Part shown: positions 1 through 64,000 of the stretch, piece after piece | How the letters are laid out: every line of letters starts with the position of its first letter | Numbering within the stretch: position 1 is the first letter of the stretch | Assembly: GCA_964509605.1 (NCBI GenBank) | Contig: CAZDXF010000002.1 | Coordinates: 25,514 to 89,513, forward strand | Reading direction: 5' to 3' | Source: an uncultured Candidatus Saccharibacteria bacterium | Lineage (GTDB): Bacteria > Patescibacteriota > Minisyncoccia > Phycocordibacterales > Zambryskibacteraceae | DNA: 64,000 bases | Made by a program: the position numbers and the translations under genes | Notes under the pieces: model-generated | What the model saw: the letters and a program-made list of their open reading frames with translations, nothing else | Told to the model about the DNA's origin: nothing | The model's database searches: none

Positions 1-658
1 TAAAGTTTTGGTTTTTGGAAATCCAAATTGGCGTCCTTCTCTTTTGGGTCTCGCTGGAAATAGCCTGATGGATGAAGTCAGGAGACCGATTTTTTTATGG
101 GGCAGAAACGGAGATTCTCTTCTTAAAGGTTCTTGCAGGTCAGATGGAGAAACTGATATGACAGCTCTTATGGAGGGTGTTAAAGACTCTTTTGTGCGGT
201 TTGGTGGTCATAAAATGGCAGGAGGATTTGAGGTTTTTCACGAACAAATACATTCGCTTGAAAAGAGTCTAAACGATGCATTTGAAAAATTACCAAAAAG
301 AAATGTCTCTGAAGAAATTTTCGTTGAAAGCGAGATGGCTCCCAATGAAGTTGATTGGAATTTGTATTCTCAGATTGAAAAACTCGCTCCTTTTGGTGTT
401 GGCAATGAAAAACCAAAGTTTTTAATACCAGATGCTAAGATTTTGAGCGTAAAGCAGTTTGGAAAAGAAAAAAATCATTTAGAGATTTCTTTGGAATCTT
501 CTGCTAAGCCAATAAAAGCAATTTCCTTTTTTTCAAATCCGCAAACATATGAAAACGTTCCAGAGGAGGGAAAGAGAGTAAATATAATAGGTACTTTAGA
601 GAAATCTAACTTTAGAAATTATCCGGAATTAAGGTTGAGAATAGTTGATATTGTGTAG
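1..658 (+). CDS. recJ: ssDNA-specific exonuclease RecJ, C-terminal fragment (5' end lies outside the window)
   Basis: Translation has a DHHA1-type GGHxMAGG motif and the C-terminal FGxGNEKPxF motif typical of RecJ. The ORF runs from the window edge. Confidence 0.65.
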   Translation, partial: KVLVFGNPNWRPSLLGLAGNSLMDEVRRPIFLWGRNGDSLLKGSCRSDGETDMTALMEGVKDSFVRFGGHKMAGGFEVFHEQIHSLEKSLNDAFEKLPKRNVSEEIFVESEMAPNEVDWNLYSQIEKLAPFGVGNEKPKFLIPDAKILSVKQFGKEKNHLEISLESSAKPIKAISFFSNPQTYENVPEEGKRVNIIGTLEKSNFRNYPELRLRIVDIV

Positions 659-699
659 GGCGAGCTTTTTAGGTTTTAGCTTATAGTATTTTAAATACA

Positions 700-1500
700 A
701 ATTAAATAAAAACCCCTCTGGAAAACACTTATATTCGTAAGCTTGCGAATTGCTATGCTCAGCTACCCGCTTGTGCAATGTTTTCCAGAGAGGTTTTTAT
801 GTTGGAAATGCAAAACGCAATACCAAAAAAGTTTCGGTACAAGCTTTTTGCTGGTTTGGGTAAAAACTTGACATTTATAGTGTTTGGGAGTGTAGTTAAT
901 AGAGAAATGGTGGAATGTCCACCAACGACCCGATGTTTCGGGAGGGTTCTTAACAAGGAGCAATTTGATGACCAAAATCGAAACCTTGCCGGGCGAGCGC
1001 TTGGTAGGACCGCTTGAAGACCTGATTTACAAGGCCCAGAAAGGCGTGGTTGACTTGTTGAACCCCAACCATTGCAAGTTTGCAAGGGCAGGATTTACCC
1101 TCTATCTCCACCCGTGTCAGAGATTTGTGAGGATAAATGGCCTCACTCTGAAGAAGCACCTACGAGAAGCTGGCATCATGGACCGGTCACGCACCCTTGA
1201 GAGCTCGCTCGTCAGGGGTTGGCAAGCCAACCCAGAGACTTATCCAGAGGAATTGAAGGGTATTTTCCCTTTTCTCTGGGGAAGTATTCGGGATCGCGCT
1301 GGATGTTGTCTTGTCCCTTGTCTTGAATGGAGCTGTGACCAAGTGATTGTTCGGTGGGGCTTGGTTCACAATGCTTGGGGTAAAAAATTCCCCGCCCTCC
1401 TCGCAAATTTAGTACCGTGAGGAGTTTACAATCATTATCAAGAAGTTCTGAATTTTCCGCCCTCTCGCACTCACGTGTTGGGGGGGCGGTTTTCCATGTG
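700..1500. ncRNA. Unassigned GC-rich structured region, possibly ncRNA; identity unknown
   Basis: GC is clearly elevated against AT-rich flanks. Only overlapping Trp/Cys-rich ORFs in several frames, none with an RBS. Long hairpin 708-726/781-798 encloses the near-palindrome attcgtaagcttgcgaat. A GC stem plus T-run hairpin sits at ~1455-1495. Confidence 0.2.
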
Positions 1501-1513
1501 CTAAACTTTTCTC

Positions 1514-2266
1514 ATGCAAAATATCACTATTTTTACTGATGGGGCGTCTAGAGGAAATCCGGGTAAAGGGGGATGGGGAGCAATCATTATTTTTTCAAAT
1601 AAAAAAATAATGATTGCGAATAATGAAAAAGGAAAGATGAATGACGAGGTGAGAGAACTAGGAGGGCGAGATGGGAACACTACCAATAACAGAATGGAAC
1701 TCACGGCTGTTATTGAATCTCTGAATTTTGTATCTAAACTGGCTACTGATTACTCTCTACTGATTACTATTTACACCGATTCCTCTTATGTAATGAAAGG
1801 CGCTAAAGAGTGGGTTCACGGTTGGCAGAAAAATAATTGGAAGACAAAGGCGAAGCAGGCAGTTTTGAACCAAGATTTGTGGCAGAAATATTTGAAAGTA
1901 AGTGAAGGGTTAAAAATAGAATGGCACTTGCTCAAAGGGCACTCCGGTATTCCAGCAAATGAGCGCTGTGATGAAATAGCAACAGCTTTTGCCGACGGCA
2001 AAACCCCTAAACTCTATACTACAATTCTGCAGAATTACAGTATAGATTTGTCTGTGCCTCCTACATCTACAACTAAAAGCTCTAAGCTAAAACCTAGGAG
2101 CTCGTCAAAGGCTTATTCTTATGTCAGTTTGGTTAGGGGAGTTGTGAAAACTCATAAAACTTGGGCAGAATGTGAAAATAGAGTCAAAGGTGTTTCTGGC
2201 GCTAAGTTTAAAAAATCTTTTTCTCCAGAAGATGAAAAAGAAATAATAAACTCATGGTCCCGTTAG
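1514..2266 (+). CDS. rnhA: Ribonuclease HI with C-terminal RNA/DNA hybrid-binding (Cauli_VI-like) domain
   Basis: N-terminal TDGASRGNPG...MELTAV...HSG RNase H catalytic motifs. The C-terminal ~50 aa (YSYVSLVRG...TWAECENRVKGVSGAKFKKSF) resemble the hybrid-binding domain. Confidence 0.8.
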   Translation: MQNITIFTDGASRGNPGKGGWGAIIIFSNKKIMIANNEKGKMNDEVRELGGRDGNTTNNRMELTAVIESLNFVSKLATDYSLLITIYTDSSYVMKGAKEWVHGWQKNNWKTKAKQAVLNQDLWQKYLKVSEGLKIEWHLLKGHSGIPANERCDEIATAFADGKTPKLYTTILQNYSIDLSVPPTSTTKSSKLKPRSSSKAYSYVSLVRGVVKTHKTWAECENRVKGVSGAKFKKSFSPEDEKEIINSWSR

Positions 2267-2367
2267 AAACAGCAGAGGGTAAATAGCAGATTGCAAAATG
2301 CTTAAGCAGGAGAACCCAAAAACATTTGAAACGAAAAATAGCACAGACCCTCTTGTTTCTAACGGGA
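2258..2367. repeat. Palindromic intergenic element, family A, copy 1 (arms TCCCGTTAGAAAC / GTTTCTAACGGGA)
   Basis: Inverted arms at 2258-2270 and 2355-2367, extendable to ~20 bp. Begins at the rnhA stop and overlaps the annotated N-terminus of the comEC ORF. Confidence 0.5.
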
Positions 2368-3893
2368 TAAAAGTGAGACAAGTTTCTATAAAAGAAAAGG
2401 TATTTTTTTCTATAATCTTCGGATTTATTTCAGGGGTTTTAATTTCTTCTTTAATAAATTTGCCCGGTATGTTTTTTCTTTTACCACTTTTTCTATCTTT
2501 AGTATTCTTTCTGTATTCATTTTTTATAAAAGAAAAACAAAATATAAGCATTTTTATTGTTCTGTTTGTTTCCTTGCTTTTATTTGGTCTGGGGGTCTTG
2601 AGATATGAAGGAAAAGATTCTTTTTATATTGAAGGCGAACTCCAATCTAGAGTCGGAGAAAGGGTTTTTGTCAGTGGCGTTGTTGACCGAGAACCAGAAC
2701 TAAGAGAATCTTACTCTCAGTCGATTTTAAAAATTTCTCATTTCAATGCCTCGGACGGTTGGGAAGAATCTTCTGGAAAAATTTTGATAAGAGTGGAGCC
2801 GTATCCGGAAATATTTTACGGAGACGAGGTGGAAGTAGAAGGGGTCGTTAAGTTGCCGGAAAAATTTGAAACAGAAAGCGGAAGACTTTTTGATTATGAG
2901 TCGTATCTTTCAAAAGACGATGTTGGACTTATTTTAAACTTTGGGAAAGCGGAAGTGATTTCAAGAGGAAATGGTGGTTTTTTGAAATACAGACTGCTGT
3001 CTTTCAAGAAAAGTTTTGTAGAAAATATAGAGAGATCTTTGCCAGAACCTTTTTCTTCTTTAATGAATGGTATTTTACTTGGAATAAAAAGTTCTTTGGG
3101 TAAAGACTTAGAAGATGATTTGCGAAAAACAGCAATCATACACATTGTTGTGCTTTCCGGATACAACATTACTCTCGTTGCGCAGTTTGTGATGAAGTCC
3201 CTGTTTTTTATTAATAGAAAAAAAGCCCTTATCGCAAGTATTTTAGGAATCGCCCTATTTGCCGTCATGGTCGGGGGAGAACCTTCTGTCGTCAGAGCTT
3301 CTCTTATGGGCATACTCGCCCTATTGGCCAGAGGGACGGGGCGGAGGCATGACATTACTAGAGCTTTGTTGGTTGCAGGTTTTGTTATGATTGCCTGGAA
3401 TCCAAAAGTTTTGCTCTTTGATTTGGGATTTCAGCTTTCCTTTATCGCCACACTGGCTCTAATATGGCTCGCGCCATTTTTTGAGAGAAAATTAAAAACT
3501 TTATCGGAAAAATTTGAATTTCGTTCTATAGTTTCGGCGACAATTTCAACTCAGATTTTTGTTTTGCCCCTTCTTTTGTATCACACTGGTGAAGTTTCTT
3601 TGGTTGGAGTGGTGGTGAATTTGCTCGTTTTACCGATTGTGCCAATTATTATGTTTTCAGGTTTTCTAATGGGGGCTTTTGGTTTTTTGTCCGGATTTAT
3701 AGCATTTCCTTTTTCCGTAATTTCTCACCTCCTTCTTTTCTACACACTTAAAGTGGTTGAATTTTTCGCTTCTCTCCCGATTGCCTCTATCTCTATTTCA
3801 AAATTTTCTTTTTTGTTTACGATTTTTCTATACGCCTTGTTGGCCCTTATTGTTTCTAAGCTTCGGAAGTCAAAAGAAAATCCCAATCTTTAA
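2298..3893 (+). CDS. comEC: ComEC/Rec2 DNA-uptake channel, membrane domain only; true start probably GTG near 2371
   Basis: Many TM helices and the competence-domain motif HIVVLSGYNIT. The first ~25 codons of the ORF lie inside repeat copy 1, so the start is likely downstream. Confidence 0.7.
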   Translation: MLKQENPKTFETKNSTDPLVSNGIKVRQVSIKEKVFFSIIFGFISGVLISSLINLPGMFFLLPLFLSLVFFLYSFFIKEKQNISIFIVLFVSLLLFGLGVLRYEGKDSFYIEGELQSRVGERVFVSGVVDREPELRESYSQSILKISHFNASDGWEESSGKILIRVEPYPEIFYGDEVEVEGVVKLPEKFETESGRLFDYESYLSKDDVGLILNFGKAEVISRGNGGFLKYRLLSFKKSFVENIERSLPEPFSSLMNGILLGIKSSLGKDLEDDLRKTAIIHIVVLSGYNITLVAQFVMKSLFFINRKKALIASILGIALFAVMVGGEPSVVRASLMGILALLARGTGRRHDITRALLVAGFVMIAWNPKVLLFDLGFQLSFIATLALIWLAPFFERKLKTLSEKFEFRSIVSATISTQIFVLPLLLYHTGEVSLVGVVVNLLVLPIVPIIMFSGFLMGAFGFLSGFIAFPFSVISHLLLFYTLKVVEFFASLPIASISISKFSFLFTIFLYALLALIVSKLRKSKENPNL

Positions 3894-3944
3894 CTTTTGG
3901 CGTTTTTGTAATTGCTCTCCACTACTGACCAGTTAAGGTTGGCG

Positions 3945-4016
3945 AAAAAATCTTCCACCCCGAACGAAACAACGCTCCACTGACGTGGAACGGTTTCTTA
4001 CGGGGCGAGAAGTGGT
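3945..4016. repeat. Structured repeat, family B, copy 1 (AAAAAAtcTTCCACCCCGAACGAAAC...ACGGGGCGAGAAGTGG)
   Basis: ~70% identical to 15341-15410, with shared nested hairpins (cccc/gggg outer stem, gaaac/gtttc inner stem). Confidence 0.4.
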
Positions 4017-4628
4017 CTATTTAAGCGCGGTTTTGTAGTTTTGTTCTATGTTAGCCCAATTTACATTGGAAAAAAAATCTTCAACATACTGTTTTTTACC
4101 GCTTGGATTATAGTCTGCAACATACGCATGTTCCCACATATCAAGTCCGAGAATCATTTTTGCACCATTTAGCATGCCTAAGTGTTGTTCGTCCACCCAC
4201 GAATTTAAAAGTCTGTCACTTGCCTTGTCGTACCACAATACCTGCCAACCAATACCTCTGGTGGTAGTTGCTTGAGTTTTAAATTCTTCGAGCCAAAGCT
4301 CAAAAGATCCCCAAATTTCTTCAATTTTTTTCTTGAGCTCTGAATCTTCAGATATGGTTTTATAACCGCCTTTAAAAGAGGAAAAATATATTTCGTGATT
4401 CCTCATTCCGTTGTATTCAAAGCTGAACCTGCGTCCCAACTCTCCCACCACATAAGGAGCGAAGTTGTCACCCTCGGCATATTTTCTGTATTCAGGCATT
4501 TTTTCGATAATAGAATTGGCATTTTTTACATAACCGGAATATAGTTTCAAATGCTCCTCTATGTTTTTTTCAGAAATTCCTTTGAGCTTGGGAATTTCAA
4601 ATTTCTTTTCAACAAATTGTTTTGTCAT
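4017..4628 (-). CDS. sodA: Fe/Mn superoxide dismutase family protein
   Basis: C-terminal DMWEHAYVADY motif and overall SOD architecture. The N-terminal His-ligand region is diverged. Confidence 0.65.
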   Translation of the reverse strand: MTKQFVEKKFEIPKLKGISEKNIEEHLKLYSGYVKNANSIIEKMPEYRKYAEGDNFAPYVVGELGRRFSFEYNGMRNHEIYFSSFKGGYKTISEDSELKKKIEEIWGSFELWLEEFKTQATTTRGIGWQVLWYDKASDRLLNSWVDEQHLGMLNGAKMILGLDMWEHAYVADYNPSGKKQYVEDFFSNVNWANIEQNYKTALK

Positions 4629-4679
4629 AATTAAAGAGGTTTAATTTCTAATAGCTGAATTATATCAGTAGCGCCGAAG

Positions 4680-5537
4680 ATGCTCCAATTTTTAAAGAAA
4701 AATTACAAAATTTTAAGCATAGGACTGCTTTTGTTCTTTAATATAACAATCTGGATTTTTGTTTTTGCTGAGAAGCCAAGAAGTTTTGTCGAAGTTTCGT
4801 TTTTGGATGTTGGGCAAGGCGACTCAATCCTGATAGAGGCAAGGAATGGTAATCAGGTTTTGTTTGATTCGGGGCCAAACAGAAAGGTGTTGTCAGAACT
4901 TTCAAAAGAATTACCTTTTTTTGACAGATCTATAGATATTCTTGTTGCTACTCATCCAGACACTGATCATATTGGCGGTTTCCCAGAGATTGTTAAAAGA
5001 TATAAAACAAGATTGTTCGTTGAGCCAGGGATAGGTTCGGAAACATCTCTTTATAAAGAGCTTAAAAATAGACTCAAGGCGGAGAGGGTCTCGGTTTTAG
5101 AAGCCAAAAAAGGAATGGTTATCGATTTGAAAGATGGAAGCTTTATAGAAGTCTTTTTTCCTGATAGAGATATTTCTGGCCTTGATCCAAACGACGCTTC
5201 TATTATCGCTAGATATGTGTTTGGAGAAGTTTGCTTTCTTTTGACAGGAGATGCTTCGCAGAAAATGGAAGAGTATGTTTTGAGTCTAGAAAAAGAAGAC
5301 CTGAATTGCGATGTGTTAAAGGTTGGACATCACGGATCAAAAACCTCCACTTCACCTGCTTTTGTCTCAGCTGTGTCTCCGAGTGTTGCGATAATTTCTG
5401 CTGGAAAAGATAATAGATATGGTCATCCACACGAAGAAGTTTTGGAAACCTTAGAAAAAGCAGGTATTGAAATATTAAGTACGGCTCAGATGGGTACTAT
5501 AAGAATGAGGACAGATGGAAAGAATCTAAATAAATGA
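4680..5537 (+). CDS. ComEC-type metallo-beta-lactamase domain protein (separate ORF), with N-terminal TM helix
   Basis: Motifs VSFLDVGQGDS, HPDTDHIGG and VGHHGS match the ComEC C-terminal MBL domain. Confidence 0.7.
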   Translation: MLQFLKKNYKILSIGLLLFFNITIWIFVFAEKPRSFVEVSFLDVGQGDSILIEARNGNQVLFDSGPNRKVLSELSKELPFFDRSIDILVATHPDTDHIGGFPEIVKRYKTRLFVEPGIGSETSLYKELKNRLKAERVSVLEAKKGMVIDLKDGSFIEVFFPDRDISGLDPNDASIIARYVFGEVCFLLTGDASQKMEEYVLSLEKEDLNCDVLKVGHHGSKTSTSPAFVSAVSPSVAIISAGKDNRYGHPHEEVLETLEKAGIEILSTAQMGTIRMRTDGKNLNK

Positions 5538-5550
5538 AAACGCCACCAAG

Positions 5551-5862
5551 CTACAAGCGGTGGCGTTCCAGGACAGTCTCTATCTCTTTTCGGATTTTCT
5601 CCGAATCCGATCCGGCGTATGGAGTCACCTTGATTTTGCCATCTTCTAGAGCGACAAATTCAATATCGGCGATCCTTACAAGGTCGGACAGCATCGGCCC
5701 TGCCATTCGGCAACATTTCATGTAAGAGATGACTCCTCCAATGAAAGACTTGCTGTTAACCGATGGGCAGATGTGGGCAACACAACAGAGATAGAAGGGC
5801 GGGCTAAATTCCAGAACGACTCTGGTATTGCTTTCGCCACTGACTTCCGCAAGGACTTCCAA
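5551..5862 (-). CDS. Hypothetical Cys-rich protein
   Basis: ORF only. A convergent hairpin at 5544-5575 could serve as a bidirectional terminator. Confidence 0.3.
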   Translation of the reverse strand: MEVLAEVSGESNTRVVLEFSPPFYLCCVAHICPSVNSKSFIGGVISYMKCCRMAGPMLSDLVRIADIEFVALEDGKIKVTPYAGSDSEKIRKEIETVLERHRL

Positions 5863-5973
5863 TCTTCCTCCTTGAGAGCGACTTTCAATATTTTCTCACA
5901 ATAGATTTTTAATCGAAGTGGACAAAAAATTCCGACACAGAGTCGGAATTTTTTGAAGTAAGTGTTTTATTTT

Positions 5974-6216
5974 TTATATCACCCCAGCTTTTTTCAGTGC
6001 CTTGTATGGGCCTACTTTCTGTATAGTTTTTATGCCTCTTGTGGAAATATTCAGAGTAATTGTCTTCTTGAGTTCTGGAATGTAAATTTTCTTTTTCTGT
6101 ATATTGGCAAATTTTCTGGTTTTTCCGGTAGGGTTAAACTGTGTGGCACGAGTTCTGTTGCTGTAGCCACCTCCTACTTTTGAACTTTTTTTTGTAATAA
6201 CGCAGATTTTTGCCAT
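5974..6216 (-). CDS. rpmB: 50S ribosomal protein L28
   Basis: MAKICVITKK...basic 80-aa protein matching the bL28 N-terminal pattern. Confidence 0.75.
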   Translation of the reverse strand: MAKICVITKKSSKVGGGYSNRTRATQFNPTGKTRKFANIQKKKIYIPELKKTITLNISTRGIKTIQKVGPYKALKKAGVI

Positions 6217-6221
6217 AATTC

Positions 6222-6875
6222 TTGAGCGTCTATGCTATCATTGGTTTTGTAAATAATCAAGAGATGGACTTTGTATTTCAAATTGCAATCCTAATACTTT
6301 CAGTCGTCATTCACGAGGTGTCTCATGGCTATTCAGCGTATTTGTTGGGTGACAGAACGGCTTATTATCAAGGTCGCCTATCAATGAATCCAGTTCGTCA
6401 CTTGGATCCGTTCGGTTCATTTATCGTACCCCTTATTTTTTATAGTTTCGGTGGTTTTATTCTTGGATGGGCCAAACCTGTCCCTTATAATCCTTTTAAC
6501 TTAAAAAATCAGCGATGGGGGGAAGCGATCGTTGCCTTTGCGGGACCTCTTTCAAACATTCTTATCGCTATCATTTTTGGCCTGATGATTCGTTTTCTGT
6601 ATCCTATGGCAATTCTACCAGAGTCTTTTTTCATGATCGCTCAGTTTGTGGTTCTTATAAACATAATATTGGCCATTTTTAATCTGGTACCAGTACCACC
6701 TCTGGATGGTTCTAAAATCCTTTTTTCTGTCCTGCCATACCATATGCAAGAAGTTCGGTATTCTCTTGAAAAGTACTCAATTTTCCTAGTTCTCCTTTTC
6801 GTATTCTTTTTATGGAGGTTTTTGTACCCAGTAATCACATATATTTTTGGGCTATTAACAGGTCTTAATTTCTAG
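6222..6875 (+). CDS. Site-2 protease family (peptidase M50) membrane metalloprotease
   Basis: HEVSHGY HExxH motif inside a TM helix, with multiple further TMs. True start may be M15 (~6264). Confidence 0.7.
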   Translation: MSVYAIIGFVNNQEMDFVFQIAILILSVVIHEVSHGYSAYLLGDRTAYYQGRLSMNPVRHLDPFGSFIVPLIFYSFGGFILGWAKPVPYNPFNLKNQRWGEAIVAFAGPLSNILIAIIFGLMIRFLYPMAILPESFFMIAQFVVLINIILAIFNLVPVPPLDGSKILFSVLPYHMQEVRYSLEKYSIFLVLLFVFFLWRFLYPVITYIFGLLTGLNF

Positions 6876-6957
6876 ACTTTGAATATTTGCTTTTTTTAAA
6901 CTATTGTATTAAAGTTGTTTGCACTTGCTTCCCAAAGCATTTTTTGTTTGAGCCAAT

Positions 6958-7371
6958 ATGGCGAGGATAAATCAGCTTGTAAAAAGGAATAGAAAAAAAT
7001 TGCGCCGAAAGCCCAAGTCGGTCGCTCTTACTCGTGGTTTTAATACTCTTAAAAATAGACCGGTTTTGTTCAATTCTCCTTTCAAAAGGGGTGTTTGCAC
7101 AAAGGTAACCACAAAAACTCCTAAAAAACCAAACTCGGCTATTAGAAAAATTGCCAGAGTTCGTCTTACAAACGGAATGGAGGTTACTGCATATGTTCCG
7201 GGGATGGGACACAATCTTCAAGAACACTCCGTCGTTGTTCTTAAGGGGGGAAGAGTAAAGGATGTTGGTCTAAGATACTCCGTTGTAAGAGGTGTTCTTG
7301 ATGCTGGTGGAGTAGAAAACAGAAAGAAAGGAAGAAGCCAGTATGGTGCTAAAAGACCTAAGAAACAATAA
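6958..7371 (+). CDS. rpsL: 30S ribosomal protein S12
   Basis: Conserved S12 sequence (PKKPNSA...GGRVKD). Confidence 0.9.
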
Positions 7372-7373
7372 AA

Positions 7374-7844
7374 ATGCGAAGAAAAGTTAAAAACAGAAAG
7401 GCAGTTGGACCAGACTCGGTTTACCAATCGGTAAAAGTTGCCAAACTCATAAACTACTGCATGGAGCAAGGCAAGAAAAACACCGCAAGAAGAGTCGTTT
7501 ATTCTTCACTTGATTTAATAAAAGAAAAAGAAAAAGGGGTTGAGCCTTTGGAAGTTTTGGAATCTGCCCTAAGAAACACAAGTCCTACAGTTGAGGTTAG
7601 ATCTAGAAGAGTTGGAGGCGCCAACTATCAGATTCCTAGAGAGGTTCGACCTGAAAGGAGGTTGGCTCTCGGTATGAAGTGGATCATAGAATCTGCTAGA
7701 AATAGAAAAGGAGCTCCTATGCACATAAAACTCGCAGAAGAAATAATCTCTGCTTCAAAGGGGGAGGGTGAGGCCGTTAAGAAAAGAGAAAATACTCACA
7801 AGATGGCAGAGGCCAACAAGGCTTTTGCTCACTTTGCCTGGTAA
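7374..7844 (+). CDS. rpsG: 30S ribosomal protein S7
   Basis: S7 sequence; position after rpsL. Confidence 0.9.
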   Translation: MRRKVKNRKAVGPDSVYQSVKVAKLINYCMEQGKKNTARRVVYSSLDLIKEKEKGVEPLEVLESALRNTSPTVEVRSRRVGGANYQIPREVRPERRLALGMKWIIESARNRKGAPMHIKLAEEIISASKGEGEAVKKRENTHKMAEANKAFAHFAW

Positions 7845-7901
7845 TTGAGTGTTTATCGTTCGCGGTTTTTAGTTTATAGATTTAATTTTTAATATTTAAA
7901 T

Positions 7902-10055
7902 ATGCAAAGAGATTATCCACTAGAGAGAGTTAGAAACTTTGGAATTATTGCCCACATTGACGCGGGTAAGACCACTACATCTGAAAGAGTTTTGTATTAT
8001 ACCGGCTCACAGCACAAAATTGGTGAGGTGCATGAAGGGGAGACGACTACAGACTGGATGGAACAGGAAAGAGAGCGAGGCATTACCATTACCGCGGCGG
8101 CCATCACCTGTTTTTGGGGACCAACATACCTTTCTCACGAGGAAAGAAATAAAAAAGAAAACAAATATCGTTTTAATGTCATTGATACTCCTGGACACAT
8201 TGATTTCACTGTAGAAGTTAAGAGATCTTTGAGAGTTTTGGACGGAGCGGTTGTTGTTTTTGATGGGGTTGCCGGTGTTGAACCACAGTCAGAAACAAAC
8301 TGGAGATATGCAGAAGAGGCTCAAGTTCCTAGAATATGTTTTATAAATAAACTGGACAGAACCGGTGCTTCTTTTGAACGATCTTACAAATCTATTTTAG
8401 ATAGACTTTCTAAGAAAGCGGTAAGAATGCAAATTCCTGTAGGCGAAGAAGACAAGCACGAAGGTGTTATAGATCTTCTCAAAATGAAGATGTACGGATT
8501 TGAAGGAAAGCTTGGAGAGGATGTTATTGAAAAAGAAATTCCGGAAAACCTTAAAGCCGAAGCAGAAAAATATAGAGCAGAGCTTGTTGAGAAGATAGTT
8601 GAACATGATGATGCTCTGATGAATGCATATCTGGAAGGAAAAGAGGCTTCTGTTGAAGATTTGAAAAAGACTTTGAGAAAAGCAGTTATCGCCAATGAGA
8701 TTTTTCCAGTTTTTACCGGTTCAGCTCTAAAAAATAAAGGAGTTCAGCTTGTTTTGGATGCTGTTGTTGATCTTCTTCCATCTCCATTGGACATCCCGCC
8801 GGTTAAAGGCACTGATCCAAGAAATGGGGAAGAGATTGTTCGTCATGCTTCTGATGAAGATCCATTTTCAGCTTTAGCTTTCAAACTTCAAGCAGATCCA
8901 TTTGTTGGCCAACTAACATTCTTTAGAGTTTATTCAGGAACTATTGAATCTGGAAGTTATATTTACAACTCAACTACTGGAGAAAAAGAACGCCTCGGTA
9001 GAATTGTTCGCTTGCAGGCAGATCAGAGAGAAGAAGTAAAAAAAGTTTTTGCTGGAGAAATTGCGGCGGCAGTGGGTCTTAAAAACGCAAAGACTTCGCA
9101 CACATTTTCTGATGAGGAAAATCCGATATTGCTAGATCAAATCAAATTCCCAGAGCCAGTTATAAGCCTAAGAATTGAGCCAAAAACAAAAGCCGATCAG
9201 GAAAAAATGGGTATGGCCTTGAAGAGACTTTCAGATGAAGATCCTACTTTTAGAATAAAATCAGATTCAGAAACTGGAGAGACGGTTATTATGGGTATGG
9301 GAGAGCTACACCTTGAAATTATTGTTGATCGTATGAAAAGAGAATTTGGTGTTGAAGCAAATGTCGGTAAGCCACAAGTTGCTTATAAGGAAACTATTAC
9401 AGGAGAAGCTGAAGTGGAAAATAAATATATAAAGCAGTCTGGTGGAAAGGGTCAGTACGGACACGTAAAGATAAAAATTATGCCTTTGCCTAAATACGAT
9501 CCAGAAGAGAAGGTGCCTAAAAATGCTAAGAGGGAAGCCGGTTTTGAGTTTATAGATTCAATTAAGGGAGGTGTGATTCCTCAGGAATTTATTCCAGCAG
9601 TTGAGAAGGGAATAAGAGAAGGAATGGAAAGGGGTGTTGTGGCTGGATACAAAATGACAGATATTTCCGCAGAGCTTTTGTTCGGTTCTTACCATGATGT
9701 GGACTCTTCAGAAATTGCGTACAAGATCGCAGCGTCTCAAGCTTTTCAAGAAGCTGCGAGAAAAGCCGGTCCTGTAATACTTGAGCCGATTATGAAAGTT
9801 GAAGTTGTGGTACCAGAAAAATTTATGGGTGATGTTACTGGAAATCTATCTTCAAAGAGAGGCCAGGTTGAAGGTATGGAAGAGAGAGGTGAACTTAAGG
9901 TTATAAAAGCATTGGTCCCACTATCTGAAATGTTTGGATATGTTACAAATTTGCGTTCAATGACTGAAGGAAGAGGAAGCTCAACAATGGAATTTGATCA
10001 CTATGCTATTGTTCCTGCTAATGTAGCTCAGACGATTATAGAGAATAGAAAGTAA
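7902..10055 (+). CDS. fusA: Elongation factor G
   Basis: GTPase motifs [18 protein letters not shown]; 717 aa. Confidence 0.95.
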
Positions 10056-10091
10056 GCAGTAGACAGTGGTCAGTAGTTAGTAGACAGTGAA

Positions 10092-10130
10092 AGGTCGCTA
10101 ACAACCAAAAAACGGCTTTGAACAGCCGTT
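10092..10130 (+). terminator. Rho-independent terminator after fusA
   Basis: caaccaaaaaacggct...agccgttttttggttg stem followed by a T-run. Confidence 0.6.
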
Positions 10131-10276
10131 TTTTGGTTGTTTGGGCTCATTTTGCACCCTCTTTCCAAGCCCTCCCCTTGGAAAGCCTGGATTTGGCTGA
10201 TTAAGGTGAGACATGTTCATAAAAGCCTTGATTTGTTTCAGTTAAGTGTTTATCTTACTAGAAGTAGTTCCCCGCA

Positions 10277-10522
10277 GTGCTCGCCTTCCCCACCCTCCAC
10301 TCTTGCCACGAGGTAATCATGCCCCTCCGTAGCTCGATGTCGGCTGTTGACTTCACTACTGCTCCCAGCGGTATGATGAAGGGCCCAGGTCCGAGAGTCC
10401 CTGTCTTTTCTGGGAACAGCGAACCTTCTACGGAAGAGAGGGTTCGTGAGGTTTTCCGGATGGAGGCTCGGACCAAGATGAATGAGAGGGCGAAGAAGAA
10501 GGCTCGCAAGAGGCGTAGCTAA
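10277..10522 (+). CDS. Small basic-tailed hypothetical ORF in a GC-rich fusA-tuf spacer (could instead be ncRNA)
   Basis: 81-aa ORF with a KKKARKRRS tail and elevated GC. Followed by a terminator hairpin. No recognizable family. Confidence 0.25.
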   Translation: MLAFPTLHSCHEVIMPLRSSMSAVDFTTAPSGMMKGPGPRVPVFSGNSEPSTEERVREVFRMEARTKMNERAKKKARKRRS

Positions 10523-10537
10523 GAGCGAACAAAGCAG

Positions 10538-10580
10538 AAGCCCCCGTCCCGATTTACTGGAACGGGGGCTTGAATTTTTA
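10538..10580 (+). terminator. Rho-independent terminator
   Basis: gcccccgtcc...gaacgggggc stem, then a T-run. Confidence 0.5.
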
Positions 10581-10587
10581 AAAAAAT

Positions 10588-10615
10588 TTGACTATTTCAC
10601 TCCCTTTGCTATGAT
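10588..10615 (+). promoter_or_regulatory. Putative sigma70-type promoter for tuf
   Basis: TTGACT (10588-10593), 16-nt spacer, TATGAT (10610-10615). Confidence 0.4.
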
Positions 10616-10754
10616 ACTTCCCACGCTTTTGGCGTTTCTACCCCCTTGTCTTGGTAGGGTAGTTTTGTTTTTTTAAAAATTATTTAATAGCTAATTATTT
10701 GAATTTACCAAATTCTCGCGCGGTAAATTCAGGTAAGTATTTAAAAAAATTATT

Positions 10755-11945
10755 ATGACAACATTTGATCGTTCAAAGCCACACGTAAACGTAGGTACAA
10801 TTGGCCACGTTGACCACGGCAAAACCACTCTTACAGCTGCAATTCTCAATGTTTTGAGCCGAGCTGGAAAGAAGGCAACAATAAAAGGAGTTGACCAAAT
10901 TGACAAAGCTCCTGAAGAAAAAGCAAGAGGAATTACAATTTCTCTTTCTCACAATGAGTATGAGACCGACGCTCGTCACTATGCTCACATAGACGCTCCT
11001 GGACACGCTGACTACATTAAAAACATGATTACCGGTGCCGCTCAAATGGACGGCGCAGTTCTTGTTGTTGCAGCAACAGACGGAGTTATGCCACAAACAA
11101 GAGAACACGTTCTCTTGGCTAAGCAGGTTGGTGTTCCTAAAATCATCGTTTTCCTTAACAAGTGCGACATGGTTCCTGATAAGGAGCTCATTGACCTTGT
11201 CGAAGAGGAAGTTAGAGAGCTTCTCACAAAGTATGAATATGATGGTGCTAATGCACCTGTTATAAGAGGTTCTGGTCTCAAGGCTCTTGAAGCTACTGGA
11301 ACAGACGATGAATGGTCAAAAGCTATTCTTGATCTTGCAAACGCTCTTGATACGTACATTCCTTTGCCAGTTAGAGAGACAGATAAGCCATTCCTTATGC
11401 CAGTTGAAGACATCTTCTCAATTGAAGGAAGAGGAACCGTTGTTACGGGAAGAATTGAAAGAGGAACAGTTAAAGTCGGAGAAGAAGTGGAGGTCATCGG
11501 TCTTAAAGAAACAGCAAAAACTACTGTTACTGGAATTGAAATGTTCAATAAGTCTCTTGATTCTGGAATTGCGGGAGACAATGCTGGAATTCTCGTTAGA
11601 GGTTTGAAGAAAGAGGACATTACAAGAGGTCAGGTTCTAGCAAAGCCAGGTTCTGTTACTCCTCATACAGAATTTGAAGCAGAAGTTTACATCTTGAAAA
11701 AGGAAGAAGGCGGAAGACACACTCCATTCTTCTCTGGTTATAAACCTCAGTTCTACATTAGAACAACAGATGTGACCGGAGAGGTTACTTTGGCAGAAGG
11801 TGTTGAAATGGTTATGCCAGGAGACACTGTTACATTCAAAGTTAAGCTTGTTGCTCCGGTTGCTTTGGAGGAAAAACAGAGATTTGCTATTAGAGAGGGA
11901 GGAAAAACTGTTGGTGCAGGAGTTGTAACTAAAGTTGTTGCATAA
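10755..11945 (+). CDS. tuf: Elongation factor Tu
   Basis: [18 protein letters not shown] motifs; 396 aa. Confidence 0.95.
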
Positions 11946-11996
11946 GGTTTAAAAGCGTATAGCCTTTTAAACCCGACTGTTTCAAGCATAAAAATC

Positions 11997-12356
11997 GTGG
12001 CAAAAGAAACAAAAAAGAAAACAGTTAAAAAACAGGCAAAAGACACTCCTGTTTCCAAGCTGAGAATTAGAGTCAGAGCATATGAGTACAAAATACTCGA
12101 TGTTTCTGTAAAGCAGATCATGGACACGGCAATTCGCTATGATGCAGAAGTGCAAGGGCCAATACCTCTGCCGACGGAAATTAAAAAATATACCGTCAAT
12201 AGAGCCTCATTCGTCTACAAAAATGCGCGAGAGCAGTTCGAAATGAGGATCCACAAGAGGTTGATAGATATAGTGAACCCAACACCAAAGCTTATTGAGT
12301 CTCTGACAAACTTATCGCTTCCGTCTGGGGTAAATATAGATGTGAAGCTGATGTAA
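11997..12356 (+). CDS. rpsJ: 30S ribosomal protein S10
   Basis: S10 sequence ([12 protein letters not shown]...). Confidence 0.9.
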
Positions 12357-12410
12357 GTAAAAACAAAGAGTAAAGTGGCTGTGTTTTCGGTCACTTCACT
12401 CATAAAAACA

Positions 12411-13016
12411 ATGAAATTTCTTCTTGCAAAAAAACAGAATATGACACAGATCTTTACCGAAGAAGGTAAGGCTGTTCCCGTGACTGTTTTAGAAGCAGGA
12501 CCTGTAACAATTGTGGCCAATAAAGAAGTTGCGCGAGACGGCTATAAAGCTGTTCAGGTTGGTTTTGGAGAAAAGAGAGAAAAAAACATTTCCAAACCTC
12601 AAAAAGGACATTTAAAGGGACTCGGCAATTTTGCCATTCTTAAAGAATTTAGAACTGATGATGGAGAATTTAACGTTGGTGACAAGATAGACGTTTCTGT
12701 TTTTTCTCCCGGAGATAAAATTACAATTTCTTCAACTTCTAAAGGCAAAGGTTTTCAAGGGGTTGTAAAAAGACACGGCTTCAAAGGAGGTCCGAGAAGT
12801 CATGGTCAGAAGCACTCCGAAAGAGAGCCTGGTTCTATAGGAGGAGGTTTGCGAAATAAAGTTCCAAAAGGAATGAGAATGGCGGGCAGAATGGGAAGCG
12901 ACAGAACTACACTTAAAAAAGTTTTGGTTGTTGAAGTGGACAAGGAAAATAATCAGCTCTTTATAAAAGGAGCTGTTCCAGGAAGGAGAGGGACACTGGT
13001 TGAAATACGAGGATAA
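12411..13016 (+). CDS. rplC: 50S ribosomal protein L3 (start moved to MKFLLAKK)
   Basis: L3 sequence; N-terminus MKxLLxKKxxMTQIF. Confidence 0.85.
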   Translation: MKFLLAKKQNMTQIFTEEGKAVPVTVLEAGPVTIVANKEVARDGYKAVQVGFGEKREKNISKPQKGHLKGLGNFAILKEFRTDDGEFNVGDKIDVSVFSPGDKITISSTSKGKGFQGVVKRHGFKGGPRSHGQKHSEREPGSIGGGLRNKVPKGMRMAGRMGSDRTTLKKVLVVEVDKENNQLFIKGAVPGRRGTLVEIRG

Positions 13017-13026
13017 TTTTTAAAAC

Positions 13027-13803
13027 ATGGCAACAGCAACTGCAAAAACGAAAACAAAAAAAGAAAGTGTTGTAAAAAACACAAATTCTTTTGAGTTGCC
13101 AGTCTATGATTCAAAAGGTAAAGAAGTTGAAAAATTTTCTCTAGATGAAAATATTTTTGGAGCAAAATGGAATGCAGACTTGGTACATCAGGTGGTGGTT
13201 TCTGCACTTTCTTCTTCAAGAAATCCTATATCTCACACTAAAAACAGGGGAGAAGTAAGTGGGGGTGGTAAAAAACCTTGGAGACAAAAAGGGACAGGAA
13301 GAGCGAGGCACGGATCCACCAGATCCCCAATCTGGGTAGGCGGAGGAGTGGCTCACGGTCCAAGAAATGAGAAAAATTACGACAGAAAAATAAACAAGAC
13401 AATGAAGTCTAAGGCTCTTTCTGCCATTCTTTCAAAAAAACTAAAAGAAGGAGAAATCTTTCTGATAGATTCAATTTCTTTCTCTCAGCCAAAGACAAAA
13501 GAAGCAAAAGGTGTGGTTGAAAATTGGAAATCAGTATCTGGTCTAGACAGCATTGTTTCAAAAAGAAACAACGCTTTCATTCTCGCCACACCAAACAAAG
13601 AATCCAATCTAGTTAAAAGTTTCCAAAATTTTGGAAATGTTTCTGTTGAAGAAATCAGAAACATAAATCCGGTTTCTCTTTTGAAATACAAAGGCCTTGT
13701 TATTCTTGATCCAAAGAAATCTCTTGCGACTTTGTACGAAAGATTCGAATCTGTTTCAAAAGAGAAAATAAAAGAACCGAAACCAAAGAAGGTTAAAAAA
13801 TAA
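13027..13803 (+). CDS. rplD: 50S ribosomal protein L4
   Basis: L4 sequence; operon position. Confidence 0.85.
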   Translation: MATATAKTKTKKESVVKNTNSFELPVYDSKGKEVEKFSLDENIFGAKWNADLVHQVVVSALSSSRNPISHTKNRGEVSGGGKKPWRQKGTGRARHGSTRSPIWVGGGVAHGPRNEKNYDRKINKTMKSKALSAILSKKLKEGEIFLIDSISFSQPKTKEAKGVVENWKSVSGLDSIVSKRNNAFILATPNKESNLVKSFQNFGNVSVEEIRNINPVSLLKYKGLVILDPKKSLATLYERFESVSKEKIKEPKPKKVKK

Positions 13804-13804
13804 A

Positions 13805-14188
13805 ATGGCAGCAATTTTTGGAAAAAAGAAAAAAGATAAAGTGGAAGAAGCACCAAAAGAAGTGGTGAAGCAATCCTCTGAATCAAAGAAGACGGCTCCC
13901 ATTGTTTCTTCAGACTTTAAAAACCCCCTTCTCTCCCCGAGAATTACTGAAAAAGCTTCTGAAAGAGCTATGAACGGGAATGCCTATGTTTTTAATGTGG
14001 ATCAAAGGGCGACAAAAAAAGATATTTCAAAAGCCGTATCAAAAATTTACAAAGTTTCTCCGGTCAAAGTTTCTGTGGTTAGGATCCCAAGAAAGCAGAT
14101 TGTCGTGAGAGGGAAAAAGGGCATGCGTCCTGGTGGTAAGAAAGCCTATGTTTACTTGAAAGACGGAGACAAAATAGAATTTGTATAG
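13805..14188 (+). CDS. rplW: 50S ribosomal protein L23
   Basis: L23 C-terminal core with an N-terminal extension; operon position. Confidence 0.8.
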   Translation: MAAIFGKKKKDKVEEAPKEVVKQSSESKKTAPIVSSDFKNPLLSPRITEKASERAMNGNAYVFNVDQRATKKDISKAVSKIYKVSPVKVSVVRIPRKQIVVRGKKGMRPGGKKAYVYLKDGDKIEFV

Positions 14189-14198
14189 AAAATCATGA

Positions 14199-14281
14199 AT
14201 CCCGTTAGAAAGGACAAAAAAATAGGTTGCTATGGTCAAATTGCTTATCAATATGTTATAAGTAGTACTTTCTAACGGGAT
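14199..14281. repeat. Palindromic intergenic element, family A, copy 2
   Basis: ATCCCGTTAGAAA (14199-14211) / TTTCTAACGGGAT (14269-14281). The 3' arm ends in the rplB ATG. Confidence 0.5.
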
Positions 14282-15119
14282 GAAAAAATTTAGACCAACA
14301 ACACCATCACGCAGGCAAATGACCACCATCAATTATGCCCGCATCCTAACAAAAAAAGACCCAGAAAAGTCTCTCACTTCTGGTTTTAAGCGTTCTGTTG
14401 GAAGAAATAACCAAGGTAGAATTACAGTCAGACACAAAGGTTCTGGCCACAAAAGACTTTATAGACAAGTTGATTTTTCATACAACAAAATAAATATTCC
14501 CTACACTATAAAATCTATCGAATACGATCCAAATAGAACCGGTTTTATAGGTTTGGCGGTTTATAAAGATGGTGAGAAAAGATATGTCCTTCTTCACAAA
14601 GAAGCTAAAGTTGGCGATGAATATATTGTTTCCGAGAACGCTTCAATAACAGCGGGAAACAGGCTCCCTCTTAAAAATATAGGAGTTGGAACATTTGTTT
14701 TCAATGTTGAAGTTAAGCCAAGAGGGGGGGCGAAACTCGGAAGGTCTGCTGGTAATTTTATAGAAGTTGTAGCAAAGGATGCTGGTTATATTGACTTGAA
14801 AATGCCTTCAAGTGAAATTAGAAAAGTTAGCGAAAATTGCTGGGCTACTGTCGGTGAGGTATCAAACGAAGAGAATCGTTTGGTCAATCTTGGAAAAGCG
14901 GGCAGAAGCAGATGGTTGGGTATTAGGCCTACAGTTAGAGGTTCTGCAATGAACCCAGTTGATCATCCGCACGGAGGTGGAGAGGGGCGTTCAGGAAGAG
15001 GTCACAGGAGAGCTCGAACAGCTACCGGAAAACCAATAGGAAAGGGTCAAAAATCTCGCCGATCAAAGAAATACTCAAATAAGTTTATTGTTAGAAGAAG
15101 GAAGGTGGGGAAGAAGTAG
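14280..15119 (+). CDS. rplB: 50S ribosomal protein L2
   Basis: L2 sequence (GRNNQGRITVRHKGSGHKR...). Confidence 0.9.
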   Translation: MKKFRPTTPSRRQMTTINYARILTKKDPEKSLTSGFKRSVGRNNQGRITVRHKGSGHKRLYRQVDFSYNKINIPYTIKSIEYDPNRTGFIGLAVYKDGEKRYVLLHKEAKVGDEYIVSENASITAGNRLPLKNIGVGTFVFNVEVKPRGGAKLGRSAGNFIEVVAKDAGYIDLKMPSSEIRKVSENCWATVGEVSNEENRLVNLGKAGRSRWLGIRPTVRGSAMNPVDHPHGGGEGRSGRGHRRARTATGKPIGKGQKSRRSKKYSNKFIVRRRKVGKK

Positions 15120-15340
15120 AAACTAGCTGTTAGTTTGCTTTTAAATCCGAATCCCCTATATAGCTTAAATCCAAAAGCTAGAAGCTAACTTTCATTTGAC
15201 ACAAAGCCCTTATTTGTATAGTATCTTTGGAAGCTCGTTCGAGCTTTTTATGTTCGTATTTTTATTTTTTCAGGTCTTAGCTGTTTAAACTAAAAGCTAG
15301 CGACTAAAAACTGACAACTTATTTAATGACACGCTCAAGC

Positions 15341-15410
15341 AAAAAAGGTCCACCCCAAACGAAACGACAGTCGGCAAGCGACCCGTTTCGTACGGGGCGA
15401 GAGGGGGCGG
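15341..15410. repeat. Structured repeat, family B, copy 2, in the unusually long rplB-rpsS spacer
   Basis: AAAAAAGGTCCACCCCAAACGAAAC...ACGGGGCGAGAGGGGG. Flanked by a 27-bp duplication of the rpsS start (15326-15352 = 15451-15477). Confidence 0.4.
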
Positions 15411-15449
15411 GTTGGATGTAGGTATTGCAGATGTAGAGTATTATCATTT

Positions 15450-15791
15450 ATGACACGCTCAAGCAAAAAAGGTCCATATGTATACGAAAGACTCCTCAAG
15501 AAAATTGAGGGTAAAAAACCAGCAGATGTTGGACTTATTAAGACTTGGGCAAGAGATAGTCAGATATCTCCAGAAATGGTTGGTTTTACTTTTGGAGTCC
15601 ACAACGGCAAAGAGCATTTAGAAGTTTTTGTTACAGAAGATATGGTTGGTCACAGATTTGGCGAATTTTCTCCTACCCGCAAATTTGTTCGACACGGAGG
15701 AAAGATGCAGAAAGAGCTTGAACAGAAAAAGAAAGAGTCTGAAATAGCAGCAGCTCAAGCCGCTAAAGCATCAACTGCTTCAGCTAAGTAA
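15450..15791 (+). CDS. rpsS: 30S ribosomal protein S19
   Basis: S19 sequence with a C-terminal extension. Confidence 0.9.
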
Positions 15792-15796
15792 AATAT

Positions 15797-16174
15797 ATGG
15801 AAAGAGCGACAGCAAAACTAGATAGTTATAGACAGTCTCCGAGAAAAGTTCGGGTTGTTGCAAATACTGTAAAAGGCAAAAGTGTCAAAGAGGCAATGAC
15901 AACTTTATCTTTTCTTCCCAAGAGAGCTTCAGCTCCGCTTTTAAAACTTATTCAATCAGCGGTTTCAAATGCAAAAAATGCAAATCTATCGGCCGATGAG
16001 CTTTTGGTAAAAGAAATGAGGGTTGATGGTGGTCCAATTTTGTACAGAAGAAGGAGTGCTTCAAGAGGAAGAGCCCCTATTGTTAGAAAAAGGACTAGTC
16101 ATATAATGGTTGTTTTGGAGAAAGGAGAAAAAAAGAAGAAAAATAAGACTAAAACATCAAAAGAGCAAAAATAA
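15797..16174 (+). CDS. rplV: 50S ribosomal protein L22
   Basis: L22 sequence. Confidence 0.85.
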   Translation: MERATAKLDSYRQSPRKVRVVANTVKGKSVKEAMTTLSFLPKRASAPLLKLIQSAVSNAKNANLSADELLVKEMRVDGGPILYRRRSASRGRAPIVRKRTSHIMVVLEKGEKKKKNKTKTSKEQK

Positions 16175-16185
16175 TTTTAATATTT

Positions 16186-16854
16186 ATGTCCCACACAGTT
16201 CACCCATATTCTCATAGATTAGGAATAATAAGAGATTGGAAATCTCGCTGGTTTGGGCTAAAAGGGAAATATAAAGATTTTTTAAGAGGGGATATTTTGA
16301 TAAGAAATTTCCTTGAAAAGAAACTTAGAAACAGCTTCGTTAGTTCAATAGAGATAGAAAGGAGTGAGAAGATTCTCAGAATCATAATTGAAACTTCAAG
16401 ACCTGGCGCAATAATTGGAAGAAGCGGAGACGGAGCTCTTAAGTTGAAGGAGGAAGTCGTTTCTATGTTAAAGAAAAATGGTGTATATAAACATCAGGAA
16501 GAAGTTCGCCTTGATATAAAAGAAATTAAATCTCCAGAATCAAACGCTTACATTGTTGCGCAAATGGTCACAGAAGGTTTGGAGAAAAGGTTGCCTTACA
16601 GGAGGGTTGTAAAGCAAATTGTAGAAAAGGTGATGGCCAATAGAGATGTTAAGGGGGTAAAGATTACGGTTGGAGGCAGACTTGGTGGCTCAACTATTGC
16701 AAGAGGAGAAACCAGAAAGCTTGGCAGAATTCCCCTTCAAACTTTTAGAGCGGATGTTGATTATGCAAATAGAGAAGCCAGACTTCCTTATGGAAACTTG
16801 GGAGTAAAAGTTTGGATATATAGAGGAGAAATTTTCAATAAGCAAGAGAATTAA
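16186..16854 (+). CDS. rpsC: 30S ribosomal protein S3
   Basis: S3 sequence with KH domain. Confidence 0.9.
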   Translation: MSHTVHPYSHRLGIIRDWKSRWFGLKGKYKDFLRGDILIRNFLEKKLRNSFVSSIEIERSEKILRIIIETSRPGAIIGRSGDGALKLKEEVVSMLKKNGVYKHQEEVRLDIKEIKSPESNAYIVAQMVTEGLEKRLPYRRVVKQIVEKVMANRDVKGVKITVGGRLGGSTIARGETRKLGRIPLQTFRADVDYANREARLPYGNLGVKVWIYRGEIFNKQEN

Positions 16855-16865
16855 TTTTAGAGATT

Positions 16866-17285
16866 ATGTTATTCCCAAAGAAAGTAAAATTTAGAAAATG
16901 GCATACTATGCGCCGAAACAAGGACAGAGCTCAGGTTGCCACTCGCGGAGCTTCTGTTGACTTCGGTTCTTTCGGTTTGAAATCAGCGGAAGCGGGTAGA
17001 ATCAGATCAAACCAAATAGAAGCTGCTAGAAAAGTAATTTCACGATATTTGGGAAAAACTGGAAAGACTTGGATTCGTATTTTTCCTGATATGCCTTATA
17101 CTCAGAAGCCCGCAGAAGTAAAAATGGGTAAGGGCAAGGGTGATTTGCAGGGGTATTGCGCTCCAGTTTTACCGGGAAGGGTTCTTTTTGAGGTTGATGG
17201 TGTGGCAGATGCCATCGCTAGAGAAGCTTTAAGAAAAGCCGGTACTAAGCTTCCAGTAAAAACAAGAGTTGTTGCAAGACAATAA
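16866..17285 (+). CDS. rplP: 50S ribosomal protein L16
   Basis: L16 sequence (KFRKWHTMRR...). Confidence 0.9.
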   Translation: MLFPKKVKFRKWHTMRRNKDRAQVATRGASVDFGSFGLKSAEAGRIRSNQIEAARKVISRYLGKTGKTWIRIFPDMPYTQKPAEVKMGKGKGDLQGYCAPVLPGRVLFEVDGVADAIAREALRKAGTKLPVKTRVVARQ

Positions 17286-17293
17286 ACAGTCAT

Positions 17294-17488
17294 ATGAAAG
17301 ATTTGAAAGACAAAAACGAAAAAGATTTACAGAAGATGCTTCAGGAGAAGAGAGAGTCTATTCAGTCTTTTAGATTTGGTGTTGCTGGCAGTAAGGTCAG
17401 GAATGTAAGAGAGGGTAGAAATTTAAAAAAGGATGTTGCGCGTATTATGACAGAGATATCTTCAAGGAAGAATAAAGAAATAAAATAA
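17294..17488 (+). CDS. rpmC: 50S ribosomal protein L29
   Basis: Size and position; L29-like helical protein. Confidence 0.8.
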
Positions 17489-17489
17489 C

Positions 17490-17750
17490 ATGGAAAATAA
17501 TTCAGAAAAAAAGCAAGTATCCTTGAACGGGAAAAAATTTTCCGGGGTTGTTGTGTCTGACAAGATGAAAGATACAGTTGTTGTTCTTGTAGAAAGATAT
17601 GAAAAACATCCAAAGTATGAAAAATACATACGAAGGAGTAAAAAATACAAAGCTCATGACAAAGACAACACAAAGCGAATCGGAGAAAAGGTTACGATAC
17701 AGGAGACCAAACCAATTTCAAAAGACAAAAGATTTATAGTAATTTCATAA
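17490..17750 (+). CDS. rpsQ: 30S ribosomal protein S17
   Basis: S17 sequence; operon position. Confidence 0.85.
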
Positions 17751-17751
17751 A

Positions 17752-18123
17752 ATGATTCAACCACGATCCATTGTTAAAATAGCAGACAATTCCGGAGCCA
17801 AAATCGGGCGTATTTTCAAGGTGTTAGGAGGTTCAAAAAAGAGATATGCCAGAATTGGAGATTTGGTAGTTCTTTCTGTCCAGTCTGCCCAACCAAGAAA
17901 GCAGATTAAGAAAAAAGATGTGTTATACGCTGTTGTGGCAAGGCAGAAATATCCTTTCAGAAGAGCGGACGGATCTTATATAAGATTTGATGAGAACGCT
18001 GTGGTTATTGTTGATAAAACAAAACACGAGCCAATTGCCGGTCGTGTATTCGGCCCCATTCCAAGAGAGCTTGGAGAAAAAGGCTTTCAGCAGATCATTT
18101 CTCTTGCTCCGGAAGTTGTATAG
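17752..18123 (+). CDS. rplN: 50S ribosomal protein L14
   Basis: L14 sequence (MIQPRSIVKIADNSGAK...). Confidence 0.9.
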   Translation: MIQPRSIVKIADNSGAKIGRIFKVLGGSKKRYARIGDLVVLSVQSAQPRKQIKKKDVLYAVVARQKYPFRRADGSYIRFDENAVVIVDKTKHEPIAGRVFGPIPRELGEKGFQQIISLAPEVV

Positions 18124-18131
18124 TGGAATGA

Positions 18132-18249
18132 ATCCCGTAAGAAATCGCGATCGCTTTATTACAAAACAAACATGTCGACAATAAATAATTTATCAGTTAT
18201 ATTCACAGTGGATTACGATCAGATGATCGCGATCTATTTCTAACGGGAT
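18132..18249. repeat. Palindromic intergenic element, family A, copy 3
   Basis: ATCCCGTAAGAAATCGCGATCGC / GATCGCGATCTATTTCTAACGGGAT. The 3' arm ends in the rplX ATG (18248). Confidence 0.5.
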
Positions 18250-18553
18250 GAAAATCAAAAAAGGAGACAATGTAATAGTGATTTCAGGTAAAGACAAAGG
18301 AAAAACAGGAAAAGTTTCTCGCTCTTTTCCTCGTGAAAACAAAGTAATTATTTCTGGGGTAAATATTAAAAAAATTCACAAGAGACCGACCAAGTCAGGT
18401 CAAAAAGGTCAGGTAATAGATCAAGCTTCCCCTATTCATGTATCAAATGTTATGATTGCCGATCCAAAAAATAACAAACCAAGCAGGGTGGGTTTCTTAA
18501 AAAAAGGGGATAAGAAAGAAAGAGTTTCAAAAAAAAGCGGATCTGCAATATAA
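18248..18553 (+). CDS. rplX: 50S ribosomal protein L24
   Basis: L24 KOW-domain sequence (MKIKKGDNVIVISGKDKGK). Confidence 0.85.
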   Translation: MKIKKGDNVIVISGKDKGKTGKVSRSFPRENKVIISGVNIKKIHKRPTKSGQKGQVIDQASPIHVSNVMIADPKNNKPSRVGFLKKGDKKERVSKKSGSAI

Positions 18554-18563
18554 ATAAAATCTA

Positions 18564-19124
18564 ATGGAAACAATAAGGAAAAAAGAAAAGAAAGCTTTTG
18601 AAGCCCTGAAAGATAAAATGGGTTATAAAAACCTTATGCAATCTCCAAAGATTGTTAAGGTTGTCGTATCTGCTGGCACGGGCTCTTTCAAAGATCCTAA
18701 AAAGAAAGAATTGGCAATTGATAGAATTACTAAAATTACTGGTCAGAAGCCTTCTGTTAAGGGTGCAAAACAATCGGTGGCCGCTTTTAAAGTTCGACAG
18801 GGAGACCCAGTAGGACTCCAAGTAACTCTTAGAGGAAAGAGAATGTATGATTTTTTGGATAAGCTCATAAACATAGCATTGCCCAGAACAAAAGACTTTA
18901 GAGGTATTTCTATAAAATCCATTGATGATATGGGCAATTATACTCTTGGAATAAGAGAGCATATAATTTTTCCGGAAACCACGGATGAAGAGCTTAAAGA
19001 TGTCTTCGGTTTGGCGGTCACGGTAGTCACTAGTGCTAATAGCAAGGAAGAGACAAAAGCTTTCTTGGAACATCTGAATTTTCCATTCAAGAAAGAGGAA
19101 GAAAACCAGGGCAAAAAGAGGTAA
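18564..19124 (+). CDS. rplE: 50S ribosomal protein L5
   Basis: L5 sequence. Confidence 0.9.
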   Translation: METIRKKEKKAFEALKDKMGYKNLMQSPKIVKVVVSAGTGSFKDPKKKELAIDRITKITGQKPSVKGAKQSVAAFKVRQGDPVGLQVTLRGKRMYDFLDKLINIALPRTKDFRGISIKSIDDMGNYTLGIREHIIFPETTDEELKDVFGLAVTVVTSANSKEETKAFLEHLNFPFKKEEENQGKKR

Positions 19125-19196
19125 AAACCTTTATTTGACAAGCTTTTATTGCCTTGATAGGATGTAGCTCCAAAGCTTTCAAGAGCTTTTTATTTT

Positions 19197-19382
19197 ATGG
19201 CAAAGAAATCAGTTATAGCCAGATCTCTTAAAAAACCCAAATATGTAAGTAGGGTTGTTCGACGTTGTTTTAAATGCGGAAGGAAGCGTGGCTATATGAG
19301 AGATTTCGATCTTTGCAGAATCTGTTTTAGAGAACTTGCCAATGAAGGCAAAATTCCAGGTATAAAAAAATCTTCTTGGTAA
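19197..19382 (+). CDS. rpsN: 30S ribosomal protein S14 type Z (zinc-binding)
   Basis: 61 aa with CxxC...CxxC. Confidence 0.85.
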
Positions 19383-19386
19383 TAAT

Positions 19387-19770
19387 ATGACCGATCCTAT
19401 TTCTGACATGATAATAAGAATTAAAAATGCTGGAGAGTCCAGAAAAGAGACTTTGGTATTTCCTTATTCAAAATTAAAAATGGAAATTTGTTCTGTTTTG
19501 GAAAAAAAAGGTTTTATTAAATCAGCTTCTAAAAAGGGCAAGAAAACCAAAATGATAGAAGTTGTTTTGGTTGAAGGCAGAGAACCTCACATAAGGGGTG
19601 TAAAGAGGGTTTCAAAACCATCAAGAAGGATTTATAAAAAATATTCAGAATTGAGGCCTGTAAAAAATGGCTATGGAGCTTTGGTCCTTTCAACACCAAA
19701 AGGGATAATGACAAATCTGGAGGCTAAAAAAGATCGCCTCGGTGGTGAAGCCTTGTTTGAAATTTGGTAA
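19387..19770 (+). CDS. rpsH: 30S ribosomal protein S8
   Basis: S8 sequence (MTDPISDMIIRIKNA). Confidence 0.9.
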   Translation: MTDPISDMIIRIKNAGESRKETLVFPYSKLKMEICSVLEKKGFIKSASKKGKKTKMIEVVLVEGREPHIRGVKRVSKPSRRIYKKYSELRPVKNGYGALVLSTPKGIMTNLEAKKDRLGGEALFEIW

Positions 19771-19774
19771 AAAT

Positions 19775-20311
19775 ATGTCTAGAGTCGGAAAACAAATAAT
19801 TCAAATACCGGAGAAAGTAGAAGCGAAAATTTCTGAGAATATTTTTTCTGTAAAAGGACCCTTGGGCGATCTATCAAGGGAGATTCCAGAGAATCTCAAG
19901 GTTTCTGTTGAAAATGGATCAGTGTCTATTTCTCCCGTCTCAAATCCAGAGGCACTATCTGCCATATGGGGAACTTACAGTTCGCATATTTATAATATGG
20001 TAGAGGGAGTTTCAAAGGGTTTTGAGAAAAAACTTTTAGTTGAGGGGATTGGTTTCAAAGCTGATCTTAAGGGTGATAAGCTCGTTCTTGCCTTGGGATT
20101 TTCTCATCCGGTAGAAGTCTCTGTTCCTAAGGACTTAAAAGTTTCTATTGAAAAAAATACGATTTCTGTTTTTGGTGCTGATAAAGACAAGGTTGGTAGC
20201 TTCGCTTCTTATGTCAGATCTTTAAAGAAACCGGAACCTTACAAGGGCAAGGGCATAAGGTATGACGGTGAAGTTATAAAAATAAAACAAGGTAAGAAAT
20301 CAGTTGCGTAA
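19775..20311 (+). CDS. rplF: 50S ribosomal protein L6 (start moved to MSRVGKQ)
   Basis: L6 sequence. The ORF's GTG N-terminal extension overlaps rpsH and is rejected. Confidence 0.85.
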   Translation: MSRVGKQIIQIPEKVEAKISENIFSVKGPLGDLSREIPENLKVSVENGSVSISPVSNPEALSAIWGTYSSHIYNMVEGVSKGFEKKLLVEGIGFKADLKGDKLVLALGFSHPVEVSVPKDLKVSIEKNTISVFGADKDKVGSFASYVRSLKKPEPYKGKGIRYDGEVIKIKQGKKSVA

Positions 20312-20663
20312 GATGAATAAGACAAAAGCAAAAAAAGAAAAAAAAGAGAGGAGACAGCGCAGAATACGTGCCAAGGTTTCCGGTACTTCAGAAAAACCAC
20401 GACTTTCTGTTTTCAAGTCAAATAAGTTTTTATATGCACAAATTATTGATGACGAGATAGGTAAGACTTTGATTTCTGCTTCAACAAAAGAAATAAAACA
20501 GGGTGATGAGGCAAATAAGCCCAAGTCCTTAGGTGAGCTTATCGCCAAAAAAGCAAAAGAAAAAAATATTTCAAAAATAGTTTTTGACAGAAGTGGCTAT
20601 ATTTACACTGGGAAAATAAAAGATTTTGCTGATGGAGCTAGGGCTGGTGGACTTTCTTTTTAA
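20304..20663 (+). CDS. rplR: 50S ribosomal protein L18
   Basis: L18 sequence. Confidence 0.85.
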   Translation: MRKMNKTKAKKEKKERRQRRIRAKVSGTSEKPRLSVFKSNKFLYAQIIDDEIGKTLISASTKEIKQGDEANKPKSLGELIAKKAKEKNISKIVFDRSGYIYTGKIKDFADGARAGGLSF

Positions 20664-20667
20664 TTTT

Positions 20668-21291
20668 ATGAATACAGAAGACACAAAAATAAATAACGAA
20701 GAGGTTGTTTCAGAAAAGGAATCAACAGAAATTCCAGATGAAAATAAAGCGGTTGAAAATTCCGCTGAACCTTCTGCTAAGCCAAAAAATAAGGAATTTA
20801 AAAAGAATCCAAGGAGAGCCGTAAGAAAAGAGGGTAGGGTCAAATCTGAGTTTGATCAGAAGATTGTAAGTATCAGAAGGGTTACTAGGGTTGTTGCCGG
20901 AGGAAGAAGGTTTAGCTTCAGCGTTACCTTGGTTGCTGGAAATAGAAAAGGCAAAGTTGGTGTTGGCCAAGGAAAGGCGGGAGACACTCCAATTGCTATC
21001 GACAAAGCAATGAGAAATGCTAAAAAGAATATGATTGAAGTAAAACTCACAAAAAGCGCCTCTATTCCTCACGATACAAGCGCTAAGTTTGGAAGCTCAA
21101 ATGTTCTTATTATGCCCGCTCCGGGAAGAGGGATTCTTGCAGGAAGCTCCGTTAGAACAGTTTTGGAGCTTGCGGGCGTTAACTCTGTAAATGCTAAAAT
21201 TTTGTCAGGATCAAAAAACAGTGCAAACATTGCAAAAGCAACAATAGAAGCGCTTAAAGAATTTTCAAAAACAAGAAAGAAAATATCTTAA
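20668..21291 (+). CDS. rpsE: 30S ribosomal protein S5 (start at MNTEDTK)
   Basis: S5 dsRBD and C-terminal domain, with an acidic N-terminal extension. Confidence 0.85.
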   Translation: MNTEDTKINNEEVVSEKESTEIPDENKAVENSAEPSAKPKNKEFKKNPRRAVRKEGRVKSEFDQKIVSIRRVTRVVAGGRRFSFSVTLVAGNRKGKVGVGQGKAGDTPIAIDKAMRNAKKNMIEVKLTKSASIPHDTSAKFGSSNVLIMPAPGRGILAGSSVRTVLELAGVNSVNAKILSGSKNSANIAKATIEALKEFSKTRKKIS

Positions 21292-21295
21292 AAAT

Positions 21296-21736
21296 ATGCA
21301 ATTAAATAATTTAAAAAGAAAAAGCCCAAATAAAAAAGCCCGACAAGTTGGTCGTGGTGGCACCCGTGGTAAAACTTCTGGAAAAGGAACCAAAGGCCAG
21401 AACGCAAGAGCTGGAAGAAAAAAGAGACCGGAAGAAAGAGACATGATAAAGAAGCTTCCAAAGATGAGAGGAAGAGGAAAAAACATAAACACTAGTATCC
21501 AAACAAAACCAAAAGCTATTAATCTTTCAGACATCGAAAACCTTTTTTCTTCTGGAGAGACTGTTTCTGTGGAGACTTTGATAGCAAAAGGCGTTTTGTC
21601 TATAAAAGGCGGAACAAAACAAAAGGTTAAAATCCTTTCTCAGGGTGATATTAGTAAAAAACTTTCTTTTGTTTCTTGTTTAGTTTCAGAGCAGGCAAGG
21701 AAGAAGATAGAATCTGCCGGCGGAAAAATTTCTTAA
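21296..21736 (+). CDS. rplO: 50S ribosomal protein L15
   Basis: Gly/Arg/Lys-rich L15 N-terminus. Confidence 0.85.
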   Translation: MQLNNLKRKSPNKKARQVGRGGTRGKTSGKGTKGQNARAGRKKRPEERDMIKKLPKMRGRGKNINTSIQTKPKAINLSDIENLFSSGETVSVETLIAKGVLSIKGGTKQKVKILSQGDISKKLSFVSCLVSEQARKKIESAGGKIS

Positions 21737-21737
21737 A

Positions 21738-23009
21738 ATGAGTAAATTTTTTGAAAAAATAAGACTTGTATTCGGTGATTCGTCTCTTCGCCGAAGGATT
21801 TTGTTTGTATTGGGTGCTCTTGTGATATTTAGAATCCTTTCAACGATACCAATTCCCGGTATTGATGGAGACAGACTTCAGGCATTTTTCTCTAGCAATG
21901 AATTTTTGGGACTACTAAACCTGTTTTCTGGTGGTGGTCTTTCAAATCTTTCAATAATAATGCTTGGAGTTGGTCCATACATAACGGCTTCTATCATAAT
22001 GCAACTTCTAACTATCATGTCTCCAAAACTGAAGGCTATGTATCAGGAGGAGGGTGAGGCTGGAAGGAAGAAATTCACCCAATACAGCAGGCTTCTGACG
22101 GTACCTTTGGCAATAATCCAAGGTTTCGGTTTTTTGACCCTGCTTTCTAGACAGGGAGTAATAGACGCTCTTCCAACTTTTGAAATGATTACAAACCTTC
22201 TTTTGATTACAGCCGGCTCAATGCTTATTATGTGGATAGGTGAGCTTATATCAGAATTTGGTATTGGAAACGGAGTTTCAATTATAATTTTTGGCGGTAT
22301 TGTTGCTTCTCTGCCCTCAATTTTGGCTCAACTGTTGTTTACTTTTGATCCTTCTCAAATTCCTTTGTACTTAGCATTTTCTGTAGCCGCTCTGCTCATA
22401 GTTTTGGGTGTTGTGGTTATAACAGAGGCAGAGAGACCAATTCCCATTACCTATGCAAAAAGAGTTAGAGGTATGAAAGTTTACGGTGGCACCTCTACTT
22501 ATTTGCCATTGAGATTAAATCAAGCTGGAGTTATTCCAATTATTTTTGCCCTCTCTATACTCCTGTTTCCTCAAATGATTTTTAATTTCCTATCTGGAAT
22601 TGATAATGCAACCTTGCAAAGAGTTTCTGAATTTATTCTGGGCATTATTTCTAACCAGTGGTTTTATGCGTCCCTATACTTTATTCTTGTGTTCTTGTTT
22701 ACCTACTTCTACACAGCTGTCACATTTGATCCAGATATGATTTCAACCAACCTGCAGAAGGGTGGTGCTTTTGTCCCTGGAGTTCGTCCGGGCCAGCAGA
22801 CCTCTGAATATATTGCAAAAATTCTCACAAGACTGACTCTCGTGGGGGCATTGTTCCTCGGGTTTATAGCCGTTCTGCCTTTATTTATGGGCTCTCTCAC
22901 TGGTATCCAAGCACTTTCAATTGGAGGAACTGGACTATTGATTGTTGTTTCTGTGGTTATAGACTTGATTAAGAAAATAGAGGCTCAAATTTCTGTTAGA
23001 GAATACTAA
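21738..23009 (+). CDS. secY: Preprotein translocase SecY
   Basis: 10-TM SecY; position after rplO. Confidence 0.9.
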   Translation: MSKFFEKIRLVFGDSSLRRRILFVLGALVIFRILSTIPIPGIDGDRLQAFFSSNEFLGLLNLFSGGGLSNLSIIMLGVGPYITASIIMQLLTIMSPKLKAMYQEEGEAGRKKFTQYSRLLTVPLAIIQGFGFLTLLSRQGVIDALPTFEMITNLLLITAGSMLIMWIGELISEFGIGNGVSIIIFGGIVASLPSILAQLLFTFDPSQIPLYLAFSVAALLIVLGVVVITEAERPIPITYAKRVRGMKVYGGTSTYLPLRLNQAGVIPIIFALSILLFPQMIFNFLSGIDNATLQRVSEFILGIISNQWFYASLYFILVFLFTYFYTAVTFDPDMISTNLQKGGAFVPGVRPGQQTSEYIAKILTRLTLVGALFLGFIAVLPLFMGSLTGIQALSIGGTGLLIVVSVVIDLIKKIEAQISVREY

Positions 23010-23111
23010 TTTTAGAAGATAGTTTCTGGTAGTTAGTTAATGCTTGTAGATAGGATATAATAATTTTTGAGCATCACTACTTACTAACCACTGTCTACTA
23101 ACTACTTCTTT

Positions 23112-23687
23112 ATGAATTGTAATACTTTTATATTTGTTGGTGCGCCAGGTTCTGGAAAGGGTACCCAAGCTAATTTTTTGTCTGAAAAGCTCGGCTTGCC
23201 AATTTTTTCTATCGGTGGAAGGCTTAGGGAAATAGTAGCCGAAAACTCTCCTTTGGGTAAGAAAGTCGGAGAAGTTATAGATAAAGGAGGGCTGATGCCT
23301 TCTTGGTTTGTTTTATATTTTTGTGAAGATGTTCTTTTTAATTTGAAAGAAGAAGAGGGTATTATTTTTGATGGTGTTGGGCGAAAAAAAGAAGAGGCCG
23401 AAATTTTTTCGCAAGCATGTCTCTGGTTGGGTAGAGATTTCAAAGTTGTTTTTATTGATGTACCAGAAGATGTGGTTAAGGAAAGAATAGAAAAGCGCAG
23501 ACAAGAGGGTCGTAAAGATGATGCTCCAGAGCGTTTAGCTGAAAGATTTAAAAATTATCATGATCACACTCTGCCTGCGATTGAACATTTTCGTTCTCTT
23601 GGAAACTTAATTGAAGTAAACGGGAATCAGGCACCAGAAGAAGTGTTTTCAGAGGTTTGGGAAAAAGTCTCATCCTTATGTCAATAA
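23112..23687 (+). CDS. adk: Adenylate kinase
   Basis: P-loop GAPGSGKGTQ; position after secY. Confidence 0.85.
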   Translation: MNCNTFIFVGAPGSGKGTQANFLSEKLGLPIFSIGGRLREIVAENSPLGKKVGEVIDKGGLMPSWFVLYFCEDVLFNLKEEEGIIFDGVGRKKEEAEIFSQACLWLGRDFKVVFIDVPEDVVKERIEKRRQEGRKDDAPERLAERFKNYHDHTLPAIEHFRSLGNLIEVNGNQAPEEVFSEVWEKVSSLCQ

Positions 23688-24451
23688 ATATCAAAAATGA
23701 AAAAGAGATAGAGATTCTCAAAGAAGGCGGAAAGCGCCATTCTTTTATTTTAGAAGAACTTGCTAGAGCGGTTAAGCCGGGCATTTCTTCTTTAACTTTG
23801 AATGAAACGGCAGAGAAGCTTATTGCTGAAGAGGGAGATATTGCCGCTTTTTTAAACTATCGTCCAAAAGGGGCGCGAAGAAAATACCCCGCCTCTCTCT
23901 GTGTTTCTGTAAATGATGAGATTGTGCACGGAATTCCAAATGAAGGTGAAAAAATTTTAAAAGATGGAGATATTGTAACTTTAGATCTCGGTCTTTCTCA
24001 CAAAGGCCTCATAACCGACTCTGCAATCACAGTCGGAGTGGGATCAATAAGTAAGGAGAATGAAGAGTTAATTCAAGCCACAGAGGAAGCTTTATGGGCG
24101 GGTATTGCGGAAGCGAAAGCTGGAAATCATATAGGGGATATTGGTTTTGCCATTGAGTCAGTAGCAAAGAAAAAAGGGTTTTCTTTGGCCCAAGGGCTTG
24201 CTGGTCACGGTGTTGGTCACAGTGTCCACGAAGAGCCATTTGTACCAAATGCTGGCAGAAAAGGGGACGGTCCAGAGCTTAAGCCTGGCATGGTTTTGGC
24301 CATAGAACCAATGCTTGTGGTCGGCAAAGGTGACATTGTTTTATCTGGCGATGGTTATACTTATAAAACCAAGGATAAAAGTTTTTCAGCTCATTTTGAG
24401 CATACCGTAGTTATAACAGAAGGTGAGCCGATCGTGGTAACTTCTGGGTAA
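23678..24451 (+). CDS. map: Methionine aminopeptidase type I
   Basis: Pita-bread fold motifs (metal-binding D, D, H, E, E residues). Confidence 0.85.
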   Translation: MSINIKNEKEIEILKEGGKRHSFILEELARAVKPGISSLTLNETAEKLIAEEGDIAAFLNYRPKGARRKYPASLCVSVNDEIVHGIPNEGEKILKDGDIVTLDLGLSHKGLITDSAITVGVGSISKENEELIQATEEALWAGIAEAKAGNHIGDIGFAIESVAKKKGFSLAQGLAGHGVGHSVHEEPFVPNAGRKGDGPELKPGMVLAIEPMLVVGKGDIVLSGDGYTYKTKDKSFSAHFEHTVVITEGEPIVVTSG

Positions 24452-24557
24452 ACCCCGTTAGAAGCTCGTGCGAGACATTAAATCCGGTGTTCGTCAGAAC
24501 TAAACTTTTCCTTTATTCCACTGGCAAGATCGTGAGGGGCTATGCTTCTAACGGGGT
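24452..24557. repeat. Palindromic intergenic element, family A, copy 4
   Basis: ACCCCGTTAGAAGC (24452-24465) / GCTTCTAACGGGGT (24544-24557). Starts immediately after the map stop. Confidence 0.45.
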
Positions 24558-24622
24558 AAAAGTTTAAATTATTTATATTTCTGATATACTTTTTCCCACT
24601 TAATTAAAATAATTTCAAATAT

Positions 24623-25222
24623 ATGGACGGACAAAAAGAGAGGACTTTTGTACTTATAAAACACGATGGAATCCAAAGATCTCTTGTTGGAGAGATTATA
24701 AACAGAATTGAGAGAACGGGATTAAAAATAGTTGCTCTCAAAATGTTTGTTCCAGACAGCAAAAAGACGGAAATACATTATGGAAAGGACGATGCGTGGT
24801 GTGAAAAGGTCGGAGAGAGGACTATTGAAAATATGAAAAAGGGTGGTCAGGAACCATCTAAGACAGCACTTCAGTATGGTAAAGATGTCTTGGAAGCTTT
24901 GTATAAATATTTAACATTGGGCCCCGTGGTAGCAATGGTTATTGAAGGAAATCAGTCTGTTGGAATTGTTAAGAAGCTTGTTGGAGGAACTGAACCTTTG
25001 ACATCTGATGTGGGAACTATTAGAGGTGATTTAACGATAGATTCTTATGATATGGCAAATGTTTCGGGTCGCGCGGTAAGAAATTTAATTCATTGTACTG
25101 ACAAACCAGAGGAAGCGGAGAGAGAAATAAACATATGGTTTGATAAAGAAGAGATAATCAAGTACAAGCTTGTCCAAGAAAAGATTCTTTATGATGTTGA
25201 TGTTGATGGTATTTTGGAATAA
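24623..25222 (+). CDS. ndk: Nucleoside diphosphate kinase
   Basis: NDK sequence with a C-terminal extension. Confidence 0.85.
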   Translation: MDGQKERTFVLIKHDGIQRSLVGEIINRIERTGLKIVALKMFVPDSKKTEIHYGKDDAWCEKVGERTIENMKKGGQEPSKTALQYGKDVLEALYKYLTLGPVVAMVIEGNQSVGIVKKLVGGTEPLTSDVGTIRGDLTIDSYDMANVSGRAVRNLIHCTDKPEEAEREINIWFDKEEIIKYKLVQEKILYDVDVDGILE

Positions 25223-25260
25223 TTACTAAAAAATCTTTTTTAACATCAAAAAAACAGCTA

Positions 25261-25290
25261 ATAAAAGCTGTTTTTTTGATGCATCTCTTC
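25261..25290 (+). terminator. Rho-independent terminator after ndk
   Basis: aaaaaacagc-taataaaa-gctgttttttt. Confidence 0.55.
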
Positions 25291-25375
25291 ACTTTTTTAT
25301 TTTTGTGTTTCCTTCTTTTTCGCACCCCATTTTTAGGTGTATAATTTAAGTAGGGTTATTTGGCATATTATCTAG

Positions 25376-25546
25376 ATTAAAGTTATTTTCAGGGAGCCCT
25401 ATATTCACGAACCCCAATGAGTCCTTTGCGGGATTCTGACGGCTTCGTTTGCGGGCACCCACCTAGTAAATTCACTAGGGCAATATGACCAAGTAGCCCG
25501 CATTAAGATACTCCCGCAAAAGGGGGTGTTTTAATTTAAAATTTAG
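25376..25546 (+). promoter_or_regulatory. Candidate structured 5' leader (riboswitch-like) upstream of 25547
   Basis: GC-rich nested pairings cctttgcggga/tcccgcaaaagg, tgcgggc/gcccgca and cctag/ctagg. Preceded by an extended -10 element ggtgTATAAT (~25349). Confidence 0.3.
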
Positions 25547-25951
25547 ATGAAGAAAAACTTAGCTTTTTTACTGATTGTCATTCTTTCCATATCTGTGCTG
25601 TCTTTGCATTTTATAGCACTCAACTTTTTCTTGTATTGGCATATCTGGTGGTTTGATCTTTTGGTGCACTTTTTGGCTGGCGCTTTGGCCTCGACTTCAT
25701 TTATCTGGTTTTTTAGAGATCGTGTTAGAAAAATTTTTCCGACAACTCTATTTGTTTCAAGTATCTTTACTTTAGCTGTTGGTATAGTTTGGGAAACTTT
25801 TGAATATGTTGCGGGCCTAACTTTTTCCTCATCGAGTTATGCCTTAGACACTTCCTTAGATATACTACTAACTTTTATTGGAGGATTGGTTGTATCAGTA
25901 TATTTTTTATCTAATCTGACGGATAATAAATTGGAAGATGGACAAAAATAA
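25547..25951 (+). CDS. Small 4-TM membrane protein, hypothetical
   Basis: Hydropathy pattern only. Confidence 0.45.
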   Translation: MKKNLAFLLIVILSISVLSLHFIALNFFLYWHIWWFDLLVHFLAGALASTSFIWFFRDRVRKIFPTTLFVSSIFTLAVGIVWETFEYVAGLTFSSSSYALDTSLDILLTFIGGLVVSVYFLSNLTDNKLEDGQK

Positions 25952-27326
25952 ACAAACGACAAACTTGGTTTTTTGGGGAGGCGTGGGGACCGTTACTGGC
26001 GCAAACTTTCTTCTTAAAACTCACGGTAAAAAAATCTTAATTGATTGTGGAATGGTTCAGGGTGTCCCAGACGAAGAATCTGCAAATTCTGACACTTTTC
26101 CTTATAATCCAGCAGAAGTAGATTTTCTTTTTATTACTCATGCTCATATAGACCACATAGGCAGGGTTCCAAAGCTTTTTAAAGATGGTTTTAGGGGGCG
26201 TATAATTTCTACCCCAGAAACAAAGCAAATAGCCCAAATAATGCTTATGGACGCAGCCTCTATTGTTGCTGGTAGGGCCAAAAATGAAGGTGTAAAAGCT
26301 TCTTTTAATGAAAACGATGTGAGAGGGGCACTTTCTATCTGGGAGACTCTTCCTTATCATAGTAACCTCTCTGTTTGTGGCGGTGTAGAAGTCTATTTTT
26401 GGGATGCTGGACATATATTGGGTTCGGCAATGATTGAATTTAGAATTTTAGATTCACATAATAAAAAAAGGAAGGTTCTTTTTACCGGAGATCTTGGTAA
26501 TTCGCCCTCACCCCTTTTACCAGATACAGAAATACCAAAAGACATAGAGTTTTTGATTATGGATAGTGTTTATGGAGATCGCAATCATGAATCTATTGAA
26601 AATAGGCGCGATCGATTTTTGAATGTTATAAAAGAAACCATAAAGAACAGGGGAGTGTTGTTGATTCCCGCCTTTTCTCTTGAAAGAACTCAAACGATTC
26701 TTTTTGAAATAGATAATTTTCTAGAAAATAAACTGATTGATCCGGTTCCGGTTTTTTTAGATTCGCCGTTGGCTATTCGTCTTACTGAAATATATGAATC
26801 TATTTCAGATTTGTACAACAAAGATGTTCAGAAAGAACTACTTGGTGGTGATAAGATATTTAATTTTCCAAAACTTATTAAAACAGCAAAGGTGGAAGAT
26901 TCCAAAAAAATTGCCAACTCTCCAAATCCGAAAGTCATTATTGCTGGTTCTGGCATGTCTACAGCAGGAAGGATTCTTCATCATGAAAAATTGTTTTTAC
27001 CCAACAAAGATGCCGTCGTGCTTCTTATGGGGTATCAAGCCCCCGGAACTCTAGGAAGAGAACTTCAAGACGGAGCAAAGAGCGTGGTGATAGATGGAGA
27101 GCAGATAGTTGTTAAAGCGAAAATTGAAATTATAGATGGATATTCTGGCCATAAAGATTCTGACAATCTCTTGGAATTTGCCGGCTCATTGGGAGCTATA
27201 CTCAGGAAAGTCTTTGTTGTGATGGGAGAGCCAAAGTCTTCGCTTTTTTTGTCGCAAAGAATCCACGATTATATTGGGGTAGAAACCACATATCCAGAAA
27301 GAGGCAATCCCTATTTTCTTTTTTAA
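25938..27326 (+). CDS. MBL-fold beta-CASP ribonuclease (RNase J / CPSF-like)
   Basis: HAHIDHIG motif and beta-CASP region. Confidence 0.7.
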   Translation: MDKNKQTTNLVFWGGVGTVTGANFLLKTHGKKILIDCGMVQGVPDEESANSDTFPYNPAEVDFLFITHAHIDHIGRVPKLFKDGFRGRIISTPETKQIAQIMLMDAASIVAGRAKNEGVKASFNENDVRGALSIWETLPYHSNLSVCGGVEVYFWDAGHILGSAMIEFRILDSHNKKRKVLFTGDLGNSPSPLLPDTEIPKDIEFLIMDSVYGDRNHESIENRRDRFLNVIKETIKNRGVLLIPAFSLERTQTILFEIDNFLENKLIDPVPVFLDSPLAIRLTEIYESISDLYNKDVQKELLGGDKIFNFPKLIKTAKVEDSKKIANSPNPKVIIAGSGMSTAGRILHHEKLFLPNKDAVVLLMGYQAPGTLGRELQDGAKSVVIDGEQIVVKAKIEIIDGYSGHKDSDNLLEFAGSLGAILRKVFVVMGEPKSSLFLSQRIHDYIGVETTYPERGNPYFLF

Positions 27327-27350
27327 AACAAAATACCCAAATTGGGGTAT

Positions 27351-27695
27351 TTAGGAAACTTTTTCAACTATCTTCTTAAATGATTCAGGATTGTTTTCGG
27401 CGATTTCAGCGAGCATTTTTCTATTCAATTCCACCTTTCCCTTTTTCAATTTATCGATGAATTTACTGTATGAAATTCCCAAAGGCCTAAGACTGGCATT
27501 TAGACGAACATTCCAAAGTCGTCTGAAATCACCCTTTTTATCTCTCCTGTGGGCAAAAGCATAAGTTCCAGCGTGTGCAATAGCTTCATTTGCCGCCCTT
27601 TCTTTAGTGCTTCTTCCGTGTCTATAACCTTTGGTTTGTTTTAGGATATTTCGGCGTGTTTTAAGCGCATTTACTCCTTTTTTTACTCTAGCCAT
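27351..27695 (-). CDS. rplT: 50S ribosomal protein L20
   Basis: L20 sequence. Confidence 0.9.
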   Translation of the reverse strand: MARVKKGVNALKTRRNILKQTKGYRHGRSTKERAANEAIAHAGTYAFAHRRDKKGDFRRLWNVRLNASLRPLGISYSKFIDKLKKGKVELNRKMLAEIAENNPESFKKIVEKVS

Positions 27696-27700
27696 GTTTT

Positions 27701-27892
27701 TTAAAAATTTACAAGAAACCTAGTCTTAGCCTTGTTAGAAAGGCCAATTTTTTGAGAACGCTTTTTTGCCAGTTGTTTAGACCGTCCTTCTTTCGCATTA
27801 AAGTGGTTTTGACCGGTTTTTCTGGCAATAATCTTGCCTTTTCTGGTCACCTTTAATCGCTTTGTATAAGATTTGTTTGTTTTTATAGCCAT
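27701..27892 (-). CDS. rpmI: 50S ribosomal protein L35
   Basis: 63-aa basic protein between infC and rplT. Confidence 0.85.
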   Translation of the reverse strand: MAIKTNKSYTKRLKVTRKGKIIARKTGQNHFNAKEGRSKQLAKKRSQKIGLSNKAKTRFLVNF

Positions 27893-27944
27893 TTTTAAAA
27901 CGGAAACTATATATTACAGATTATAAGTTTTTTGTCCACTGTTC

Positions 27945-28457
27945 CTATTTCGATCTTTCTATAATGACAGTTAGTCCTTTCGGGCTCTTTTTGGCGGGAT
28001 CTGCAATTTTAAATTCAACACTCATTAGGTTCAAAAATCGCTCCAGCCTTTCTTTTAGGAATTTTTCTTCAAGATATTTTGTTCTTCCTGGCAAAAACAA
28101 GTCTATCTTAATTCTATTGCCTTCGGAAAGCCACTCGGAAGCTTTCTTGGCTTTCAAGTTTAAATCGTGTTCTCCGGTCCCGATTTTTATTTGGACGCTT
28201 TTAACTTCAACAGTTTTTGCCTTGGTTTTTGCGCTTTTGTTCTTTTTATTTTCCAAATACTGATACTTCCCGTAGTCCATTATTTTGGCTATCGGAGGGT
28301 TTGCGTTTGGAGAAATTTCTATCAGATCCATTCCGAGCTCCTCAGCTTTTTTAAGAGCACTGCTCAAGTCCAGTAATCCAAAATTTTCTCCCTCGGGCCC
28401 TATTAATCGGAGCTCCTTAGCTTGGATTTGATGATTTATTCTTGTTCTATTGTTCAA
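27945..28457 (-). CDS. infC: Translation initiation factor IF-3
   Basis: IF-3 N- and C-domain sequence. True start may be a non-AUG codon. Confidence 0.85.
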   Translation of the reverse strand: MNNRTRINHQIQAKELRLIGPEGENFGLLDLSSALKKAEELGMDLIEISPNANPPIAKIMDYGKYQYLENKKNKSAKTKAKTVEVKSVQIKIGTGEHDLNLKAKKASEWLSEGNRIKIDLFLPGRTKYLEEKFLKERLERFLNLMSVEFKIADPAKKSPKGLTVIIERSK

Positions 28458-28510
28458 TTTGTTTTGTTTAGACAGGGGATTTATAACATAACTTGTCTAC
28501 TTTATCAATT

Positions 28511-29587
28511 TTACAGGAATTTTTTCATAGGCAAAGCTATGAATTCGTATAATTTCAAAAGCTTGGATCGTTTTTTCCAAGAAGCCATCTCCAATTGCTC
28601 ACTTTTTTCTAGATCTTCAAAAAAGTACCTCTCTACTTCTTCTGCAAAATTTTTTCTGTTGCTCACTATATTTGCTTCGTAGTTAAATAGAAAGCTCAAG
28701 CTATCCAAGTTGAAGCTACCTACGGTCGCCCAAGAAGAATCTATAACGGCTGTTTTTGCGTGAAGCATTTCACCGGGATACTGATATATTTCTACCCCCG
28801 CGTCCATCAGTTTTTCAAAAGCTGACTGCGATGCTCTGTCCACCCAAAAATAATTGGAATATTTGGGCACCAAAATTTTCACATCCACACCTTTCATTGA
28901 AGCTCTTTTTAATGCCCCAGACATTTTTTTGTCAGGTATAAAGTACGGTGTTGTCAGGTACACACTTTTTTCTGCACTTCTTATTGCGCTTATGTATGCT
29001 TGGTAGAGAAATCTCTTTCTAAAATGTGGCGAGTTTGTCAGAAACTGAAATCCTTTTGAAAAGTCTCTGGCTTTCTGAATTCTTTTTAGTAGACTCTTTT
29101 CTCCTGCAGATTCCCAAATTTCTTGAAAAGCTTCACTCATTTCTTTTGTTATGTCTCCCAGCACTTTGAGGTGAGTATCTCGCCAGTTTCTCATGTCCGA
29201 CCTTATTCCTACACCACCAATAAAACCAACGTTACCATCTACTACCAATATTTTTCTATGATCTCTAAAAAACCAAGAGAAGAAACTTCTTATTCTCCAA
29301 GGTTTTATTATGTTAAAAAATCTTATTTCTATTCCAACCTCCTCGAGTTCTTTTGGAAGGCGAGAGCTGTAAAGAGAGAAACTACCAGCCATATCGCAAA
29401 GTATTCTAATTTTTACTCCCTGTCTGCTTTTTTCTTTGAACAAGTCTAGAAACTCTTTTCCAATCAAGTCGTTTTCCAGTATGTACTGCTCTATGTCTAT
29501 TGTTTTTCTGGCGTTAAAACAGGCTTCTTTCATTGAAAGCCAAGCGTCTTCAGTTTTTAGATAAAAATGCCAGTTTGTTCCTTCCAC
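28511..29587 (-). CDS. cls: Phospholipase D family protein / cardiolipin synthase
   Basis: Two HxK(x4)D motifs (HRKILVVDG and LHAKTAVIDS). Confidence 0.8.
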   Translation of the reverse strand: MEGTNWHFYLKTEDAWLSMKEACFNARKTIDIEQYILENDLIGKEFLDLFKEKSRQGVKIRILCDMAGSFSLYSSRLPKELEEVGIEIRFFNIIKPWRIRSFFSWFFRDHRKILVVDGNVGFIGGVGIRSDMRNWRDTHLKVLGDITKEMSEAFQEIWESAGEKSLLKRIQKARDFSKGFQFLTNSPHFRKRFLYQAYISAIRSAEKSVYLTTPYFIPDKKMSGALKRASMKGVDVKILVPKYSNYFWVDRASQSAFEKLMDAGVEIYQYPGEMLHAKTAVIDSSWATVGSFNLDSLSFLFNYEANIVSNRKNFAEEVERYFFEDLEKSEQLEMASWKKRSKLLKLYEFIALPMKKFL

Positions 29588-29596
29588 TTATGTCTT

Positions 29597-30184
29597 TTAT
29601 TTTAAATCGAAACTTTCCAAGATTTTGACAAAATCATCTCTTATAAAATCATCCTTTGAAATATATGTGACGGTGATTGATATAATATTTTCTTTATGTG
29701 TTAACGCAACCGTGTCGGCTTCATAAAGTCCAGACCAAGAGTATTTTACGGCTAGTTTTCCATCAACGGCCACTTCTTCAAATGTTCCGTTTGAAAGCTT
29801 AAAGTTGGAATTGTTGTTGTTTATGAGCCAGCTCTCAATAGAAATATTATCTAAGTTGTTTTGATAGATATCTATTGTTATTGCTGTTGGACCTTCTCTG
29901 CCCGGAGATTTCCCTTCTCTTACAAGCCTGTTTTCCTCAGTGTTCTCAGTCAATATAATTGCTTTGTGGTACCTCTCTCCGTTTCCAAGATCTTTTTCTT
30001 CAAGAAAATAAATTTCTGGGTATTTGAATGAAAAACCAAATTGAGAGCTTTCATAGACAACAAGATCTGACCCATCTGTTTCTATGTTCGGGGACATTTC
30101 TTTTTTATTGTCTTTTGAATACCAGAATACAAGGCCTATAACGGCAATCAGTAATATGATGCTTAAAATTTTATTTTTACTCAT
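29597..30184 (-). CDS. Hypothetical membrane-anchored protein
   Basis: N-terminal TM helix; no recognizable motif. Confidence 0.45.
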   Translation of the reverse strand: MSKNKILSIILLIAVIGLVFWYSKDNKKEMSPNIETDGSDLVVYESSQFGFSFKYPEIYFLEEKDLGNGERYHKAIILTENTEENRLVREGKSPGREGPTAITIDIYQNNLDNISIESWLINNNNSNFKLSNGTFEEVAVDGKLAVKYSWSGLYEADTVALTHKENIISITVTYISKDDFIRDDFVKILESFDLK

Positions 30185-30204
30185 AGTTGCTTAGTATATA
30201 TTTT

Positions 30205-31350
30205 TTAATGAAAATGTTCGTGTGAATGACTATGGCCTGAGTGCTCGTCTTCTCTCTTATAGTTTTTTAAAAAATGGACCGCGAGCATTGTGGTAATGGG
30301 CACAGTCAGGATAAGCCCAATACTTCCGACGATTGTCCTGACTATTTCTGTCGCTAAAGCTTCGGAGTTTATTATTGCAAATGTGGGTGCTTCGGAAAGA
30401 GAAAAGAGAAGAAGAAGGGGTAGGGAAGCGCCAGCATAAGCTAGAGCCAAAGTGTTTACAAGAGCACCTACATGCTCTCGACCCACTCTCACTGCTTTTT
30501 TATAAGCTTCTTTTTTTGTCATAGCAGGATTGGCAGAATATAGCTCGCTTACTACCGCTGACTGAGTAATAGCTATGTCGTCTAAAACACCCAAAACTCC
30601 GATCATTATTGCGCCCAATAGAAGACCTGTGAAATCCAAAGTTCCTCCCGTAAAGATGTTTAGATAAACAGATTCGTCAGTTCCAAAACCAGAAAGTTTG
30701 GTGGCTGAAACGGCCAGAGTTGCAAGTATTCCTGTAAGGGCTACGGCAATTGATGTTCCGGCAAAAGCAACAGAAGATTCTCTATTGAATCCGTGGGTAA
30801 AGTAAATTGCGACAAAAAGTATTGCGGAAGCAATCACAACACTTGTTGGTAGAGGAGAAAAACCCTTTAAGATTAATGGCAGAAGGACAAAAACAATAAT
30901 TGAAAAACTTCCAGCCAGACTTACCAGGGATCTCAACCCTTGTTTCCCGCCAAAAATGACTATTGTTCCAGCAAAAAGTATTAAGAGTAAAAGAAGTGAA
31001 CTCCTCCTGTCTACATCACCAACAGAATATATTTCCGCACCATTTATCGTGATTAGATAATTTAGAAAAAATCTGTCGCCCTCTTTTAGAGACAGGTAGT
31101 CGTTTTCAATGGTTATTATTTCTCCTTTTTTCTCTCCTTCTAGTATTTCAGCTCTTATTTTTTGAAATTGAGTGGTTGTATCGGTGCCGGGGACAGGGCG
31201 AATTTCTTGTTCAAGAACTTCAACGACTCTCGCCCTCCAGATACCTTGAATATCTTCGTGCACTTCTTGTGCGGTTGCGAAGGGGGGAATAAATAAAGTT
31301 ATTAGAATTACTGAAAATAAAAATCTTTTCATTTCCTGTAATACTAACAC
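30205..31350 (-). CDS. YibE/F-family membrane protein with C-terminal His-rich tail
   Basis: Signal/TM, then a periplasmic domain, then a multi-TM region. Ends in HSGHSHSHEHFH. Confidence 0.6.
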   Translation of the reverse strand: MLVLQEMKRFLFSVILITLFIPPFATAQEVHEDIQGIWRARVVEVLEQEIRPVPGTDTTTQFQKIRAEILEGEKKGEIITIENDYLSLKEGDRFFLNYLITINGAEIYSVGDVDRRSSLLLLLILFAGTIVIFGGKQGLRSLVSLAGSFSIIVFVLLPLILKGFSPLPTSVVIASAILFVAIYFTHGFNRESSVAFAGTSIAVALTGILATLAVSATKLSGFGTDESVYLNIFTGGTLDFTGLLLGAIMIGVLGVLDDIAITQSAVVSELYSANPAMTKKEAYKKAVRVGREHVGALVNTLALAYAGASLPLLLLFSLSEAPTFAIINSEALATEIVRTIVGSIGLILTVPITTMLAVHFLKNYKREDEHSGHSHSHEHFH

Positions 31351-31458
31351 ACTAGACCAATCTCGAATCGGACCAGATTTTCAGCAATGCGAATGCCTTA
31401 TGATGCTACTTTACTTTATATTTTGAATTAAACCATTTAAACAGATATAATATAACTA

Positions 31459-32697
31459 ATGGAAAAATCTGAGAAAATGATTAGGCTAGGGATTATTATC
31501 CTGGTGTCTTTCACGGTTTTTTGGGCAGTTTATTTAATAAAAAACCAATTTGTGTTAACGGGTAAAAATCTAAGAGATGGAGACGAGCTTTTAAAAGCAG
31601 AAGAAGTAAAAATTGACGAAAATCAAAGGAATTACGAGAAATATTTGATAAAAAAAATTTCTAATGAAGAACCTGTTGCCATCTTTGTATCTAATTCTGA
31701 CAATTCAATTTATTCATATAGCAAAAACGAAGGTAAAAAACTTATATTGAGTGCTGACGAATTACAAAAATATAACGATTCAAATTGGTATTATAATAAG
31801 TTAAACCTGAAAGGAGATTCTATTTTTTATACAACAAAAAAAGGCTTGTATTCAATTAGTATAAAAGGTGAAGTGCAGAATATATTGGATTTCAAGCTTT
31901 TTTCAGATTTTTTTGATGGTGTTTCTTTTATTCCATCTGAACCGATATTCTTGGATGATAATAGTTATATAATTAGTTTATCTTCTGGTGACAATGGTTT
32001 ACTACAACCAGATAGGGCCTTAATTATCAATGGAGATGCTGAGCAAAAGACAGGAACAATTGTTTGGGAAGAATCTGATGCCAGAGGACAATTATTGTTG
32101 GTTAATAAGAAATCTTTTGATGGCTATGTATATGTCACAAAGGGGGTGCCAAAGGGTTGTGGGGTTTGGCTAGATTTTCTTTTGGATCCAAATGATTTTT
32201 CGAAACACAGTGCGGATAATGAGCCAGGTCTATTTGAATATGGAAAAGAAGTTGTTTCACCAGATTTTAAATATGTGGCCAAGATGATTGAGCATCCAGA
32301 TGGTCATCCCAGGGGTGACATGTGTTATTCCGGTTATTCGGTTGGTATAGTTGCAATTTTTGACAAAGATGAAGGTATTTGGGATCTTGAAAAAGATCCA
32401 AGCTATGATTTTAGTCCGCTTGGTTGGACGAGTGATTCAAAATATTTCATATATTACAGAACAAAGTTGTCTTCTGAGTCAGATTTTGTCGTTTCAACTG
32501 AATACGCAATATTTTCTATGGAGACGGGTGAAAAATTTGTGGAAAAAGATAAAGAAGGAGTTGCGGATAGATTGAATCGCCTATATGGCACTGATTTATA
32601 TGAGGTTTTTATTTCTTCTAAATCTGATATTCCAGAATTTGATACGGACCATTTTGTAGGTTTTGTGGGTGCTTCTGAATTTTTTAGAATTTTTTAA
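31459..32697 (+). CDS. Hypothetical membrane-anchored extracellular protein
   Basis: N-terminal TM helix and a 412-aa ORF. Confidence 0.45.
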   Translation: MEKSEKMIRLGIIILVSFTVFWAVYLIKNQFVLTGKNLRDGDELLKAEEVKIDENQRNYEKYLIKKISNEEPVAIFVSNSDNSIYSYSKNEGKKLILSADELQKYNDSNWYYNKLNLKGDSIFYTTKKGLYSISIKGEVQNILDFKLFSDFFDGVSFIPSEPIFLDDNSYIISLSSGDNGLLQPDRALIINGDAEQKTGTIVWEESDARGQLLLVNKKSFDGYVYVTKGVPKGCGVWLDFLLDPNDFSKHSADNEPGLFEYGKEVVSPDFKYVAKMIEHPDGHPRGDMCYSGYSVGIVAIFDKDEGIWDLEKDPSYDFSPLGWTSDSKYFIYYRTKLSSESDFVVSTEYAIFSMETGEKFVEKDKEGVADRLNRLYGTDLYEVFISSKSDIPEFDTDHFVGFVGASEFFRIF

Positions 32698-32880
32698 AAA
32701 ATAAAATTTTTTACATTTTTTTATAATATTAGCACAGTGGCTTCACCGGGAATCAGATCCCACCCTCGGCAATGCGAATGCCTTATGATGCTACTTTACT
32801 ACGGGCCCAAACAACGATATATTTTTGTATGTAAGATATTCTAGTCTATGTGTTGTTTAGCTTCTCTATTTTTATAGAAA

Positions 32881-33498
32881 ATGCAAGATAATAAAAAAAT
32901 ATTATGGGTTCTGTTGTCTCTGGTTTTGATTACTAATATATTTTGGATAGCCATTTTTTATTTTGGAGAATTTGTAAACACAAGTTATCTAGATCTCTTA
33001 GAAAAAAAGAAGGACCAAATAGAAGTAAAAAAAGAAAGTCGTCATTTTAATTTTTTTGACATTTCTGATCTAATTTATTCGCATGGCGATTTTAATCTCT
33101 CTCACATTGATTTTTTAATGCTGGGAGAGTCAGAAGTGGAAGGAAGTTTTAGGCTTATTTCTAAATTTAAGCCATATAAATTCGTCCCAATTCTAATGTT
33201 TAGAGTAGAAGGTGATGGGGTTGAAAAAATACCAAGAAGATCTTCTTCTTATGGAGCCATAGATGGTTTGCCGGTATTTTTTACTTTTGAAAATTACCAG
33301 GATGCATTGGAAATGTTGCAAATTGACGAAAAGGTTTTTGAGGATTCGTCCATATGTAGTGTAGAAGGGTCTGCCAAGATAAAAATAAAGGATTTCATAC
33401 TTGCCGAGTCTAGTGCTGAATTTGGCGCAATTGACTCCACTTCTCTTGAGGAAGTCATCTCTTTGAATGGTCCTAGATTAGTGAAGTGTGCGATTTAA
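32881..33498 (+). CDS. Hypothetical membrane-anchored protein
   Basis: N-terminal TM helix. Confidence 0.4.
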   Translation: MQDNKKILWVLLSLVLITNIFWIAIFYFGEFVNTSYLDLLEKKKDQIEVKKESRHFNFFDISDLIYSHGDFNLSHIDFLMLGESEVEGSFRLISKFKPYKFVPILMFRVEGDGVEKIPRRSSSYGAIDGLPVFFTFENYQDALEMLQIDEKVFEDSSICSVEGSAKIKIKDFILAESSAEFGAIDSTSLEEVISLNGPRLVKCAI

Positions 33499-33595
33499 AA
33501 AATATTCCTTGAGTGTTAAAGGTGGTTTAATTTGAACAAAACAACAAATCACCAAAATTGTGATTTGTTGTTTAAGCGTATTTTTTTTGTTTCTA

Positions 33596-33895
33596 TTACA
33601 TACTGTTTTCTACCTGAATTCTTAGATTAGCAACTCTTTGTTGCAGTAGAGATATAAATTGCATTTGTATATCTCTAAGTTTTTGTTCAAGTGCGATTAT
33701 AATTTCCAATCTCAACATATTCGCTCTTTTTTCCAGTAAAACAATCAATTCTTTCTGTGCATCAATAAGTCGGGCTTCTATTACGGCTCTCTCTTGCTCA
33801 CTCAAAGTTTGTCCGGAGCTCGCCATTGCAGTTGTCGGTATTAATGTTGTTAGAATGGTCAAAGCAACCGCAAAAAACATAATGATTTTTTTCAT
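33596..33895 (-). CDS. Small secreted coiled-coil protein
   Basis: Signal peptide followed by heptad-like repeats. Confidence 0.4.
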   Translation of the reverse strand: MKKIIMFFAVALTILTTLIPTTAMASSGQTLSEQERAVIEARLIDAQKELIVLLEKRANMLRLEIIIALEQKLRDIQMQFISLLQQRVANLRIQVENSM

Positions 33896-34116
33896 AAGTT
33901 TTTGTTTGTTTGCTGATAAATCTGACCCCAGTCTATGTTTTTATAGACTCATTTTATTAAGACGAATCAAGGCCAATTTTATTTCCACCGCTTCCGTTTA
34001 TATCTATACAACAATTCTGCAGAATTGTTGTATAGATTAGGACACTTTTTTAATCAAACTAAGGCTGTGATATGTGTGGAACGAAAAATACCCGAAATGA
34101 ATCGGGTATTTTCGAT

Positions 34117-34522
34117 TGTGGAGGTGGGGAGTAGTGAGCTCCCGTCCAAAAAGCATTCTCAAATATTTCTACAAGAGGTAGTCTACCTCATTGGTTTTAA
34201 GCACTGTGAGTATAAGACAGACAAAACCTCACAATACCGTAGCTTCTACATTTCAGAAAATAGCGAAGCGGTTATTTTCTAAAGTCTGAAAATATTACAC
34301 CAACATTTCACTTACAGACTTTGTGAAAGTTGACGTCGTTCGGGTAAGCTTACGCTGTGACCGGAACGAAAGCAAAATCTTTAGCTCCAAAATATGGAGA
34401 AACTACTGACTTTGCTTTTGCGACAATGCTGTTTGCATTTATCTTTATGGCGGATTAAAGAGTCACCACAGCTCTCTCTTGCATATTTGAGAGGAAACCT
34501 TTTGTCGAATCAGTTCACCCCC
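34117..34522 (-). ncRNA. ssrA: tmRNA (SsrA)
   Basis: Minus-strand 5' end GGGGGUGAACUGAUUCGACAAAAGG matches the tmRNA 5' consensus. The 3' end is ...GGGAGCUCACUACUCCCCACCUCCACA. The acceptor GGGGGUG/CACCUCC pairs with a G3-U70 wobble. Lies ~90 bp from smpB. Confidence 0.65.
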
Positions 34523-34608
34523 GTCGTATCAGCTGTTAGCTTATAGCTTTCAGCTCTTAGAAAAGAAATCTTCCGTCCTGAAAGCTAATACCTATAAACT
34601 AAAATCTA

Positions 34609-35055
34609 CTACTCGTATTTCAAAGTTCTTCTAATGTCTATATCGGTTTCGCGCTTTTTTACCGTGTGCCTTTTATCACCCATTTTCTTTCCGCGCCCTA
34701 TTCCGATGGAGACTTTTATAACTTTACCCTTATTATACACCATAATAGGCACTATTGTCAAACCCTTTTGACTCTCCTTTACTGCAAGCTCAGCAATTTC
34801 TTTTTTGTTCAAAAGCAGTCTGCGGTTTCTTTCGGGGTCATAGTTTTTAGGAGCATTTTTTATTTGAAATGGTGGAATTTGGGCACCAACAAGAAAAACT
34901 TCTCCTCCACGCACCACAACACGAGAGCCCTCTAGAGAGCCTCTTTTTTCTCGGATTGATTTTACTTCAAAGCCAAAAAGCTCGAGACCCGCTTCAAATT
35001 TTTCTAAAATTTCGAAGTTGAAATAAGCTTTTTTGTTTTCTAGCAGGTTTGCCAT
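34609..35055 (-). CDS. smpB: SsrA-binding protein SmpB (start at MANLLENKK)
   Basis: SmpB sequence. Confidence 0.85.
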   Translation of the reverse strand: MANLLENKKAYFNFEILEKFEAGLELFGFEVKSIREKRGSLEGSRVVVRGGEVFLVGAQIPPFQIKNAPKNYDPERNRRLLLNKKEIAELAVKESQKGLTIVPIMVYNKGKVIKVSIGIGRGKKMGDKRHTVKKRETDIDIRRTLKYE

Positions 35056-35102
35056 ATTGGAATCATAGCAAAACAGAGAGATTATTGTATAATGGCTCAA
35101 CT

Positions 35103-37040
35103 ATGGCAAATCCCAACACTAAGAAAAAGAAACAGCATAAGGTTGTTATAAAAAGGGGCTTTAAACAGGGGTCTGGCCCTCAAAATCCAATGTGGAAAAA
35201 TTTTCTTTCCACCCTCCTTGTTTTTCTCATCATAATGACACTTTACTCCGCTGTTTCCGAGAGGAGGGAAAAAACCGAGCAAATTCCGATTTCACAACTA
35301 GCTTCGGCTGTAATAGAAGAGAAGGTTTCAAAGATAATTGTAAGCGGAGATAAACTGGAAGTTGAATATTCAGACGGTTCAAAAGTTGATTCAAAAAAAG
35401 AAGCCGAATCTTCTCTTTCTGAAACTCTGTCAATTTACGGAGTTTCTCCCGAAGTTTTAGCGAAAGTTCAGATTGAAATAAAGTCACAGGGAGGTCTTGG
35501 TTTCTGGATCTTGAATTTATTACCGATTATCATACCGATTTTATTTATAATATTTTTTATTTGGTTTTTGTCCCGCCAAGTCAAAGGGGCCGGCATGCAG
35601 GCATTTACTTTTGGCCAATCAAAGGCGCGAATTATTCCAGCTGGAGACACAAAACAAAAAGTCACATTTAAAGATGTCGCTGGTGTGAAAGAAGCAAAGC
35701 AAGAGCTTTATGAAATTGTAGATTTTCTAAAAAGCCCGAAGAAATTTTTAGATATTGGCGCTCAAATTCCAAAAGGAGTTTTACTTATGGGTGCTCCTGG
35801 AACAGGTAAGACGCTTTTGGCTAGAGCTGTGGCGGGTGAGGCAGGAGTGGCATTCTTTTCAATTTCTGGTTCAGAATTTGTAGAGATGTTTGTGGGCGTC
35901 GGAGCTTCTAGGGTTAGAGACTTATTTCAGCTTGCAAAAAAGGCATCTCCGGCAATTATTTTTGTTGATGAAATTGACGCTGTTGGAAGGGTGAGAGGAG
36001 TTGGCGCCGGTGGTGGAAATGATGAAAGGGAGCAAACTCTAAACCAAATTTTGGTGGAGATGGATGGTTTTGAACCAAATGAAAAGGTGATTGTAATGGC
36101 CGCGACCAATAGACCCGATGTGTTAGATCCAGCACTTCTTCGTCCGGGCAGATTTGATAGGAGAGTTGTGATTGATTTGCCAGATAGGGGTGATAGGGAA
36201 GAGATTCTTTTAATACACGCACGACAGAAACCTTTAGCAGAAGATGTGAATTTGAAGGTTATTGCAGAGCGTACCCCAGGTTTTTCTGGTGCGGATTTGT
36301 CCTCCCTTATGAATGAAGGAGCTATTCTTGCCGCTAGGGAAGATCGCACCAAAGTTTCGCAGTTTGATCTTATTCGTTCTATAGAAAAAGTAATGCTAGG
36401 TCCTGAGAGGAAAAGCCATCTTCTATCAGTAAAAGAAAAAGAAATTACTGCGTACCACGAAGCGGGACACGCCTTAGTTGGTTCAGTTCTTGAATATTCT
36501 GATCCTGTTCATAAAATTTCTATAATTTCTCGTGGTCGTGCCGCTGGATACACATTGAATCTTCCTCTTGAAGATAGAAGATTACAATCTAAAAAAGAAT
36601 TTTTGGACGATATAGCGATGTCACTTGGAGGTTATGTCGCAGAAAGGTTGGTGTTTGGTGATATTACTACAGGCCCGTCTAATGATCTGCAAGTTTCTAC
36701 TGCCTTAGCACGAGATATGGTGACCAAATATGGAATGTCTGACAAAATGGGCCCGATTGCTTTGGAAAGTTCTTCCGGCAAAACTCTTTTTGGCAGGGGA
36801 GTTGATGACAGAGATTATTCAGAAAAAGTTGGAGCCGAAATTGATGCTGAAGTTTCAAAGATAATGAAAGAAGCGTTGGCAAAAGCTCAAGATATTCTTG
36901 AAAAACATCGCAAAGTTTTGGATGTGATCTCTTTGAGACTTATAGAAGTTGAGACAATAGAAAGGGATGAATTTGAAGATATATTGGTTGCAAACGGCAT
37001 CACCCCAAAAAAGAAAAAAGACATAGAGCACCAGGTTTAG
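35103..37040 (+). CDS. ftsH: ATP-dependent zinc metalloprotease FtsH
   Basis: AAA+ Walker [18 protein letters not shown] zinc site. Extended -10 tgTATAAT lies upstream at ~35084-35091. Confidence 0.9.
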
Positions 37041-37043
37041 TTT

Positions 37044-37084
37044 GTCCGCCCTCCAGGATTCGAACCTGGGACCCCGGAGGTATA
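37044..37084 (-). pseudogene. Partial duplicate (3' half) of the adjacent tRNA-Ile gene
   Basis: 41 bp identical to 37100-37140 (acceptor 3' strand, T-arm, anticodon stem), then diverges. Confidence 0.5.
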
Positions 37085-37099
37085 TGAACGATTACATAG

Positions 37100-37173
37100 T
37101 CCGCCCTCCAGGATTCGAACCTGGGACCCCGGAGGTATAAGCTCCGTGCTCTAACCAACTGAGCTAAGGGCGG
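37100..37173 (-). tRNA. tRNA-Ile (anticodon UAU)
   Basis: Cloverleaf: acceptor CCGCCCU/AGGGCGG, D-stem GCUC/GAGC, anticodon stem CGGAG/CUCCG with loop CUUAUAC, T-stem CCAGG/CCUGG, T-loop UUCGAAU. CCA not encoded. Confidence 0.65.
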
Positions 37174-37249
37174 ACTTTGGAATCATTCATATAAGTAGGT
37201 CGTTCGGGTCTCATAAAAGCAAGCTTTTGCGAGACCTCTCACTATCACT

Positions 37250-37335
37250 TATAAGCTCCATGCTCTATCAACTGCCCGTCCCGTATGAAATAGACTGCTT
37301 TTCAGTCGTTATTTCATACGGGAAGCTAAGGGCGG
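37250..37335 (-). pseudogene. Degenerate tRNA 5'-half copy interrupted by a 47-nt perfect nested hairpin
   Basis: ccgcccttagct [cccgtatgaaata gactgcttttcagtc gttatttcatacggg] cagttgatagagcatggagcttataa resembles the tRNA-Ile 5' half. No T-arm or acceptor 3' strand follows. Confidence 0.4.
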
Positions 37336-37511
37336 ATGTAGGAGAATACTATAGCAAAAAATCTTTCCAGACAATTATTCAATGATGAATAAATTTTGTT
37401 AAAATTTTAACTTTCTAAGTTTGAATTTGATTATAGACAGATATTAGCTTTTAAACAACCACATTTATTTATGGTGATATTATAAAAAGATATAAAATTT
37501 AATTTATTCTA

Positions 37512-39668
37512 ATGAAAAACAAAGAGTTGGTTGATTATATTAAATTACAAAAGACAAAGGGCACTCCATTGAATGTTATAAAATCAAATCTTCGTCTCGG
37601 AGGGGGGTGGAGCGATGGTGATATTGATGAAGCTCTTATGGAAATAAGTCCTGAAGCTGTAGAGGTCCACGGAGATTCACCAAAAATCGCAGAAAGCACG
37701 ACGCAGGAGACTTCGGATCTGTCTTTAGAAAACAACTCTATTCCACAAGGTTATCCGTCTCAGAGTTCAGGAGAGTCCGTTGATGCGCTGTCTACTTGGG
37801 CATCAGAAGAAAATAAAAATAAATTAAACAAAAGAGCCCTTGTGATAGGAAGCGTCTTTGCTTTAGGGGGAATTGTTTTGATTGTTATTTTTTATTTATT
37901 TTTTCCAAAGGTTGGGTTTTTTGTAAAGGGCAAATATACAGAAAGCACTTTTCTTACCAGCATAATTTCCAAGTCCTCTGAGATAAAATCCTCATCAAGT
38001 CGTATAAAATTGTCACTTTCAGTTGTTCCGCGTGATGCGGACGCTCAGCCAATTGTTGTTATAGAACCTGATCAAAAAAACAGAAAGGACTACCAAAATG
38101 ATTACACCAGATCTAAAGACGCCAGTTCATTGCTTAGTCAGCTTAAATATAGAAATTCTTATCCACCCAGTCTCAAAGCCTTAACTCAAAGCTCTGATTA
38201 TTTTTATCAAAAACCATCCCTAACTGATCCCGTTTCTGGCAGGGAGTACGAGTATCGCCTTACTGATAATGGCAGAAATTTTACTCTTTCTATCACCTTT
38301 GATACCAAAGACGCCATATCTACTATACGTCGTTCGTTGAGCCATACAGATGGTGGTAGTAGCACAGTAATAAATGGCCAGACTGTAACTTTCACCAAAG
38401 ATAGCAATCCTTTCTTTTTCTTTTCTCCGGAGCCACCCAAACCATTTTTAATGGAGTTTGCAGATATGTCAGCTTTTCTGCCATCAGAGCTTTCTGCTGA
38501 TGTCTCTTTTGGGGCTACCACTGATTGGAGTAATGCAGATTGGGAGTTTAATTTTGATGCAAATGGTGATTTTGGAGATTTGGTTTATAAAATAAATGTA
38601 GATGCTCTCAGAAAAGATGGTGACTATTATTTTAGAATTAATAATATGCCGAGCTTGTTTCTTGGGTCCTTGTCTTCGGTAAAAAACCGTTGGATTAAGA
38701 TTGCATCACAAGAAGAAAATAACCCAACAGGTTATGGAAATAGACTTTTATATTTTGCAAATTTAATTTCTGATTATGAGGAGACGACACAGAAAAATCA
38801 GGAAGAATCTATTCGTTTATTGCAAAAAATTTCAGAATTTGCTGATAAAGAAAAACTGTTTAAATTTAGAAAATCTCCGTCCCCGGATAAAATTGAAGGA
38901 AGGAGTTTAAAGCGATATGAACTAGAGTTTAGAAAGGAAGCCATCGTTCCATTTTATGAAAGACTTCTTGATGAAATAAATAGTGGCAACTACAGTAGTT
39001 ATGGTTTTATGTTAAACGACGAAGGTCTTTTGGAATATTTTAAGAGTAAAGATTTTGATGTGATGTTTGATTACTACAACAAAAACACTTTTCTCTCTTT
39101 GTGGGTTGATAAAAATGGCTTCCCCGTGATTTTGGAATACAAAATTCGTGTAGTTCCTCCTGACACAGCGTCTCAGCTTAAGGACAGGCAGTTAGAACTT
39201 GTTTTTAATCTGGCCCTTAACGATATTAACAAACAGGTTAATATTAAGAGCCCGGCGGATTTTGTTAATTTGGAAGAAATAATAGAAGATTCCCCTCTAT
39301 TTTCTGCTAGACAAACTGGAGCGAATGCAGCTATAAAGTCGAATTTAGCTTCCATTAGAGCGGAAGCAGAGATTTATTATGATTACAGTGGTAATTTTTC
39401 TTACGGACCGGCTAATCGGGGTGGGAATTGTGATACATCAGGTACTATTTTTGTTAGTGCCGATGTTAAAAAAAGTCTAAGCGCTATTAGGTCCGTTCTT
39501 TCTTCTAATAATGTTGATAAGCCTATTACCTGCTATAACACGGCAGTTAGTTGGGCTGTATCGTCCCCATTAATTTTATCGGAAGTCGAGGGGGATTATT
39601 GGTGTGTTGATTCTACGGGTTTTTCTGGTCCAATAAGAAATTCTATAGTAAGTGCTTCTTGCATATAA
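37512..39668 (+). CDS. Large membrane-anchored extracellular protein with C-terminal type IV pilin-like globular domain
   Basis: TM helix at ~aa 110-132. The C-terminal ~130 aa align with the pilins of this locus (KSNLASIRAEAEIYYD..., WAVSSPL...YWCVDSTG, terminal Cys pair), but there is no prepilin leader or N-terminal pilin helix. Confidence 0.6.
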   Translation: MKNKELVDYIKLQKTKGTPLNVIKSNLRLGGGWSDGDIDEALMEISPEAVEVHGDSPKIAESTTQETSDLSLENNSIPQGYPSQSSGESVDALSTWASEENKNKLNKRALVIGSVFALGGIVLIVIFYLFFPKVGFFVKGKYTESTFLTSIISKSSEIKSSSSRIKLSLSVVPRDADAQPIVVIEPDQKNRKDYQNDYTRSKDASSLLSQLKYRNSYPPSLKALTQSSDYFYQKPSLTDPVSGREYEYRLTDNGRNFTLSITFDTKDAISTIRRSLSHTDGGSSTVINGQTVTFTKDSNPFFFFSPEPPKPFLMEFADMSAFLPSELSADVSFGATTDWSNADWEFNFDANGDFGDLVYKINVDALRKDGDYYFRINNMPSLFLGSLSSVKNRWIKIASQEENNPTGYGNRLLYFANLISDYEETTQKNQEESIRLLQKISEFADKEKLFKFRKSPSPDKIEGRSLKRYELEFRKEAIVPFYERLLDEINSGNYSSYGFMLNDEGLLEYFKSKDFDVMFDYYNKNTFLSLWVDKNGFPVILEYKIRVVPPDTASQLKDRQLELVFNLALNDINKQVNIKSPADFVNLEEIIEDSPLFSARQTGANAAIKSNLASIRAEAEIYYDYSGNFSYGPANRGGNCDTSGTIFVSADVKKSLSAIRSVLSSNNVDKPITCYNTAVSWAVSSPLILSEVEGDYWCVDSTGFSGPIRNSIVSASCI

Positions 39669-39672
39669 ATTA

Positions 39673-41832
39673 CTATTCAAGGTGTATTTTCGCGTTTTTA
39701 TCTGACAGTCTTTTTTTTAGATTTGGAAATTTTTTTATCTCTGGATCTTTTGCTACTAGATTTTTAGCTTCCTCTCTGGCAATTTCGACCATTTTTATAT
39801 TTTTTATGGCCTCCATTCCGAGGTCAGTGATTCCCCATTGTTTTTTACCATAGAGTTCACCAGCCCCTCTTTGTATCAAATCAAATTCTGCTAATTCAAA
39901 TCCGTTTCTCGCCGTCTTTAAAGCTTTTAATCTTTCAAAACTTTTCATACTTTTTGATTCTGAAAAAACAAAACAATACGGCTGATGGTTGCTTCTCATC
40001 ACTCTTCCACGAAGCTGGTGGAGTTGAGCGAGTCCAAACCTCTCTGCACCCTCTATTAAGATGGTGCTTGCGTTTAAAACATTCACTCCAACTTCCACAA
40101 CCGAAGTTGATACAAGAATGTGATATTTTCCATCTTTAAAATCGTTCATTACTTCCTCTTTATCTTTTGGTTTCATCTTGCTGTGGAGTATTCCTATTTC
40201 GTATTCCGGAAACACCTCTTTTTTTAGTCTTTTCGATTCTTCTTTTACAGACTTTGCTTGTAGTGCCATCTCTTTTGTTGGGTCTGGTTCGTCAATTCTT
40301 GGACAAATTACAAAAATTTGCCTTCCCACTTTCAATTCACTTCTTATTTTTTCATACACCTCATCTCTTTGGTTTGGAAGAACTATTTCAGTAATTGGCA
40401 TTTTTCTTCCTTTTGGCATTTCATCCAAAAGTGATAAATCCAAATCTCCATAAACCGTCAAAGCCAGAGTTCTTGGTATTGGAGTGGCTGTCATTGATAA
40501 GAGGTGGGGTAGAGGACCCTCCTTTTCTCGCAGTTTTTTTCTTTGCTCAGTTCCAAATCGATGTTGCTCATCTATTATTACCAAAGCTAGGTGCTTAAAC
40601 TTAACAGTTTTTTGGATCAGCGAGTGTGTGCCTATTAAAATTGGTATTTCTCCATTTGCTACCCATTTCAAAAGTTGAGTTCTAGAAATCTCTGTCGCTC
40701 CATTCGGAGAGACTTTTGAAGGAAATTTTTTGCACCCACTACTTGTAATTAGCCCAACCTGTATTTGCACTCCATCTGGATTGAAATATTTAATAAAAGA
40801 TTCAAAGTGCTGTTGCGCCAAAATTTCAGTGGGCGCCATATAGGCAACTTGAAGGTTTCCAAAGTCCGCTTCGTTTGGTCTAGTGCTTACAACCGCATAT
40901 GATGCCATAGCCGCTACGGCTGTTTTTCCGCTTCCCACATCTCCCTCTAAGAGTCTCGACATCGGTTCTCCTCTTTTGAAATCTTCTAGGATATGACTTA
41001 TGGATCTTTTTTGCGCTTTTGTTAGTGGAAAAGGAAATCTTTGCGCAAATTCCAACACCTCACTTTCATTTCTTTTTATTGAAAAGCTTTTGTGCGTCTT
41101 CCATTTTTCTTTTGCCAACGCTTTTTCTATTTGAATTAGAAAAATTTCTTCAAATGCAAATCTTTTTCTTGCGGAAAGAGCGTGATTTTCTTTTTTTGGA
41201 GAGTGTATCCAAATTAAAGAGGTTTTTAAGTTTGGAAGATTATATTTTTTTAAAATCTCTTCGGGTATGGGGTCTTTTATTTCATCCAGTACGCCCGTTT
41301 TAAATATTTTCTGAACAGAGTGATAGACCCAGTTTGATGTCATACCCCTTGTCTCTGGGTAAACGGGGTATAAGGTTTTTTCTTTGCCTCCTTCTGAAAA
41401 AAGAGAAAATCCGGCGCCAGAAGGCATTTGGGGAACGCTTTCAATTTTTGGGTTTGAGAGGTACAGATCTCCGTTTCTCTCGCTTACTTTTCCTTGAGCT
41501 TTTACAAAAGTTCCTTCATTTATCATCTTTGCCAAGTATGGCTGATGAAACCAGACTATCTTTACAGAGCCCGTAGGATCTTCAATTCGCGCTTCAGCCA
41601 TAGGAATTTTTTTCCTAAACGCTTTTTTGGTTTTTAGTCCAGAAATTTTTCCAGCGATTACAACTTCATCACCTTTTGCCAGCTCACTTATATTTTTGAA
41701 TTCGTCTGTTCCGCCGTATTTTCTTGGGAAGTAGTAAAGAAGGTCAAGTAATGTTTCAAGCCCTATTCGTTTGAGGGCTTTTGCGTGACTTTCTTTAAGT
41801 CTAAAGAAGTCCTTGAGTAGCTGTTTTCCCAT
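39673..41832 (-). CDS. recG: ATP-dependent DNA helicase RecG
   Basis: Wedge domain plus SF2 helicase motifs (GDVGSGKT, DEQH). Confidence 0.9.
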   Translation of the reverse strand: MGKQLLKDFFRLKESHAKALKRIGLETLLDLLYYFPRKYGGTDEFKNISELAKGDEVVIAGKISGLKTKKAFRKKIPMAEARIEDPTGSVKIVWFHQPYLAKMINEGTFVKAQGKVSERNGDLYLSNPKIESVPQMPSGAGFSLFSEGGKEKTLYPVYPETRGMTSNWVYHSVQKIFKTGVLDEIKDPIPEEILKKYNLPNLKTSLIWIHSPKKENHALSARKRFAFEEIFLIQIEKALAKEKWKTHKSFSIKRNESEVLEFAQRFPFPLTKAQKRSISHILEDFKRGEPMSRLLEGDVGSGKTAVAAMASYAVVSTRPNEADFGNLQVAYMAPTEILAQQHFESFIKYFNPDGVQIQVGLITSSGCKKFPSKVSPNGATEISRTQLLKWVANGEIPILIGTHSLIQKTVKFKHLALVIIDEQHRFGTEQRKKLREKEGPLPHLLSMTATPIPRTLALTVYGDLDLSLLDEMPKGRKMPITEIVLPNQRDEVYEKIRSELKVGRQIFVICPRIDEPDPTKEMALQAKSVKEESKRLKKEVFPEYEIGILHSKMKPKDKEEVMNDFKDGKYHILVSTSVVEVGVNVLNASTILIEGAERFGLAQLHQLRGRVMRSNHQPYCFVFSESKSMKSFERLKALKTARNGFELAEFDLIQRGAGELYGKKQWGITDLGMEAIKNIKMVEIAREEAKNLVAKDPEIKKFPNLKKRLSDKNAKIHLE

Positions 41833-41872
41833 CGCTCTATTGTATAAGAGCTTGGACTTGTGAGGAAATGCT

Positions 41873-42385
41873 CTATTTAACTATCACCAAACCTGTTCTA
41901 GAAGAATTCATGTGGTTGTGGAAATACCATTTTCCTATTTCTGTGAATGTAAAAGTGTATGTTCCGCCTCTGCCTACAGAAATTCTCTGATCAAATGCTG
42001 GATATGCGCTGTGAGAGGGGTGAGGATTTGAAGCAACCCACATTTGTTGATTACTTTCGTTTATAAATTGCACTGAGCCACCCTTGCTTATGGTTATTGT
42101 TGTCGGAGAAAATCCTTCATTTGTATATCTTACTGTTGCTGGAGGAAGGGCATGGGATGAAACTTGAGGTTGCACAACAGTTGGACTTGGCGCTTGTGGT
42201 TTTGGTGCAGAATTCTGACCATTTCCTGCAGAAGTTTCTTCAGAAACTGTTTCCTGCAAATCTTCTGCTGTGGGAGCAACAGTTTCTTTTTTACCAGCCA
42301 TTAAAGAAGCAAAAAGTACAATTATTAATATTGTGAGAACCGCTATCAATATATTTTTTTTATTCATATTTTTAATATTTTGCAT
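41873..42385 (-). CDS. Hypothetical secreted protein (cupredoxin-like C-terminal beta domain?)
   Basis: Signal/TM, Pro/Gln-rich linker, C-terminal beta-rich domain. Confidence 0.4.
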   Translation of the reverse strand: MQNIKNMNKKNILIAVLTILIIVLFASLMAGKKETVAPTAEDLQETVSEETSAGNGQNSAPKPQAPSPTVVQPQVSSHALPPATVRYTNEGFSPTTITISKGGSVQFINESNQQMWVASNPHPSHSAYPAFDQRISVGRGGTYTFTFTEIGKWYFHNHMNSSRTGLVIVK

Positions 42386-42407
42386 ACATTTAAATTATAC
42401 ACCTAAA

Positions 42408-42821
42408 TTATTTTCCGACTTGGGTTATGAAAAATGCTACAGTCGTTGAGAACCCGGTGATAAAAAATCCCCAAGCCATATCAGCAAGAGAGAGTTTCCA
42501 GCTCCATCCCGAAAGAGTAGCGAGGTTTGTCATATCGTATATTCCATAGACTATGAGTCCAAAAACTCCTCCTATTAAAAATGCTTTTATCAAGGTGGCG
42601 TCTGAACTAACTTTGGGTAGGGCAAAAAGGACCACTCCGAGAGCTAAGAAAATATAAGCGAACACTACGCCAGACCAATCTGGAGAAAGTTTCTCTCCGA
42701 CTCTACGCGCCAAGGCCCCTAGGTTGGTGTTATAAAAATCAGCCATCACTATGGATAGCCAAATATAGTCAAGAATTACAAAAGAAACGAGCGCACCAAT
42801 AAAAGGTTGTATAAAGCTCAT
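42408..42821 (-). CDS. Small multi-TM membrane protein (DUF2177-like)
   Basis: 4 TM segments. Confidence 0.45.
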   Translation of the reverse strand: MSFIQPFIGALVSFVILDYIWLSIVMADFYNTNLGALARRVGEKLSPDWSGVVFAYIFLALGVVLFALPKVSSDATLIKAFLIGGVFGLIVYGIYDMTNLATLSGWSWKLSLADMAWGFFITGFSTTVAFFITQVGK

Positions 42822-42842
42822 CCTAAAATTTTAGCACAATTT

Positions 42843-43298
42843 TTATTTTAGATCGGCTATTATTATTTTTTTCATTTGCATCATTTTTGCAAAAGCTTTT
42901 GGGTCTTGAACCCATTCATCAATCCCTTCTGGTGCCACTTGCCAGCTAAGACCGTATTTGTCTTTAAGCCAACCACAAACACTCTCTTGTCCACCGTTCG
43001 AAGTGAGTTTTTCCCAGTAGTAATCTATTTCCGATTGATCTTTACAGTTAATCAAGAATGAAACAGATTCATTAAATTTAAATTCAGATCCAGCATTTAT
43101 TGCGATAAAGCTCTGTCCTAGAATCTCAAATTCTATAGTCAAAACTTTTTCAGCAAATTCTTTTTGGAAGTCCGCAAGTCCTTCTTTTGGATAATAATTT
43201 ATTGAAATTATTTTTCCTTCTGGAAAAACAGAAAGATAAAAATCAACAGCTTCTTTGGCATTTCTATCAAACCATAAATTTGGAACAATCTTTTTCAT
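42843..43298 (-). CDS. VOC-family PhnB-like protein (3-demethylubiquinone-9 3-methyltransferase domain)
   Basis: N-terminal PNLWFD...EAVDFY motif typical of PhnB-like VOC proteins. Confidence 0.65.
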   Translation of the reverse strand: MKKIVPNLWFDRNAKEAVDFYLSVFPEGKIISINYYPKEGLADFQKEFAEKVLTIEFEILGQSFIAINAGSEFKFNESVSFLINCKDQSEIDYYWEKLTSNGGQESVCGWLKDKYGLSWQVAPEGIDEWVQDPKAFAKMMQMKKIIIADLK

Positions 43299-43552
43299 AT
43301 TTTTTTAAAATCCTTTCTGGCGGTGTATTTTAAAAATAGCTCGAACTGCATTCCCTCGCCGAGCTTCGCGCGGCTCGGGTGCGGCGGGGCAAAAATGAGC
43401 GGCTCCGCCTCGCACACTGACAATTTTAAGTTTTTCTTTGGCGGAATACAAATTCGAGCGTGCGAAGCACCCACAAAATAGTTCTTTCAAACTCAAAAAG
43501 AAAGGCGCCGTACCCGGAGGTCGTGCGCCTGATTGCGACCGCATGACGCGGT

Positions 43553-43891
43553 CTAGTCCTTCTTGCCCTGGACATACTCGGGAACCTCGGCGAGCATCTC
43601 CGAGAGCATCCAGCCGGCCACAGCTTCCTTGTCCTCGTGCGAGAGGCCGAAGGTGCCGAGCAGGCCGAGGAAGCAATCCTTCTGGTGTCGCTGTACCGTC
43701 TCGTCGCCGGACTTCCATTTCCAGTTGGCGATGTTGGCACCGCCGAAGAAGACGCGGCTTGCGTAGCTCGACCACGGATTGTAGAGTTTGAATTCGGGCG
43801 GACAGAGCTTCGCGAGCTCACGCTCGTTGGAGAGTCCACCGAATGCCTGGCCGTGACCAGCGAACAGCGGGGACGCCGTCTGCGTTTCCAT
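43553..43891 (-). CDS. Hypothetical protein encoded in the high-GC island segment
   Basis: ATG at 43889-43891, preceded by AAGGAGGTG 7 nt upstream. 112 aa (METQTASPLFAGHGQAFGG...). The overlapping ORFs in other frames are GC artefacts. Confidence 0.5.
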   Translation of the reverse strand: METQTASPLFAGHGQAFGGLSNERELAKLCPPEFKLYNPWSSYASRVFFGGANIANWKWKSGDETVQRHQKDCFLGLLGTFGLSHEDKEAVAGWMLSEMLAEVPEYVQGKKD

Positions 43892-44127
43892 CGTATTCAC
43901 CTCCTTCAAGGTTTAGTTTCCAACCTAGACGTCGTGCCTAAGTTGATAAGTACCATAGCACGACTTGAATTATCAGTCAAGAAACGACCGAGCGTTGCTT
44001 CTTGGAAAAAATCAGAATGAAAAAATTTCTTTTACCCTTATTGATAAAAGCATTTCTTTTTCGCCAAAAATTCCATACGAATTAGCCGCCGAGCGAAGCG
44101 AGGCGGACAGCCTGCATTTGCAAAATC

Positions 44128-44320
44128 CTTTCTGCGGTGATGTATTAGCCTTTGCGCGAACTCATTTTGAACGAAAGGAATGATGCGCGCCTCGTCCGCT
44201 CCCTTCGGTCGCGATCCCAAAACCAAAAATTTTCCTTCCTTTCTTAGATTTTCGGCGGGGGGTGTGGGGGGGAGCCGACAAAAAATGGAAAGGAAATTTT
44301 TGGTTTTGATTCGCCGCTTC
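44128..44320. repeat. 193-bp inverted repeat, left copy (IR-A)
   Basis: Perfect reverse complement of 45783-45975. Begins with the core CTTTCTGCGG. Confidence 0.9.
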
Positions 44321-44533
44321 AGACTACAAAAAGAGTAGATATTTGTATTTTAACACATTTGACTACTCTTTTCTCCGTCTTCGCGGCGAGACGAGGCGCT
44401 TCCAATTCGGTTGCGCTGAAGCGCATCATATTTGTATTGTGCTTGCCCCGCCCGCCCAGTGCGCGCACAAAGCCGTGCCGTTTTGAAGAAATATTATAAA
44501 ACGGCAAAACGGCGGGGATGGCTCCCTAGAAAA

Positions 44534-45481
44534 CTAATAACTAAAATTGACAGTCACGCTATCGCTGGAAGAATCAACTTTTCCGCTACTTGCCCCGCAA
44601 GTAAGTTGATACGTAGTCACGCCTGTCTTTTCATTTCCTGTCCAAACATTTTCAGATCCACTGGTGGACTTGGCACCAGACCAATATGTATCGCCTGAAG
44701 CAGTACAGTAATCAGAATTGTTTGATGTCCAACTGAAATTAGAGTAGCCAGCCGATTTTGTTATCGGGCCATCTGAATTGTTTATTTTTAGATCAGCTGA
44801 TGGCAGTTGCTGTGTTAACTGAAATGGCACTGTCACTGGATTCGAAGAATTAGTGCCGCCAGCTCCGGTACAGGAAACTGTATATGTCGTAGTCTGGGAA
44901 AGGGATACCGCCATCGACCCAGACGGTGATAATTTTGATTTTTCGAAATTACAGTAAGTCGCATTTGTTGATGACCAGTAAAGTGTAATTGTTCCGGGCT
45001 TCCCGTCAGAAACAATTGACGTTGGGTTCGCGTATAGGTACACGCTCGGAGACGGAATTGTTGTCTGGATAGGGTTAGGTGTCGGTGTAGGATTCGTTGG
45101 GGTTGGAGTTGTAACCGACGGAATTACTGATGCTGTGTTTCCACATTTACTGTTCCATAAGTTCCGTGTCTTTGGGCCATAAGTGCCGAAACCAAAAGTG
45201 TTCGATGGAATTCCAAGCCACGCTTGCAGTTGCGACACTCGACCGCCTGGCTCGGTGTCAAAATTGCCATAAGAGAGGTCGGCAAAGGTACTGCACGACA
45301 GCACACCTGTGGACCCCTGCAATTGGGCAATCTGTGCTTGAAGCGCTTTAATCTGCGCGAGCAAGGCCTGTATTTGAGCGGCAACATCAGTTGTTTGTGC
45401 AAAAGTTGGCGTTGCAAAGCCAATGGACACAAGAATTCCAAGCGTCAAGAATCCTGTGGCAATATATTTTTTCATGGTCAT
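44534..45481 (-). CDS. Secreted surface protein: signal peptide, Ala/Gln coiled coil, Thr/Pro linker, Ig-like beta domains
   Basis: N-terminal signal MTMKKYIATGFLTLGILVSIGFATPTFA, then AQIQALLAQIKALQAQIAQLQ, then TPTPTNPTPTPNP, then Ser/Thr/Gly-rich beta domains. Confidence 0.65.
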   Translation of the reverse strand: MTMKKYIATGFLTLGILVSIGFATPTFAQTTDVAAQIQALLAQIKALQAQIAQLQGSTGVLSCSTFADLSYGNFDTEPGGRVSQLQAWLGIPSNTFGFGTYGPKTRNLWNSKCGNTASVIPSVTTPTPTNPTPTPNPIQTTIPSPSVYLYANPTSIVSDGKPGTITLYWSSTNATYCNFEKSKLSPSGSMAVSLSQTTTYTVSCTGAGGTNSSNPVTVPFQLTQQLPSADLKINNSDGPITKSAGYSNFSWTSNNSDYCTASGDTYWSGAKSTSGSENVWTGNEKTGVTTYQLTCGASSGKVDSSSDSVTVNFSY

Positions 45482-45494
45482 TTATTATTGATAA

Positions 45495-45716
45495 TTATTT
45501 AATAAAATACTTAATATCCTTACCATATAGTTTAGCAAATCGTTGAAGTTCGACAACATCAACTCTTTGCTGTCCTGATTCAACATTTGAGATGTGCGAT
45601 TGCGGACGTTTCAACTTTTTTGCCACTTGCACTTGGGTCAATCCTACTTCTTGCCGAGCCGCCCGCAACCGCTCAACAAAATAGGCATATTCCTTTGTGT
45701 GGATTGACTTAACCAT
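45495..45716 (-). CDS. XRE-family helix-turn-helix transcriptional regulator
   Basis: LTQVQVAKKLKRPQSHISNVESGQQ HTH motif. Putative promoter at 45720-45780 (minus strand). Confidence 0.75.
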   Translation of the reverse strand: MVKSIHTKEYAYFVERLRAARQEVGLTQVQVAKKLKRPQSHISNVESGQQRVDVVELQRFAKLYGKDIKYFIK

Positions 45717-45782
45717 ATGATACTATGGTCTATCCAAACATTCAATATCCAAACTTTAGATATTGTGATAAACTAGATTTTG

Positions 45783-45975
45783 GAAGCGGCGAATCAAAAC
45801 CAAAAATTTCCTTTCCATTTTTTGTCGGCTCCCCCCCACACCCCCCGCCGAAAATCTAAGAAAGGAAGGAAAATTTTTGGTTTTGGGATCGCGACCGAAG
45901 GGAGCGGACGAGGCGCGCATCATTCCTTTCGTTCAAAATGAGTTCGCGCAAAGGCTAATACATCACCGCAGAAAG
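45783..45975. repeat. 193-bp inverted repeat, right copy (IR-A')
   Basis: Perfect reverse complement of 44128-44320. Ends with CCGCAGAAAG. Confidence 0.9.
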
Positions 45976-46096
45976 AAACTTCCAAATCCGAAAGGTGGGA
46001 AGAAGCCCGCGCCGAAGGCGCGGGGCTAGGCAAAATGTTCCGTCGCTCCGCGACGAATTGGGACGGAATGGGCAGGGCGAAATGGGCGGATTTGTC
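45966..46096. repeat. 131-bp inverted repeat, left copy (IR-B); shares the CCGCAGAAAG core with IR-A'
   Basis: Reverse complement of 47512-47642 with one mismatch. Contains the hairpin gcccgcgccgaaggcgcggggc. Confidence 0.85.
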
Positions 46097-46122
46097 CTTG
46101 TTTCAATCTAAAAGCAATTTAT

Positions 46123-47691
46123 ATGTCCAAACCAAAGTATTTTCTTTACGCTCGCAAGAGCATCGAGGACGATGACCGACAAGTGATGTCCATTGAGGCA
46201 CAGCTTTTTGAGTTGCGAGAATTGGCGCGTAAAGAAAATCTTGAAATTCTTGAGGAATTTCAAGAGTCGAAAAGCGCAAAGACGCCTGGACGCGAGGTAT
46301 TCGGCGAAATGATGTTAAAAGTAGAGAAATTGGATGGTGTCGGCATATTAGCGTGGCATCCCGATCGCCTCGCGCGTAATTCGATTGACGGTGGACGAGT
46401 AATTTACGCCGTGGACACTCGCAAGGTTGTGTCTTTGCGCTTCCCGACATTTTGGTTTGAACCAACCCCGCAAGGGCTCTTTATGTTGCAAGTGGCGTTT
46501 GGGCAGAGCAAATATTATTCTGATAACTTATCCGACAATATTAAGCGAGGTGTCCGCCAAAAATTGAGACGTGGCGAATGGTTGAACTTAGCTCCCTTTG
46601 GCTATCAAAACAACCCGCGTATTAGAAATATTGAACCTCATCCGACAAATGCTCGCGTGGTGAAGTTAGCTTTTGAGGAATACGCCAAAGGTTCGCACAC
46701 TTTTATTTCGCTCGCGCAATTTTTGGCGGACTTAGGTGTGGTAACAAAACACCAAACGCCACTCGCCAAAGTTTCCATCAAACGACTTCTTACTCATCGA
46801 GCATATCTCGGTTTCGTGAAGCATGGACAAGAATGGTTTGATGGAAACTTTGAGCCAATTATTTCTCCCGCATTGTTTGAAGCCGTGCAGAAAGTATTGC
46901 AAACGAAGGAAAGGCCGCGCAAAAGGAAAATCAAGCATGATTTTCCTTTTACCGGACTTTTTCGATGTGGCGAGTGTGGCAGTATGATTTCCGCACAGTG
47001 GGCAACTGGAAAGTCTGGTCGTCGTTATCGGTATTATCGGTGCTCGAAAAAGCGCGGCCATTGTTCGCAAGCTTATTTACAAGAAAGTGAACTTACGAGG
47101 CAAATCTGTGCACGGCTTCAAACAATTTCGCTTTGCGATCGCTATACCGACTGGATGTTAGATAAAGTGAAACTGTGGGAGCACGAGGAAATTGGAGCGT
47201 CGCAAAGCGAGGTTCAAAATCTTTCCGATAGTATCAAAGCGAACGAGGAGCGCATGGAAAAACTACTCTCGGCGTATTTAGATGGTGATGTACCAAAAGA
47301 GGTTTACCTTAAACGAAAAGATGTTCTCATGCGCTCTCTCGCCGCTTTGAAAGAGAAAAAGAAAGATTTTGAACGCGGAAGAAAAAATTGGGTCGAACCC
47401 TTGCGGGAATGGATTTTAGATATGAAACAAGCCGATTTTTTGTCCTCTTCGTCTGATTTGTACCAAATCAAGTCGTTCGTCCAAAAAATCGGAACGAACC
47501 CCTTGGTTCGTGACAAATCCGCCCATTTCGCCCTGCCCATTCCGTCCCAATTCGTCGCGGAGCGACGGAACATTTTGCCTAGCCCCGCGCCTTTGGCGCG
47601 GGCTTCTTCCCACCTTTCGGATTTGGAAGTTTCTTTCTGCGGAAGGGGAGGGATTCGAACCCTCGGACCGATTTCTCGGTCAACACATTAG
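46123..47691 (+). CDS. Large serine recombinase (resolvase/invertase catalytic domain + recombinase domain + zinc ribbon)
   Basis: N-terminal YARKSIEDDDRQ...SIEAQ catalytic serine motif, DRLARN, C-terminal CGECGS...YYRCSKK zinc ribbon. The ORF tail reads through IR-B' into the tRNA, so the true stop is uncertain. Confidence 0.8.
   Translation: MSKPKYFLYARKSIEDDDRQVMSIEAQLFELRELARKENLEILEEFQESKSAKTPGREVFGEMMLKVEKLDGVGILAWHPDRLARNSIDGGRVIYAVDTRKVVSLRFPTFWFEPTPQGLFMLQVAFGQSKYYSDNLSDNIKRGVRQKLRRGEWLNLAPFGYQNNPRIRNIEPHPTNARVVKLAFEEYAKGSHTFISLAQFLADLGVVTKHQTPLAKVSIKRLLTHRAYLGFVKHGQEWFDGNFEPIISPALFEAVQKVLQTKERPRKRKIKHDFPFTGLFRCGECGSMISAQWATGKSGRRYRYYRCSKKRGHCSQAYLQESELTRQICARLQTISLCDRYTDWMLDKVKLWEHEEIGASQSEVQNLSDSIKANEERMEKLLSAYLDGDVPKEVYLKRKDVLMRSLAALKEKKKDFERGRKNWVEPLREWILDMKQADFLSSSSDLYQIKSFVQKIGTNPLVRDKSAHFALPIPSQFVAERRNILPSPAPLARASSHLSDLEVSFCGRGGIRTLGPISRSTH
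47512..47642. repeat. 131-bp inverted repeat, right copy (IR-B'); abuts and overlaps the 3' end of tRNA-Ser
   Basis: Reverse complement of 45966-46096. The core CTTTCTGCGG at 47633-47642 includes the tRNA's last bases. Confidence 0.85.
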
Positions 47692-47726
47692 CAGTGTGCT
47701 GCATTCGACCGCTCTGCCACCCTTCC
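47640..47726 (-). tRNA. tRNA-Ser (anticodon GCU), class II with long variable arm
   Basis: Acceptor GGAAGGG/CCCUUCC, D-stem GCA/UGC, anticodon stem GCACA/UGUGU with loop CUGCUAA, variable arm GACCGAGAAAUCGGUC, T-stem GAGGG/CCCUC, T-loop UUCGAAU. Confidence 0.8.
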
Positions 47727-47783
47727 TTTTTGTAGGCTGTAATCTATCATACTCTGCTTTCACTTCAAAACATCCCCCACTAT

Positions 47784-48443
47784 TTAATGAGCCATTGTAA
47801 AAGCCAATACTTTTTTAGCGCCTGCGGAAATCAGTGTTTTTCTAGCTTCTGACAGGGTGCTTCCGGTTGTTACCACATCGTCTATCAAAATTATCTTTGC
47901 GCCCGATATTTCATAACTGTTTTTGATTTCAAAACACCCTTCAAGATTTTTCAACCACTCCTTTCTTTTTAAAGAAGTTTGCGGTAGCGTGTCTTTTTTT
48001 CTAATCAAAATTTCTTTATTGTATTTAAGCAAACCACTCTGATCATTTTTTAAAATTGCTTCACAGATAAGCTCTACTTGGTTAAAACCCCGTTCAGTTT
48101 TTCTCTTTTTAGAAAGGGGAATTGGAATAAGGATAAAGTTTTTGTTTGCACTAGCCACCAGCTCATCTCCCAGGTTGTCTATGATTCTTTCGTAAATTAA
48201 ATTGCTAACCGCTTGTGAAAGTTTCTTATTTTCTTTGTATTTTATTGCCCAGACCAAAGCTCTTACTCTTCTGTCTCCATAATCAAACACAGATTCTGCC
48301 CACGATATCTTGTTATCAACACACTGCGGGAGGTAAGATAGCTTATTTTCATCAGCCATTTTTTCTAATTCCAAAACAGCTTTTTCTTTGGGAAATATGA
48401 AATCAACAATCTCTCCTGCTATTTTGGTCAGAAGACTTAACAT
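47784..48443 (-). CDS. comF: Competence protein ComF (phosphoribosyltransferase domain)
   Basis: C-terminal PRTase motif ILIDDVVTTGSTL. Confidence 0.7.
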   Translation of the reverse strand: MLSLLTKIAGEIVDFIFPKEKAVLELEKMADENKLSYLPQCVDNKISWAESVFDYGDRRVRALVWAIKYKENKKLSQAVSNLIYERIIDNLGDELVASANKNFILIPIPLSKKRKTERGFNQVELICEAILKNDQSGLLKYNKEILIRKKDTLPQTSLKRKEWLKNLEGCFEIKNSYEISGAKIILIDDVVTTGSTLSEARKTLISAGAKKVLAFTMAH

Positions 48444-48489
48444 ACAATAATTCTATATCAGTATTTACCCTTCGTGCTATAATTTTCCT

Positions 48490-49605
48490 ATGGCCAACAT
48501 CTTTGGAACTCTTTTCCACAAAAAAAGCGGAAGTGTCTTGGGTATAGACATAGGCACCTCTGCTATTAAAGTTGTTCAACTCAAAAAAAGCGGTGGAAAG
48601 GCGATTCTTGAGACATATGGCGAACTGGCCCTTGGACCATATGCGGGGGCAGAAATAGGACAAGCTACAAATCTTCCGACAGAAAAGATAGTTGAAGCCC
48701 TTTCCGATCTGATGAGAGAAAAAGAAGTCAATCTTTCTTCAAATAAGTGCGGTATGGCAATACCTTTTTCTTCAAGTCTGATGACTCTTTTGGAGATGCC
48801 TTCTCTTCCCACAAAGCAACTTGAGACAATGATTCCTTTGGAGGCTAGAAAATATATTCCGGTTCCGATTTCCGAAGTGGTACTTGATTGGTCTGTTATC
48901 CCGAAAGATGAGAAAGAAGAAGAGGAACAGGAAGAAAAAGAGAAGCACGGTCCAGCCAGAGTAAAAAAGTCAGATATTTTACTTGTTGCAATTCACAATG
49001 AAACTTTAAATAAGTATCAGGAAATAATGACAAAGACTGGTCTGGAAGCGAGTTTTTTTGAAATAGAGATTTTTAGCACCCTTCGAGCCGTTTTGGACAC
49101 AGAGGTAAAGCCCGTGATGCTTATAGATATGGGAGCTGCTACTACAAAACTTTATATTGTGGAAAGAGGAATTGTGCGCGCATCTCACACTGTAAACAGA
49201 GGATCACAAGACATAACTACAACAATATCTCAATCATTGGGTGTGCCTGTGGCCAGAGCAGAAGTTTTAAAAAGATCTGTTGGAGCTATGTCTGGAGGCG
49301 AAGTAGATTTAAGAGAAATTATCCGTATTGGTTTGGCACACATTTTTTCAGAAACCAATCAGGTAATACTTAACTATCAAAAAAGATACAATAAAGCTAT
49401 TGAAAAGATTGTCATGGTTGGCGGGGGTTCTGCGCTCAAAGGGTTACCCGAGCTTGCAAAGAGCAGTTTTCAGTTTGAAGTAGAAGCGGGCAATCCGTTT
49501 TTGAAAGTAGAAGCTCCTGCATTCTTGGAAAAAGTGCTGAGAGAGACCGGACCAGAATTTGCTGTTTCTGTTGGAGTTGCCCTTCGGCGTCTCCAAGAAA
49601 ACTAA
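48490..49605 (+). CDS. pilM: Type IV pilus assembly protein PilM
   Basis: Actin-like ATPase fold (GIDIGTSAIKVV). First gene of the pil locus. Confidence 0.85.
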   Translation: MANIFGTLFHKKSGSVLGIDIGTSAIKVVQLKKSGGKAILETYGELALGPYAGAEIGQATNLPTEKIVEALSDLMREKEVNLSSNKCGMAIPFSSSLMTLLEMPSLPTKQLETMIPLEARKYIPVPISEVVLDWSVIPKDEKEEEEQEEKEKHGPARVKKSDILLVAIHNETLNKYQEIMTKTGLEASFFEIEIFSTLRAVLDTEVKPVMLIDMGAATTKLYIVERGIVRASHTVNRGSQDITTTISQSLGVPVARAEVLKRSVGAMSGGEVDLREIIRIGLAHIFSETNQVILNYQKRYNKAIEKIVMVGGGSALKGLPELAKSSFQFEVEAGNPFLKVEAPAFLEKVLRETGPEFAVSVGVALRRLQEN

Positions 49606-49716
49606 ATTCTTTTCTGTGGATTAGAAATTACCACACTAATGTTTCAAGTGTAGTATAATATTTTCAAAAGAGAAGAACGAAATTTCTTGGCTTTTCAAAA
49701 CTAAAATATTTATAGG

Positions 49717-50421
49717 ATGGATCCAAAATTTCAACCATCTTTCATACCAAAAAAAGCAGACTCTGGTCTGGACTCTTTCAAGAGGCCATCTAGCACCTCC
49801 GGAGGTTTGTTTTATCTACTTGGCGTTTCTTTATTTGTTCTTGCTTTGATTTCAGCAACAGGTGTTTTTGTGTATGAAAAATACTTAAACAGTCGAATAT
49901 CAAAGATGCAGGCTGATCTAGAAACAGCAAGACAGGCTCTAAACCCCGAACTAGTAAAGGACCTTTCTAGATCTCATGCGAGAATGATGTCTGCCAGAGA
50001 GATATTGTCAAAGCATGTTTCTATGACATCTTTCTTTTCTCTTTTGGGTTCTCAAACTCTTCAGGCCGTAAGTTTTAACGATTTTTCTCTAATGTCTTCT
50101 GGTGATGGAGCAATAACTGTAGAAATGTCCGGAGAATCTAGAGATTACAAAACAGTTGCATTGCAGTCTGAAATATTTTCCAACAATCCCTATTTTAGAA
50201 ACCCGTCTTTTTCAGGTCTTGATTTAAATGAATCTGGAAATGTTATTTTTAGATTTAAATCTGGTATTTCTCCGGACTTGGTTTTGTATGAAAAAACTTT
50301 TGAAGTAAAGCCAGTTTCGGAGATAACTCCACCGCCAGCCTCATTGCCCGAAGAATCAGCAACTGATTCAGCCGAAACTGAGCCGGTCGGAAATGAACAA
50401 GGCCCAGTAAACCCATCATGA
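49717..50421 (+). CDS. pilN: PilN-like protein
   Basis: Single TM then coiled coil; position after pilM. Confidence 0.55.
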   Translation: MDPKFQPSFIPKKADSGLDSFKRPSSTSGGLFYLLGVSLFVLALISATGVFVYEKYLNSRISKMQADLETARQALNPELVKDLSRSHARMMSAREILSKHVSMTSFFSLLGSQTLQAVSFNDFSLMSSGDGAITVEMSGESRDYKTVALQSEIFSNNPYFRNPSFSGLDLNESGNVIFRFKSGISPDLVLYEKTFEVKPVSEITPPPASLPEESATDSAETEPVGNEQGPVNPS

Positions 50422-50966
50422 GAAGTTTAATGCCCATACTTTTAATATCTGTTTCCTTAGCACTTTTCTATGTTTTCATAGATCCGCGTCTTGAGGCCGT
50501 CAGAGATTTGGTTGAAGAAGAAAATCAGTATCAAGAGGCAATCGCAAAAGCTGAAGAACTTATGGTTGTAAGGGACCAGCTTCTTTCTCAATACAACTCA
50601 ATTCCAGATGGAGATTTGGATAGACTTGAGAGAATAGTTCCAGATTCAGTCAATTTTGTTAAACTTGTTGCTGATATAGACTCTGTTGCTGGTAGATACG
50701 GAATAGCTCCCCGTGGCATAGAGGTGAAGGAAGTACTAGACGAATCTTTGGGTATAGGTGATACCGCAAGTTTGACGCCATATCTTTCCTCGACAATCAC
50801 CTTTTCGTTTGTAAGTTCTTATGAAAATCTCGTAAACTTTCTAACCGACTTGGAAAAGAGTCTTCAGATGATTGATATAAAGTCCATCACTTTCTCAACG
50901 GAAGGGGAAGACAGCGACCTTCACAACTTTAATGTGTCTTTTGACACATATTGGTTAAGACAATAA
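50418..50966 (+). CDS. pilO: PilO-like protein
   Basis: Single TM plus coiled coil. Start overlaps the pilN stop. Confidence 0.55.
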   Translation: MRSLMPILLISVSLALFYVFIDPRLEAVRDLVEEENQYQEAIAKAEELMVVRDQLLSQYNSIPDGDLDRLERIVPDSVNFVKLVADIDSVAGRYGIAPRGIEVKEVLDESLGIGDTASLTPYLSSTITFSFVSSYENLVNFLTDLEKSLQMIDIKSITFSTEGEDSDLHNFNVSFDTYWLRQ

Positions 50967-50971
50967 ATTTT

Positions 50972-51277
50972 ATGCAACTTGGAAACTTAAAACAATTTTC
51001 AGCCGCAGTCATCATAATAGCCGTTATAGGTTTCGGTATTTATTTTTTGTTTATTAGAGGAGGTGGAGAGGAAGCTGAAATTTTGTTTGATGAATTTGGT
51101 TATCCAATAGAAGCGCAGGCTGTGGGTCAAGACTTGATAAGTCTTCTTGAAGAACTTCAGTCTGTTTCTTTTGACTCTTCTTTATTCAGATCTCCCGCTT
51201 TTGTGAATCTGACCGATTATTCCGTAGATTTAGGCACACAGCCCCAAGGAAGAACAAACCCGTTTGAGGGAATCTAA
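50972..51277 (+). CDS. Small single-TM protein (PilP-like?)
   Basis: Position and topology only. Confidence 0.3.
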   Translation: MQLGNLKQFSAAVIIIAVIGFGIYFLFIRGGGEEAEILFDEFGYPIEAQAVGQDLISLLEELQSVSFDSSLFRSPAFVNLTDYSVDLGTQPQGRTNPFEGI

Positions 51278-51326
51278 TTTTATCCTCTGTATATAAATAG
51301 TTTTTTGTTCTACAATTTCAAGCAGG

Positions 51327-53108
51327 ATGAGTCTTCTTGATACTTTAGCTGAAAAAAAAATAATCAATAAAGCTGATATTCCTTCTATTTTGGATGAAGC
51401 AGAATCGGCTGGTATTACTGTTGAGCAAGTTTTAATAAAAAGTGGAGTTGACCCAAGTGTTATTTTAAAAAGCAAAGGAGATTTTCTTGAAATTCCAGTT
51501 AAGGATTTAAAGGGGAAAGAAATTTCTGGAAAAATTTTGGAGTATATTCCAGAGGAATCAGCGTCTCATTATAGGTTTTTACCTTTGGGTGTAAAAGACG
51601 GCGTCTTGGAAGTCGGGGTTGTTGATCCAGACAATATAGAGGCTCGTGATGCACTGAATTTCATTTCTTCAAAAATCGGGATGCCGTTTAAAATTTTCCT
51701 TATTTCGGAACAGGATTTTGAATCAGCAATGGGAGGATATAAAGGTTTGTCTGGAGAGGTCACGCAAGCTCTTTCAGAGCTTGAAACAGAGCTCAAGGGC
51801 AAAAAAAATGAGCAGGATGAAGACGAAGAGGATACGGGAGCATCAGCGGAAGAGACGGATGCTTCTGCAGATTTGTCCGACATTGATACAAGTAAGTTAA
51901 AAAAAGACGGGAAGGAAGAAAAAATAATTGAGGATGCACCAGTTACAAAAATAGTCGCCACGATTTTGAGATACGCTACAGACGGAAACGCTTCAGACAT
52001 TCACATAGAAAGGATGCGCGACAATGTTCGCGTCAGATTTAGGGTTGACGGCACAATGAATACAAGTTTGGTCCTACCAACGAAGATTCATTCAGCAGTT
52101 GTGGCTCGTATAAAAATTCTCTCTAGTATGCGTTTGGATGAGAAAAGAAAACCCCAAGACGGAAGATTCAGCGCAAAGGTGGGAGACAAAAGAATAGATT
52201 TTCGTGTGTCTACTTTTCCGGCATATTTTGGAGAGAAAGTGGTGATGAGAATCTTGGACCCACAAAAAGGAGTTAAATCTCTAGATGAACTAATGCTCAC
52301 AGAGAGAAACCTCCGCCTCATAAGGGAAGCTCTCAAAAAACCTTACGGAATGGTCCTTATTTCAGGTCCGACCGGTTCGGGAAAATCAACAACTCTTTAT
52401 TCAATGTTGAATGAAGTAGATAGAGAGCACAAAAATGTTTTGTCTCTGGAAGATCCTGTTGAGTATACGATTGAAGGAATGAACCAGTCTCAAATTCGTC
52501 CTGAAATAGGTTATAACTTTGCTACAGGTCTTAGAACCACTTTGCGTCAGGACCCGGACATAATAATGGTTGGTGAGATTAGAGATAAAGAGACCGCACA
52601 GCTTGCTATCCAAGCCGCTCTCACTGGACACTTGGTCTTTTCTACAATCCACACCAACAATGCTGTAGGCGTCATTCCTCGTCTTATAGATATGGGAGTG
52701 GACCCATATCTTATTGCCCCCACTTTGGTTTTGGCCATTGCTCAGAGACTCGTTAGAGCTTTCTGTCCAGGTGCTGGTAAGCCCATTCCAGTAGAAGGAA
52801 GTATAAAATTGATGCTTGAGAAACAGTTTGCGGATTTACCAGAAAAATACAGAAAAGAGATAGAATTTGGTAAAGAGGTTTATGAAATATCTCCGACAGA
52901 AGATTGTCCAAATGGTACAAGGGGTCGGTATGCTGTAATGGAAGTTATGGAAATGGACAGAGGGGTGGAGGAGATAATTCTAAAAGGAGGCACAGAAATA
53001 GATTTAGCAAAAGCGGCACGAGAGAGAGGTATGCTTTCTATGAAAGAGGACGCAATACTCAAGGCATTTAAGCGACTCGTTCCTTTTGAGGATGTCGGGA
53101 CATTGTAA
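51327..53108 (+). CDS. pilB: Type IV pilus assembly ATPase PilB (GspE family)
   Basis: Walker A GPTGSGKSTT, Asp box, His box, tetracysteine-like region. Confidence 0.9.
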   Translation: MSLLDTLAEKKIINKADIPSILDEAESAGITVEQVLIKSGVDPSVILKSKGDFLEIPVKDLKGKEISGKILEYIPEESASHYRFLPLGVKDGVLEVGVVDPDNIEARDALNFISSKIGMPFKIFLISEQDFESAMGGYKGLSGEVTQALSELETELKGKKNEQDEDEEDTGASAEETDASADLSDIDTSKLKKDGKEEKIIEDAPVTKIVATILRYATDGNASDIHIERMRDNVRVRFRVDGTMNTSLVLPTKIHSAVVARIKILSSMRLDEKRKPQDGRFSAKVGDKRIDFRVSTFPAYFGEKVVMRILDPQKGVKSLDELMLTERNLRLIREALKKPYGMVLISGPTGSGKSTTLYSMLNEVDREHKNVLSLEDPVEYTIEGMNQSQIRPEIGYNFATGLRTTLRQDPDIIMVGEIRDKETAQLAIQAALTGHLVFSTIHTNNAVGVIPRLIDMGVDPYLIAPTLVLAIAQRLVRAFCPGAGKPIPVEGSIKLMLEKQFADLPEKYRKEIEFGKEVYEISPTEDCPNGTRGRYAVMEVMEMDRGVEEIILKGGTEIDLAKAARERGMLSMKEDAILKAFKRLVPFEDVGTL

Positions 53109-53142
53109 TTTTTTTTAAATTTTGTGTGGTAGAATTTTCTAT

Positions 53143-53535
53143 ATGAGCAAAAAGAAAGACTTCAGTATTCTTTTGGTGGATGACGACAAATTTTTGTTGG
53201 ATATGTACGCTACAAAATTTAAAAGTGAAGGTTTTACGGTTCACACTTCTTCAGGGGCGCAAGACGCCTTGAATAAGCTGAGGGGAGGAGAAGTGCCCGA
53301 TATTTTGGTTTTTGATATCATAATGCCTCAAATGGATGGCTTAGAACTTTTGGAAAATGTTCGAAAGGAAGGCCTAGCAAAAACTTCTGTTGTGGTGATG
53401 CTTACAAATGAGACAGATCCAGCTAAAATTGAAAAAGCTCAATCTTTGGGAATAGATGGTTATATTGTGAAAGCCACTCTTATTCCTTCCGAGGTTGTTG
53501 ATGAGGTTATAAAAATTGTAGAAAATAAAAAATAA
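53143..53535 (+). CDS. CheY-like single-domain response regulator (PilH-like)
   Basis: Receiver domain with DD...D...K residues. Sits between pilB and pilT. Confidence 0.75.
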   Translation: MSKKKDFSILLVDDDKFLLDMYATKFKSEGFTVHTSSGAQDALNKLRGGEVPDILVFDIIMPQMDGLELLENVRKEGLAKTSVVVMLTNETDPAKIEKAQSLGIDGYIVKATLIPSEVVDEVIKIVENKK

Positions 53536-53539
53536 AAAT

Positions 53540-54598
53540 ATGGAACACAGCAAACTGTTAGACGAACTTATAGATATAGTAATAAAAGAAAATGGCTCGG
53601 ATATACACCTCTCAGAGGGGCGAGTGCCCGTTATTAGGGTTTCGGGTTTTTTAATTCCTTTGACGACAATACCTGCGGTTACCAAACAACAAGTAGACGA
53701 AATTCTTTCTTCTCTTTTGACTCCAGATAACAAAAAAGAGTTTCTTGAGACAAGAGAGATGGATTTCGGCTTCTCTCATTCAGCCGGAAGGTTTAGAGGA
53801 AACGCTTTTTATAGACTTGGAAAAATTTCTATTGCTTTGCGTCTTATTCCTAAAAAGATAAGAACATTAGAAGAACTCAACCTTCCGCCAATTTTGGGAT
53901 CTTTTGCGGAGCGACAGCAAGGCTTTTTTCTTGTTGTGGGCCCTACTGGGCATGGCAAATCTACAACACTTGCTACGCTTATAGAAAAGATAAATCAGGA
54001 AAGACTTGAGCATATTGTGACCGTAGAAGATCCTATTGAATACATTTTTGAACCAAAAAAGGCAATTATTGATCAGAGAGAAGTGAAAGTGGACACGGTA
54101 GATTTCCACAGAGCTTTGAAGAGTGTTTTTAGACAAGATGTAGATATCTTGATGATTGGTGAAATGAGAGACTCAGAAACGATTGCTACAGCTGTAACAG
54201 CCGCTGAAACTGGGCACTTGGTACTTTCAACTCTTCACACAAATACTGCATCTCAGACAGTAGATAGAATAATAGACTCCTTTCCTGCGGATCAGCAGGA
54301 CCAAATTAGATCACAGCTGGCAAGTAGCTTGGCGGGAATATTTTCTCAGAGACTTGTTCCTAGAATTTCAGGCGGTCTCATCCCTGCATACGAGCTTCTT
54401 CTGAACAATACTGCAGTTGCAAATCTAATAAGAGATAAAAGGACCCATGAGATAAACACTGTTATAGAAACAAGCACGCAGGACGGTATGATAGATCTAA
54501 ACAGATCTTTGGCGGGTCTAGTGCAAGCGGGGGAGATTACCGTTGAAAACGCATATTTGTTCTCCACAAATTCAAAGATGCTTCAGAAGATGCTCTAA
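53540..54598 (+). CDS. pilT: Twitching-motility retraction ATPase PilT
   Basis: Walker A GPTGHGKSTT and the PilT-type C-terminal region. Confidence 0.9.
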   Translation: MEHSKLLDELIDIVIKENGSDIHLSEGRVPVIRVSGFLIPLTTIPAVTKQQVDEILSSLLTPDNKKEFLETREMDFGFSHSAGRFRGNAFYRLGKISIALRLIPKKIRTLEELNLPPILGSFAERQQGFFLVVGPTGHGKSTTLATLIEKINQERLEHIVTVEDPIEYIFEPKKAIIDQREVKVDTVDFHRALKSVFRQDVDILMIGEMRDSETIATAVTAAETGHLVLSTLHTNTASQTVDRIIDSFPADQQDQIRSQLASSLAGIFSQRLVPRISGGLIPAYELLLNNTAVANLIRDKRTHEINTVIETSTQDGMIDLNRSLAGLVQAGEITVENAYLFSTNSKMLQKML

Positions 54599-54607
54599 CA
54601 TAAAAAA

Positions 54608-55813
54608 ATGCTTTTTAATTACAAGGCAATAGATAATAACGGGGAAGAAAAAGTCGGAAGTATAGATGCGATAAATATTGATGTTGCAATAAGTTCGCTT
54701 CAGAAAAGAGGATTGGTTATTTCTTCCGTAACTCCAGTTGAGGAAGAGCTTATTAAAAAGCAGTTTTTTTTCCGTAGAAGAGTTTCTGGAAAGGATATTG
54801 TTATTCTATCCAGACAGTTGTCTACTCTTTTTGAAGCACAGGTTCCAGCTCTGAGAATTTTCAAACTTATTTCAGCCGAAGCTGAAAATTTGGTTTTAAG
54901 AAAAAGTCTTATTGAAGTGGCTGACGACCTTCAGGGTGGAAGTTCAATTTCCAAAGCGCTTTCTAAGCATCCGAATATTTTTTCTGATTTTTATGTAAAC
55001 ATGGTTCGTGCTGGAGAAGAGACTGGAAAGCTAAATGAGACATTTAGTTTTCTTGCAGATTATTTGGACAGAAACTACGAGGTTACATCAAAGGCCAGAA
55101 ATGCCCTTGTTTATCCAGCATTTGTCATCACTGTTTTTATTGGTGTTATGGCTCTGATGTTTACAATGATTATTCCAAAAATCAGCGTTATTTTGGTTGA
55201 ATCTGGTCAAGAGCTCCCGATTTATACAAAAGCAGTGATTGCAGTGAGCGATCTGTTTGTAAATTACGGCATCTTTATGCTCGTCGGTCTCATAATTGCC
55301 AGCTTTTTTGGTATTAGATATGTCAGGACTTCTGCAGGAAAATACGCCTTTGATAGTTTCAAACTAAGTGTTCCTTATGTCGGTGATCTTTATAGAAAGC
55401 TATATCTTTCTATAATTGCCGACAATATGAATACCATGGTGGCTAGTGGTATTCCAATGTTGAGAGCCATTGAAATTACGAGCAATGTTGTGGGTAGCGC
55501 AATTTACAAGCAAATCTTGGATGAAAGTTTGATATCGGTAAAAGGTGGAAGCTCTCTTTCAAATTCTCTTTCTCAATACGCAGATATACCAGGGATTTTG
55601 GTTCAGATGATTAAAGTTGGAGAGGAAACCGGAGAACTTGGAAGTATTTTGAAAACTATGGCGAAGTTTTATCAAAGAGAAGTGATGAATGCCGTAGATA
55701 CTTTGGTAGATCTTATAGAGCCGGTAATGATAGTGCTTTTGGGTCTTGGTGTGGGCGTTCTTTTGGCTTCTGTATTAATGCCTATATACAATATTGCTTC
55801 TACCGCCGCTTAA
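54608..55813 (+). CDS. pilC: Type IV pilus platform protein PilC (GspF family)
   Basis: Two GspF-like repeats and 3 TM helices. Confidence 0.85.
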   Translation: MLFNYKAIDNNGEEKVGSIDAINIDVAISSLQKRGLVISSVTPVEEELIKKQFFFRRRVSGKDIVILSRQLSTLFEAQVPALRIFKLISAEAENLVLRKSLIEVADDLQGGSSISKALSKHPNIFSDFYVNMVRAGEETGKLNETFSFLADYLDRNYEVTSKARNALVYPAFVITVFIGVMALMFTMIIPKISVILVESGQELPIYTKAVIAVSDLFVNYGIFMLVGLIIASFFGIRYVRTSAGKYAFDSFKLSVPYVGDLYRKLYLSIIADNMNTMVASGIPMLRAIEITSNVVGSAIYKQILDESLISVKGGSSLSNSLSQYADIPGILVQMIKVGEETGELGSILKTMAKFYQREVMNAVDTLVDLIEPVMIVLLGLGVGVLLASVLMPIYNIASTAA

Positions 55814-55928
55814 TTTCTTATCCACAGAGAGTTTTAAATTTGTTTTTTTTGGCTTATAATATAAGTACACGTTTAAAAAACGGCTGTCTTGGAAGGACAG
55901 GTCGATTAAAAATTAAATTATTTTAAAA

Positions 55929-56390
55929 ATGAAAAAAGATAGAGGTTTTACACTTATAGAGCTTTTGGTGGTCATAGCGATCATCGGGATTCTATCTTCA
56001 GTTGTCTTGGCGAGTTTGAATGTAGCCAGAGGAAAGGGTGCTGACGCTGCTACAAAATCAAACTTAAGTAATGCTAGAGCACAGGCTGAGGTTTATTACG
56101 ATGGAAATAGCCAAGCTTATACCAACCTTTGCACTGCAACAGGTGCTAACCCTGGTATTGGAACAATGCTGACCGCAGCACAATCTAGTTCTGGGGCGGC
56201 GAGCATAGTAACTGCAAACGGAACTGCAGGAACTGCTACTACTGTTATATGTCATGCTGATGCAAACGGTTGGGCTGTTTCAGCTCCACTTAGATCAGAG
56301 ACGGGGTATTGGTGTGTTGATAGTGCTGGTACTTCTGCAAAGAAAACAAATGTTTTGGCGGCTAACTCAATGGCTTGTCCAGCAACATAA
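55929..56390 (+). CDS. pilA: Type IVa major pilin
   Basis: Leader MKKDRG|FTLIELLVVIAIIGIL and C-terminal Cys pair. A strong terminator follows. Confidence 0.85.
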   Translation: MKKDRGFTLIELLVVIAIIGILSSVVLASLNVARGKGADAATKSNLSNARAQAEVYYDGNSQAYTNLCTATGANPGIGTMLTAAQSSSGAASIVTANGTAGTATTVICHADANGWAVSAPLRSETGYWCVDSAGTSAKKTNVLAANSMACPAT

Positions 56391-56412
56391 TCTGCTTTTA
56401 GTTTCTTTTTTC

Positions 56413-56442
56413 AAAAACCCCGGTTTACCGGGGTTTTTGTTT
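56413..56442 (+). terminator. Rho-independent terminator after pilA
   Basis: aaaaccccgg-ttta-ccggggttttt. Confidence 0.6.
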
Positions 56443-56490
56443 GGGGATAAAATGCTGTGTTATAAACGAAATAATCTGTATAATTGATTT

Positions 56491-56958
56491 ATGAATAGAC
56501 AAAAAGGTTTCACTCTCATAGAACTTCTAGTAGTAATTGCCATCATTGGAATTCTATCTTCAGTTGTTTTGGCGAGTTTGAATACTGCTAGAGGGAGAAG
56601 TGCGAATGCTGCTATAAAATCAAATTTAGCAAATGTAAGAGCCCAAGCAGAGCTCTTTTACGATACGACTGGAAACAGTACATATGGCGCTTTTGGTACG
56701 GCTACTGCAAATTGTCTGACAACATCAGCAAGCCTGTTTGCTGATACTAAAATTAGGTCATTTATAACTTCTGCTCAAAGTGCCGGAGGGGGCACAGCTC
56801 TTTGCGCTTCTCAACCACTTTCGAATTCAACTTCTTTTGTAATTTCCGTTCAACTCAAACAAACAGAGGGCACATTTAACTATTGGTGTGTGGATTCTTC
56901 CGGAAGTTCTAAAGGACACGCTTCTGCTATTAGCGGAAGCCTAACAGCTTGCCCATAA
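56491..56958 (+). CDS. Type IVa pilin (second copy)
   Basis: Leader MNRQKG|FTLIELLVVIAIIGIL. Confidence 0.8.
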   Translation: MNRQKGFTLIELLVVIAIIGILSSVVLASLNTARGRSANAAIKSNLANVRAQAELFYDTTGNSTYGAFGTATANCLTTSASLFADTKIRSFITSAQSAGGGTALCASQPLSNSTSFVISVQLKQTEGTFNYWCVDSSGSSKGHASAISGSLTACP

Positions 56959-56968
56959 AAATAATTTA

Positions 56969-57144
56969 ATGAATAGACAAAAAGGTTTTACCCGCACACC
57001 TGTTTTAAGTAAATTTTCCAGAAATTTGTTCGGATTATTTTTTGCAAACCAAACTCAAAATGAGGGAGGCAAAGAATTAGATAAAACAGGTGTTAGCTCT
57101 GCCAAAGCAGAGCGCGGGTTTACTCTTATAGAACTTCTCGTGGT
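56969..57144 (+). repeat. 176-bp perfect direct repeat (second copy 57589-57764) spanning the 5' ends of two adjacent pilin genes
   Basis: Identical from the ATG through gaacttctcgtggt. Identity stops exactly there. Confidence 0.9.
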
Positions 57145-57544
57145 AATAGCGATCATTGGAATTTTAGCTTCGGTTATTACGGTAAATCTTACTAGTACAA
57201 AAAATAAATCTTCAAATACTGGGATAAAGACAAATTTAGCGACGGTTCGTTCTCAAGCAGAAGTTTATTACAATCAAAACAGCTATGTGTACGGATCTTA
57301 TTCAGGAGCGTGCCCCACAGTTTCAGGAACCGGACATGTCTTTTTGGATCCTGTTGTTGTTTCTGCAATGAATGCAGCAAAATCTGCCAGCGGGGGTACA
57401 GCTCAGTGCTGGGCAAATGGCAATCAGTGGTCGGCTTCCGTCCAACTCCGAGTTCCTGAGGGAAGTGCCAATCATTGGTGTGTGGATTCAACCGCAGCGG
57501 GCAGAGGTACAGCCACAGCACCAAGCAGTTCACTTTGTCCATAA
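56969..57544 (+). CDS. Pilin with unusually long (49-aa) leader
   Basis: MNRQKGFTRTPV...KTGVSSAKAERG|FTLIELLVVIAIIGIL. The 5' 176 bp are identical to the next gene. Confidence 0.7.
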   Translation: MNRQKGFTRTPVLSKFSRNLFGLFFANQTQNEGGKELDKTGVSSAKAERGFTLIELLVVIAIIGILASVITVNLTSTKNKSSNTGIKTNLATVRSQAEVYYNQNSYVYGSYSGACPTVSGTGHVFLDPVVVSAMNAAKSASGGTAQCWANGNQWSASVQLRVPEGSANHWCVDSTAAGRGTATAPSSSLCP

Positions 57545-57588
57545 AGTGTTATAATAGTGTTCTTAACGGTTTAATTAATTTTTTCAAA

Positions 57589-58185
57589 ATGAATAGACAA
57601 AAAGGTTTTACCCGCACACCTGTTTTAAGTAAATTTTCCAGAAATTTGTTCGGATTATTTTTTGCAAACCAAACTCAAAATGAGGGAGGCAAAGAATTAG
57701 ATAAAACAGGTGTTAGCTCTGCCAAAGCAGAGCGCGGGTTTACTCTTATAGAACTTCTCGTGGTCATCGCCATCATTGGTATACTTTCTTCAGTTGTCTT
57801 GGCGAGTTTGAATGCTGCTAGGGCAAAAGGAGCCGATGCGTCCATAAAGTCCAATCTCTCAAATATTAGGCCTCAAGCCGAAATATATTTTGATGACAAT
57901 GGTCATTACGGAGCTGATGTAGATGATAACTGCTCAGCTGGAATTTTTGCAGAGGCAACAATGTCCGCGGCCATTTCTCAAGCTTCCACTGTTAGTGGTA
58001 GTGCTGCAAGTTGTTTTGCAGAGGATGGCATTACTGGATCAGGGGGTACAGCTGCTAACAGCTGGGCCGTTTCAGTTCCTCTCAAGAGCGATCCATTAGT
58101 GCATTGGTGTGTTGATTACACAGGTATTTCTACTTCTACACCAAACGGAGCAGATATTACCAGTGATGTCGCATATTGCCACTAA
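57589..58185 (+). CDS. Pilin with long leader (start moved to MNRQKGF)
   Basis: Same 49-aa leader as 56969, with a distinct mature domain. A terminator follows. Confidence 0.7.
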   Translation: MNRQKGFTRTPVLSKFSRNLFGLFFANQTQNEGGKELDKTGVSSAKAERGFTLIELLVVIAIIGILSSVVLASLNAARAKGADASIKSNLSNIRPQAEIYFDDNGHYGADVDDNCSAGIFAEATMSAAISQASTVSGSAASCFAEDGITGSGGTAANSWAVSVPLKSDPLVHWCVDYTGISTSTPNGADITSDVAYCH

Positions 58186-58200
58186 AATGTAAGATTAAAA

Positions 58201-58240
58201 TCACCCCGTTCCGATGAGTCGGAACGGGGTGATTTGTTAT
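58201..58240 (+). terminator. Rho-independent terminator
   Basis: atcaccccgttccga-tgag-tcggaacggggtgat, then a T-run. Confidence 0.6.
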
Positions 58241-58251
58241 ATAATTAAAAA

Positions 58252-59073
58252 GTGATTTCAAACTTTTACTTAATTTCTTTCCTGTTTTTACTCGGAGCAG
58301 TTGTGGGCAGTTTTCTAAATGTGCTCATTTTGAGGTGGAACAGCGGTTTTTCTATTGGGGGGAGATCAAGATGTTTTTCGTGCTCAAAAACTCTTTCTTG
58401 GTATGAACTTTTTCCCATACTGAGTTTTATTTTCCTTAAAGGAAAATGCCGATCCTGTAAAACAAAAATTTCTTGGCAATATCCGACAGTAGAGTTTTTA
58501 ACGGGTCTTTTGTTTGCTCTCTCTTATTTATATTTTCCTTTTTATTTTGATTTATTTTCCGTGATTTTATTTGTATCCCTGCTTTGCATTTGGTCAGTGT
58601 TAATTTTCTTGGCGGTTTACGATTTGCGTCATATGATTCTGCCAGATTTTTTTGTTTTTCTTTTTGTTTTTCTTTCAGTGGTTTTTGCTTTTTCAAATCA
58701 TACTCTTGGAAATGTAAATCTGTCCTTGTTAGATCTGCTTTCTGGACCGATTCTTTTCACTTTCTTTTTCCTGCTTTGGTTTGTCTCAGGTGGGCGATGG
58801 ATGGGTTTTGGGGATGCTAAACTTGCTTTGGGAATCGGAATATTTTTGGGCTTTCAAAAAGGTATTGTTGCCGTAGCGTTGTCATTTTGGATAGGAGCTT
58901 TGGTAAGTTTACTTATAATCTTGGTTCAAAAATTCTATGTTTCTAGTAAAAAAGGTGGGTTGAGTCTTTCCTCCAAACAAATTACAATGAAAAGTGAAAT
59001 ACCTTTCGGACAATTTCTGATTTTAGGCACAATCCTGTCGTTTTTTATAGATTTTGGATTCTTTCCATTTTGA
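58252..59073 (+). CDS. pilD: Prepilin peptidase PilD (A24 family)
   Basis: N-terminal CxxC...CxxC zinc motif and TM core (DAKLALGIGIFLG). Confidence 0.85.
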   Translation: MISNFYLISFLFLLGAVVGSFLNVLILRWNSGFSIGGRSRCFSCSKTLSWYELFPILSFIFLKGKCRSCKTKISWQYPTVEFLTGLLFALSYLYFPFYFDLFSVILFVSLLCIWSVLIFLAVYDLRHMILPDFFVFLFVFLSVVFAFSNHTLGNVNLSLLDLLSGPILFTFFFLLWFVSGGRWMGFGDAKLALGIGIFLGFQKGIVAVALSFWIGALVSLLIILVQKFYVSSKKGGLSLSSKQITMKSEIPFGQFLILGTILSFFIDFGFFPF

Positions 59074-59729
59074 TGAAACGCTTTTTTAAAAAAATATATC
59101 TATCGTCCCAAAATTCAGGTTTTAGTTTGCCGGAAGTACTTGTATCGGCATTTATTATTGCACTCATTACATCTGTTGTTGTTTTTAATCAGGGAGATTT
59201 TAACGATAGAATTGCCTTAAAAAGTGCTTCTGACGATATAGAGCTTCAGATACGAGAAGCTCAAGTTTACAGCATTAGTGTCAGAGAGTTCTCTCCTTCT
59301 GGTGGAGAGTTCTCATCTTCTTACGGCATTTATTTCAATCTGGATGGCACCACAGGAAGCAATAATTCATATTTATTTTTCGCTGATAGAGGAGTGAAAA
59401 ATAATATTTATGACGGTACAGTGGCTTGTCTTACAGGAGGATCTTATGAGTGCTTGAGGAGATTTACGCTTACCAGAAACAATATAATTTCAGATGTTTG
59501 TGCAATTTTAAGCGACAGTTCAGAAAGGTGCCTTTCAGGCGGACATGTAGAAAGAGTTGATGTTGTTTTTTCAAGACCAAATCCGAATGCTCAAATATCT
59601 TTCTTTAATCTCTCCGGATCGCCCGTTTCTTATGCTGGACATCTTGGTGCTAAAATTACAGTCAGGTCTCCAAAAAACAACACAAAAAATATATATATTT
59701 ACACAACGGGCCAGATTGCTGTTCAGTAA
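59070..59729 (+). CDS. Minor pilin / pseudopilin
   Basis: Leader ...SQNSG|FSLPEVLVSAFIIALI. Confidence 0.6.
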   Translation: MMKRFFKKIYLSSQNSGFSLPEVLVSAFIIALITSVVVFNQGDFNDRIALKSASDDIELQIREAQVYSISVREFSPSGGEFSSSYGIYFNLDGTTGSNNSYLFFADRGVKNNIYDGTVACLTGGSYECLRRFTLTRNNIISDVCAILSDSSERCLSGGHVERVDVVFSRPNPNAQISFFNLSGSPVSYAGHLGAKITVRSPKNNTKNIYIYTTGQIAVQ

Positions 59730-59732
59730 AAT

Positions 59733-60315
59733 GAGAAAATTTTTTAAAAAAGAAAAAAGTGAGGGAAACAGAGTGTTAAATAAAACAGGTGTTAGCTCCG
59801 CTAAAGCGGAGCGTGGGTTTACACTTGTTGAAATACTCGTAGCCCTTGCTCTGTTTATTACCGTTATGACTATTGGTCTAGGCTCTGTTATAAATGTTCT
59901 TGAAGCAAATAGAAAATCAGACTCTTTGAAGTCTGTAATGACAAATCTCAATTTTGCTCTAGAGGTGATGTCTAGGGATATAAAATTTGGAGACTCTTAC
60001 AGTTGTTCTATCTCTACTTGTTCAAGCGGGGACACTTCTATCTATTTTAGAAATAGCGATGGAATAAATGTCAGATACAGACTAAACAATAGCCGAATAG
60101 AAAAATCCGTCGATAATGGAGCGACCTATCAAATCATTACAGCCCCAAACATAGTGGTGCAAGATATGAGGTTTTATATCTTTGGCTACAACACCGGAGA
60201 TGGAGCACAACCTAGAGTTTTGATTTCTATTAGAGGGTATTCAGGTACAAAGCCATCAATTCAGACGACTTTCGTAGTGCAGACGACAGTCTCGCAGAGA
60301 GTTCTTGATTCATAA
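59733..60315 (+). CDS. Minor pilin with long leader containing KTGVSSAKAERG|FTL (alternative GTG start ~59775 possible)
   Basis: Shares the conserved leader-region hairpin motif with 56969/57589. GAGGGA lies 6 nt before the in-frame GTG. Confidence 0.6.
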
Positions 60316-60868
60316 AATGTTTAGAAAAAATACAAAAAAAATATCGGGTTGCTCCCAAAAAGGTTTTACACTTTTGGAAAGTCTTGTTGCCATAGCAATT
60401 CTTCTTATGTCTATCACAGCCGCGACCACAGCTGTTCAGACCGCATTGTCCAGTTCTATATTTGCCAAAAACCAAGTTATTTCATTTTTTCTCGCTCAAG
60501 AGGCGGTTGAGTACATAAAAAACACCAGAGATAACAATGCTTTGCAGGGTCAAAACTGGTTAAATGGATATGCTTCATCTGGCTCCCCGTGTGTTTTTGG
60601 AACAGTTTGCACAGTAGATGCAACTTTGAGTTCCGGTGCTTTTAGCTCTTGCGGTGGAGCCGGATCGTGTCCTGTTTTGAGACAATCTTCTTCGGCTCCA
60701 TTTTTGTATGGATATAACAGCGGTTGGGTCCCAACGGGATTTAGAAGGGAGATCGTATTAAGCCAAGTTAATGCAAACGAAATTACAGCTACTGTGAATG
60801 TTACATTTACAAAAGGCACGATATCTAAAACAATTACAGTCCGAGAATCAATATTTAATTGGCAATGA
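60305..60868 (+). CDS. Minor pilin / pseudopilin
   Basis: Leader ...CSQKG|FTLLESLVAIAILL. Confidence 0.6.
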   Translation: MIHKMFRKNTKKISGCSQKGFTLLESLVAIAILLMSITAATTAVQTALSSSIFAKNQVISFFLAQEAVEYIKNTRDNNALQGQNWLNGYASSGSPCVFGTVCTVDATLSSGAFSSCGGAGSCPVLRQSSSAPFLYGYNSGWVPTGFRREIVLSQVNANEITATVNVTFTKGTISKTITVRESIFNWQ

Positions 60869-61344
60869 TTAATCTTAATTTAAATAAAAAGAATAATAGA
60901 CAAAGAGGGGTTTCTCTCTATATCGCCATTTCTGTGACAGCAGCGATGACTCTCATTAGTTTTGCTGTCATAAATAGCGCAGTAAAACAGCTCGGAATTT
61001 CTAGTCTTGCCAGAGATTCTCAAAATGCTTTTTTTGCCGCTGATAGTGGAGTGGAGTGTGCTCTTTATTGGGATCTGAAAAGTGGCGCAAATCCGTTTTC
61101 TACCACTACTTCTCCAACACCTACAGTTTCTTGCAACGGTATGACGGTTAATCAGACAAGAACCTATGTAAACTTAATCGCCACATCTACCGTGTCATTT
61201 GGCCCAAATCCATGCATCAGTATTTCTGTGGTTAAGTGGTATCAAGGTTCAGATTTAAGAACAAAAATAGAATCTAGAGGTTATAACACTTGTTCAACTT
61301 CCGACCCCAGAAGAGTAGAAAGAGCGATATTGGTAAATTACTAG
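60859..61344 (+). CDS. PilX-like minor pilin
   Basis: N-terminal QRGVSLYIAISV... PilX_N-like hydrophobic segment. Confidence 0.5.
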   Translation: MAMINLNLNKKNNRQRGVSLYIAISVTAAMTLISFAVINSAVKQLGISSLARDSQNAFFAADSGVECALYWDLKSGANPFSTTTSPTPTVSCNGMTVNQTRTYVNLIATSTVSFGPNPCISISVVKWYQGSDLRTKIESRGYNTCSTSDPRRVERAILVNY

Positions 61345-61356
61345 TGTTTGGGGTAG

Positions 61357-63390
<2,034 letters not shown>

Positions 63391-63414
63391 TTTTTTAGGT
63401 GCTAAAATAGCTCC

Positions 63415-63696
63415 ATGATTGGTCCAAAAGATATAGAAAAACTAGCGGAACTATCCAGAATGAAAATAGATGAGAAAGAGAGGGATTCTCTACTCAAGGA
63501 TATTGATCCTATATTGGAATATGTGAGTCAACTCAACGAAGCGGTGGAGGGATCGCCTTCTTTTGTTTTACCAGAACATCGAGGAATTATGAGGGAAGAT
63601 GGAGAGCCCCATGAGAGTGGTGTGTGGACAAAAGAAATTTTGGAGCAAGCTCCTGATAAAGATGGCGATTTGATAAAAGTAAAGAAAATTTTATAA
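63415..63696 (+). CDS. gatC: Glu/Asp-tRNA amidotransferase subunit C
   Basis: 93-aa GatC-like protein immediately before gatA. Confidence 0.75.
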   Translation: MIGPKDIEKLAELSRMKIDEKERDSLLKDIDPILEYVSQLNEAVEGSPSFVLPEHRGIMREDGEPHESGVWTKEILEQAPDKDGDLIKVKKIL

Positions 63697-64000
63697 ATGA
63701 TTGATTTAGAAAATCTCAACATAAAAAAAGCCCACAAAGCTCTTATAGAAAAAGAGTTTTCTGTCGTTGAACTTGTAGAAGAGTATAGAAAAAAAATTTC
63801 AGAGAAAAATAAAGACTTAAATGTATATTTAGAAGTTTTTGACACTGCTTTGGATGAAGCAAAAAGTGCTCAAGAAAAGTTTGAAAATGGTAATGCCGAT
63901 ATTCTTTCTGGAATTCCAATTGCTTTGAAAGACAATATTTTATTAAAAGGTCACAAAGCTACTGCATCTTCTAAAATTTTAGAAGGTTTTGTTTCGCCTT
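63697..64000 (+). CDS. gatA: Glu/Asp-tRNA amidotransferase subunit A, N-terminal fragment (runs off the window)
   Basis: Translation from the ATG at 63697 gives MIDLENLNIKKAHKALIEKEFSVVELVEEY...GIPIALKDNI, the amidase-signature N-terminus. Confidence 0.7.
   Translation, partial: MIDLENLNIKKAHKALIEKEFSVVELVEEYRKKISEKNKDLNVYLEVFDTALDEAKSAQEKFENGNADILSGIPIALKDNILLKGHKATASSKILEGFVSP

Follow-up and report, generated by a model that had tools for sequence, protein, structure and literature searches.

A likely family of small mobile hairpin elements at gene junctions in a Candidatus Saccharibacteria genome and in other bacterial phyla

The window analyzed here, a 64,000-nucleotide stretch of DNA from an uncultured Candidatus Saccharibacteria bacterium, carries palindromic spacers between the genes for RNase H and ComEC, L23 and L2, L14 and L24, and Map and NDK. 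The flanking genes were confirmed by Pfam for the RNase H/ComEC and Map/NDK junctions and by the gene table for L23/L2 and L14/L24. All four copies listed in the first-pass annotation are present where it had placed them, and three short or diverged members add to its count, giving seven members in the window (Table 1). The short 45-nt hairpin lies inside the D arm of the 5' half of a disrupted tRNA-Ile and is without a clean flanking repeat, and the two diverged hairpins are sisters, each followed by CGAGA.

Table 1. Members of the palindromic family in the window, with copy limits measured from the outer Y to the outer R.
Feature	Position	Strand	Length	Description
Copy 1	2258-2367	+	110 nt	Between RNase H and ComEC
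Diverged short hairpin	3958-4005			CCCCGAACGAAAC...GTTTCTTACGGGG; between the convergent comEC and sodA-like genes
Copy 2	14200-14280	+	81 nt	Between rplW and rplB
Diverged short hairpin	15353-15397			CCCCAAACGAAACG...CGTTTCGTACGGGG; in the 330-nt rplB/rpsS gap
Copy 3	18133-18248	+	116 nt	5' arm variant CCCGTAAGAAA; between rplN and rplX
Copy 4	24453-24556	+	104 nt	C...G outer pair; directly after the map stop codon
Short member	37279-37323		45 nt	Hairpin with arms TCCCGTATGAAA / TTTCATACGGGA

The elements follow the formula Y-CCCGTTAGAA-R…Y-TTCTAACGGG-R, with a 4-nt direct repeat TNAA on both flanks. An inverted repeat of 12-14 bp forms their two ends (5'-Y CCCGTTAGAA R N ... N Y TTCTAACGGG R-3'), and the interior between these varies freely. 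The near identity of the arms had been reported over 13-22 bp; what is conserved is a 12-bp stem with two outer pairs, and the pairing beyond it is copy-specific. The first 14 stem pairs are perfect, with zero extrahelical bases, and an arm taken by itself is no palindrome. Five exact occurrences of the 12-mer TCCCGTTAGAAA were counted in the window, compared to an estimated ~0.008 occurrences of a random 12-mer in 2 x 64 kb, and CCCGTNNGAAA occurs 11 times versus 0.41 in shuffles. The four full-length interiors, all within 22 kb, are unrelated to each other, as originally described, with no mutual similarity detected by BLAST at E<1e-3.

The upstream stop codon of copy 1, TAG 2264-2266, lies within the 5' arm. 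Its 3' flank is TAAA at 2368-2371 and the 5' copy of this TAAA is missing, and the RNase H ORF therefore now stops inside the arm; the ComEC start is probably GTG 2373. Copies 2 and 3 follow the TAG stop codons 14186-14188 and 18121-18123, have ATGAAT just ahead of the 5' arm, and are flanked by direct TGAA repeats at 14196-14199 and 14281-14284 and at 18129-18132 and 18249-18252, respectively. As had been observed, the 3' arm of these two copies runs into an ATG: their final base provides the A of the start codon, that of rplB for copy 2 (14280) and that of rplX for copy 3 (18248). In copy 2 a 26-codon mini-ORF runs from the old ATG (14195-14197) to the TAA of the 3' arm. Copy 4 is flanked by TAAA at 24449-24452, which includes the upstream TAA stop codon (24449-24451), and at 24557-24560, and the ndk start lies 66 nt further downstream.

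The orthologous rplW/rplB and rplN/rplX junctions were compared in dozens of relatives. The rplW/rplB junction of relatives with 50-76% L2 identity is empty, consisting of the stop codon, 0-30 nt, and ATGAAA, and the rplN/rplX junction has a like empty arrangement. Removal of the element and one repeat from the window in silico yields exactly the empty arrangement of the relatives. Since both junctions are empty in relatives, the element is an insertion.

The insertion target is the asymmetric R|TNAA, which includes ATGAA gene starts; the element enters it in one orientation only and leaves TNAA on both sides. Identity of the two flanks was observed at register 6 only (0.51, 0.83, 0.75, 0.74, 0.83, and 0.48 per position), and the central flank dinucleotide is the same in 95 of 135 listed copies, compared to 16.7 by chance. 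The outer flank positions pair mutually (Y:R) and are thus part of the element. The flanking repeats comprise TAAA (26), TGAA (26), TGGA (7), and TGAG (5), and in the oriented target logo position -6 is A46, G19, C1, and T1, with position +6 free. The orientation of the interior follows that of the repeat (23 pairs versus 1), 29 copies have an internal YGGG motif close to the 5' arm versus 9 that have it close to the 3' arm, and a local hairpin within the element is found near the 5' end only. The TAAA class displayed no coding-strand or skew bias that would account for the polarity. Approximately one-tenth of the copies have inverted rather than direct flanks (TTCAC...GTGAA) and fit this target model poorly; copy 1, with its missing 5' repeat, is another flank that does not fit.

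The preference for gene junctions is a consequence of this target, which is frequently met as an ATGAA start or a GTAAA stop. Because the last base of the element is a purine, an insertion at A|TGAA, which keeps the original ATGAA on the upstream side, restores R-TGAA (ATG or GTG) at the 3' end, and the downstream gene consequently keeps its start codon. The pattern ATGAAC...GTGAAN of the C...G type demonstrates that the first base of the new start is supplied by the element. The last purine coincides with the first base of an ATG or GTG in 42 of 123 listed copies (offset 0, ORF of at least 70 aa), and about 60% of listed copies adjoin no gene start. An insertion at G|TAAA spares the upstream TAA stop codon. 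With the start rebuilt or the stop spared, the element is tolerable between tightly packed cistrons, which is its position in the window. The same logic applies at tRNA genes, as in L112, where the first bases of tRNA-Pro come from the terminal CGGGG.

A genome-wide search for CCCGTTAGAAR-N57-87-YTTCTAACGGG revealed at least 119 loci, far above the estimated ~8 expected by chance in 596 Gb. The hosts among the matches listed belong to Patescibacteria, Planctomycetota, Omnitrophota, Desulfobacterota, Nitrospirota, and others, and are uncultivated bacteria. A census of the arms counted 160 inverted pairs and 67 singles, with ~56 singles expected by chance (estimate). Arms of the listed copies are identical in hosts of 28 to 61% GC, and interior GC follows host GC (r = 0.39). 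The interiors of 116 of the 136 listed copies are unrelated singletons at E<1e-5. Such interior diversity is unusual for a MITE family and unexplained by the mobile-element reading, and the conservation of the arms implies some constraint, which counts against that reading. One ribosomal operon (L067) has three near-identical copies at three different gene starts, and tandem and nested copies have one repeat in common; we regard both patterns as signs of mobility. A 111-nt copy without a stop codon lies in frame within a Memo-like gene (L058), and prmC probably contains another in-frame copy (L118). No published description of the motif was found in the literature.

Taken together, the four palindromic spacers are likely to represent a mobile DNA element that is small (about 30-120 bp), non-coding, and non-autonomous. 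The first-pass annotation, which had offered either a MITE- or REP-type insertion or a conserved RNA stem, is thus partly supported: the arms far above chance, the direct TNAA repeats, and the empty orthologous spacers bear out the insertion, while a targeting of inter-cistronic junctions as such gives way to the R|TNAA target of an element found in many phyla beyond this genome.

A selected RNA device in polycistronic mRNAs, in which RNase III would process the stem or the stem would bracket stop and start for translational coupling, is an improbable primary explanation. Copies do occupy stop/start junctions in ribosomal-protein operons, their RNA folds exceed shuffles in stability (z = -6.6, -4.6, -2.4, and -2.4), and the Correia elements of Neisseria, which RNase III cleaves at their TIRs, are a precedent for RNase III-cut TIR hairpins (PMC10969869). 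Against this stand the same junctions in relatives lacking the element, the listed copies away from a gene start, and the direct repeats and polar target, which are DNA-level features. Covariation, with four pair types, is seen at positions 11 and 12 of the stem, which are paired in 91% and 88% of the 136 listed copies, but covariation of inverted-repeat ends is expected for transposase-specific subfamilies too; mismatches on the transcribed strand comprise 3 G·U versus 9 A·C, the reverse of the prediction for RNA pairing. No Rfam covariance model matched any copy at the gathering score or E<=5. Open reading frames at the 5' side that read across the element number 8 versus 3.8 expected (P about 0.02), and there is a weak excess (16 versus 5 of 41) of sense mini-ORFs whose stop is the 3'-arm TAA, 4 nt ahead of the start codon. 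The latter enrichment may reflect selection on translation, so the RNA is not necessarily neutral, and there is room for a secondary effect of the element on translation.

An integron-type attC site, or some other recombination site that folds as a single strand within a cassette array, is a highly unlikely identity for the element. The short conserved arms around a hypervariable 60-120 nt interior resemble attC sites, the arm GTTAGAA / TTCTAAC matches the core consensus GTTRRRY / RYYYAAC at 6/7 on each side, and the end-to-end junction TTCTAACGGG-RTNAAY-CCCGTTAGAA appears shaped like a tyrosine-recombinase core, with 10-11 bp arms around 6 bp. However, the box order is inverted on both strands, GTT... 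coming first and ...AAC last, so that R'' (RYYYAAC) at the 5' side and R' (GTTRRRY) at the 3' side of attC are reversed; the 14 pairs are perfect, without extrahelical bases, and the copies are single and scattered in essential operons rather than in arrays beside an integrase. No integrase or other tyrosine recombinase was detected among the window ORFs scanned or in the neighborhoods of the copies, and membership among integron attC sites was rejected. Least credible of all is that the arms, rather than bounding a mobile unit, arise in situ as a signal for protein binding or for DNA uptake, as the Neisseria DUS does, and are maintained by selection or uptake drive. Hosts of different phyla have an identical arm whatever their GC, genes for ComEC, ComF, and a type IV pilus lie in the window, and the arm agrees with the Neisseria DUS GCCGTCTGAA at 7/10 positions, a match not significant given the number of motifs compared. 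On the other side, solitary arms are at about the chance level versus the 160 inverted pairs, the whole unit with its interior is missing from orthologous sites and has target-site repeats, and the density in the window, about 1 per 6 kb, is well below that of known uptake sequences. An intrinsic terminator was also considered and rejected, as RTNAA and a gene start, instead of a T run, come after the arms, and no terminator-like site was found at the outer stem.

For the mobile element, the moving enzyme would act in trans, and the polarity and asymmetric target would better fit a site-specific or single-strand (hairpin-recognizing) recombinase than a symmetric DDE transposase. Once transcribed, the arms would form the 14-bp stem, whose influence on mRNA processing or translational coupling, if any, would be incidental or acquired later. 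A search of 0.9 Mb around the 119 listed copies revealed neither an autonomous partner nor a linked enzyme; in about 1.4 Mb searched in all, no candidate gene lies between arms 140-6000 bp apart and no protein family recurs near the copies. No linked transposase was found in the window, and the sole recombinase seen there is an unrelated large serine recombinase. We tentatively raise the possibility, which we hold to be rather unlikely, that the family represents a previously undescribed class of prokaryotic mobile elements: a bare hairpin, conserved only in its 12-14 bp stem, moved across phyla by a yet-unrecognized conserved, perhaps host, enzyme that would read the folded single strand or the end-to-end junction and insert it one way at R|TNAA. 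If true, ends built to re-create start codons and tRNA 5' ends would allow the element to colonize the most compact, essential operons of ultra-small bacteria.

Among the traits of MITEs, the family has a terminal inverted repeat (the 12-bp conserved stem with its outer Y:R pair), a 4-nt TNAA target duplication, and small non-coding multicopy members with presence or absence at orthologous sites. Neither an autonomous IS with the same TIRs encoding a transposase (about 1.4 Mb searched) nor, given the singletons among the listed interiors, a common internal sequence was found. The ends of piggyBac / IS1380 elements are similar in the 4-bp T..A duplication (TTAA in piggyBac) and in 13-bp TIRs starting with CCC and containing TAGAAAG (piggyBac TIR CCCTAGAAAGATA), a similarity that needs a 2-nt gap, may be due to chance, and is a lead only; in contrast to them, the target here is asymmetric, insertion is polar, and no such transposase was found. 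In attC sites and the forked hairpin of CTX phage attP(+), a folded single strand is recognized by a tyrosine recombinase. They share two short conserved inverted boxes with a variable stretch of about 60-140 nt between them, whereas the present elements are free-standing, have the box order inverted relative to attC, and lack bulges, an array, and an integrase. The palindrome-associated elements derived from IS200/IS605 are alike in polar insertion by a 4-5 nt asymmetric target, DNA hairpin dependence, and wide phylogenetic spread; each of their ends has its own subterminal hairpin, and they are not known to produce a duplication, whereas the two ends of this family pair together and TNAA is found at both.

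REP/REPIN sequences are short extragenic palindromes, sometimes inverted doublets forming long hairpins, that are lineage-specific, with each arm itself palindromic, and are presumably mobilized in trans by an HUH enzyme (RAYT), present in a single copy, that acts on single-stranded hairpins. One account of REPs describes a GTAG or CGTC tag at one end (PMC3733652). The present family differs in having no such tag, TNAA at both ends, a non-palindromic arm, and the same arm in many phyla, and no RAYT-like gene was found near the listed copies. Correia elements (NEMIS), the MITEs of Neisseria, are likewise non-coding, roughly 100-150 bp long, with terminal inverted repeats that form a hairpin and a short target duplication, and are often co-transcribed with neighboring genes. 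They have 26-bp TIRs of another sequence, a TA duplication, and a conserved interior, and are not known outside Neisseria, in contrast to the 12-14 bp arms, the TNAA repeat at an asymmetric R|TNAA, the polar insertion, the unrelated interiors, and the hosts of many phyla described here. Rickettsia palindromic elements (RPEs) are small palindromic selfish elements without a known transposase. They occur in intergenic DNA, in RNA genes, and in frame within protein genes (PMC10969869), and the in-frame intragenic copies, L058 and probably L118, are alike in this respect. RPEs, compared here by kind only, are restricted to the genus Rickettsia and conserved over their full length, whereas this family keeps the arms only, has a defined target and a flanking repeat, and crosses phyla. 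A MITE/RPE-like, non-autonomous mobile hairpin is the best reading of the family.

All four copies of the palindromic element described in the first-pass annotation were found in the window at the positions listed in the table below, and the labels of the genes around them proved correct, with RNase H/ComEC and Map/NDK assigned by Pfam and L23/L2 and L14/L24 through the gene table of one public contig encoding the same L2 protein. The window has five exact matches to the 12-mer TCCCGTTAGAAA and eleven to the looser CCCGTNNGAAA (0.41 in shuffles), and the shuffle controls rule out chance or low complexity as the source of the arms. Each copy folds as RNA into a long stem around a large loop (z = -6.6, -4.6, -2.4, and -2.4), and the four interiors have no detectable similarity, as had been stated. 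The original observation is confirmed and slightly enlarged by three short or diverged members.

Copies of the element and other features in the window
Feature	Position	Strand	Description
Copy 1	2258-2367		RNase H/ComEC gap
Copy 2	14199-14281		rplW/rplB junction
Copy 3	18132-18249		rplN/rplX junction
Copy 4	24452-24557		map/ndk junction
Short/diverged member	37279-37323
Short/diverged member	3958-4005
Short/diverged member	15353-15397
Interrupted tRNA-Ile(UAU) gene	37040-37340	minus	~178-nt insert in the anticodon loop
Intact tRNA-Ile(UAU)	37099-37173		within the ~178-nt insert
GC-rich block	43900-47730		GC 0.45 vs 0.38
Large serine recombinase ORF	46123-47691		CcrB/XisF-like, in the GC-rich block
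tRNA-Ser(GCT)	47639-47726		adjoined by the GC-rich block
Inverted-repeat module	44218-44308		91 nt
Inverted-repeat module	45795-45885		91 nt
Module in rplB/rpsS gap	15196-15260		TTGACA-17-TAGNAT, then small hairpin
Module in rplE/rpsN gap	19135-19200		TTGACA-17-TAGNAT, then small hairpin
tmRNA gene	34116-34522	minus	407 nt vs 374-position model

Copies 2 and 3 read stop, 7-9 nt, ATGAA-T-CCCG...CGGG-A-TGAAA, and subtraction of the element and one repeat leaves stop, 7-9 nt, ATGAAA..., bringing back the usual starts of L2 (MKKF...) and L24 (MKIKKGD...). Copy 4 has the form G-TAAA-C-CCCG...CGGG-G-TAAA, where the first TAA is the map stop codon. In copy 1, the 3' TAAA is kept and the 5' TAAA is lost, and because of this loss the RNase H frame extends to a TAG within the arm. 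The comparison of orthologous spacers suggested in the first-pass annotation was performed on 80 loci fetched with the L2 protein, and both ribosomal junctions were empty in relatives: rplW/rplB consists of a stop codon, 0-30 nt, and ATGAAA, rplN/rplX is built likewise, and none of the 80 loci has the element at either junction. An exact look-up of the L2 protein matched the source contig only, and therefore this filled/empty comparison is not one against a near-identical strain. Other junctions of the operon are occupied in a few of the orthologous loci, among them L121 and L131, where the element adjoins the start of rplC and the interiors are unrelated. Another Patescibacteria ribosomal operon, L067, has a copy at each of four gene starts, with ~90% mutual identity among three of the copies, and in tandem and nested copies one repeat is common to neighboring units.

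Other, unrelated perfect palindromes were observed at the same rplW/rplB and rplN/rplX stop/start junctions in four relatives (L141, L144, L150, and L137), one of which (L144) has an identical palindrome in both spacers; hairpin elements in general seem to settle in the spacers of ribosomal operons in these bacteria. In L007, a locus from MAG DX4.bin27, the element lies inside a 325-bp repeat (2046-2369 and 4832-5155), two inverted copies of which bracket a gene for a 686-aa secreted protein, with more copies on other contigs.

A scan of one genome per species with the pattern CCCGTTAGAAR-N57-87-YTTCTAACGGG matched at least 119 loci, compared to ~8 by chance in 596 Gb by our estimate. The hosts among the matches listed are MAGs, about half of them Patescibacteria, followed by Planctomycetota, Omnitrophota, Desulfobacterota, Nitrospirota, and a few others; one host record among these matches is a complete 3.3-Mb chromosome. 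Long or complete assemblies with the element include CP113000.1 (3.3 Mb), CAWHBU010000003.1 (1.2 Mb), and JBAZKU010000001.1 (0.6 Mb). The window, too, probably belongs to a Patescibacteria genome, judging from its gene content and from its ribosomal proteins, whose best matches are loci labeled Parcubacteria. The GC content of the loci ranges from 0.28 to 0.61. The pattern is present in just one viral contig, which disfavors a phage vector. The arms are paired 160 times and almost never solitary, the 67 single arms being close to the ~56 that we expected by chance. The arm presumably resembles the Neisseria uptake sequence, which we take as a lead only; the near absence of solitary arms is at odds with an uptake signal. 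The arm sequence was not found in the papers searched, and keyword searches gave no description of such an element.

The 5' and 3' flanks of 135 copies are identical in one register only (0.51, 0.83, 0.75, 0.74, 0.83, and 0.48 per position), where the two central bases match in 95 copies, compared to a chance expectation of 16.7. The outermost flank positions are complementary (Y with R) and are therefore part of the inverted repeat, not of the duplication. Besides 10 fixed positions, the stem has two covarying ones (91% and 88% paired, with four pair types), beyond which pairing is at background. A 6-bp palindromic target, RTNNAY, was dropped after the orientations had been separated, leaving a 4-nt repeat and an element-borne Y/R. 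Orientation of the copies by their repeat gives R|TNAA as the target logo, with a strong skew in the base 5' of the 5' repeat (A46, G19, C1, T1) and a free base 3' of the 3' repeat; the repeat types are TAAA (26), TGAA (26), TGGA (7), and TGAG (5). Flanks of the GTTGAC type are GTCAA in reverse complement and obey this rule; inverted flanks occur in about one-tenth of the copies, contrary to the general pattern. An end-to-end (circle-type) junction of the element would read ...TTCTAACGGG-R-TNAA-Y-CCCGTTAGAA....

In 42 of 123 copies, CGGG is directly followed by the ATG or GTG of an ORF of 70 codons or more. Where the outer pair is C...G, the sequence is ATGAAC...GTGAAN, in which the old ATG remains upstream and the new start combines G from the element with TG from the duplication. 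Judging from these sequences, a start codon split by insertion is healed by the element itself. The excess at starts may reflect either target preference, as ATGAA opens very many genes in AT-rich genomes, or the survival of insertions that do no harm. Transfer RNA genes are healed likewise: the terminal CGGGG supplies the first five bases of a tRNA-Pro acceptor stem in L112, and an arm adjoins tRNA-Leu in L016 and L094. One intragenic copy (L058, 1733-1837) separates conserved motifs in a Memo-like protein, is in frame and open over 111 nt of element plus repeat, and would add 37 aa (INPVRK...LSNG). A PrmC-like ORF in L118 contains NPVRE...FLTG...FSNG, probably a translated in-frame copy (about 5290-5380). 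Intron-like removal or translational bypass was rejected, since most copies lie outside ORFs and the one clear intragenic copy just leaves the reading frame open.

Interiors are unrelated in 116 of 136 copies, whereas the arms are identical everywhere. The GC content of the interiors tracks that of the host (r = 0.39); capture from neighboring DNA was rejected, as they do not match flanking sequence, and so was a leader-peptide constraint, given a weak excess only of read-through ORFs. In L064 (5058-5165), a complete tRNA-Ala(CGC) gene lies between the two arms, and the interior can therefore be functional cargo. A small GIY-YIG-type ORF in L052 (1246-1521) has a conserved RRPLELIY motif encoded by AGACCGTTAGAATT, an arm look-alike with one mismatch that is probably a coincidence.

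Insertion also has a polarity. Among related interiors, the orientations of interior and repeat agree in 23 informative pairs, not all of them independent, and disagree in one. Of 67 oriented copies, 29 have YGGG, which is like an additional, degenerate 3' arm, no more than 30 nt from the 5' arm, and only 9 have the mirror motif near the 3' arm (17 and 2 in start-associated copies). Neither coding strand nor GC skew is biased in the TAAA class (16 and 15 of 27), and polarity is therefore not imposed by the direction of transcription or replication. Symmetric DDE transposases do not usually produce oriented insertions at an asymmetric target; a recombinase reading an asymmetric core, or a single-strand hairpin enzyme, would fit. 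Searches for an autonomous partner, through distant arm pairs with matching repeats and through ORFs around dense arrays, found none, no candidate enzyme emerged from clustering 790 ORFs near copies, and the window offered none beyond an unrelated large serine recombinase. We consider a trans-mobilized DNA hairpin element quite probable and a distinct, undescribed mobilization system rather unlikely.

The first-pass annotation had offered either a MITE- or REP-type insertion or a conserved RNA stem for RNase III processing or translational coupling. Insertion is upheld by the empty sites and repeats. A primary RNA role of the stem is not supported: no Rfam family matches at the gathering score or at E<=5, relatives do without the element at the same junctions, many copies lie away from gene starts, and mismatches on the transcribed strand (3 G·U vs 9 A·C) have no G·U excess and do not support selection for RNA pairing. 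A secondary role is possible, as ATG mini-ORFs end at the 3'-arm TAA, 4 nt before the gene start, in 16 of 41 sense cases versus 5 antisense, 5' ORFs crossing the element are mildly enriched (8 vs 3.8 expected), and an internal GGGAG-N7-ATG mini-ORF in L067 terminates at the 3'-arm TAA. Terminators and promoters were rejected, with consensus scans at chance level and no coincidence with stems. In Neisseria Correia elements, a MITE hairpin can double as an RNase III site (PMC10969869), and the mobile-element and RNA readings are therefore not exclusive.

Several other features were observed in the window. The insert in the tRNA-Ile(UAU) gene holds its intact tRNA between a 27-nt inverted repeat, and in silico removal of the insert and a D-arm hairpin yields a tRNA-Ile by ARAGORN. 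The GC-rich block is probably an integrated element; its 91-nt modules surround a 315-aa ORF without family match. The similar modules of the rplB/rpsS and rplE/rpsN gaps, with hairpins ending GAGCTTTTTAT, may serve the operon as internal promoters or leaders.

The palindromic element accounts for odd 80-120 nt gaps in the otherwise compact ribosomal-protein operons of genomes like those of Patescibacteria, and gene starts adjoining CGGG call for caution in annotation, being chimeras of an element base and duplicated target. Its self-healing design is a natural test of translation, in which essential genes tolerate a 14-bp stem against the start codon. The identity of the 12-nt arms in hosts of 28 to 61% GC and of many phyla implies that bacteria living together in groundwater and sediment exchange the element, or did so recently, and that a conserved mobilizing activity exists. 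Identification of the enzyme could reveal a new DNA insertion system that is very compact and orientation-specific.

Tests for attC sites, REP sequences, and terminators each excluded the element from these classes. Its ends presumably resemble those of piggyBac/IS1380, a lead only. The element behaves like a MITE but differs in two respects, as no autonomous partner was found and the interior is not common to the copies. With the Rickettsia palindromic elements it shares in-frame intragenic copies, in the Memo-like gene and probably in the PrmC-like one.

Follow-up and report, generated by a model that had tools for sequence, protein, structure and literature searches.

A mobile palindromic repeat and a duplicated rpsS start in a ribosomal protein operon of a Paceibacterota bacterium

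The ribosomal protein gene rpsS in the 64 kb of DNA analysed here (the window) is preceded by a second copy of its own start, and the two copies are separated by a palindromic hairpin. This hairpin is a mobile element, as copies of its family are nested in one another, lie inside coding sequences and occupy other start codons. We consider a single insertion with target duplication to be the best explanation of the rpsS arrangement, with a probability of about 0.6, and see in it selfish DNA that is tolerated rather than an evolved regulator. The host group, Candidatus Zambryskibacteria / Paceibacterota, belongs to the candidate phyla radiation (CPR).

The intact rpsS gene (15450-15791, plus strand) encodes a 113-residue S19 protein that matches PF00203, is 100% identical to P0001 and shares 85-92% identity with S19 from Zambryskibacteria/Paceibacterota. 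A sequence-only reading of this DNA had proposed that the first 27 nt of the gene are duplicated upstream, and we found that these nucleotides, ATGACACGCTCAAGCAAAAAAGGTCCA, indeed match exactly at 15326 and at the real start, 15450, and nowhere else in the window. Counted with three preceding nucleotides, the direct repeat spans 30 nt (15323-15352 and 15447-15476, both on the plus strand) with 29 of 30 positions identical, the mismatch being TTA versus TTT ahead of the ATG; the offset of the copies is 124 nt, where 125 had been given, and the upstream extension is 3 nt including that mismatch, where about 4 had been given. ATTT precedes both copies of the repeat, and CCA codons lie ahead of both junctions. 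The upstream ATG is, as had been described, a decoy that opens a 31-codon ORF (15326-15421, plus strand), whose codons 1-9 are S19 codons and whose remainder runs through the hairpin to a TAG at 15419-15421, 28 nt upstream of the real rpsS ATG.

The hairpin adjoining the upstream repeat copy is about 50 nt long and is referred to below as copy 2 of family B (15353-15409 on the plus strand with the subfamily tail CGAGAGGGG; supported by pattern match, folds and a covariance-model score of 60.5 bits). Its core, 15353-15397, consists of P1 (CCCC/GGGG), P2 (CGAAACG/CGTTTCG) and an inner hairpin. Downstream of 15409, a 40-nt tail (15410-15449, plus strand) leads to the real ATG; it is unlike the flank of family-B copy 1 and is without another copy in the window or the fetched loci. 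The rpsS insert amounts to 124 nt, which is not a multiple of three and is out of frame. Several other readings of these segments were considered and rejected. A 124-nt tandem duplication was dropped, as the repeat covers only 27-30 nt and no relation exists between 15229-15325 and 15353-15449; the tail has only a 9-mer (CCTACATCC) in common with the tRNA-Ile leader, and their alignment is unconvincing; and an outward promoter within the tail was discounted, TATTAT lying 5 nt before the ATG with no usable -35.

We compared the rpsS operon with that of five relatives (L001/L002, L003, L004, L011 and L012), all of which have one rpsS start, with no second copy, decoy or family-B hairpin at the rplB-rpsS junction. 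The promoter found here at 15196-15224 (plus strand; TTGACA, 17 nt, TAGTAT; 10/12 in the promoter scan) is present as the same module in L001, L003, L004, L011 and L012, and its conservation just upstream of rpsS indicates that the gene has its own promoter in this clade. Behind it lies a 5'-terminal leader hairpin, AAGCTCG-TT-CGAGCTT plus a T-run (15231-15254, plus strand), which is conserved in the relatives and forms a separate hairpin in the MFE fold. This hairpin is located 13-20 nt before the ATG in L001, L003, L011 and L012, and in L004 it is split by another insertion. In the window, the conserved promoter has come to lie 226 nt ahead of the real ATG, and the order is conserved module (15196-15254), 68 nt of extra leader, decoy, hairpin, 40-nt tail and real ATG. 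The extra leader segment (15255-15322, plus strand) is absent in the relatives, which have only the 13-20 nt from hairpin to ATG, and contains an AGCT-rich piece (15278-15310) related to 15165-15188 (repeats D2 and I1). A search of the window and fetched loci for a donor of either this segment or the 40-nt tail gave chance 10-14-mers only. The rplB-rpsS spacer, bounded by the rplB stop (15119) and the rpsS ATG (15450), does measure 330 nt, and 124 nt of it is due to the hairpin insertion, but its length is not abnormal as had been supposed: the corresponding spacers of the five relatives are 170 nt, 843 nt, about 1.37 kb, 1.3 kb and about 2.4 kb, and are hypervariable, with unrelated cargo ORFs.

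The hairpin belongs to a genuine repeat family. The two stretches that had been singled out as about 70% identical, 3945-4016 and 15341-15410, agree at 52 of 74 positions (70%), a score reached by 0 of 2000 shuffles, and both copies fold into nested hairpins, with inner stems that differ between them. The strict frame CCCCRAACGAAAC..ACGGGGCGAGA matches the window twice (3958-4010 and 15353-15402; 0 expected). When we searched for further copies, the frame CCCCRAACGAAAC...GTTTCKTACGGGG with a variable interior was also recovered on five other contigs, and the relaxed frame CCCCNAACGAAAC-N(12-42)-GTTTCNTACGGGG on one genome contig and five metagenome stretches (four contigs). Six copies were used to build a covariance model, which gives family-B copies scores of 56-66 bits and also picks out weaker relatives at 37279-37323 in the window, 12923-12967 in L006 and 9872-9905 in L009. 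Outer stems are conserved in sequence while the interior hairpin differs from copy to copy; diverged copies exhibit three compensatory pairs, and 96% of cells are paired, versus at most 58% with the partners slid. The tail CGRGARGKG is common to copy 2, copy 1 and L009. For six of the seven family-B copies, the 'minus' orientation gives the better fold, because mismatches that are A·C on one strand are G·U on the other, and the mixed orientation of copies relative to neighbouring genes argues against a sense-RNA function. Ribozyme and protein-binding motifs were rejected as identities for the frame, a by-eye check finding none of the defining cores of the hammerhead, twister, kink-turn, loop E or group II intron domain V, and the mixed orientation of the copies counting against them as well. 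Viral contigs scanned with the hairpin patterns and the rpsS-hairpin junction gave 0 matches.

Copy 1 (3958-4014, plus strand; pattern match, covariance model and fold) lies between convergent genes. On the minus strand its hairpin comes directly after the stop of an ORF (4017-4628) that we take, by sequence alone, to be superoxide dismutase (SOD)-like, and is followed by TTTTTT. The minus-strand fold has an energy of -37.6 kcal/mol (z = -6.6), and copy 1 may act on this strand as a terminator for the SOD-like ORF. At copy 2, only the strand opposite to rpsS has a hairpin followed by TTTTTT, and no gene lies upstream on that strand; the sense strand has no U-run. The terminator scan listed neither copy. 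A further family-B-like sequence, the perfect palindrome CCCGTATGAAAT...ATTTCATACGGG (37276-37324, minus strand; covariance-model score 29.6 bits), sits in the D-loop of a partial tRNA-Ile copy without a duplication.

Family B shares the terminal motif CCCG-WWM-GAAA with a longer inverted-repeat family, here family A, that has four copies in the window. With one mismatch allowed, TTTCTAACGGG matches the window 12 times against 1.5 expected. The four family-A elements are 80-115 nt in length with arms (T)CCCGTTAGAAA / TTTCTAACGGG(A), the family-B arms CCCGAACGAAAC and CCCGTAMGAAAC are 1-2 nt away from these, and L006a is an intermediate with one arm of each type. What the sequence-only reading called a second repeat family is therefore a real family without being an independent one, B being a short subfamily of the CCCGTTAGAAA family. 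The superfamily totals seven copies in the 64-kb window, with others on five further contigs; CCCG-WWM-GAAA arms are found at both ends in 14 copies, and element sizes range from 43 to 115 nt. The terminal motif is absent in all six rpsS-operon loci of relatives (L001-L004, L011 and L012), from which it follows that the family has expanded in this lineage.

All four family-A copies are located at gene borders, and two of them occupy start codons in the same operon as rpsS. On the rplB start, an element at 14200-14279 (arms TCCCGTTAGAAAG / CTTTCTAACGGG; 14195-14284 with its repeats, plus strand) has ATGAA on both sides, with a decoy ATG at 14195 and the real ATG at 14280. On the rplX start, an element at 18133-18247 (18128-18252 with its repeats, plus strand) is likewise bounded by ATGAA, with a decoy ATG at 18128 and the real ATG at 18248. 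Empty sites are available for both: at rplB the sequence is TAGaaaatcATGAAAAAA in L004, and L011 and L003 have spacers of 1-7 nt there, while the rplN-rplX spacer is 4-5 nt in four relatives. The layout of decoy ATG, palindrome and real ATG is therefore found three times in this operon, at rplB, rpsS and rplX. Of the other two family-A copies, one (24452-24557, plus strand) lies at the stop codon of the ORF 23657-24451 with a direct repeat of (GGG)TAAA, and one, recognised by its arms (2257-2368, plus strand), lies at the junction of the ORF 1514-2266 with the next ORF, such that the TAG stop of the former is within the left arm; these ORFs are presumably RNase H-like and a ComEC-like membrane protein, respectively, names that come from their sequences only.

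Copies that interrupt one another or interrupt genes were identified in several fetched loci. In L007, one family-B copy is nested inside another, with a duplication of 4-7 nt, and the uninterrupted outer element is present in L008 and L010. In both L008 and L007 the element lies inside msrB, in the conserved GTGWPSF motif (...GTGWP[RTKQRHAAGPRGFVRGWP]SF...), where the insert of 54 nt is in frame and the nested copy of L007 adds 51 nt, likewise in frame. MsrB proteins of Paceibacterota are normally 123-127 aa long; P0121, P0122 and P0125 are longer, and carry three different palindromes at precisely that site. Their inserts are 54, 75 and 72 nt, all multiples of three without a stop codon, and each is bounded by the 8-nt direct repeat GGCTGGCC. 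In L010, a copy of the L008 type with the same flanks (GGCTGGCC) is in frame within a membrane-protein ORF. Relatives with in-frame insertions in genes (L007, L008, L010, L013 and L014) all lie outside the window, the copies of which are at gene borders, and that the inserts in coding sequences are all multiples of three indicates translational read-through. In L005, the element is positioned on the queC start as ATGAA/element/(G)TGAAAGCA..., that is, ATGAA/element/(G)TGAAAG; a chance match was considered for this locus, the sole match in the genome collection, and was rejected in favour of a genuine insertion at the queC start. Duplication lengths are thus 5 nt at rplB and rplX, 8 nt at msrB, 4-7 nt for the nested copy and 27-30 nt at rpsS, and no flanking duplication is visible at copy 1 and L009a, the closest family-B copies.

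Under the insertion model, 15353-15449 would be foreign DNA carrying a small non-autonomous palindromic element of family B that inserted within the first codons of rpsS and duplicated its target from about -3 to +27 (15323-15352 and 15447-15476), much as the sister elements did in making their 5-nt ATGAA duplications at rplB and rplX, with a duplication about six times longer here. As the duplication covers the ATG and nine codons, the downstream copy is a complete and unaltered rpsS, and the upstream copy would have been turned into a decoy start fused to the hairpin (the 31-codon ORF). That the duplication and the insertion were one event, with a putative long-duplication mechanism, is the best reading we infer from this arrangement. 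The sequence-only reading had already suggested that the 5' end of rpsS took up an insertion and that a long target was duplicated, and this suggestion is supported by the mobile family, by the sister insertions at rplB and rplX with their empty sites and by the single-start relatives; its weaker part is the origin of the 27-30-nt duplication, other copies having 4-8 nt. Several traits of the rpsS locus are canonical: the right junction coincides exactly with the ATG, as it does for the rplB and rplX elements, the native promoter is upstream of the decoy, and the hairpin adjoins the duplicated target. Others are not, namely the 27-30-nt repeat, the 40 nt without an inverted-repeat partner or detectable source, and the out-of-frame insert. 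Had the insertion after codon 9 been in frame or made only a short duplication, the essential 113-aa S19 would have been altered or destroyed, and only a start-regenerating event could survive at rpsS, an argument that concerns selection and not mechanism. Counted against the model are the missing flanking duplications at copy 1 and L009a, the distance of the closest relative, at about 90% S19 identity, and the lack of an empty allele of the exact lineage among the relatives. In the window, we found neither a transposase with matching ends nor paired arms around a transposase gene.

Transcription would most likely still begin at the conserved promoter (15196-15224), giving an rpsS leader of about 225 nt that contains the decoy ORF, hairpin and tail. 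A Shine-Dalgarno-like motif was identified ahead of only 2 of 17 starts in the window, and the decoy and real ATG have the same -3 to +27 context, so ribosomes could load at either. Those on the decoy would halt 28 nt short of the real ATG and, judging from this context, the decoy is probably translated into a 31-aa peptide. Precise loss of the insert by slippage between the two 27-nt repeats should be possible, and the near-perfect identity of the repeats suggests that the event was recent. Translational bypassing of the T4 gene 60 type was also considered and would be unnecessary, as the downstream copy has its own ATG and the gap would be 124 nt.

We weighed the insertion model against four other explanations. 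Replication template switching or microhomology-mediated repair would make the insert a templated one rather than a product of transposition, and we regard this, the main rival, as rather unlikely. The nascent strand would have copied rpsS as far as ...GGTCCA, jumped to another family-B locus (left flank ...TTCCA/CCCC), copied the hairpin with a 40-nt tail and returned upstream of the ATG (...ATTT/ATG), duplicating 30 nt, so that one step would account for both the odd repeat length and the 40 nt that are not part of the element. The left flank of copy 1, GCGAAAAAATCTTCCA, resembles rpsS GCAAAAAAGGTCCA, which leaves TCCA or more as possible microhomology; the ATTT shared by both repeat copies would suit the return, and the 4-8-nt range of duplications in the superfamily is a poor fit to one enzyme of fixed stagger. 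However, these microhomologies are short and A/T-rich, neither the window, which is 64 kb of the genome, nor the fetched loci contain a donor with the 40-nt tail, and the right junction falls exactly on the ATG, like those of the short-duplication insertions at rplB and rplX, a sign that the target was recognised in the same way. A further proposal of the sequence-only reading, a regulatory leader that mimics the rpsS start, is improbable. In such a leader, the decoy, short ORF and hairpin would tune S19 synthesis by ribosome sequestration, by termination-reinitiation or as an S19-binding mimic, and it can draw on the -3 to +27 context that the decoy shares in a genome where Shine-Dalgarno motifs rarely define starts, on the end of the decoy ORF 28 nt ahead of the real ATG and on the recurrence of the decoy-hairpin-start layout at rplB and rplX. 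Against this, the arrangement is missing in all five relatives, which keep a short leader, and the hairpin is a mobile repeat with further copies behind the SOD-like ORF, within msrB and in more contexts that are unrelated. Ribosomal protein autoregulatory leaders are recognised by a structure that is kept in relatives of the same gene order, and L001, L003, L004, L011 and L012 are without the decoy and hairpin. Taken over its full length, the leader shows no unusual degree of structure (z = -1.55), and it has no match in Rfam, which at the gathering threshold across the whole window and at the E-value threshold across 15100-15500 returned only tmRNA, 2 tRNAs and two chance-level matches.

The remaining explanations concern loss of DNA and assembly. 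In a site-specific integration scar, a 27-30-nt att core that overlaps the rpsS start would have been duplicated as attL and attR, and the integrated element since deleted to the 97 nt that separate the repeat copies. The native promoter is upstream of the decoy copy, as attL predicts, and the genome has att-type partial-gene duplications at tRNA-Ile and a large serine recombinase beside tRNA-Ser; nevertheless, we find a scar highly improbable, as it needs a near-total internal deletion that left a repeat-family hairpin right at the junction, there is no integrase nearby (the nearest recombinase is the serine recombinase at 46123-47691), and the short-duplication insertions at rplB and rplX are a simpler precedent. 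An assembly artefact, either a false loop through a repeated k-mer or the joining of two strain variants, might be entertained for a metagenome-type assembly in which this S19 is on one contig only. It is scarcely credible here, since the 27-nt exact repeat with its 124-nt period is below typical read and final k-mer lengths, all three junctions must be present in real molecules, and the same layout is seen at rplB and rplX.

Among known systems, the elements most resemble MITEs, with lengths of 43-115 nt, below the 300 bp expected of a MITE, no coding capacity beyond incidental ORFs that run through them, terminal inverted repeats common to the copies, seven copies across the 64 kb and relatives in other genomes, and flanking target duplications evident from empty versus filled sites. 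They differ in that the window yielded no cognate insertion sequence sharing their ends, the duplications vary in length (4-5 nt, 8 nt and, at rpsS, 27-30 nt), family B is almost purely a hairpin, and start and stop codons (ATGAA, TAAA) are strongly preferred as targets, as is a codon triplet with GGCC in msrB. Some insertion sequences make target duplications that are long or variable in length, for example IS1630 of the IS30 family (19-26 bp), IS1549 and IS1634. These share with rpsS a transposition-associated direct repeat of tens of base pairs; however, they are autonomous and long duplications are their rule, whereas here there is a single outlier in a 4-8-nt family. Rickettsia palindromic elements (RPEs) are selfish palindromes inserted in frame in protein-coding genes (PMC10969869). 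Relatives of our element similarly occur in conserved genes (msrB and a membrane protein) with the frame kept and free of stops (54, 51, 72 and 75 nt), but RPEs are about 100-150 bp with a conserved peptide, while the elements here are shorter with frames and peptides that vary by copy, and the rpsS copy is out of frame (124 nt), its rescue coming from start duplication rather than in-frame tolerance. Mobile terminator-like hairpins include SPRITE in pneumococcus and Correia elements acting as terminators (PMC10969869); the minus strand of copy 1, a strong hairpin with TTTTTT after the SOD-like stop, is comparable, whereas copy 2 is antisense to that orientation with no gene to terminate and the other copies have no T-run. 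REP elements mobilised by REP-associated tyrosine transposases (RAYTs) include GTAG/CGTC-tagged palindromes (PMC3733652). The likeness is in short, GC-rich, imperfect palindromes at gene ends, with wobble-type mismatches that favour one strand; the difference is that arms here begin with CCCC or CCCG, without a GTAG/CGTC tag, and that no RAYT gene was seen. Single-strand HUH-type transposition leaves no target duplication, whereas the family described here has flanking duplications. In the literature searched on MITEs or palindromic repeats of CPR/Parcubacteria, we found no description of such elements.

A wider, more tentative and on balance doubtful reading is that CCCG-WWM-GAAA hairpins are Paceibacterota-wide mobile palindromes that, unlike a classical DDE-transposase MITE, home to their targets and move by nick-and-copy or template switching. 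The targets may be start and stop codons (ATGAA, TAAA) and the self-complementary GGCTGGCC codon triplet, with duplications of 4 to 30 nt, and the better folding of one strand suggests that the element may act as a single-stranded hairpin. If this were so, nick-and-copy or template switching would explain how a 27-30-nt duplication rebuilt the start of an essential gene, and conserved enzymes that carry in-frame copies would gain new surface loops from their translation. The element family, its preference for start codons and the recurrent in-frame hot spot in msrB were not found in the literature searched. The long, gene-rescuing duplication is the single odd feature of the rpsS insertion, and start-codon homing with in-frame hot spots is the wider pattern most worth following, a tractable case of target choice by palindromic elements and of the way in which proteins accommodate such inserts. 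On the insertion model, even the most essential operon of this tiny, streamlined CPR genome can harbour selfish DNA, and its genes survive behind decoys as insertions regenerate their start codons, with duplications of 5 nt for rplB and rplX and of 27-30 nt for rpsS. Gene callers may consequently choose decoy starts or read through elements, and examples are already present among the loci considered here: a QueC ORF is called from the decoy ATG (MNPVRN...), and MsrB proteins are 18-35 aa too long.

Across the clade, rplB and rpsS are separated by a hypervariable island that spans 170 nt to 2.4 kb, as exemplified by the spacers of the relatives' rpsS-operon loci L001, L003, L004, L011, and L012 and by positions 15120-15195 of the window. 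AGCT-rich repeats (TAGCTnnTAGCT) enclose the cargo of this island, in which a 103-aa ORF, a ~200-aa GC-rich ORF, a pair of ORFs (214 and 115 aa), and TruD were identified. Within the window, such repeats (e.g. AGCTGTTAGCTTATAGCTTTCAGCTCTTAG) are located 3' of rplB, within the rpsS leader, and immediately upstream of the tmRNA gene (15123-15188, 15278-15310, and 34531-34560), and the conserved rpsS 5' hairpin (AAGCTCG-TT-CGAGCTT, 15231-15254) is also an AGCT palindrome. These repeats could represent a protein-binding or recombination motif. In L004, the hairpin is split by a structured insertion of ~230 nt (2355-2580) with long inverted arms, CCCCAGCCCCACTTTTGC...GCAAAAGTGGGGCGGGG, which explains the wrongly extended 145-aa S19 gene call in this locus.

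Inverted-repeat elements of 80 and 115 nt are positioned exactly at the start codons of rplB (14195-14284) and rplX (18128-18252), respectively, where these coordinates include the ATGAA that is found on both sides of each element. The two elements have CCCGTWAGAAA/TTTCTAACGGG arms, and each produces a decoy ATG that opens a short ORF (MNPVRKDKK... at rplB and MNPVRNRDR... at rplX). At the same sites, the spacers of relatives measure only 1-7 nt (rplB) and 4-5 nt (rplX). The ATGAA start region seems to be a recurrent insertion target, as L001 harbours a different insertion of 47 nt at the same rplW-rplB junction (aaaatcAATGAATGAAGTGATCG...ATTT|ATGAAAAAA, 1435-1487). Shine-Dalgarno pairing apparently does not define translation starts in the window, given that a Shine-Dalgarno-like motif was identified at only two of the 17 gene starts in the interval 6958-18564, and that the sequence upstream of these starts is A/T-rich.

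Insertions within a coding sequence were identified in msrB of other Paceibacterota (L007 3860-3975, L008 890-955, L013, and L014), where three different palindromes of 54, 75, and 72 nt, as well as a nested one of 51 nt, occupy one shared site, GGCTGGCC (Gly-Trp-Pro), in the conserved MsrB motif GTGWPSF. None of these palindromes contains a stop codon, and all maintain the reading frame. Another hot spot is found at FDD|GP (protein P0148, L007).

The tRNA-Ile(UAU) gene on the minus strand of the window (37099-37173) is flanked on both sides by partial copies of itself (region 37037-37343). The copy of its 3' half is 7 nt distant (37037-37084), while that of its 5' half (37249-37343) breaks at the anticodon loop and contains a 49-nt palindrome that is inserted in the D-loop. 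These partial copies look like scars of repeated integration or duplication. The segment at 42800-47730, whose GC content is 0.43-0.46 vs ~0.38, is probably an integrated element; it ends with a 522-aa ORF (46123-47691), named from its sequence as large serine recombinase-like, that overlaps tRNA-Ser(GCU) (47639-47726).

Other repeats were also observed in the window. A palindromic element of ~100-130 nt at 690-830, AAACCCCTCTGGAAAACA...TGTTTTCCAGAGGGGTTT, closely resembles by eye positions 1690-1830 of L003, inside the rplB-rpsS spacer of that locus, and represents another mobile repeat. A 36-nt perfect-type palindrome, TCTATACwACAATTCTGCAGAATTGTwGTATAGATT, is present in two copies that are 89% identical (2013-2048 and 34003-34038). 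Finally, positions 55900-60400 comprise a tandem array of diverged ~600-bp genes with a common N-terminal motif, ...GFTLIELLVVIAI..., a type IV pilin-like prepilin signal.

Follow-up and report, generated by a model that had tools for sequence, protein, structure and literature searches.

The elbow formed by the T-loop and the D-loop is among the most conserved tertiary motifs in RNA. In its canonical form U54·A58 (trans Watson-Crick/Hoogsteen), G18·U55 and G19-C56 form one continuous stack, and it is the reverse-Hoogsteen U54·A58 pair, the intercalating G18 and a pyrimidine at position 60 that define the T-loop motif (PMC7912444). In tmRNA, SmpB binding and function have been reported to require the interaction of D-loop and T-loop, and TrmA methylates U54 (PMC3968760). 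The tmRNA T-loop is itself highly conserved, the exceptions listed being only mitochondrial tmRNAs and those of Caulobacter (PMC1168896). A locus from an uncultivated Parcubacteria bacterium raises the question of how much of this elbow trans-translation really needs, as its ribosome-rescue RNA is ordinary in everything save its elbow. In the 64,000-nucleotide stretch of DNA analysed here (the window), an earlier note, made from the sequence alone, had placed a minus-strand tmRNA gene (ssrA) with the T-loop CUCACUA next to smpB. We have asked whether this gene is a working ssrA, whether its elbow is peculiar to one genome, and what its replacement might be.

The Rfam covariance search that the earlier note had suggested as a check returned a full-length match to RF00023 on the minus strand at 34116-34522 (108.9 bits, E=1.3e-41, gathering score 47, model positions 1-374 of 374). 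Read from 34522, the gene begins GGGGGUGAACUGAUUCGACAAAAGG, or in a longer read GGGGGUGAACUGAUUCGAC..., and its 3' end is GGAC-GGGAG-CUCACUA-CUCCC-CACCUCC-A at 34119. The genome continues with CAA, thus CCA is not encoded and must come post-transcriptionally. The 5' signature, the CACCUCC-A end and the GGGGGUG/CACCUCC stem with G3·U70, which the earlier note had reported, are all seen in the sequence, and the alanine-identity features are present, namely a 7-bp acceptor stem, the G3·U70 pair (G3·U401 in this RNA) and the discriminator A. The adjoining gene is recognised by Pfam as smpB; it lies on the same strand, its start methionine agrees with that of its homologues and its stop codon is 86 nt upstream of ssrA, close to the ~90 bp first estimated. 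The gene ftsH is divergent from smpB. The candidate promoter, situated in the 3' part of smpB, matches the sigma-70 consensus at 12/12 positions, and the 5' leader would be removed by 5' processing. Beyond the 3' end, an intrinsic terminator can be read directly in the sequence; a consensus scan did not list this hairpin. As the other features and the covariance score hold, the odd T-loop does not exclude the RNA from RF00023. Judged on its sequence, the interval 34119-34522 on the minus strand is predicted to be the organism's functional ssrA, with all the parts needed for trans-translation and with smpB directly before it (Table 1). If it follows the known pathway, the RNA would be made together with smpB or shortly afterwards; RNase P would trim it, and it would receive its CCA and be charged by AlaRS, then be bound by SmpB and EF-Tu for entry into stalled ribosomes, where it would add a 29-residue, hydrophobic, Ala-ended degradation tag.

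Table 1. Features of the smpB-ssrA locus, in window coordinates
Feature	Position	Strand	Description
smpB	34609-35055	minus	148 aa from MANLLENKK; Pfam SmpB, 156.5 bits, E=5.4e-46
Candidate ssrA promoter (inferred)	34732-34761	minus	TTGACA-18-TATAAT
smpB-ssrA spacer / 5' leader	34523-34608	minus	Long hairpin, predicted by MFE alone: -30.5 kcal/mol, 90 nt
ssrA (tmRNA)	34119-34522	minus	404 nt, G1 to discriminator A404; RF00023 and covariation
Acceptor stem 5' strand, GGGGGUG (RNA 1-7)	34516-34522	minus	Pairs with CACCUCC at 34120-34126
D-loop analogue, AACUGAUUC (RNA 8-16)	34507-34515	minus	Single G is the G19 equivalent; G18 equivalent is U
PK1 (RNA 46-77)	34446-34477	minus	Stem 1 46-51/61-66; stem 2 53-59/71-77
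Tag frame	34350-34436	minus	GCA resume codon 34434-34436, 28 codons, UAA 34350-34352
Helix 5 with stop codon in loop (RNA 155-186)	34337-34368	minus	Covariation
PK2 (RNA 187-242), PK3 (243-281), PK4 (285-329)	34194-34336	minus	Covariation
T-arm, GGGAG-CUCACUA-CUCCC (RNA 380-396)	34127-34143	minus	Variant T-loop at 34132-34138
Intrinsic terminator	34084-34112	minus	AAAAUACCCGA-UUCAUU-UCGGGUAUUUU, then U-run; read directly in sequence

The secondary structure was drawn on the window sequence (acceptor, H2a-c, PK1, H5, PK2, PK3, PK4 and T-arm), where all 109 of its 109 pairs are standard, and its covariation was assessed in a MAFFT alignment of 31 Parcubacteria tmRNAs (A1). In A1, 81.0% of cells are paired, compared with 62.2 ± 0.5% in shuffles and 39-47% with slid partners, the pairing figure being somewhat favoured by the structure having come from one member of the alignment; the compensatory counts are independent of this, and at 89 of the 109 pairs both partners vary. 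For covariation the score reaches 0.528 versus 0.203, with none of 500 shuffles as high. Helix by helix, the acceptor (helix 1) is 99.1% paired in the 31 sequences; two of its pairs show compensatory changes, and the third pair is a G·U in 30 of the 31. Helix 2 (H2a/b/c), the base of which in the window RNA is a G·A/A·G motif, is 79-97% paired and compensatory at 19 of 22 pairs. The two PK1 stems (helices 5 and 6 of the A1 test) are 76-80% paired with both-side changes at 13/13 pairs, the outer part of helix 5 is 78% paired and its inner three pairs, which are poorly alignable, 50%. Stem 1 of PK2 is 87% paired (13/14 pairs compensatory), stem 1 of PK3 79% and that of PK4 80%; the second stems of PK2-PK4 are weaker at 57-68%. 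The T-stem is 99.4% paired and compensatory at 5/5 pairs. All helices and the four pseudoknots are therefore supported by covariation. The earlier note had named a low covariance score and a failure to fold PK1-PK4 around a tag as the outcome that would speak against a tmRNA; what is found is a score of 108.9 bits and pseudoknots that covary.

The structure also frames the tag. The GCA resume codon lies at RNA position 87, just past PK1, and the UAA at 171-173 in the helix-5 loop, with 28 codons that yield 29 residues when the charged Ala is included; the translation is ANSIVAKAKSVVSPYFGAKDFAFVPVTA. Two candidate frames had been put forward, a 29-aa ANSIVAKAK...PVTA and one ending ...QKQSQ, and the choice between them had been left ambiguous. 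The first is borne out by the homologous tags of relatives, which read ANNLVTKAKSVVSPYFGAKDFTFAYAIA in L035, ANKVVAKAKSVVSPFFGVNDFAFAYVRA in L037, ...AKSVVSPYFGANDFAFVPVVA in L004 and ANSIVAKAKSVVSPYFGVSDFAFATARV in L081. The ...QKQSQ frame is rejected, being neither conserved in relatives nor in register with PK1 and helix 5, and the ambiguity goes with it. Thus the predicted tag of the window is unambiguous and belongs to a long, Parcubacteria-type family common to related Parcubacteria, as the guess of a divergent CPR-type tag had anticipated.

We then come to the elbow itself. The T-arm has the 5-bp stem and 7-nt loop of the family, its loop departs from the consensus UUCRAYU, and the D-loop analogue has UG in place of GG. 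That CUCACUA is non-canonical had been remarked on before and is confirmed both in the window and in an independent Logan assembly (L082), which has the identical sequence; the accompanying change in the D-loop had been missed. By tRNA numbering, the residues missing from the window are U54 (now C54), A58 (now C58), the pyrimidine at 60 (now A60) and G18 (now U), and those retained are the G53-C61 closing pair, U55, C56, the purine at 57 and G19. Given the anatomy of the canonical stack, all the changes fall within one structural layer. The outer G19-C56 platform would still be possible with the residues retained, and m5U54 is impossible in the absence of U54. Moreover, the change is specific to the tmRNA, since tRNAs of the same loci keep canonical T-loops: the two tRNAs that ARAGORN finds in the window have normal UUCRA loops, as do 64 of 66 tRNAs from the window and the variant loci together, and CUCACUA occurs in none of them.

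It might be argued that such a loop is an assembly or sequencing error or the mark of a degenerating ssrA pseudogene, given that the source is a metagenome-assembled genome and that ARAGORN makes no call. We regard this as scarcely credible. Against it stand the identical sequence in the independent assembly L082, the same elbow in L081 and L132, some 50 further tmRNAs that carry this loop on compensatory stems (see below), an RNA that is otherwise intact and co-varying, and an intact smpB. The L081 contig was retrieved via its SmpB protein and not via the RNA; the first 22 nt of its tmRNA and the T-arm are exactly those of the window, so that D-loop and T-arm are unchanged at 82% SmpB identity and 74% tmRNA-body identity.

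The silence of ARAGORN, a tmRNA finder in many annotation pipelines, has a simple origin. Run over the window it reported two tRNAs and did not call the tmRNA. Restoring U54 and A58 in silico was enough for it to call the gene with its 28-codon tag, and with GG alone restored it was still silent on the gene; the miss is thus caused by the T-loop. Among the variant tmRNAs described below, ARAGORN finds 1 of 50, namely the lineage that has kept GG, and it also misses a class with 6-nt loops. According to a 2025 tmRNA database, no more than 78% of Patescibacteria genomes have a tmRNA on record (PMC11915505). The seeming absence of ssrA from CPR genomes may, in such cases, be a detection artefact.

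How far the elbow extends beyond this genome was approached from the protein side. A comparison of the window SmpB with one genome per GTDB species gave 80 loci (best identity 69%), all from Patescibacteria/Parcubacteria (Paceibacterota, Kaiser-, Taylor-, Zambryski-, Campbell- and Ryanbacteria, and others); a set of 5.8 billion clustered proteins holds a single identical copy of the window SmpB and a single close relative (P0002, 82%), the rest being at most 71% identical. A strict 5'-end regular expression recovered the tmRNA at only 15 of the 80 loci, and we used ARAGORN, which found it downstream of smpB at 53, together with an nhmmer profile built from these, which added 24, for a total of 77; at L032, L041 and L077 neither method found a tmRNA. 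L017, with its 3' end mis-parsed, was left out of the statistics. None of the 77 tmRNAs from these SmpB-selected relatives has the CUCACUA T-loop. Nearly all have a UUCRA-type loop, with about 70% of lineage clusters having UUCGAUU or UUCAAUU, and 75 of 77 carry the GG dinucleotide in their 9-nt D-loop analogue, whose usual sequence is AUCGGCCUA (A-U-C-G-G-C-C-U-A). Other T-loops in this sample include AUCAUUC (2 clusters), UGCAAUU, UCCGAUA and a 6-nt UUCAAU/UUCGAU (about 6 clusters).

Metagenomes were scanned with the pattern GGAC-N5-CTCACTA-N5-CRYYTCCA, in which the T-stem is free and the D-loop lies outside the pattern. The scan gave 66 matches. In 53 of these the T-stem has 5/5 pairs, and 50 of the 53 have a complementary GGG... 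5' strand 307-414 nt upstream, the other 3 being cut by contig ends; the 13 matches with four or fewer T-stem pairs have no upstream partner and were used as an empirical chance background. RF00023 confirms 19 of 20 representatives of the scan as full-length tmRNAs at 70-138 bits, and smpB adjoins most of the variant tmRNAs. Clustered at 80% body identity they form 26 lineages with 13 T-stem sequences, always complementary, and 5 acceptor-stem types; lengths run from 336 to 422 nt and the tags are very diverse, from ANTANYLAA to 32 residues. As CUCACUA was required by the pattern, the heptamer is invariant in this set by construction, so that the case for its conservation within a lineage rests mainly on the pair of window and L081. 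The D-loop was under no such requirement, and it lacks GG in 25 of 26 variant clusters versus 2 of 62 others (Fisher p=1.5e-18, which is indicative, as the lineages are not fully independent), the one variant lineage retaining GG being L130. The D-loop consensus of the variant lineages is A-A-Y-Y-G-A-U-U-C.

Exact-sequence look-up of the neighbouring SmpBs named Microgenomates group bacterium RIFCSPHIGHO2_01_FULL_45_11, Candidatus Gottesmanbacteria, Candidatus Kaiserbacteria and Patescibacteria group bacterium. For L116/L134/L140, with the tag ANTANYLAA and a length of 336 nt, the nearest named SmpBs (53-58% identity) are those of Thermosulfurimonas, Planctomycetota, Bipolaricaulia and Elusimicrobiota, and as these are non-CPR phyla, this lineage does not belong to the CPR. 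The CUCACUA elbow is thus neither a peculiarity of one genome nor a generic CPR trait, and on these sequences it is a discrete alternative state found in scattered lineages.

Two comparisons bear on how these lineages came by it. On a neighbour-joining tree of SmpB, a 150-aa protein, drawn without support values, variant loci fall among canonical ones in at least four places: the window and L081 group with L001/L003/L004; L085/L091/L135 within the Kaiserbacteria clade beside L072, L034, L036 and L009; L090/L100/L131/L110 with L043 and L030; and L094-L144 and L084 next to L067-L071. The second comparison, independent of SmpB, used the RNA body with acceptor, D-loop and T-arm removed. By this measure the window is 74% identical to canonical L004 and 72% to canonical L037, 74% to L081 and 68% to L132, and no more than 58%, which is background, to the other variant groups. 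Likewise L085, at 71% to L009, is nearer to the canonical L009/L072 than to other variants, and the canonical L030 is nearer to L090 (72%) than the other variant groups are. Whole-gene transfer between variant lineages is excluded, as the bodies resemble those of canonical neighbours and show background-level identity to other variants. The SmpB and tmRNA-body comparisons together indicate at least three independent switches. Either the same four or more substitutions would have recurred, or canonical loops would have been regained repeatedly; repeated gain and repeated regain alike imply two discrete, interconvertible elbow states.

A different reading of the same distribution is that the constraint has simply been relaxed, the inner layer of the elbow being dispensable in CPR, for example if SmpB holds the D-loop, with CUCACUA as one neutral outcome. 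Stabilisation of the single-stranded D-loop by SmpB is known (PMC3968760), the other deviant T-loops of the unbiased, SmpB-selected sample of Parcubacteria (AUCAUUC, UGCAAUU, UCCGAUA and the 6-nt loops) would be expected, and the Kaiserbacteria clade of the SmpB tree alone holds four different elbow states. It is also compatible with this reading that, when co-variation with SmpB was looked for, no SmpB column was found to track the elbow state in four local contrasts of variant and canonical loci; global SmpB differences between variant and canonical loci reflect phylogeny only. However, drift is not expected to converge on three identical substitutions together with a D-loop change, and the same heptamer is found in three or more sub-lineages of Parcubacteria, the nearest relatives of which lack it, as well as in Microgenomates and a non-CPR lineage. 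Nor would it be expected to leave D-loop and T-arm identical between the window and L081 across 26% divergence of the RNA body, or to give the near-complete association of the variant with loss of GG. Neutral drift is thus possible in part, but leaves the convergence of the heptamer and its coupling to the D-loop unexplained, and as a full account we consider it improbable.

It could also be that the gene acquired its 3' end from elsewhere, through an island or prophage that integrated into ssrA and put its own copy in place of the native T-loop and 3' end. Such events have precedent, since tmRNA genes often serve as integration sites and have their 3' part rebuilt by the element (PMC11915505), and in the window the ORFs downstream of ssrA (33596-33895, 32881-33498 and 31459-32697) are without a Pfam match. 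Yet the window contains no displaced second 3' end: matches to the pattern occur at chance (13 versus 6.9 ± 2.6) and none of those downstream has a T-stem. No integrase was recognised by Pfam among the nearby ORFs that neighbour ssrA, the terminator lies directly 3' of the gene, and viral contigs scanned for the variant 3' end gave no positive. Moreover, the alterations extend to the 5' half of the T-stem and to the D-loop at the gene's 5' end, beyond the reach of a 3'-end insertion. An imported end is accordingly very improbable.

We hypothesise that the window carries a functional ssrA with a discrete, selected alternative elbow module that is specific to tmRNA and was adopted independently in several lineages, and on the comparative sequence evidence we hold this to be likely. 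The outer G19-C56 layer, the surface touched by the ribosome and by processing enzymes, would be preserved and the inner 54·58/G18 layer rebuilt as something else. One replacement that may be envisaged is Watson-Crick pairing between (U)GA of the D-loop and U55-C56(-A57) of the T-loop. The D-loop of the variants is enriched in N-G-A: of 43 distinct variant sequences, 32 have xGA and 19 have UGA, versus 2 of 76 others. A three-base-pair UGA/UCA loop-loop helix fits only 19 of the 43 variant sequences, and we keep it as a low-confidence idea. The more specific proposal of a second elbow solution, in which the T-loop motif is abandoned for another loop-loop contact such as an antiparallel (U)GA mini-helix and lineages switch repeatedly, is put forward tentatively and is more likely wrong than right. 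The switches could be driven by a factor that hits the canonical T-loop of tmRNA and not that of tRNAs; candidates could include integrases for which the T-loop of ssrA is the attachment site, nucleases directed at the T-loop, or the loss of a modification enzyme.

A natural and recurrent replacement of the inner layer in an essential RNA would reveal which parts of the elbow trans-translation needs, and the apparent answer is that it needs the outer G19-C56 platform and not the 54·58/G18 layer. The variant lineages would, moreover, give structural biologists a ready-made, naturally covarying set of sequences to test. A full-text literature search found neither CUCACUA in a tmRNA context (two matches were unrelated) nor a discussion of the CPR tmRNA elbow, and in the 2025 tmRNA database paper the discussion of the T-loop is confined to introns (PMC11915505). 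Variant sequences may well sit uncommented in that database, whose supplements give counts and not sequences. Thus the RNA family is known, and the recurrent elbow variant is apparently undescribed in the searchable literature.

Departures from strict invariance of the tmRNA T-loop were already known from the Reclinomonas mitochondrial and Caulobacter two-piece tmRNAs (PMC1168896) and from T-loop group I introns (PMC11915505). The former have changes at position 54/55 in reduced or permuted tmRNAs, unlike the one-piece form of the window, and in the latter splicing restores a canonical loop; none of these exceptions combines CUCACUA with a single-G D-loop in a one-piece tmRNA of the standard kind. 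Nearest to the window are its Parcubacteria relatives L004, L037 and L035, with 72-74% RNA-body identity, the same pseudoknot architecture, the same tag family (...KAKSVVSPYFGA.DFAF...) and the same gene order of ftsH / smpB-ssrA; they differ in having the D-loop AUCGGCCUA, the junction GCAC and the T-loop UUCGAUU or UUCAAUU, where the window has AACUGAUUC, GGAC and CUCACUA. With the standard one-piece tmRNA (RF00023, the type being E. coli SsrA), the window shares the acceptor G3·U70 and discriminator A, a helix 2 with the G·A/A·G motif at its foot, a PK1 that immediately precedes the GCA resume codon, the stop codon in the helix-5 loop, PK2-PK4, the 5-bp T-stem with its 7-nt loop and an adjacent smpB. 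However, the standard RNA has a UUCRAYU T-loop and GG in the D-loop where the window has CUCACUA and one G, and its tag has 10 codons and ends in ALAA, whereas that of the window has 28 and ends in VPVTA, with CCA not encoded. Compared, finally, with the canonical tRNA elbow, the window RNA has in common the G53-C61 pair, U55, C56, the purine at 57 and the equivalent of G19, and it differs in dispensing with all three of U54·A58, the intercalated G18 and the pyrimidine at 60.

A second class of non-canonical T-arm occurs in Parcubacteria tmRNAs, in which a 5-bp stem carries a loop of only 6 nt with the sequence UUCAAU, UUCGAU or UUCAAC. The tmRNAs with this loop lie downstream of smpB in the SmpB-scan loci L024, L025, L027, L040, L044, L047, L048, L057 and L075 (and L030), and all of them went undetected by ARAGORN, as did 49 of 50 tmRNAs with the T-loop CUCACUA. 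The CUCACUA lineages are also adjoined by other elbow variants, found in loci of a Kaiserbacteria-like clade. Specifically, the tmRNA of L036 combines the T-loop UGCAAUU with AG in the D-loop, positions 18 and 55 (tRNA numbering) both being altered; L009 and L061 have AUCAUUC, in which 54 and 58 are exchanged to A...U; and UCCGAUA is the T-loop of L072. The clade has the look of a hotspot for changes in the elbow.

Across the scan loci (L001-L080), the flanks of the elbow, that is the 3' end of the D-loop and the junction before the T-stem, read ...CCUAGAC...GCAC in most Parcubacteria tmRNAs, whereas the window's tmRNA and other bacteria have ...UUCGAC...GGAC. Changes at the A/C before GAC tend to go along with changes at the junction C/G, with exceptions in L015, L016, L038 and L039. 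The tmRNA of a further scan locus, L062, is about 547 nt long. Our nhmmer profile matches it in two parts that overlap (profile 1-295 and 217-387), which suggests that about 140 nt within the pseudoknot region have been duplicated or inserted.

Two metagenome contigs bear on taxonomy. SmpBs at least 90% identical to that of L084 (Ga0209720_1000016) carry the NCBI label 'Candidatus Pacearchaeota archaeon', probably because a contig of bacterial (CPR) origin was assigned to an archaeal MAG; the 2025 tmRNA database paper (PMC11915505) suspected the same of tmRNAs found in archaea. In L110, the variant-elbow tmRNA lies about 230 nt from a partial 16S rRNA gene, which could place that lineage taxonomically.

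Coordinates of the features described in the window and in other loci
Feature	Sequence	Position	Strand	Detail
Predicted spacer hairpin	window	34523-34612	-	smpB-ssrA spacer
Sigma-70 consensus match	window	34732-34761	-	TTGACA-18-TATAAT, 12/12; within smpB 3' part
Divergent ftsH	window	35049-37040	+	adjoins smpB-ssrA
tRNA-Ile(UAU)	window	37099-37173	-	ARAGORN; Rfam tRNA, 69.7 bits
tmRNA	L062	3606-4153
16S rRNA gene, 3' part	L110	1-414		Rfam SSU_rRNA_bacteria, 324 bits

Returning to the window, the perfect sigma-70 match, with the tmRNA 5' end about 210 nt downstream, may by its sequence be a dedicated ssrA promoter. The spacer is predicted to form a long hairpin (arms AGCUUUCAG / CUGAAAGCU plus flanks; MFE -30.5 kcal/mol over 90 nt, native sequence alone), which could serve the tmRNA precursor in processing or attenuation. 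In bacteria AUA is normally decoded by a lysidine-modified CAU tRNA, and the UAU anticodon of the tRNA-Ile therefore suggests that this organism decodes AUA by a different strategy.

An FtsH-like ORF also lies less than 3 kb from smpB in 70 of the 80 Parcubacteria scan loci, on the opposite strand to smpB in 63 of those 70. The neighbourhood is a conserved linkage of the tagging system with a protease that, in E. coli, is known to degrade SsrA-tagged proteins.

Follow-up and report, generated by a model that had tools for sequence, protein, structure and literature searches.

A probable tandem pair of small integrative elements with an inherited inverted attP beside a tRNA-Ser gene of a Patescibacteria genome

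Here, we analysed a GC-rich island in a 64-kb window (the whole stretch of DNA under study, 64,000 nucleotides) of an uncultured Candidatus Saccharibacteria bacterium. Our analysis makes it likely that the island consists of two small integrative elements, arranged in tandem beside the 3' end of a tRNA-Ser(GCU) gene and integrated by a large serine recombinase; the intact one carries an inherited inverted attP. Both are members of a very widely distributed and apparently undescribed family of mobile elements in Patescibacteria, of which no published description was found in the literature searched. A previous sequence-only reading had proposed that a large serine recombinase inserted foreign DNA at this tRNA gene, and our results support that proposal for its 3' end.

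The island (43313-47642) has a GC content of 0.473 compared to 0.382 over the remaining window, 9 points off the host value, while other windows of 4.3 kb averaged 0.382 (sd 0.014) and reached at most 0.415. The far higher GC content described before was thus confirmed (47.3%), but the background of ~35% given with it was too low, the measured value being 38.2%. The island adjoins the 3' end of the target gene, a minus-strand tRNA-Ser(GCU) (47640-47726, start at 47639/47640, anticodon GCT; ARAGORN and Rfam), which provides the B' arm. As the sequence-only reading had stated, the island ends at the 3' terminus of this gene, the core of site 4 (47633-47642) covering the last 3 nt of the tRNA. 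The T-loop motif CGAAC is located at 47656-47660, at +14 from the core. The empty tRNA-Ser site that had been suggested as worth seeking in related genomes exists: in the syntenic relative L088 (PilM-ComF-tRNA-Ser-...-DUF2177-...-RecG), island and repeats are absent and the downstream site of the same tRNA is empty.

Exact copies of CTTTCTGCGG were found at 44128 (plus strand), 45966 (minus strand) and 47633 (plus strand), with no further copy in the 64 kb, and CTTTCTGGCGG at 43313 is a variant of CTTTCTGCGG with a one-base insertion. By itself, the 10-mer core is not remarkable, as seven matches with one mismatch allowed compare to 3.9 expected in the 64-kb window. Its significance derives from position, because the three exact copies form the outer ends of two long inverted repeats. 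Inverted repeat 1 (44128-44320 and 45783-45975) is identical at 193/193 nt and inverted repeat 2 (45966-46096 and 47512-47642) at 130/131 nt, with the mismatch at 46014; the two repeats adjoin and the middle core is common to both. On alignment, sites 43313 and 44128 have the same left arm AAAATC, and the GGAAGTTT arm is common to the inverted 45966 site and the tRNA-side site. The modular arms and their relationships had thus been described correctly, and all four cores proved to be genuine recombination junctions.

Site 1 (43301-43350, plus strand) can be read as the older element's attL. Here, the chromosomal flank TTTTTTAAAATC is followed by the core variant (43313-43323) and the P'-type arm TGTATTTTAAAAATAGCTCGAAC, in which CGAAC starts at +19 from the core, the register of the family's P' arm. 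The core of site 2 (44128-44137, plus strand) is a hybrid junction of old P arm, core and new P' arm; it would be the old element's attR used as target and therefore attL of the intact element. It continues into the left arm of inverted repeat 1, a P' arm (R1; 44138-44320, plus strand; assigned by P' consensus and arm identity) which contains CGAAC at 44157-44161 and, at 44218-44308, a palindrome of 28 nt. The right arm of this repeat (45783-45965, minus strand) is an inverted copy of the P' arm. Site 3 (core 45966-45975, minus strand), located between the divergent HTH and recombinase genes, reads P arm, core and P' arm on the minus strand and occupies the same place across the family; together with its flanking arms it appears to be an intact inverted attP-type site. 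The left arm of inverted repeat 2 (45976-46096, minus strand) is an inverted, non-coding copy of the P arm, which stops 27 nt upstream of the recombinase start codon at a sharp and conserved inner boundary, and the right arm (47512-47632, plus strand) is the P arm within the 3' end of the recombinase ORF. Site 4 (47633-47642, plus strand), composed of P arm, core and tRNA, would represent attR.

The right-hand element (44128-47642, ~3.5 kb) is intact and composed of a cargo module and a large serine recombinase gene. The recombinase predicted inside the island by the sequence-only reading is a 522-aa protein (46123-47691, plus strand; Pfam Resolvase, Recombinase and Zn_ribbon_recom) with large serine recombinase domains including a Y-A-R-K-S motif. 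Over its last ~60 codons, the gene passes through P arm and core and finally through the tRNA in antisense. Homologues are conserved up to ...EVSxCG, corresponding to the core, and diverge afterwards, many of them extending past the core as GGIRT, the translated T arm. The closest solved relatives are the SPbeta and A118 integrases; the best NCBIfam match was CcrB with 83 bits, far below the cut-off of 900, and identity to any phage or plasmid recombinase searched was at most 25%. The cargo gene (44534-45481, minus strand; ORF and translation) encodes a protein of 315 aa, in which a hydrophobic, signal-like segment at the N-terminus and a repeated region at the C-terminus are accompanied by a Pro/Thr-rich linker; Pfam gave sub-threshold matches only and NCBIfam none. 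An identical copy of this gene is present on a Logan contig from SRR15237813. A small XRE-family HTH gene (45495-45716, minus strand, 73 aa; Pfam HTH_31 and HTH_3) is oriented divergently from the recombinase gene; it is a conserved core gene of the family, and its homologues in ~27 loci keep both end and strand. No recombination directionality factor was identifiable. Neither an excised circle nor a restored attB nor an alternative isomer of the right-hand element was seen, the strain's only other public sequence consisting of short unitigs that break at repeats.

The left-hand 0.8 kb (43313-44127) is the relic of an older, distantly related element which lost its recombinase gene and internal attP. 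The relic (43324-44127, 53% GC) was recognised by matches to L175, an intact relative of the decayed element, which has a ~28-nt direct repeat at both deletion end points. Window positions 43317-44040 are 84% identical to the cargo module of L175, as is the site 1 region to its attL end (84%), and positions 44015-44139 match its P arm and core at 92%. The older element's cargo gene (43553-43891, minus strand; 43553-43909 as a mechanical ORF from a TTG start), preceded by GGAGG, is found in L175 at the same position, adjoining the internal attP. Its 112-aa product has no match in Pfam or NCBIfam, and 121 homologues (48-87% identity) were found in Patescibacteria assemblies. The left arm of site 2 is now formed by a degenerate recombinase 3' end and P arm (43990-44127, plus strand), aligned at the DNA level to 47465-47642 and 92% identical to the L175 P arm; at the protein level, recombinase residues 464-481 are matched locally (DKSxxFxxxIPxxxxAER). 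We also considered the leftmost site (43313) as an inversion product and rejected this, as it reflects tandem stacking of the second, older element.

A relative of the recombinase is encoded in at least 589 species-representative genomes and in at least 586 metagenome stretches. The earlier remark that such systems are not known from CPR genomes is fair for the literature searched, but the system is extremely common in these genomes. In a survey of 160 related loci (recombinases 42-92% identical), a repeat around the recombinase gene was found in 119, and in 65 of the 69 loci where both ends are visible; this inverted repeat has a length of ~126 nt and a second repeat surrounds the cargo module. 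A convergent tRNA or tmRNA gene is located at the right arm in 86 loci, with the arm ending within the last bases of the gene, and the targets fall into 13 isotype classes (Glu, Ser, Pro, Ala, Arg, Lys, Leu, Gly, Trp, Asn, Ile, one suppressor-type call and tmRNA). Recombinases more than 90% identical occur at different tRNA isoacceptors and in different lineages. Junctions in ~70 loci follow one scheme, with site 4 as P/core/tRNA, site 3 as P/core/P' and site 2 as unrelated flank/core/P', the core common to the sites comprising only 4-13 nt. The start of CGAA lies at +14 in the tRNA arm compared to +20 in the P' arm; of 47 loci, 41 show a shift of 6 bp and five a shift of 5 bp. For large serine integrases, a register shift of 5 bp has been published as the rule (4 bp for SPbeta; PMC11722253), so that the 6 bp observed here exceed the published 4-5 bp by one. 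Arm identity ranges from 100% down to 77% across the family, with a sharp, conserved inner boundary and the 20 nt adjoining the core as the best conserved part, and this gradation reads as age-related decay. Other tandem arrays are present in L007, L012 and L084. The inverted attP and the long repeats are thus inherited and constant throughout the family and do not trace back to local inversions.

We infer that the large serine recombinase performs conservative recombination of attP with attB, with a crossover probably within the bases common to all sites, i.e. the last ~3 nt of the tRNA and a few bases downstream. The recombinase appears to recognise the tRNA T arm, and the P' arm of the element has the same CGAAC motif 6 bp farther from the crossover, an offset resembling the register difference between attP and attB of large serine integrases. 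Since the opposite, chromosomal arm of attB shows no conservation and the T arm would be the part recognised, a resident attR (P/core/tRNA) can serve as target for a different incoming element, hence the tandem stacking. But, why should the element keep an internal attP? Our leading guess is that it acts as an operator or a regulatory copy between the divergent promoters; possibly, a free circular form has two attP copies, of which this is one. A circle with two identical inverted attP should integrate via either of them, so two equally frequent isomers would be expected; only one isomer is seen, and such a simple life cycle is therefore incomplete. The near-perfect identity of arms within elements despite the divergence between elements needs a homogenising process.

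The alternating sites could also belong to a shufflon- or Hin-type system of active multi-site inversion, in which the recombinase often flips the cargo module (44128-45975), its own gene (45966-47642) or both and thereby varies expression of the surface protein or of itself. Three sites do alternate in orientation, the inverted repeats are long and near-perfect, the recombinase lies within an invertible-looking segment like hin, and the arms evolve in concert, which implies that they recombine with each other. However, we consider such a system unlikely, as module orientation is essentially fixed. The HTH gene marking the cargo module keeps its end and strand in ~27/27 scorable loci, and the recombinase gene converges on the tRNA in 86 loci, with 46 convergent and 0 co-directional cases among loci with imperfect arms, in which mis-assembly is therefore excluded. 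An identical recombinase on 11 contigs from different samples showed one arrangement. The single robust flip of the recombinase module relative to the tRNA occurs in L083, where arms of only 87% identity exclude mis-assembly, and two further flips are possible (L025 and L104). Moreover, the middle site has two P-type half-sites while the outer sites are attL and attR, a combination that canonical large serine integrases do not synapse (PMC11722253), and no coding segments would be exchanged. With orientation essentially fixed, a shufflon-like switch is not supported, and neither is the shuffling module envisaged by the sequence-only reading. Nor is there support for the view that the alternating orientation records inversions after integration, since the inverted middle attP has the same place and orientation in hundreds of elements.

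Distinctly unlikely is a fixed or domesticated relic, i.e. an immobile element whose recombinase and repeats are kept for a host function or simply decay. Many family members do combine decayed arms (77-95% identity) with an intact recombinase ORF, the left-hand element of the window clearly is a relic, and the search for a free form found none. Yet, the intact element has arms identical at 193/193 and 130/131 nt and an uninterrupted recombinase gene, it is absent from the syntenic relative, its GC content deviates from the host, and the spread of near-identical recombinases over isoacceptors and lineages also argues against immobility. Inverted duplications might further arise as chimeric fold-backs from the assembler or from amplification; fold-back contigs exist at such repeats (L082), and in many public contigs a break lies 50-250 nt upstream of the recombinase gene. 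This explanation is effectively refuted by the same architecture in more than 100 independent assemblies, among them the closed 995-kb chromosome CP060229 (L018 and L023) and contigs of 0.4-0.8 Mb, by non-identical arms in dozens of loci, which assemblers cannot confuse, and by junctions coinciding with conserved cores. The stacked integrative elements proposed here thus remain our preferred explanation.

Among known systems, large serine integrases (phiC31, Bxb1, A118/LI and SPbeta SprA) likewise are three-domain proteins with a coiled-coil region, use a short common core, leave hybrid attL and attR sites after integration and bear the same outer motif in attP and attB half-sites at a shifted register. 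In contrast to them, the family described here targets tRNA or tmRNA 3' ends instead of protein-coding genes and shows conservation in one attB half-site only. Its attP overlaps with the recombinase ORF at the 3' end, the integrated element always keeps a second, inverted attP with arms of more than 100 nt and no directionality factor is recognisable. Serine integrases are 'not known for targeting tRNA genes', with 14/297 cases reported (PMC7192596). SCC elements with Ccr are also small cargo cassettes moved by large serine recombinases, inserted at the 3' end of a conserved housekeeping gene and accumulating in tandem at one site; here, a single recombinase replaces the pair and the target is a tRNA or tmRNA gene, not rlmH. 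SCC elements are not known to have an internal inverted attP. Tyrosine-integrase islands at tRNA and tmRNA genes (Islander-type, tycheposons) have the same target class, gene end, tandem arrays and variable accessory cargo, e.g. restriction-modification or surface proteins, but differ in recombinase superfamily and duplicate tens of nt of the tRNA instead of ~3 nt.

Hin/Gin/Cin and the R64 shufflon resemble the island in that a recombinase gene lies in or beside segments with inverted, alternating sites. Hin/Gin/Cin are small serine recombinases with an enhancer, whereas the shufflon employs the tyrosine recombinase Rci and 19-bp sfx sites; these systems swap promoters or coding ends, and both orientations are found. 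Here, orientation is fixed and the sites are of attP, attL and attR types. The yeast 2-micron plasmid carries FLP/FRT within 599-bp inverted repeats, and excision by attL x attR recombination would here give a hypothetical ~3.5-kb circle of similar layout, with two unique segments between two inverted blocks of ~330 bp holding the recombination site; in contrast to the plasmid, however, the recombinase is a serine recombinase, no replication gene is present and attP x attP recombination would be non-canonical. Finally, archaeal integrases of the SSV type are tyrosine recombinases with attP inside the int ORF. The element described here likewise has a recombination site within the recombinase ORF and a gene end altered by integration, but its serine recombinase gene stays unsplit and exchanges only the last ~15 codons.

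The interval 43313-47642 has a GC content of 47.3%, against 38.2% in the rest of the window, where no other 4.3-kb stretch exceeds 41.5%, and it adjoins the tRNA-Ser(GCU) gene on the minus strand (47640-47726). This confirms the GC-rich island proposed in the sequence-only reading. The core CTTTCTGCGG occurs in three exact copies in the 64 kb, at 44128 (+), 45966 (−) and 47633 (+), and a variant with a one-base insertion, CTTTCTGGCGG, lies at 43313. As a bare 10-mer with one mismatch allowed, the core would not be significant, with seven matches in the window versus 3.9 expected; the three exact copies are significant because they form the outer ends of two long inverted repeats. The first repeat, IR1 (44128-44320 and 45783-45975; 193/193 nt identical), adjoins the second, IR2 (45966-46096 and 47512-47642; 130/131 nt identical), and the middle core is common to both. 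IR1 encloses two minus-strand cargo genes, encoding a 315-aa protein with a signal-like N-terminus and a 73-aa protein of the XRE helix-turn-helix (HTH) type. IR2 encloses the gene of a 522-aa large serine recombinase, whose reading frame crosses the right arm of IR2 and the core and then continues through 50 nt of the antisense strand of the tRNA.

Several smaller features were recorded in and around the island. Within each copy of IR1, at 44218-44308 and 45795-45885, an AT-rich palindrome of 28 nt with 86% complementarity flanks a G-rich loop of 35 nt (CGGCGGGGGGTGTGGGGGGGAGCCG), and a similar block is present in two related elements (L082, L083). An upstream frame of about 45 codons (MFRRSATNWDGMGRAKWADLS...) at 46037-46170 (+) is opened by the non-coding left arm and overlaps the recombinase start out of frame; it is fused to the recombinase as an N-terminal extension (...GGFVLVSYLK) in some homologues (P0001, P0092, P0147), and it is probably not a real coding sequence. 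Promoter and terminator scans gave counts no higher than expected from shuffled sequence; one plausible −35/−10 pair lies immediately 5' of the HTH gene, and none was found for the recombinase. Rfam matches here comprised the tRNA and a hit to the plastid 3'UTR family Plastid-psbl-rps4 on the tRNA antisense strand (47640-47691, +), which reached 51.9 bits against a gathering score of 68 and is almost certainly spurious. Just past the tRNA, a competence and type IV pilus cluster (47784-55000) encodes a ComF-like protein, PilM, PilB/MshE-like and PilT-like ATPases and a response regulator; it is syntenic in five related loci (L088-L092).

The enzyme itself is a bona fide large serine recombinase, as first suspected. 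It has a Resolvase catalytic domain (PF00239, E = 2e-19, residues 7-153) with a YARKS motif, of which R11 and S13 are invariant in 27 homologues, followed by Recombinase (PF07508, E = 2e-13) and Zn_ribbon_recom (PF13408, E = 1e-10) domains, and aligns to the SPbeta integrase 9dxh over residues 9-416 (E = 7e-12) as well as to the A118 integrase 4kis. Large serine recombinases combine a recombinase domain with a zinc-ribbon domain into which a coiled coil is inserted, and the enzyme shares this layout with a putative coiled coil. Identity to any phage or plasmid enzyme searched is at most 25%, and IMG/VR returned a single match at 37% identity; with no close relative in viral, phage and plasmid collections, nothing points to a phage or plasmid vehicle. 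Scores are far under the cut-offs of the CcrB and XisF families. An exact look-up of the recombinase sequence gave no identical record, and the flanking genes match only Logan unitigs of SRR15237813, which are 100% identical and end at the repeats, so that they are uninformative on orientation. More than 5000 homologues are detectable, the best 120 of which are 69-93% identical and come nearly all from Patescibacteria assemblies. They are conserved up to ...EVSxCG, the translated end of the IR2 right arm plus core, and then diverge; many go on as GGIRT..., which is how a tRNA T arm reads when its antisense strand is translated. Across the family, a 65-73-aa XRE HTH gene is the sole conserved partner.

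At least 589 species-representative genomes encode relatives, as do at least 586 metagenome stretches. We analysed 160 loci with recombinases 42-92% identical to that of the window. Among these, 119 have an inverted repeat around the recombinase gene (median 126 nt), including 65 of the 69 loci that show both gene ends. In 86 loci a tRNA or tmRNA gene lies convergent to the recombinase gene and the right arm stops within its final bases, the targets being tRNA-Glu (24), Ser (17), Pro (14), Ala (10), Arg (6) and tmRNA (3), along with Lys, Leu, Gly, Trp, Asn and Ile. The three insertions at tmRNA (ssrA) 3' ends were separately confirmed (L039, 8526-8917; L072, 1965-2352; L075, 1893-2294); right flanks of four more loci (L051, L060, L068, L132) resemble them, with no ARAGORN call. 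Wherever at least 2.5 kb of upstream sequence was available (57 loci), a second repeat of 70-434 nt was found to abut the first in 31, enclosing 0.6-7.7 kb of cargo; across the family, cargo includes restriction-modification systems, surface proteins and pilin-like genes. One P'-arm type, the arm on the cargo side of the core, reads ...CCCACTTCGCACGCGCGGAGCGCGTGGTGGCTT and is paired in seven loci (L002, L004, L007, L013, L031, L035, L063) with varied arms at the recombinase end and with Ser, Leu, Glu and Ala targets, which argues that cargo modules are exchanged between recombinase lineages. The architecture is no assembly artefact, as it occurs in the closed chromosome CP060229, which holds two elements at different tRNAs, and in contigs of 0.4-0.8 Mb. 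Public contigs very often start 50-250 nt upstream of the recombinase gene (e.g. L002, L003, L015, L024, L026), and a few terminate by folding back on themselves (L082). In Patescibacteria assemblies the repeats are a systematic source of fragmentation, contig breaks, fold-backs and possible mis-joins.

With P denoting the arm at the 3' end of the recombinase gene and P' that on the cargo side, the three exact cores can be read as attachment sites. The site at 47633 consists of P, core and tRNA and reads as attR; that at 45966, read on the minus strand, consists of P, core and P' and is an intact, inverted attP; that at 44128 consists of other sequence, core and P' and reads as attL. Here and in about 70 loci, the hybrid end sites share with attP a core of just 4-13 nt (e.g. 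TGCGG at tRNA-Ser, TGTGA at tRNA-Glu, TGTGG at tRNA-Ala, GGTCG at tRNA-Pro), made up of the last ~3 nt of the tRNA and a few bases downstream, and no conservation is seen in the chromosomal arm that forms the other half of attB. The consensus of the P arm is ...GAAGTTTCnnTTTGTG and that of the P' arm TGAAATnnTAACCTTTGCnCGAACC. The CGAAC in the latter equals the T-loop sequence of the tRNA arm, placed further out: CGAA starts at +14 in the tRNA arm and at +20 in P', a register shift of 6 bp in 41 of 47 loci and 5 bp in another 5. In large serine integrases, the outer DNA-binding domain (DBD2) sits 5 bp nearer the centre on attB than on attP half-sites (4 bp in SPbeta), and this difference sets directionality (PMC11722253). 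Canonical attP × attB logic therefore fits the family, with a 6-bp shift that is one base above the published 4-5 bp, and we infer that CGAA(C) is the site of DBD2. The shared motif also suggests that the T arm, which is more universal among tRNAs and tmRNA than any other feature, is what the enzyme recognises; this would explain why close relatives have so many different targets. Mageeney et al. noted that targeting of tRNA genes was not known for serine integrases and counted 14 such cases among 297 (PMC7192596).

Site-specific integration at the tRNA, postulated at the outset, is supported by these attL-, attP- and attR-type sites with their short core and by a relative lacking the element. 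The syntenic locus L088 (PilM-ComF-tRNA-Ser(GCU)-x-DUF2177-x-RecG) has a tRNA nearly identical to that of the window, followed by unrelated sequence with neither island nor repeats, and thus supplies the empty site sought in relatives; it is a distant relative, its ComF being 58% identical. Upon excision, the restored attB would join ...CCCCTTCCGCAGAAAG to GATTTTAAAAAAATATG, and at the circle junction AGACTACAAAAAG would follow the 3' end of the recombinase gene with its P arm, the core and the P' arm. A second, older element is formed by the leftmost site together with the adjoining 0.8 kb (43313-44127). The arm of this site is of the P' type, CGAAC being placed as in other P' arms, and a decayed recombinase 3' end with P arm lies left of the site at 44128. 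An intact relative of the older element, L175, whose recombinase is 42% identical to that of the window, has the order recombinase, P, CTGTCTGGCGG, P', 112-aa gene and inverted P' arm; window positions 43317-44040 match its cargo module at 84%, and 44015-44139 match its P arm and core at 92%. The decayed P arm and the match to L175 therefore indicate that the attR of the older element was the site at which the newer one inserted. Loss of the older recombinase gene and internal attP by deletion is explained by a ~28-nt direct repeat found at both end points in L175. Comparable arrays were found in L007, L012 (three elements) and L084, and stacking is to be expected if the tRNA half of attB alone matters.

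The relic holds a GC-rich 112-aa reading frame (43553-43891, −) with a counterpart in L175 (1860-2198), where it adjoins the internal attP in the place held by the HTH gene in other elements; it belongs to a conserved protein family, whose 121 homologues (48-87% identity) come from Patescibacteria, many from very short contigs. Within the three-element array of L012, a partial tRNA-Ser 3' fragment (AGACGGTGGGATTCGG...) plus ~180 nt separates two elements (8276-8454), so not every stacking event uses the resident attR core precisely. In three loci from different samples that share the same ComF protein (L089-L091, ~8700-11000), tRNA-Ser(GCU) is followed by a restriction-modification island that differs from sample to sample, with no recombinase or inverted repeats within the visible sequence. 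The tRNA-Ser(GCU) locus in Zambryskibacteria-like relatives is a general hot spot for variable DNA.

But is the element a switch, as was proposed when the alternating cores were taken for a shufflon-like, phase-variable module? According to the comparative data it is not, or only rarely. The HTH gene lies at the end proximal to the internal attP and divergent from the recombinase in about 27 of 27 loci in which it was found, and all 86 loci scored in two scans have a recombinase gene that runs towards and into the tRNA. In 46 of these convergent loci the arms differ, which makes a wrong path choice by the assembler impossible there, and an identical recombinase on 11 contigs from different samples always shows a single arrangement. 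There is neither an Rci tyrosine recombinase nor a set of swapped C-terminal coding ends; the enzyme is of the serine type and has no alternative coding ends. On the other side stands one robust exception, L083, in which the recombinase module is inverted relative to both the tRNA and the HTH gene, with arms that are 87% identical and derive from two different lineages; L025 and L104 are possible further cases, both of which end inside the gene. Given this flip amid a fixed orientation elsewhere, inversion of the recombinase module occurs in nature but is rare or short-lived. L082 was considered as a product of excision or inversion and rejected, because the 399-nt inverted repeat at its termini is the path that a graph assembler follows through identical arms. 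The layout of L100, with arms only 91% identical, is explained equally well by circular permutation and by a tandem array.

Why, then, should the element maintain an inverted attP with long matching arms? Of 119 elements, 52 have arms without a single difference, and in others the identity falls to as little as 77%. Inwards, the arms stop at a sharp, conserved boundary that lies ~27 nt 5' of the start codon on one side and near codon 463 on the other. As arms match within elements and differ between them, some homogenising process must act. The gradient of identity away from the core that would be expected from gene conversion induced by cleavage is absent, and only the first 20 nt are better conserved. 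Excision between attL and attR would give a ~3.5-kb circle with two inverted attP blocks, resembling the 2-micron plasmid, from which two integration isomers are expected; only one is seen. Orientations with the recombinase downstream of the tRNA promoter may be unstable. Our leading guess is that the internal attP, located in the divergent control region of the HTH and recombinase genes, serves the recombinase and/or the HTH protein as an operator. Both attP arms contain GC-rich hairpins ~45-65 nt from the core (47540-47600 and 46008-46025 in the window; L002-L081), with a second hairpin further in (GTCGC-GGA-GCGAC). Stem sequences co-vary from one lineage to the next, low-GC elements having AT-rich stems; this co-variation suggests a structural role as DNA or RNA, and the conservation of FVAxRR in the protein may really be conservation of the hairpin.

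A bolder reading, which we regard as rather unlikely, takes the internal inverted attP and its long arms for a new device of serine integrases. As attP and attR have identical P arms, a crossover between these two sites would flip the recombinase gene and leave one site of each type as before, so that an integrase which normally works one way could turn its own gene back and forth. Expression of the recombinase could then depend on how its gene is oriented to the tRNA, which is strongly transcribed (convergent, off; co-directional, on). The element would lock into the single orientation found in nature and would need no directionality factor to control its integration and excision. In an alternative version, the free form would be a circle like the 2-micron plasmid, with attP present twice in inverted orientation. 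If true, either version would be a family-wide mechanism of gene flow in Patescibacteria. Mobility by excision between inverted ends, by replicative or hairpin-primed duplication, by folding of a single strand into a duplex attP, or by double-crossover transfer of a linear fragment was set aside, because each either conflicts with conservative serine recombination or would yield isomers that are absent from the loci seen.

In the reduced and largely uncultured Patescibacteria, where little is known of mobile elements or of the paths by which genes move, the family is very common. Its target class is new to serine integrases, which had been regarded as avoiding tRNA genes (PMC7192596). The whole clade appears devoted to tRNA and tmRNA 3' ends, and its apparent reading of the T arm offers a testable model for shifts in specificity between tRNAs. 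A compact recombinase with its attP and a target site in every bacterium might be a starting point for engineering Patescibacteria. No known life cycle of a serine integrase accommodates a conserved inverted attP whose long arms are homogenised, and this architecture may indicate a new regulatory or mobility mechanism. We found no published description of the family in the full-text literature, the coverage of which is incomplete, so that this is absence of evidence only.

Compared with known systems, the element has a serine recombinase and a fixed orientation, in contrast to the R64 shufflon, where the tyrosine recombinase Rci acts on sfx sites and segments occur in many orders and orientations. 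It differs from Hin/Gin segments, in which a small serine invertase keeps both orientations common, by its large 522-aa enzyme and an 86:0 convergent arrangement with one flipped case elsewhere, and it is no tyrosine-integrase tRNA island, as 43300-47700 contains no gene of the Phage_integrase family. It stacks like SCC cassettes; in contrast to SCC/Ccr, the recombinase is under the CcrB threshold (83 versus 900 bits) and the target is a tRNA and not rlmH. In its mode of action the element is like a serine-integrase islet, and it differs from the known ones by its dedication to tRNA and tmRNA 3' ends, by an attP that overlaps the recombinase reading frame, and by a constant internal inverted attP with long arms.
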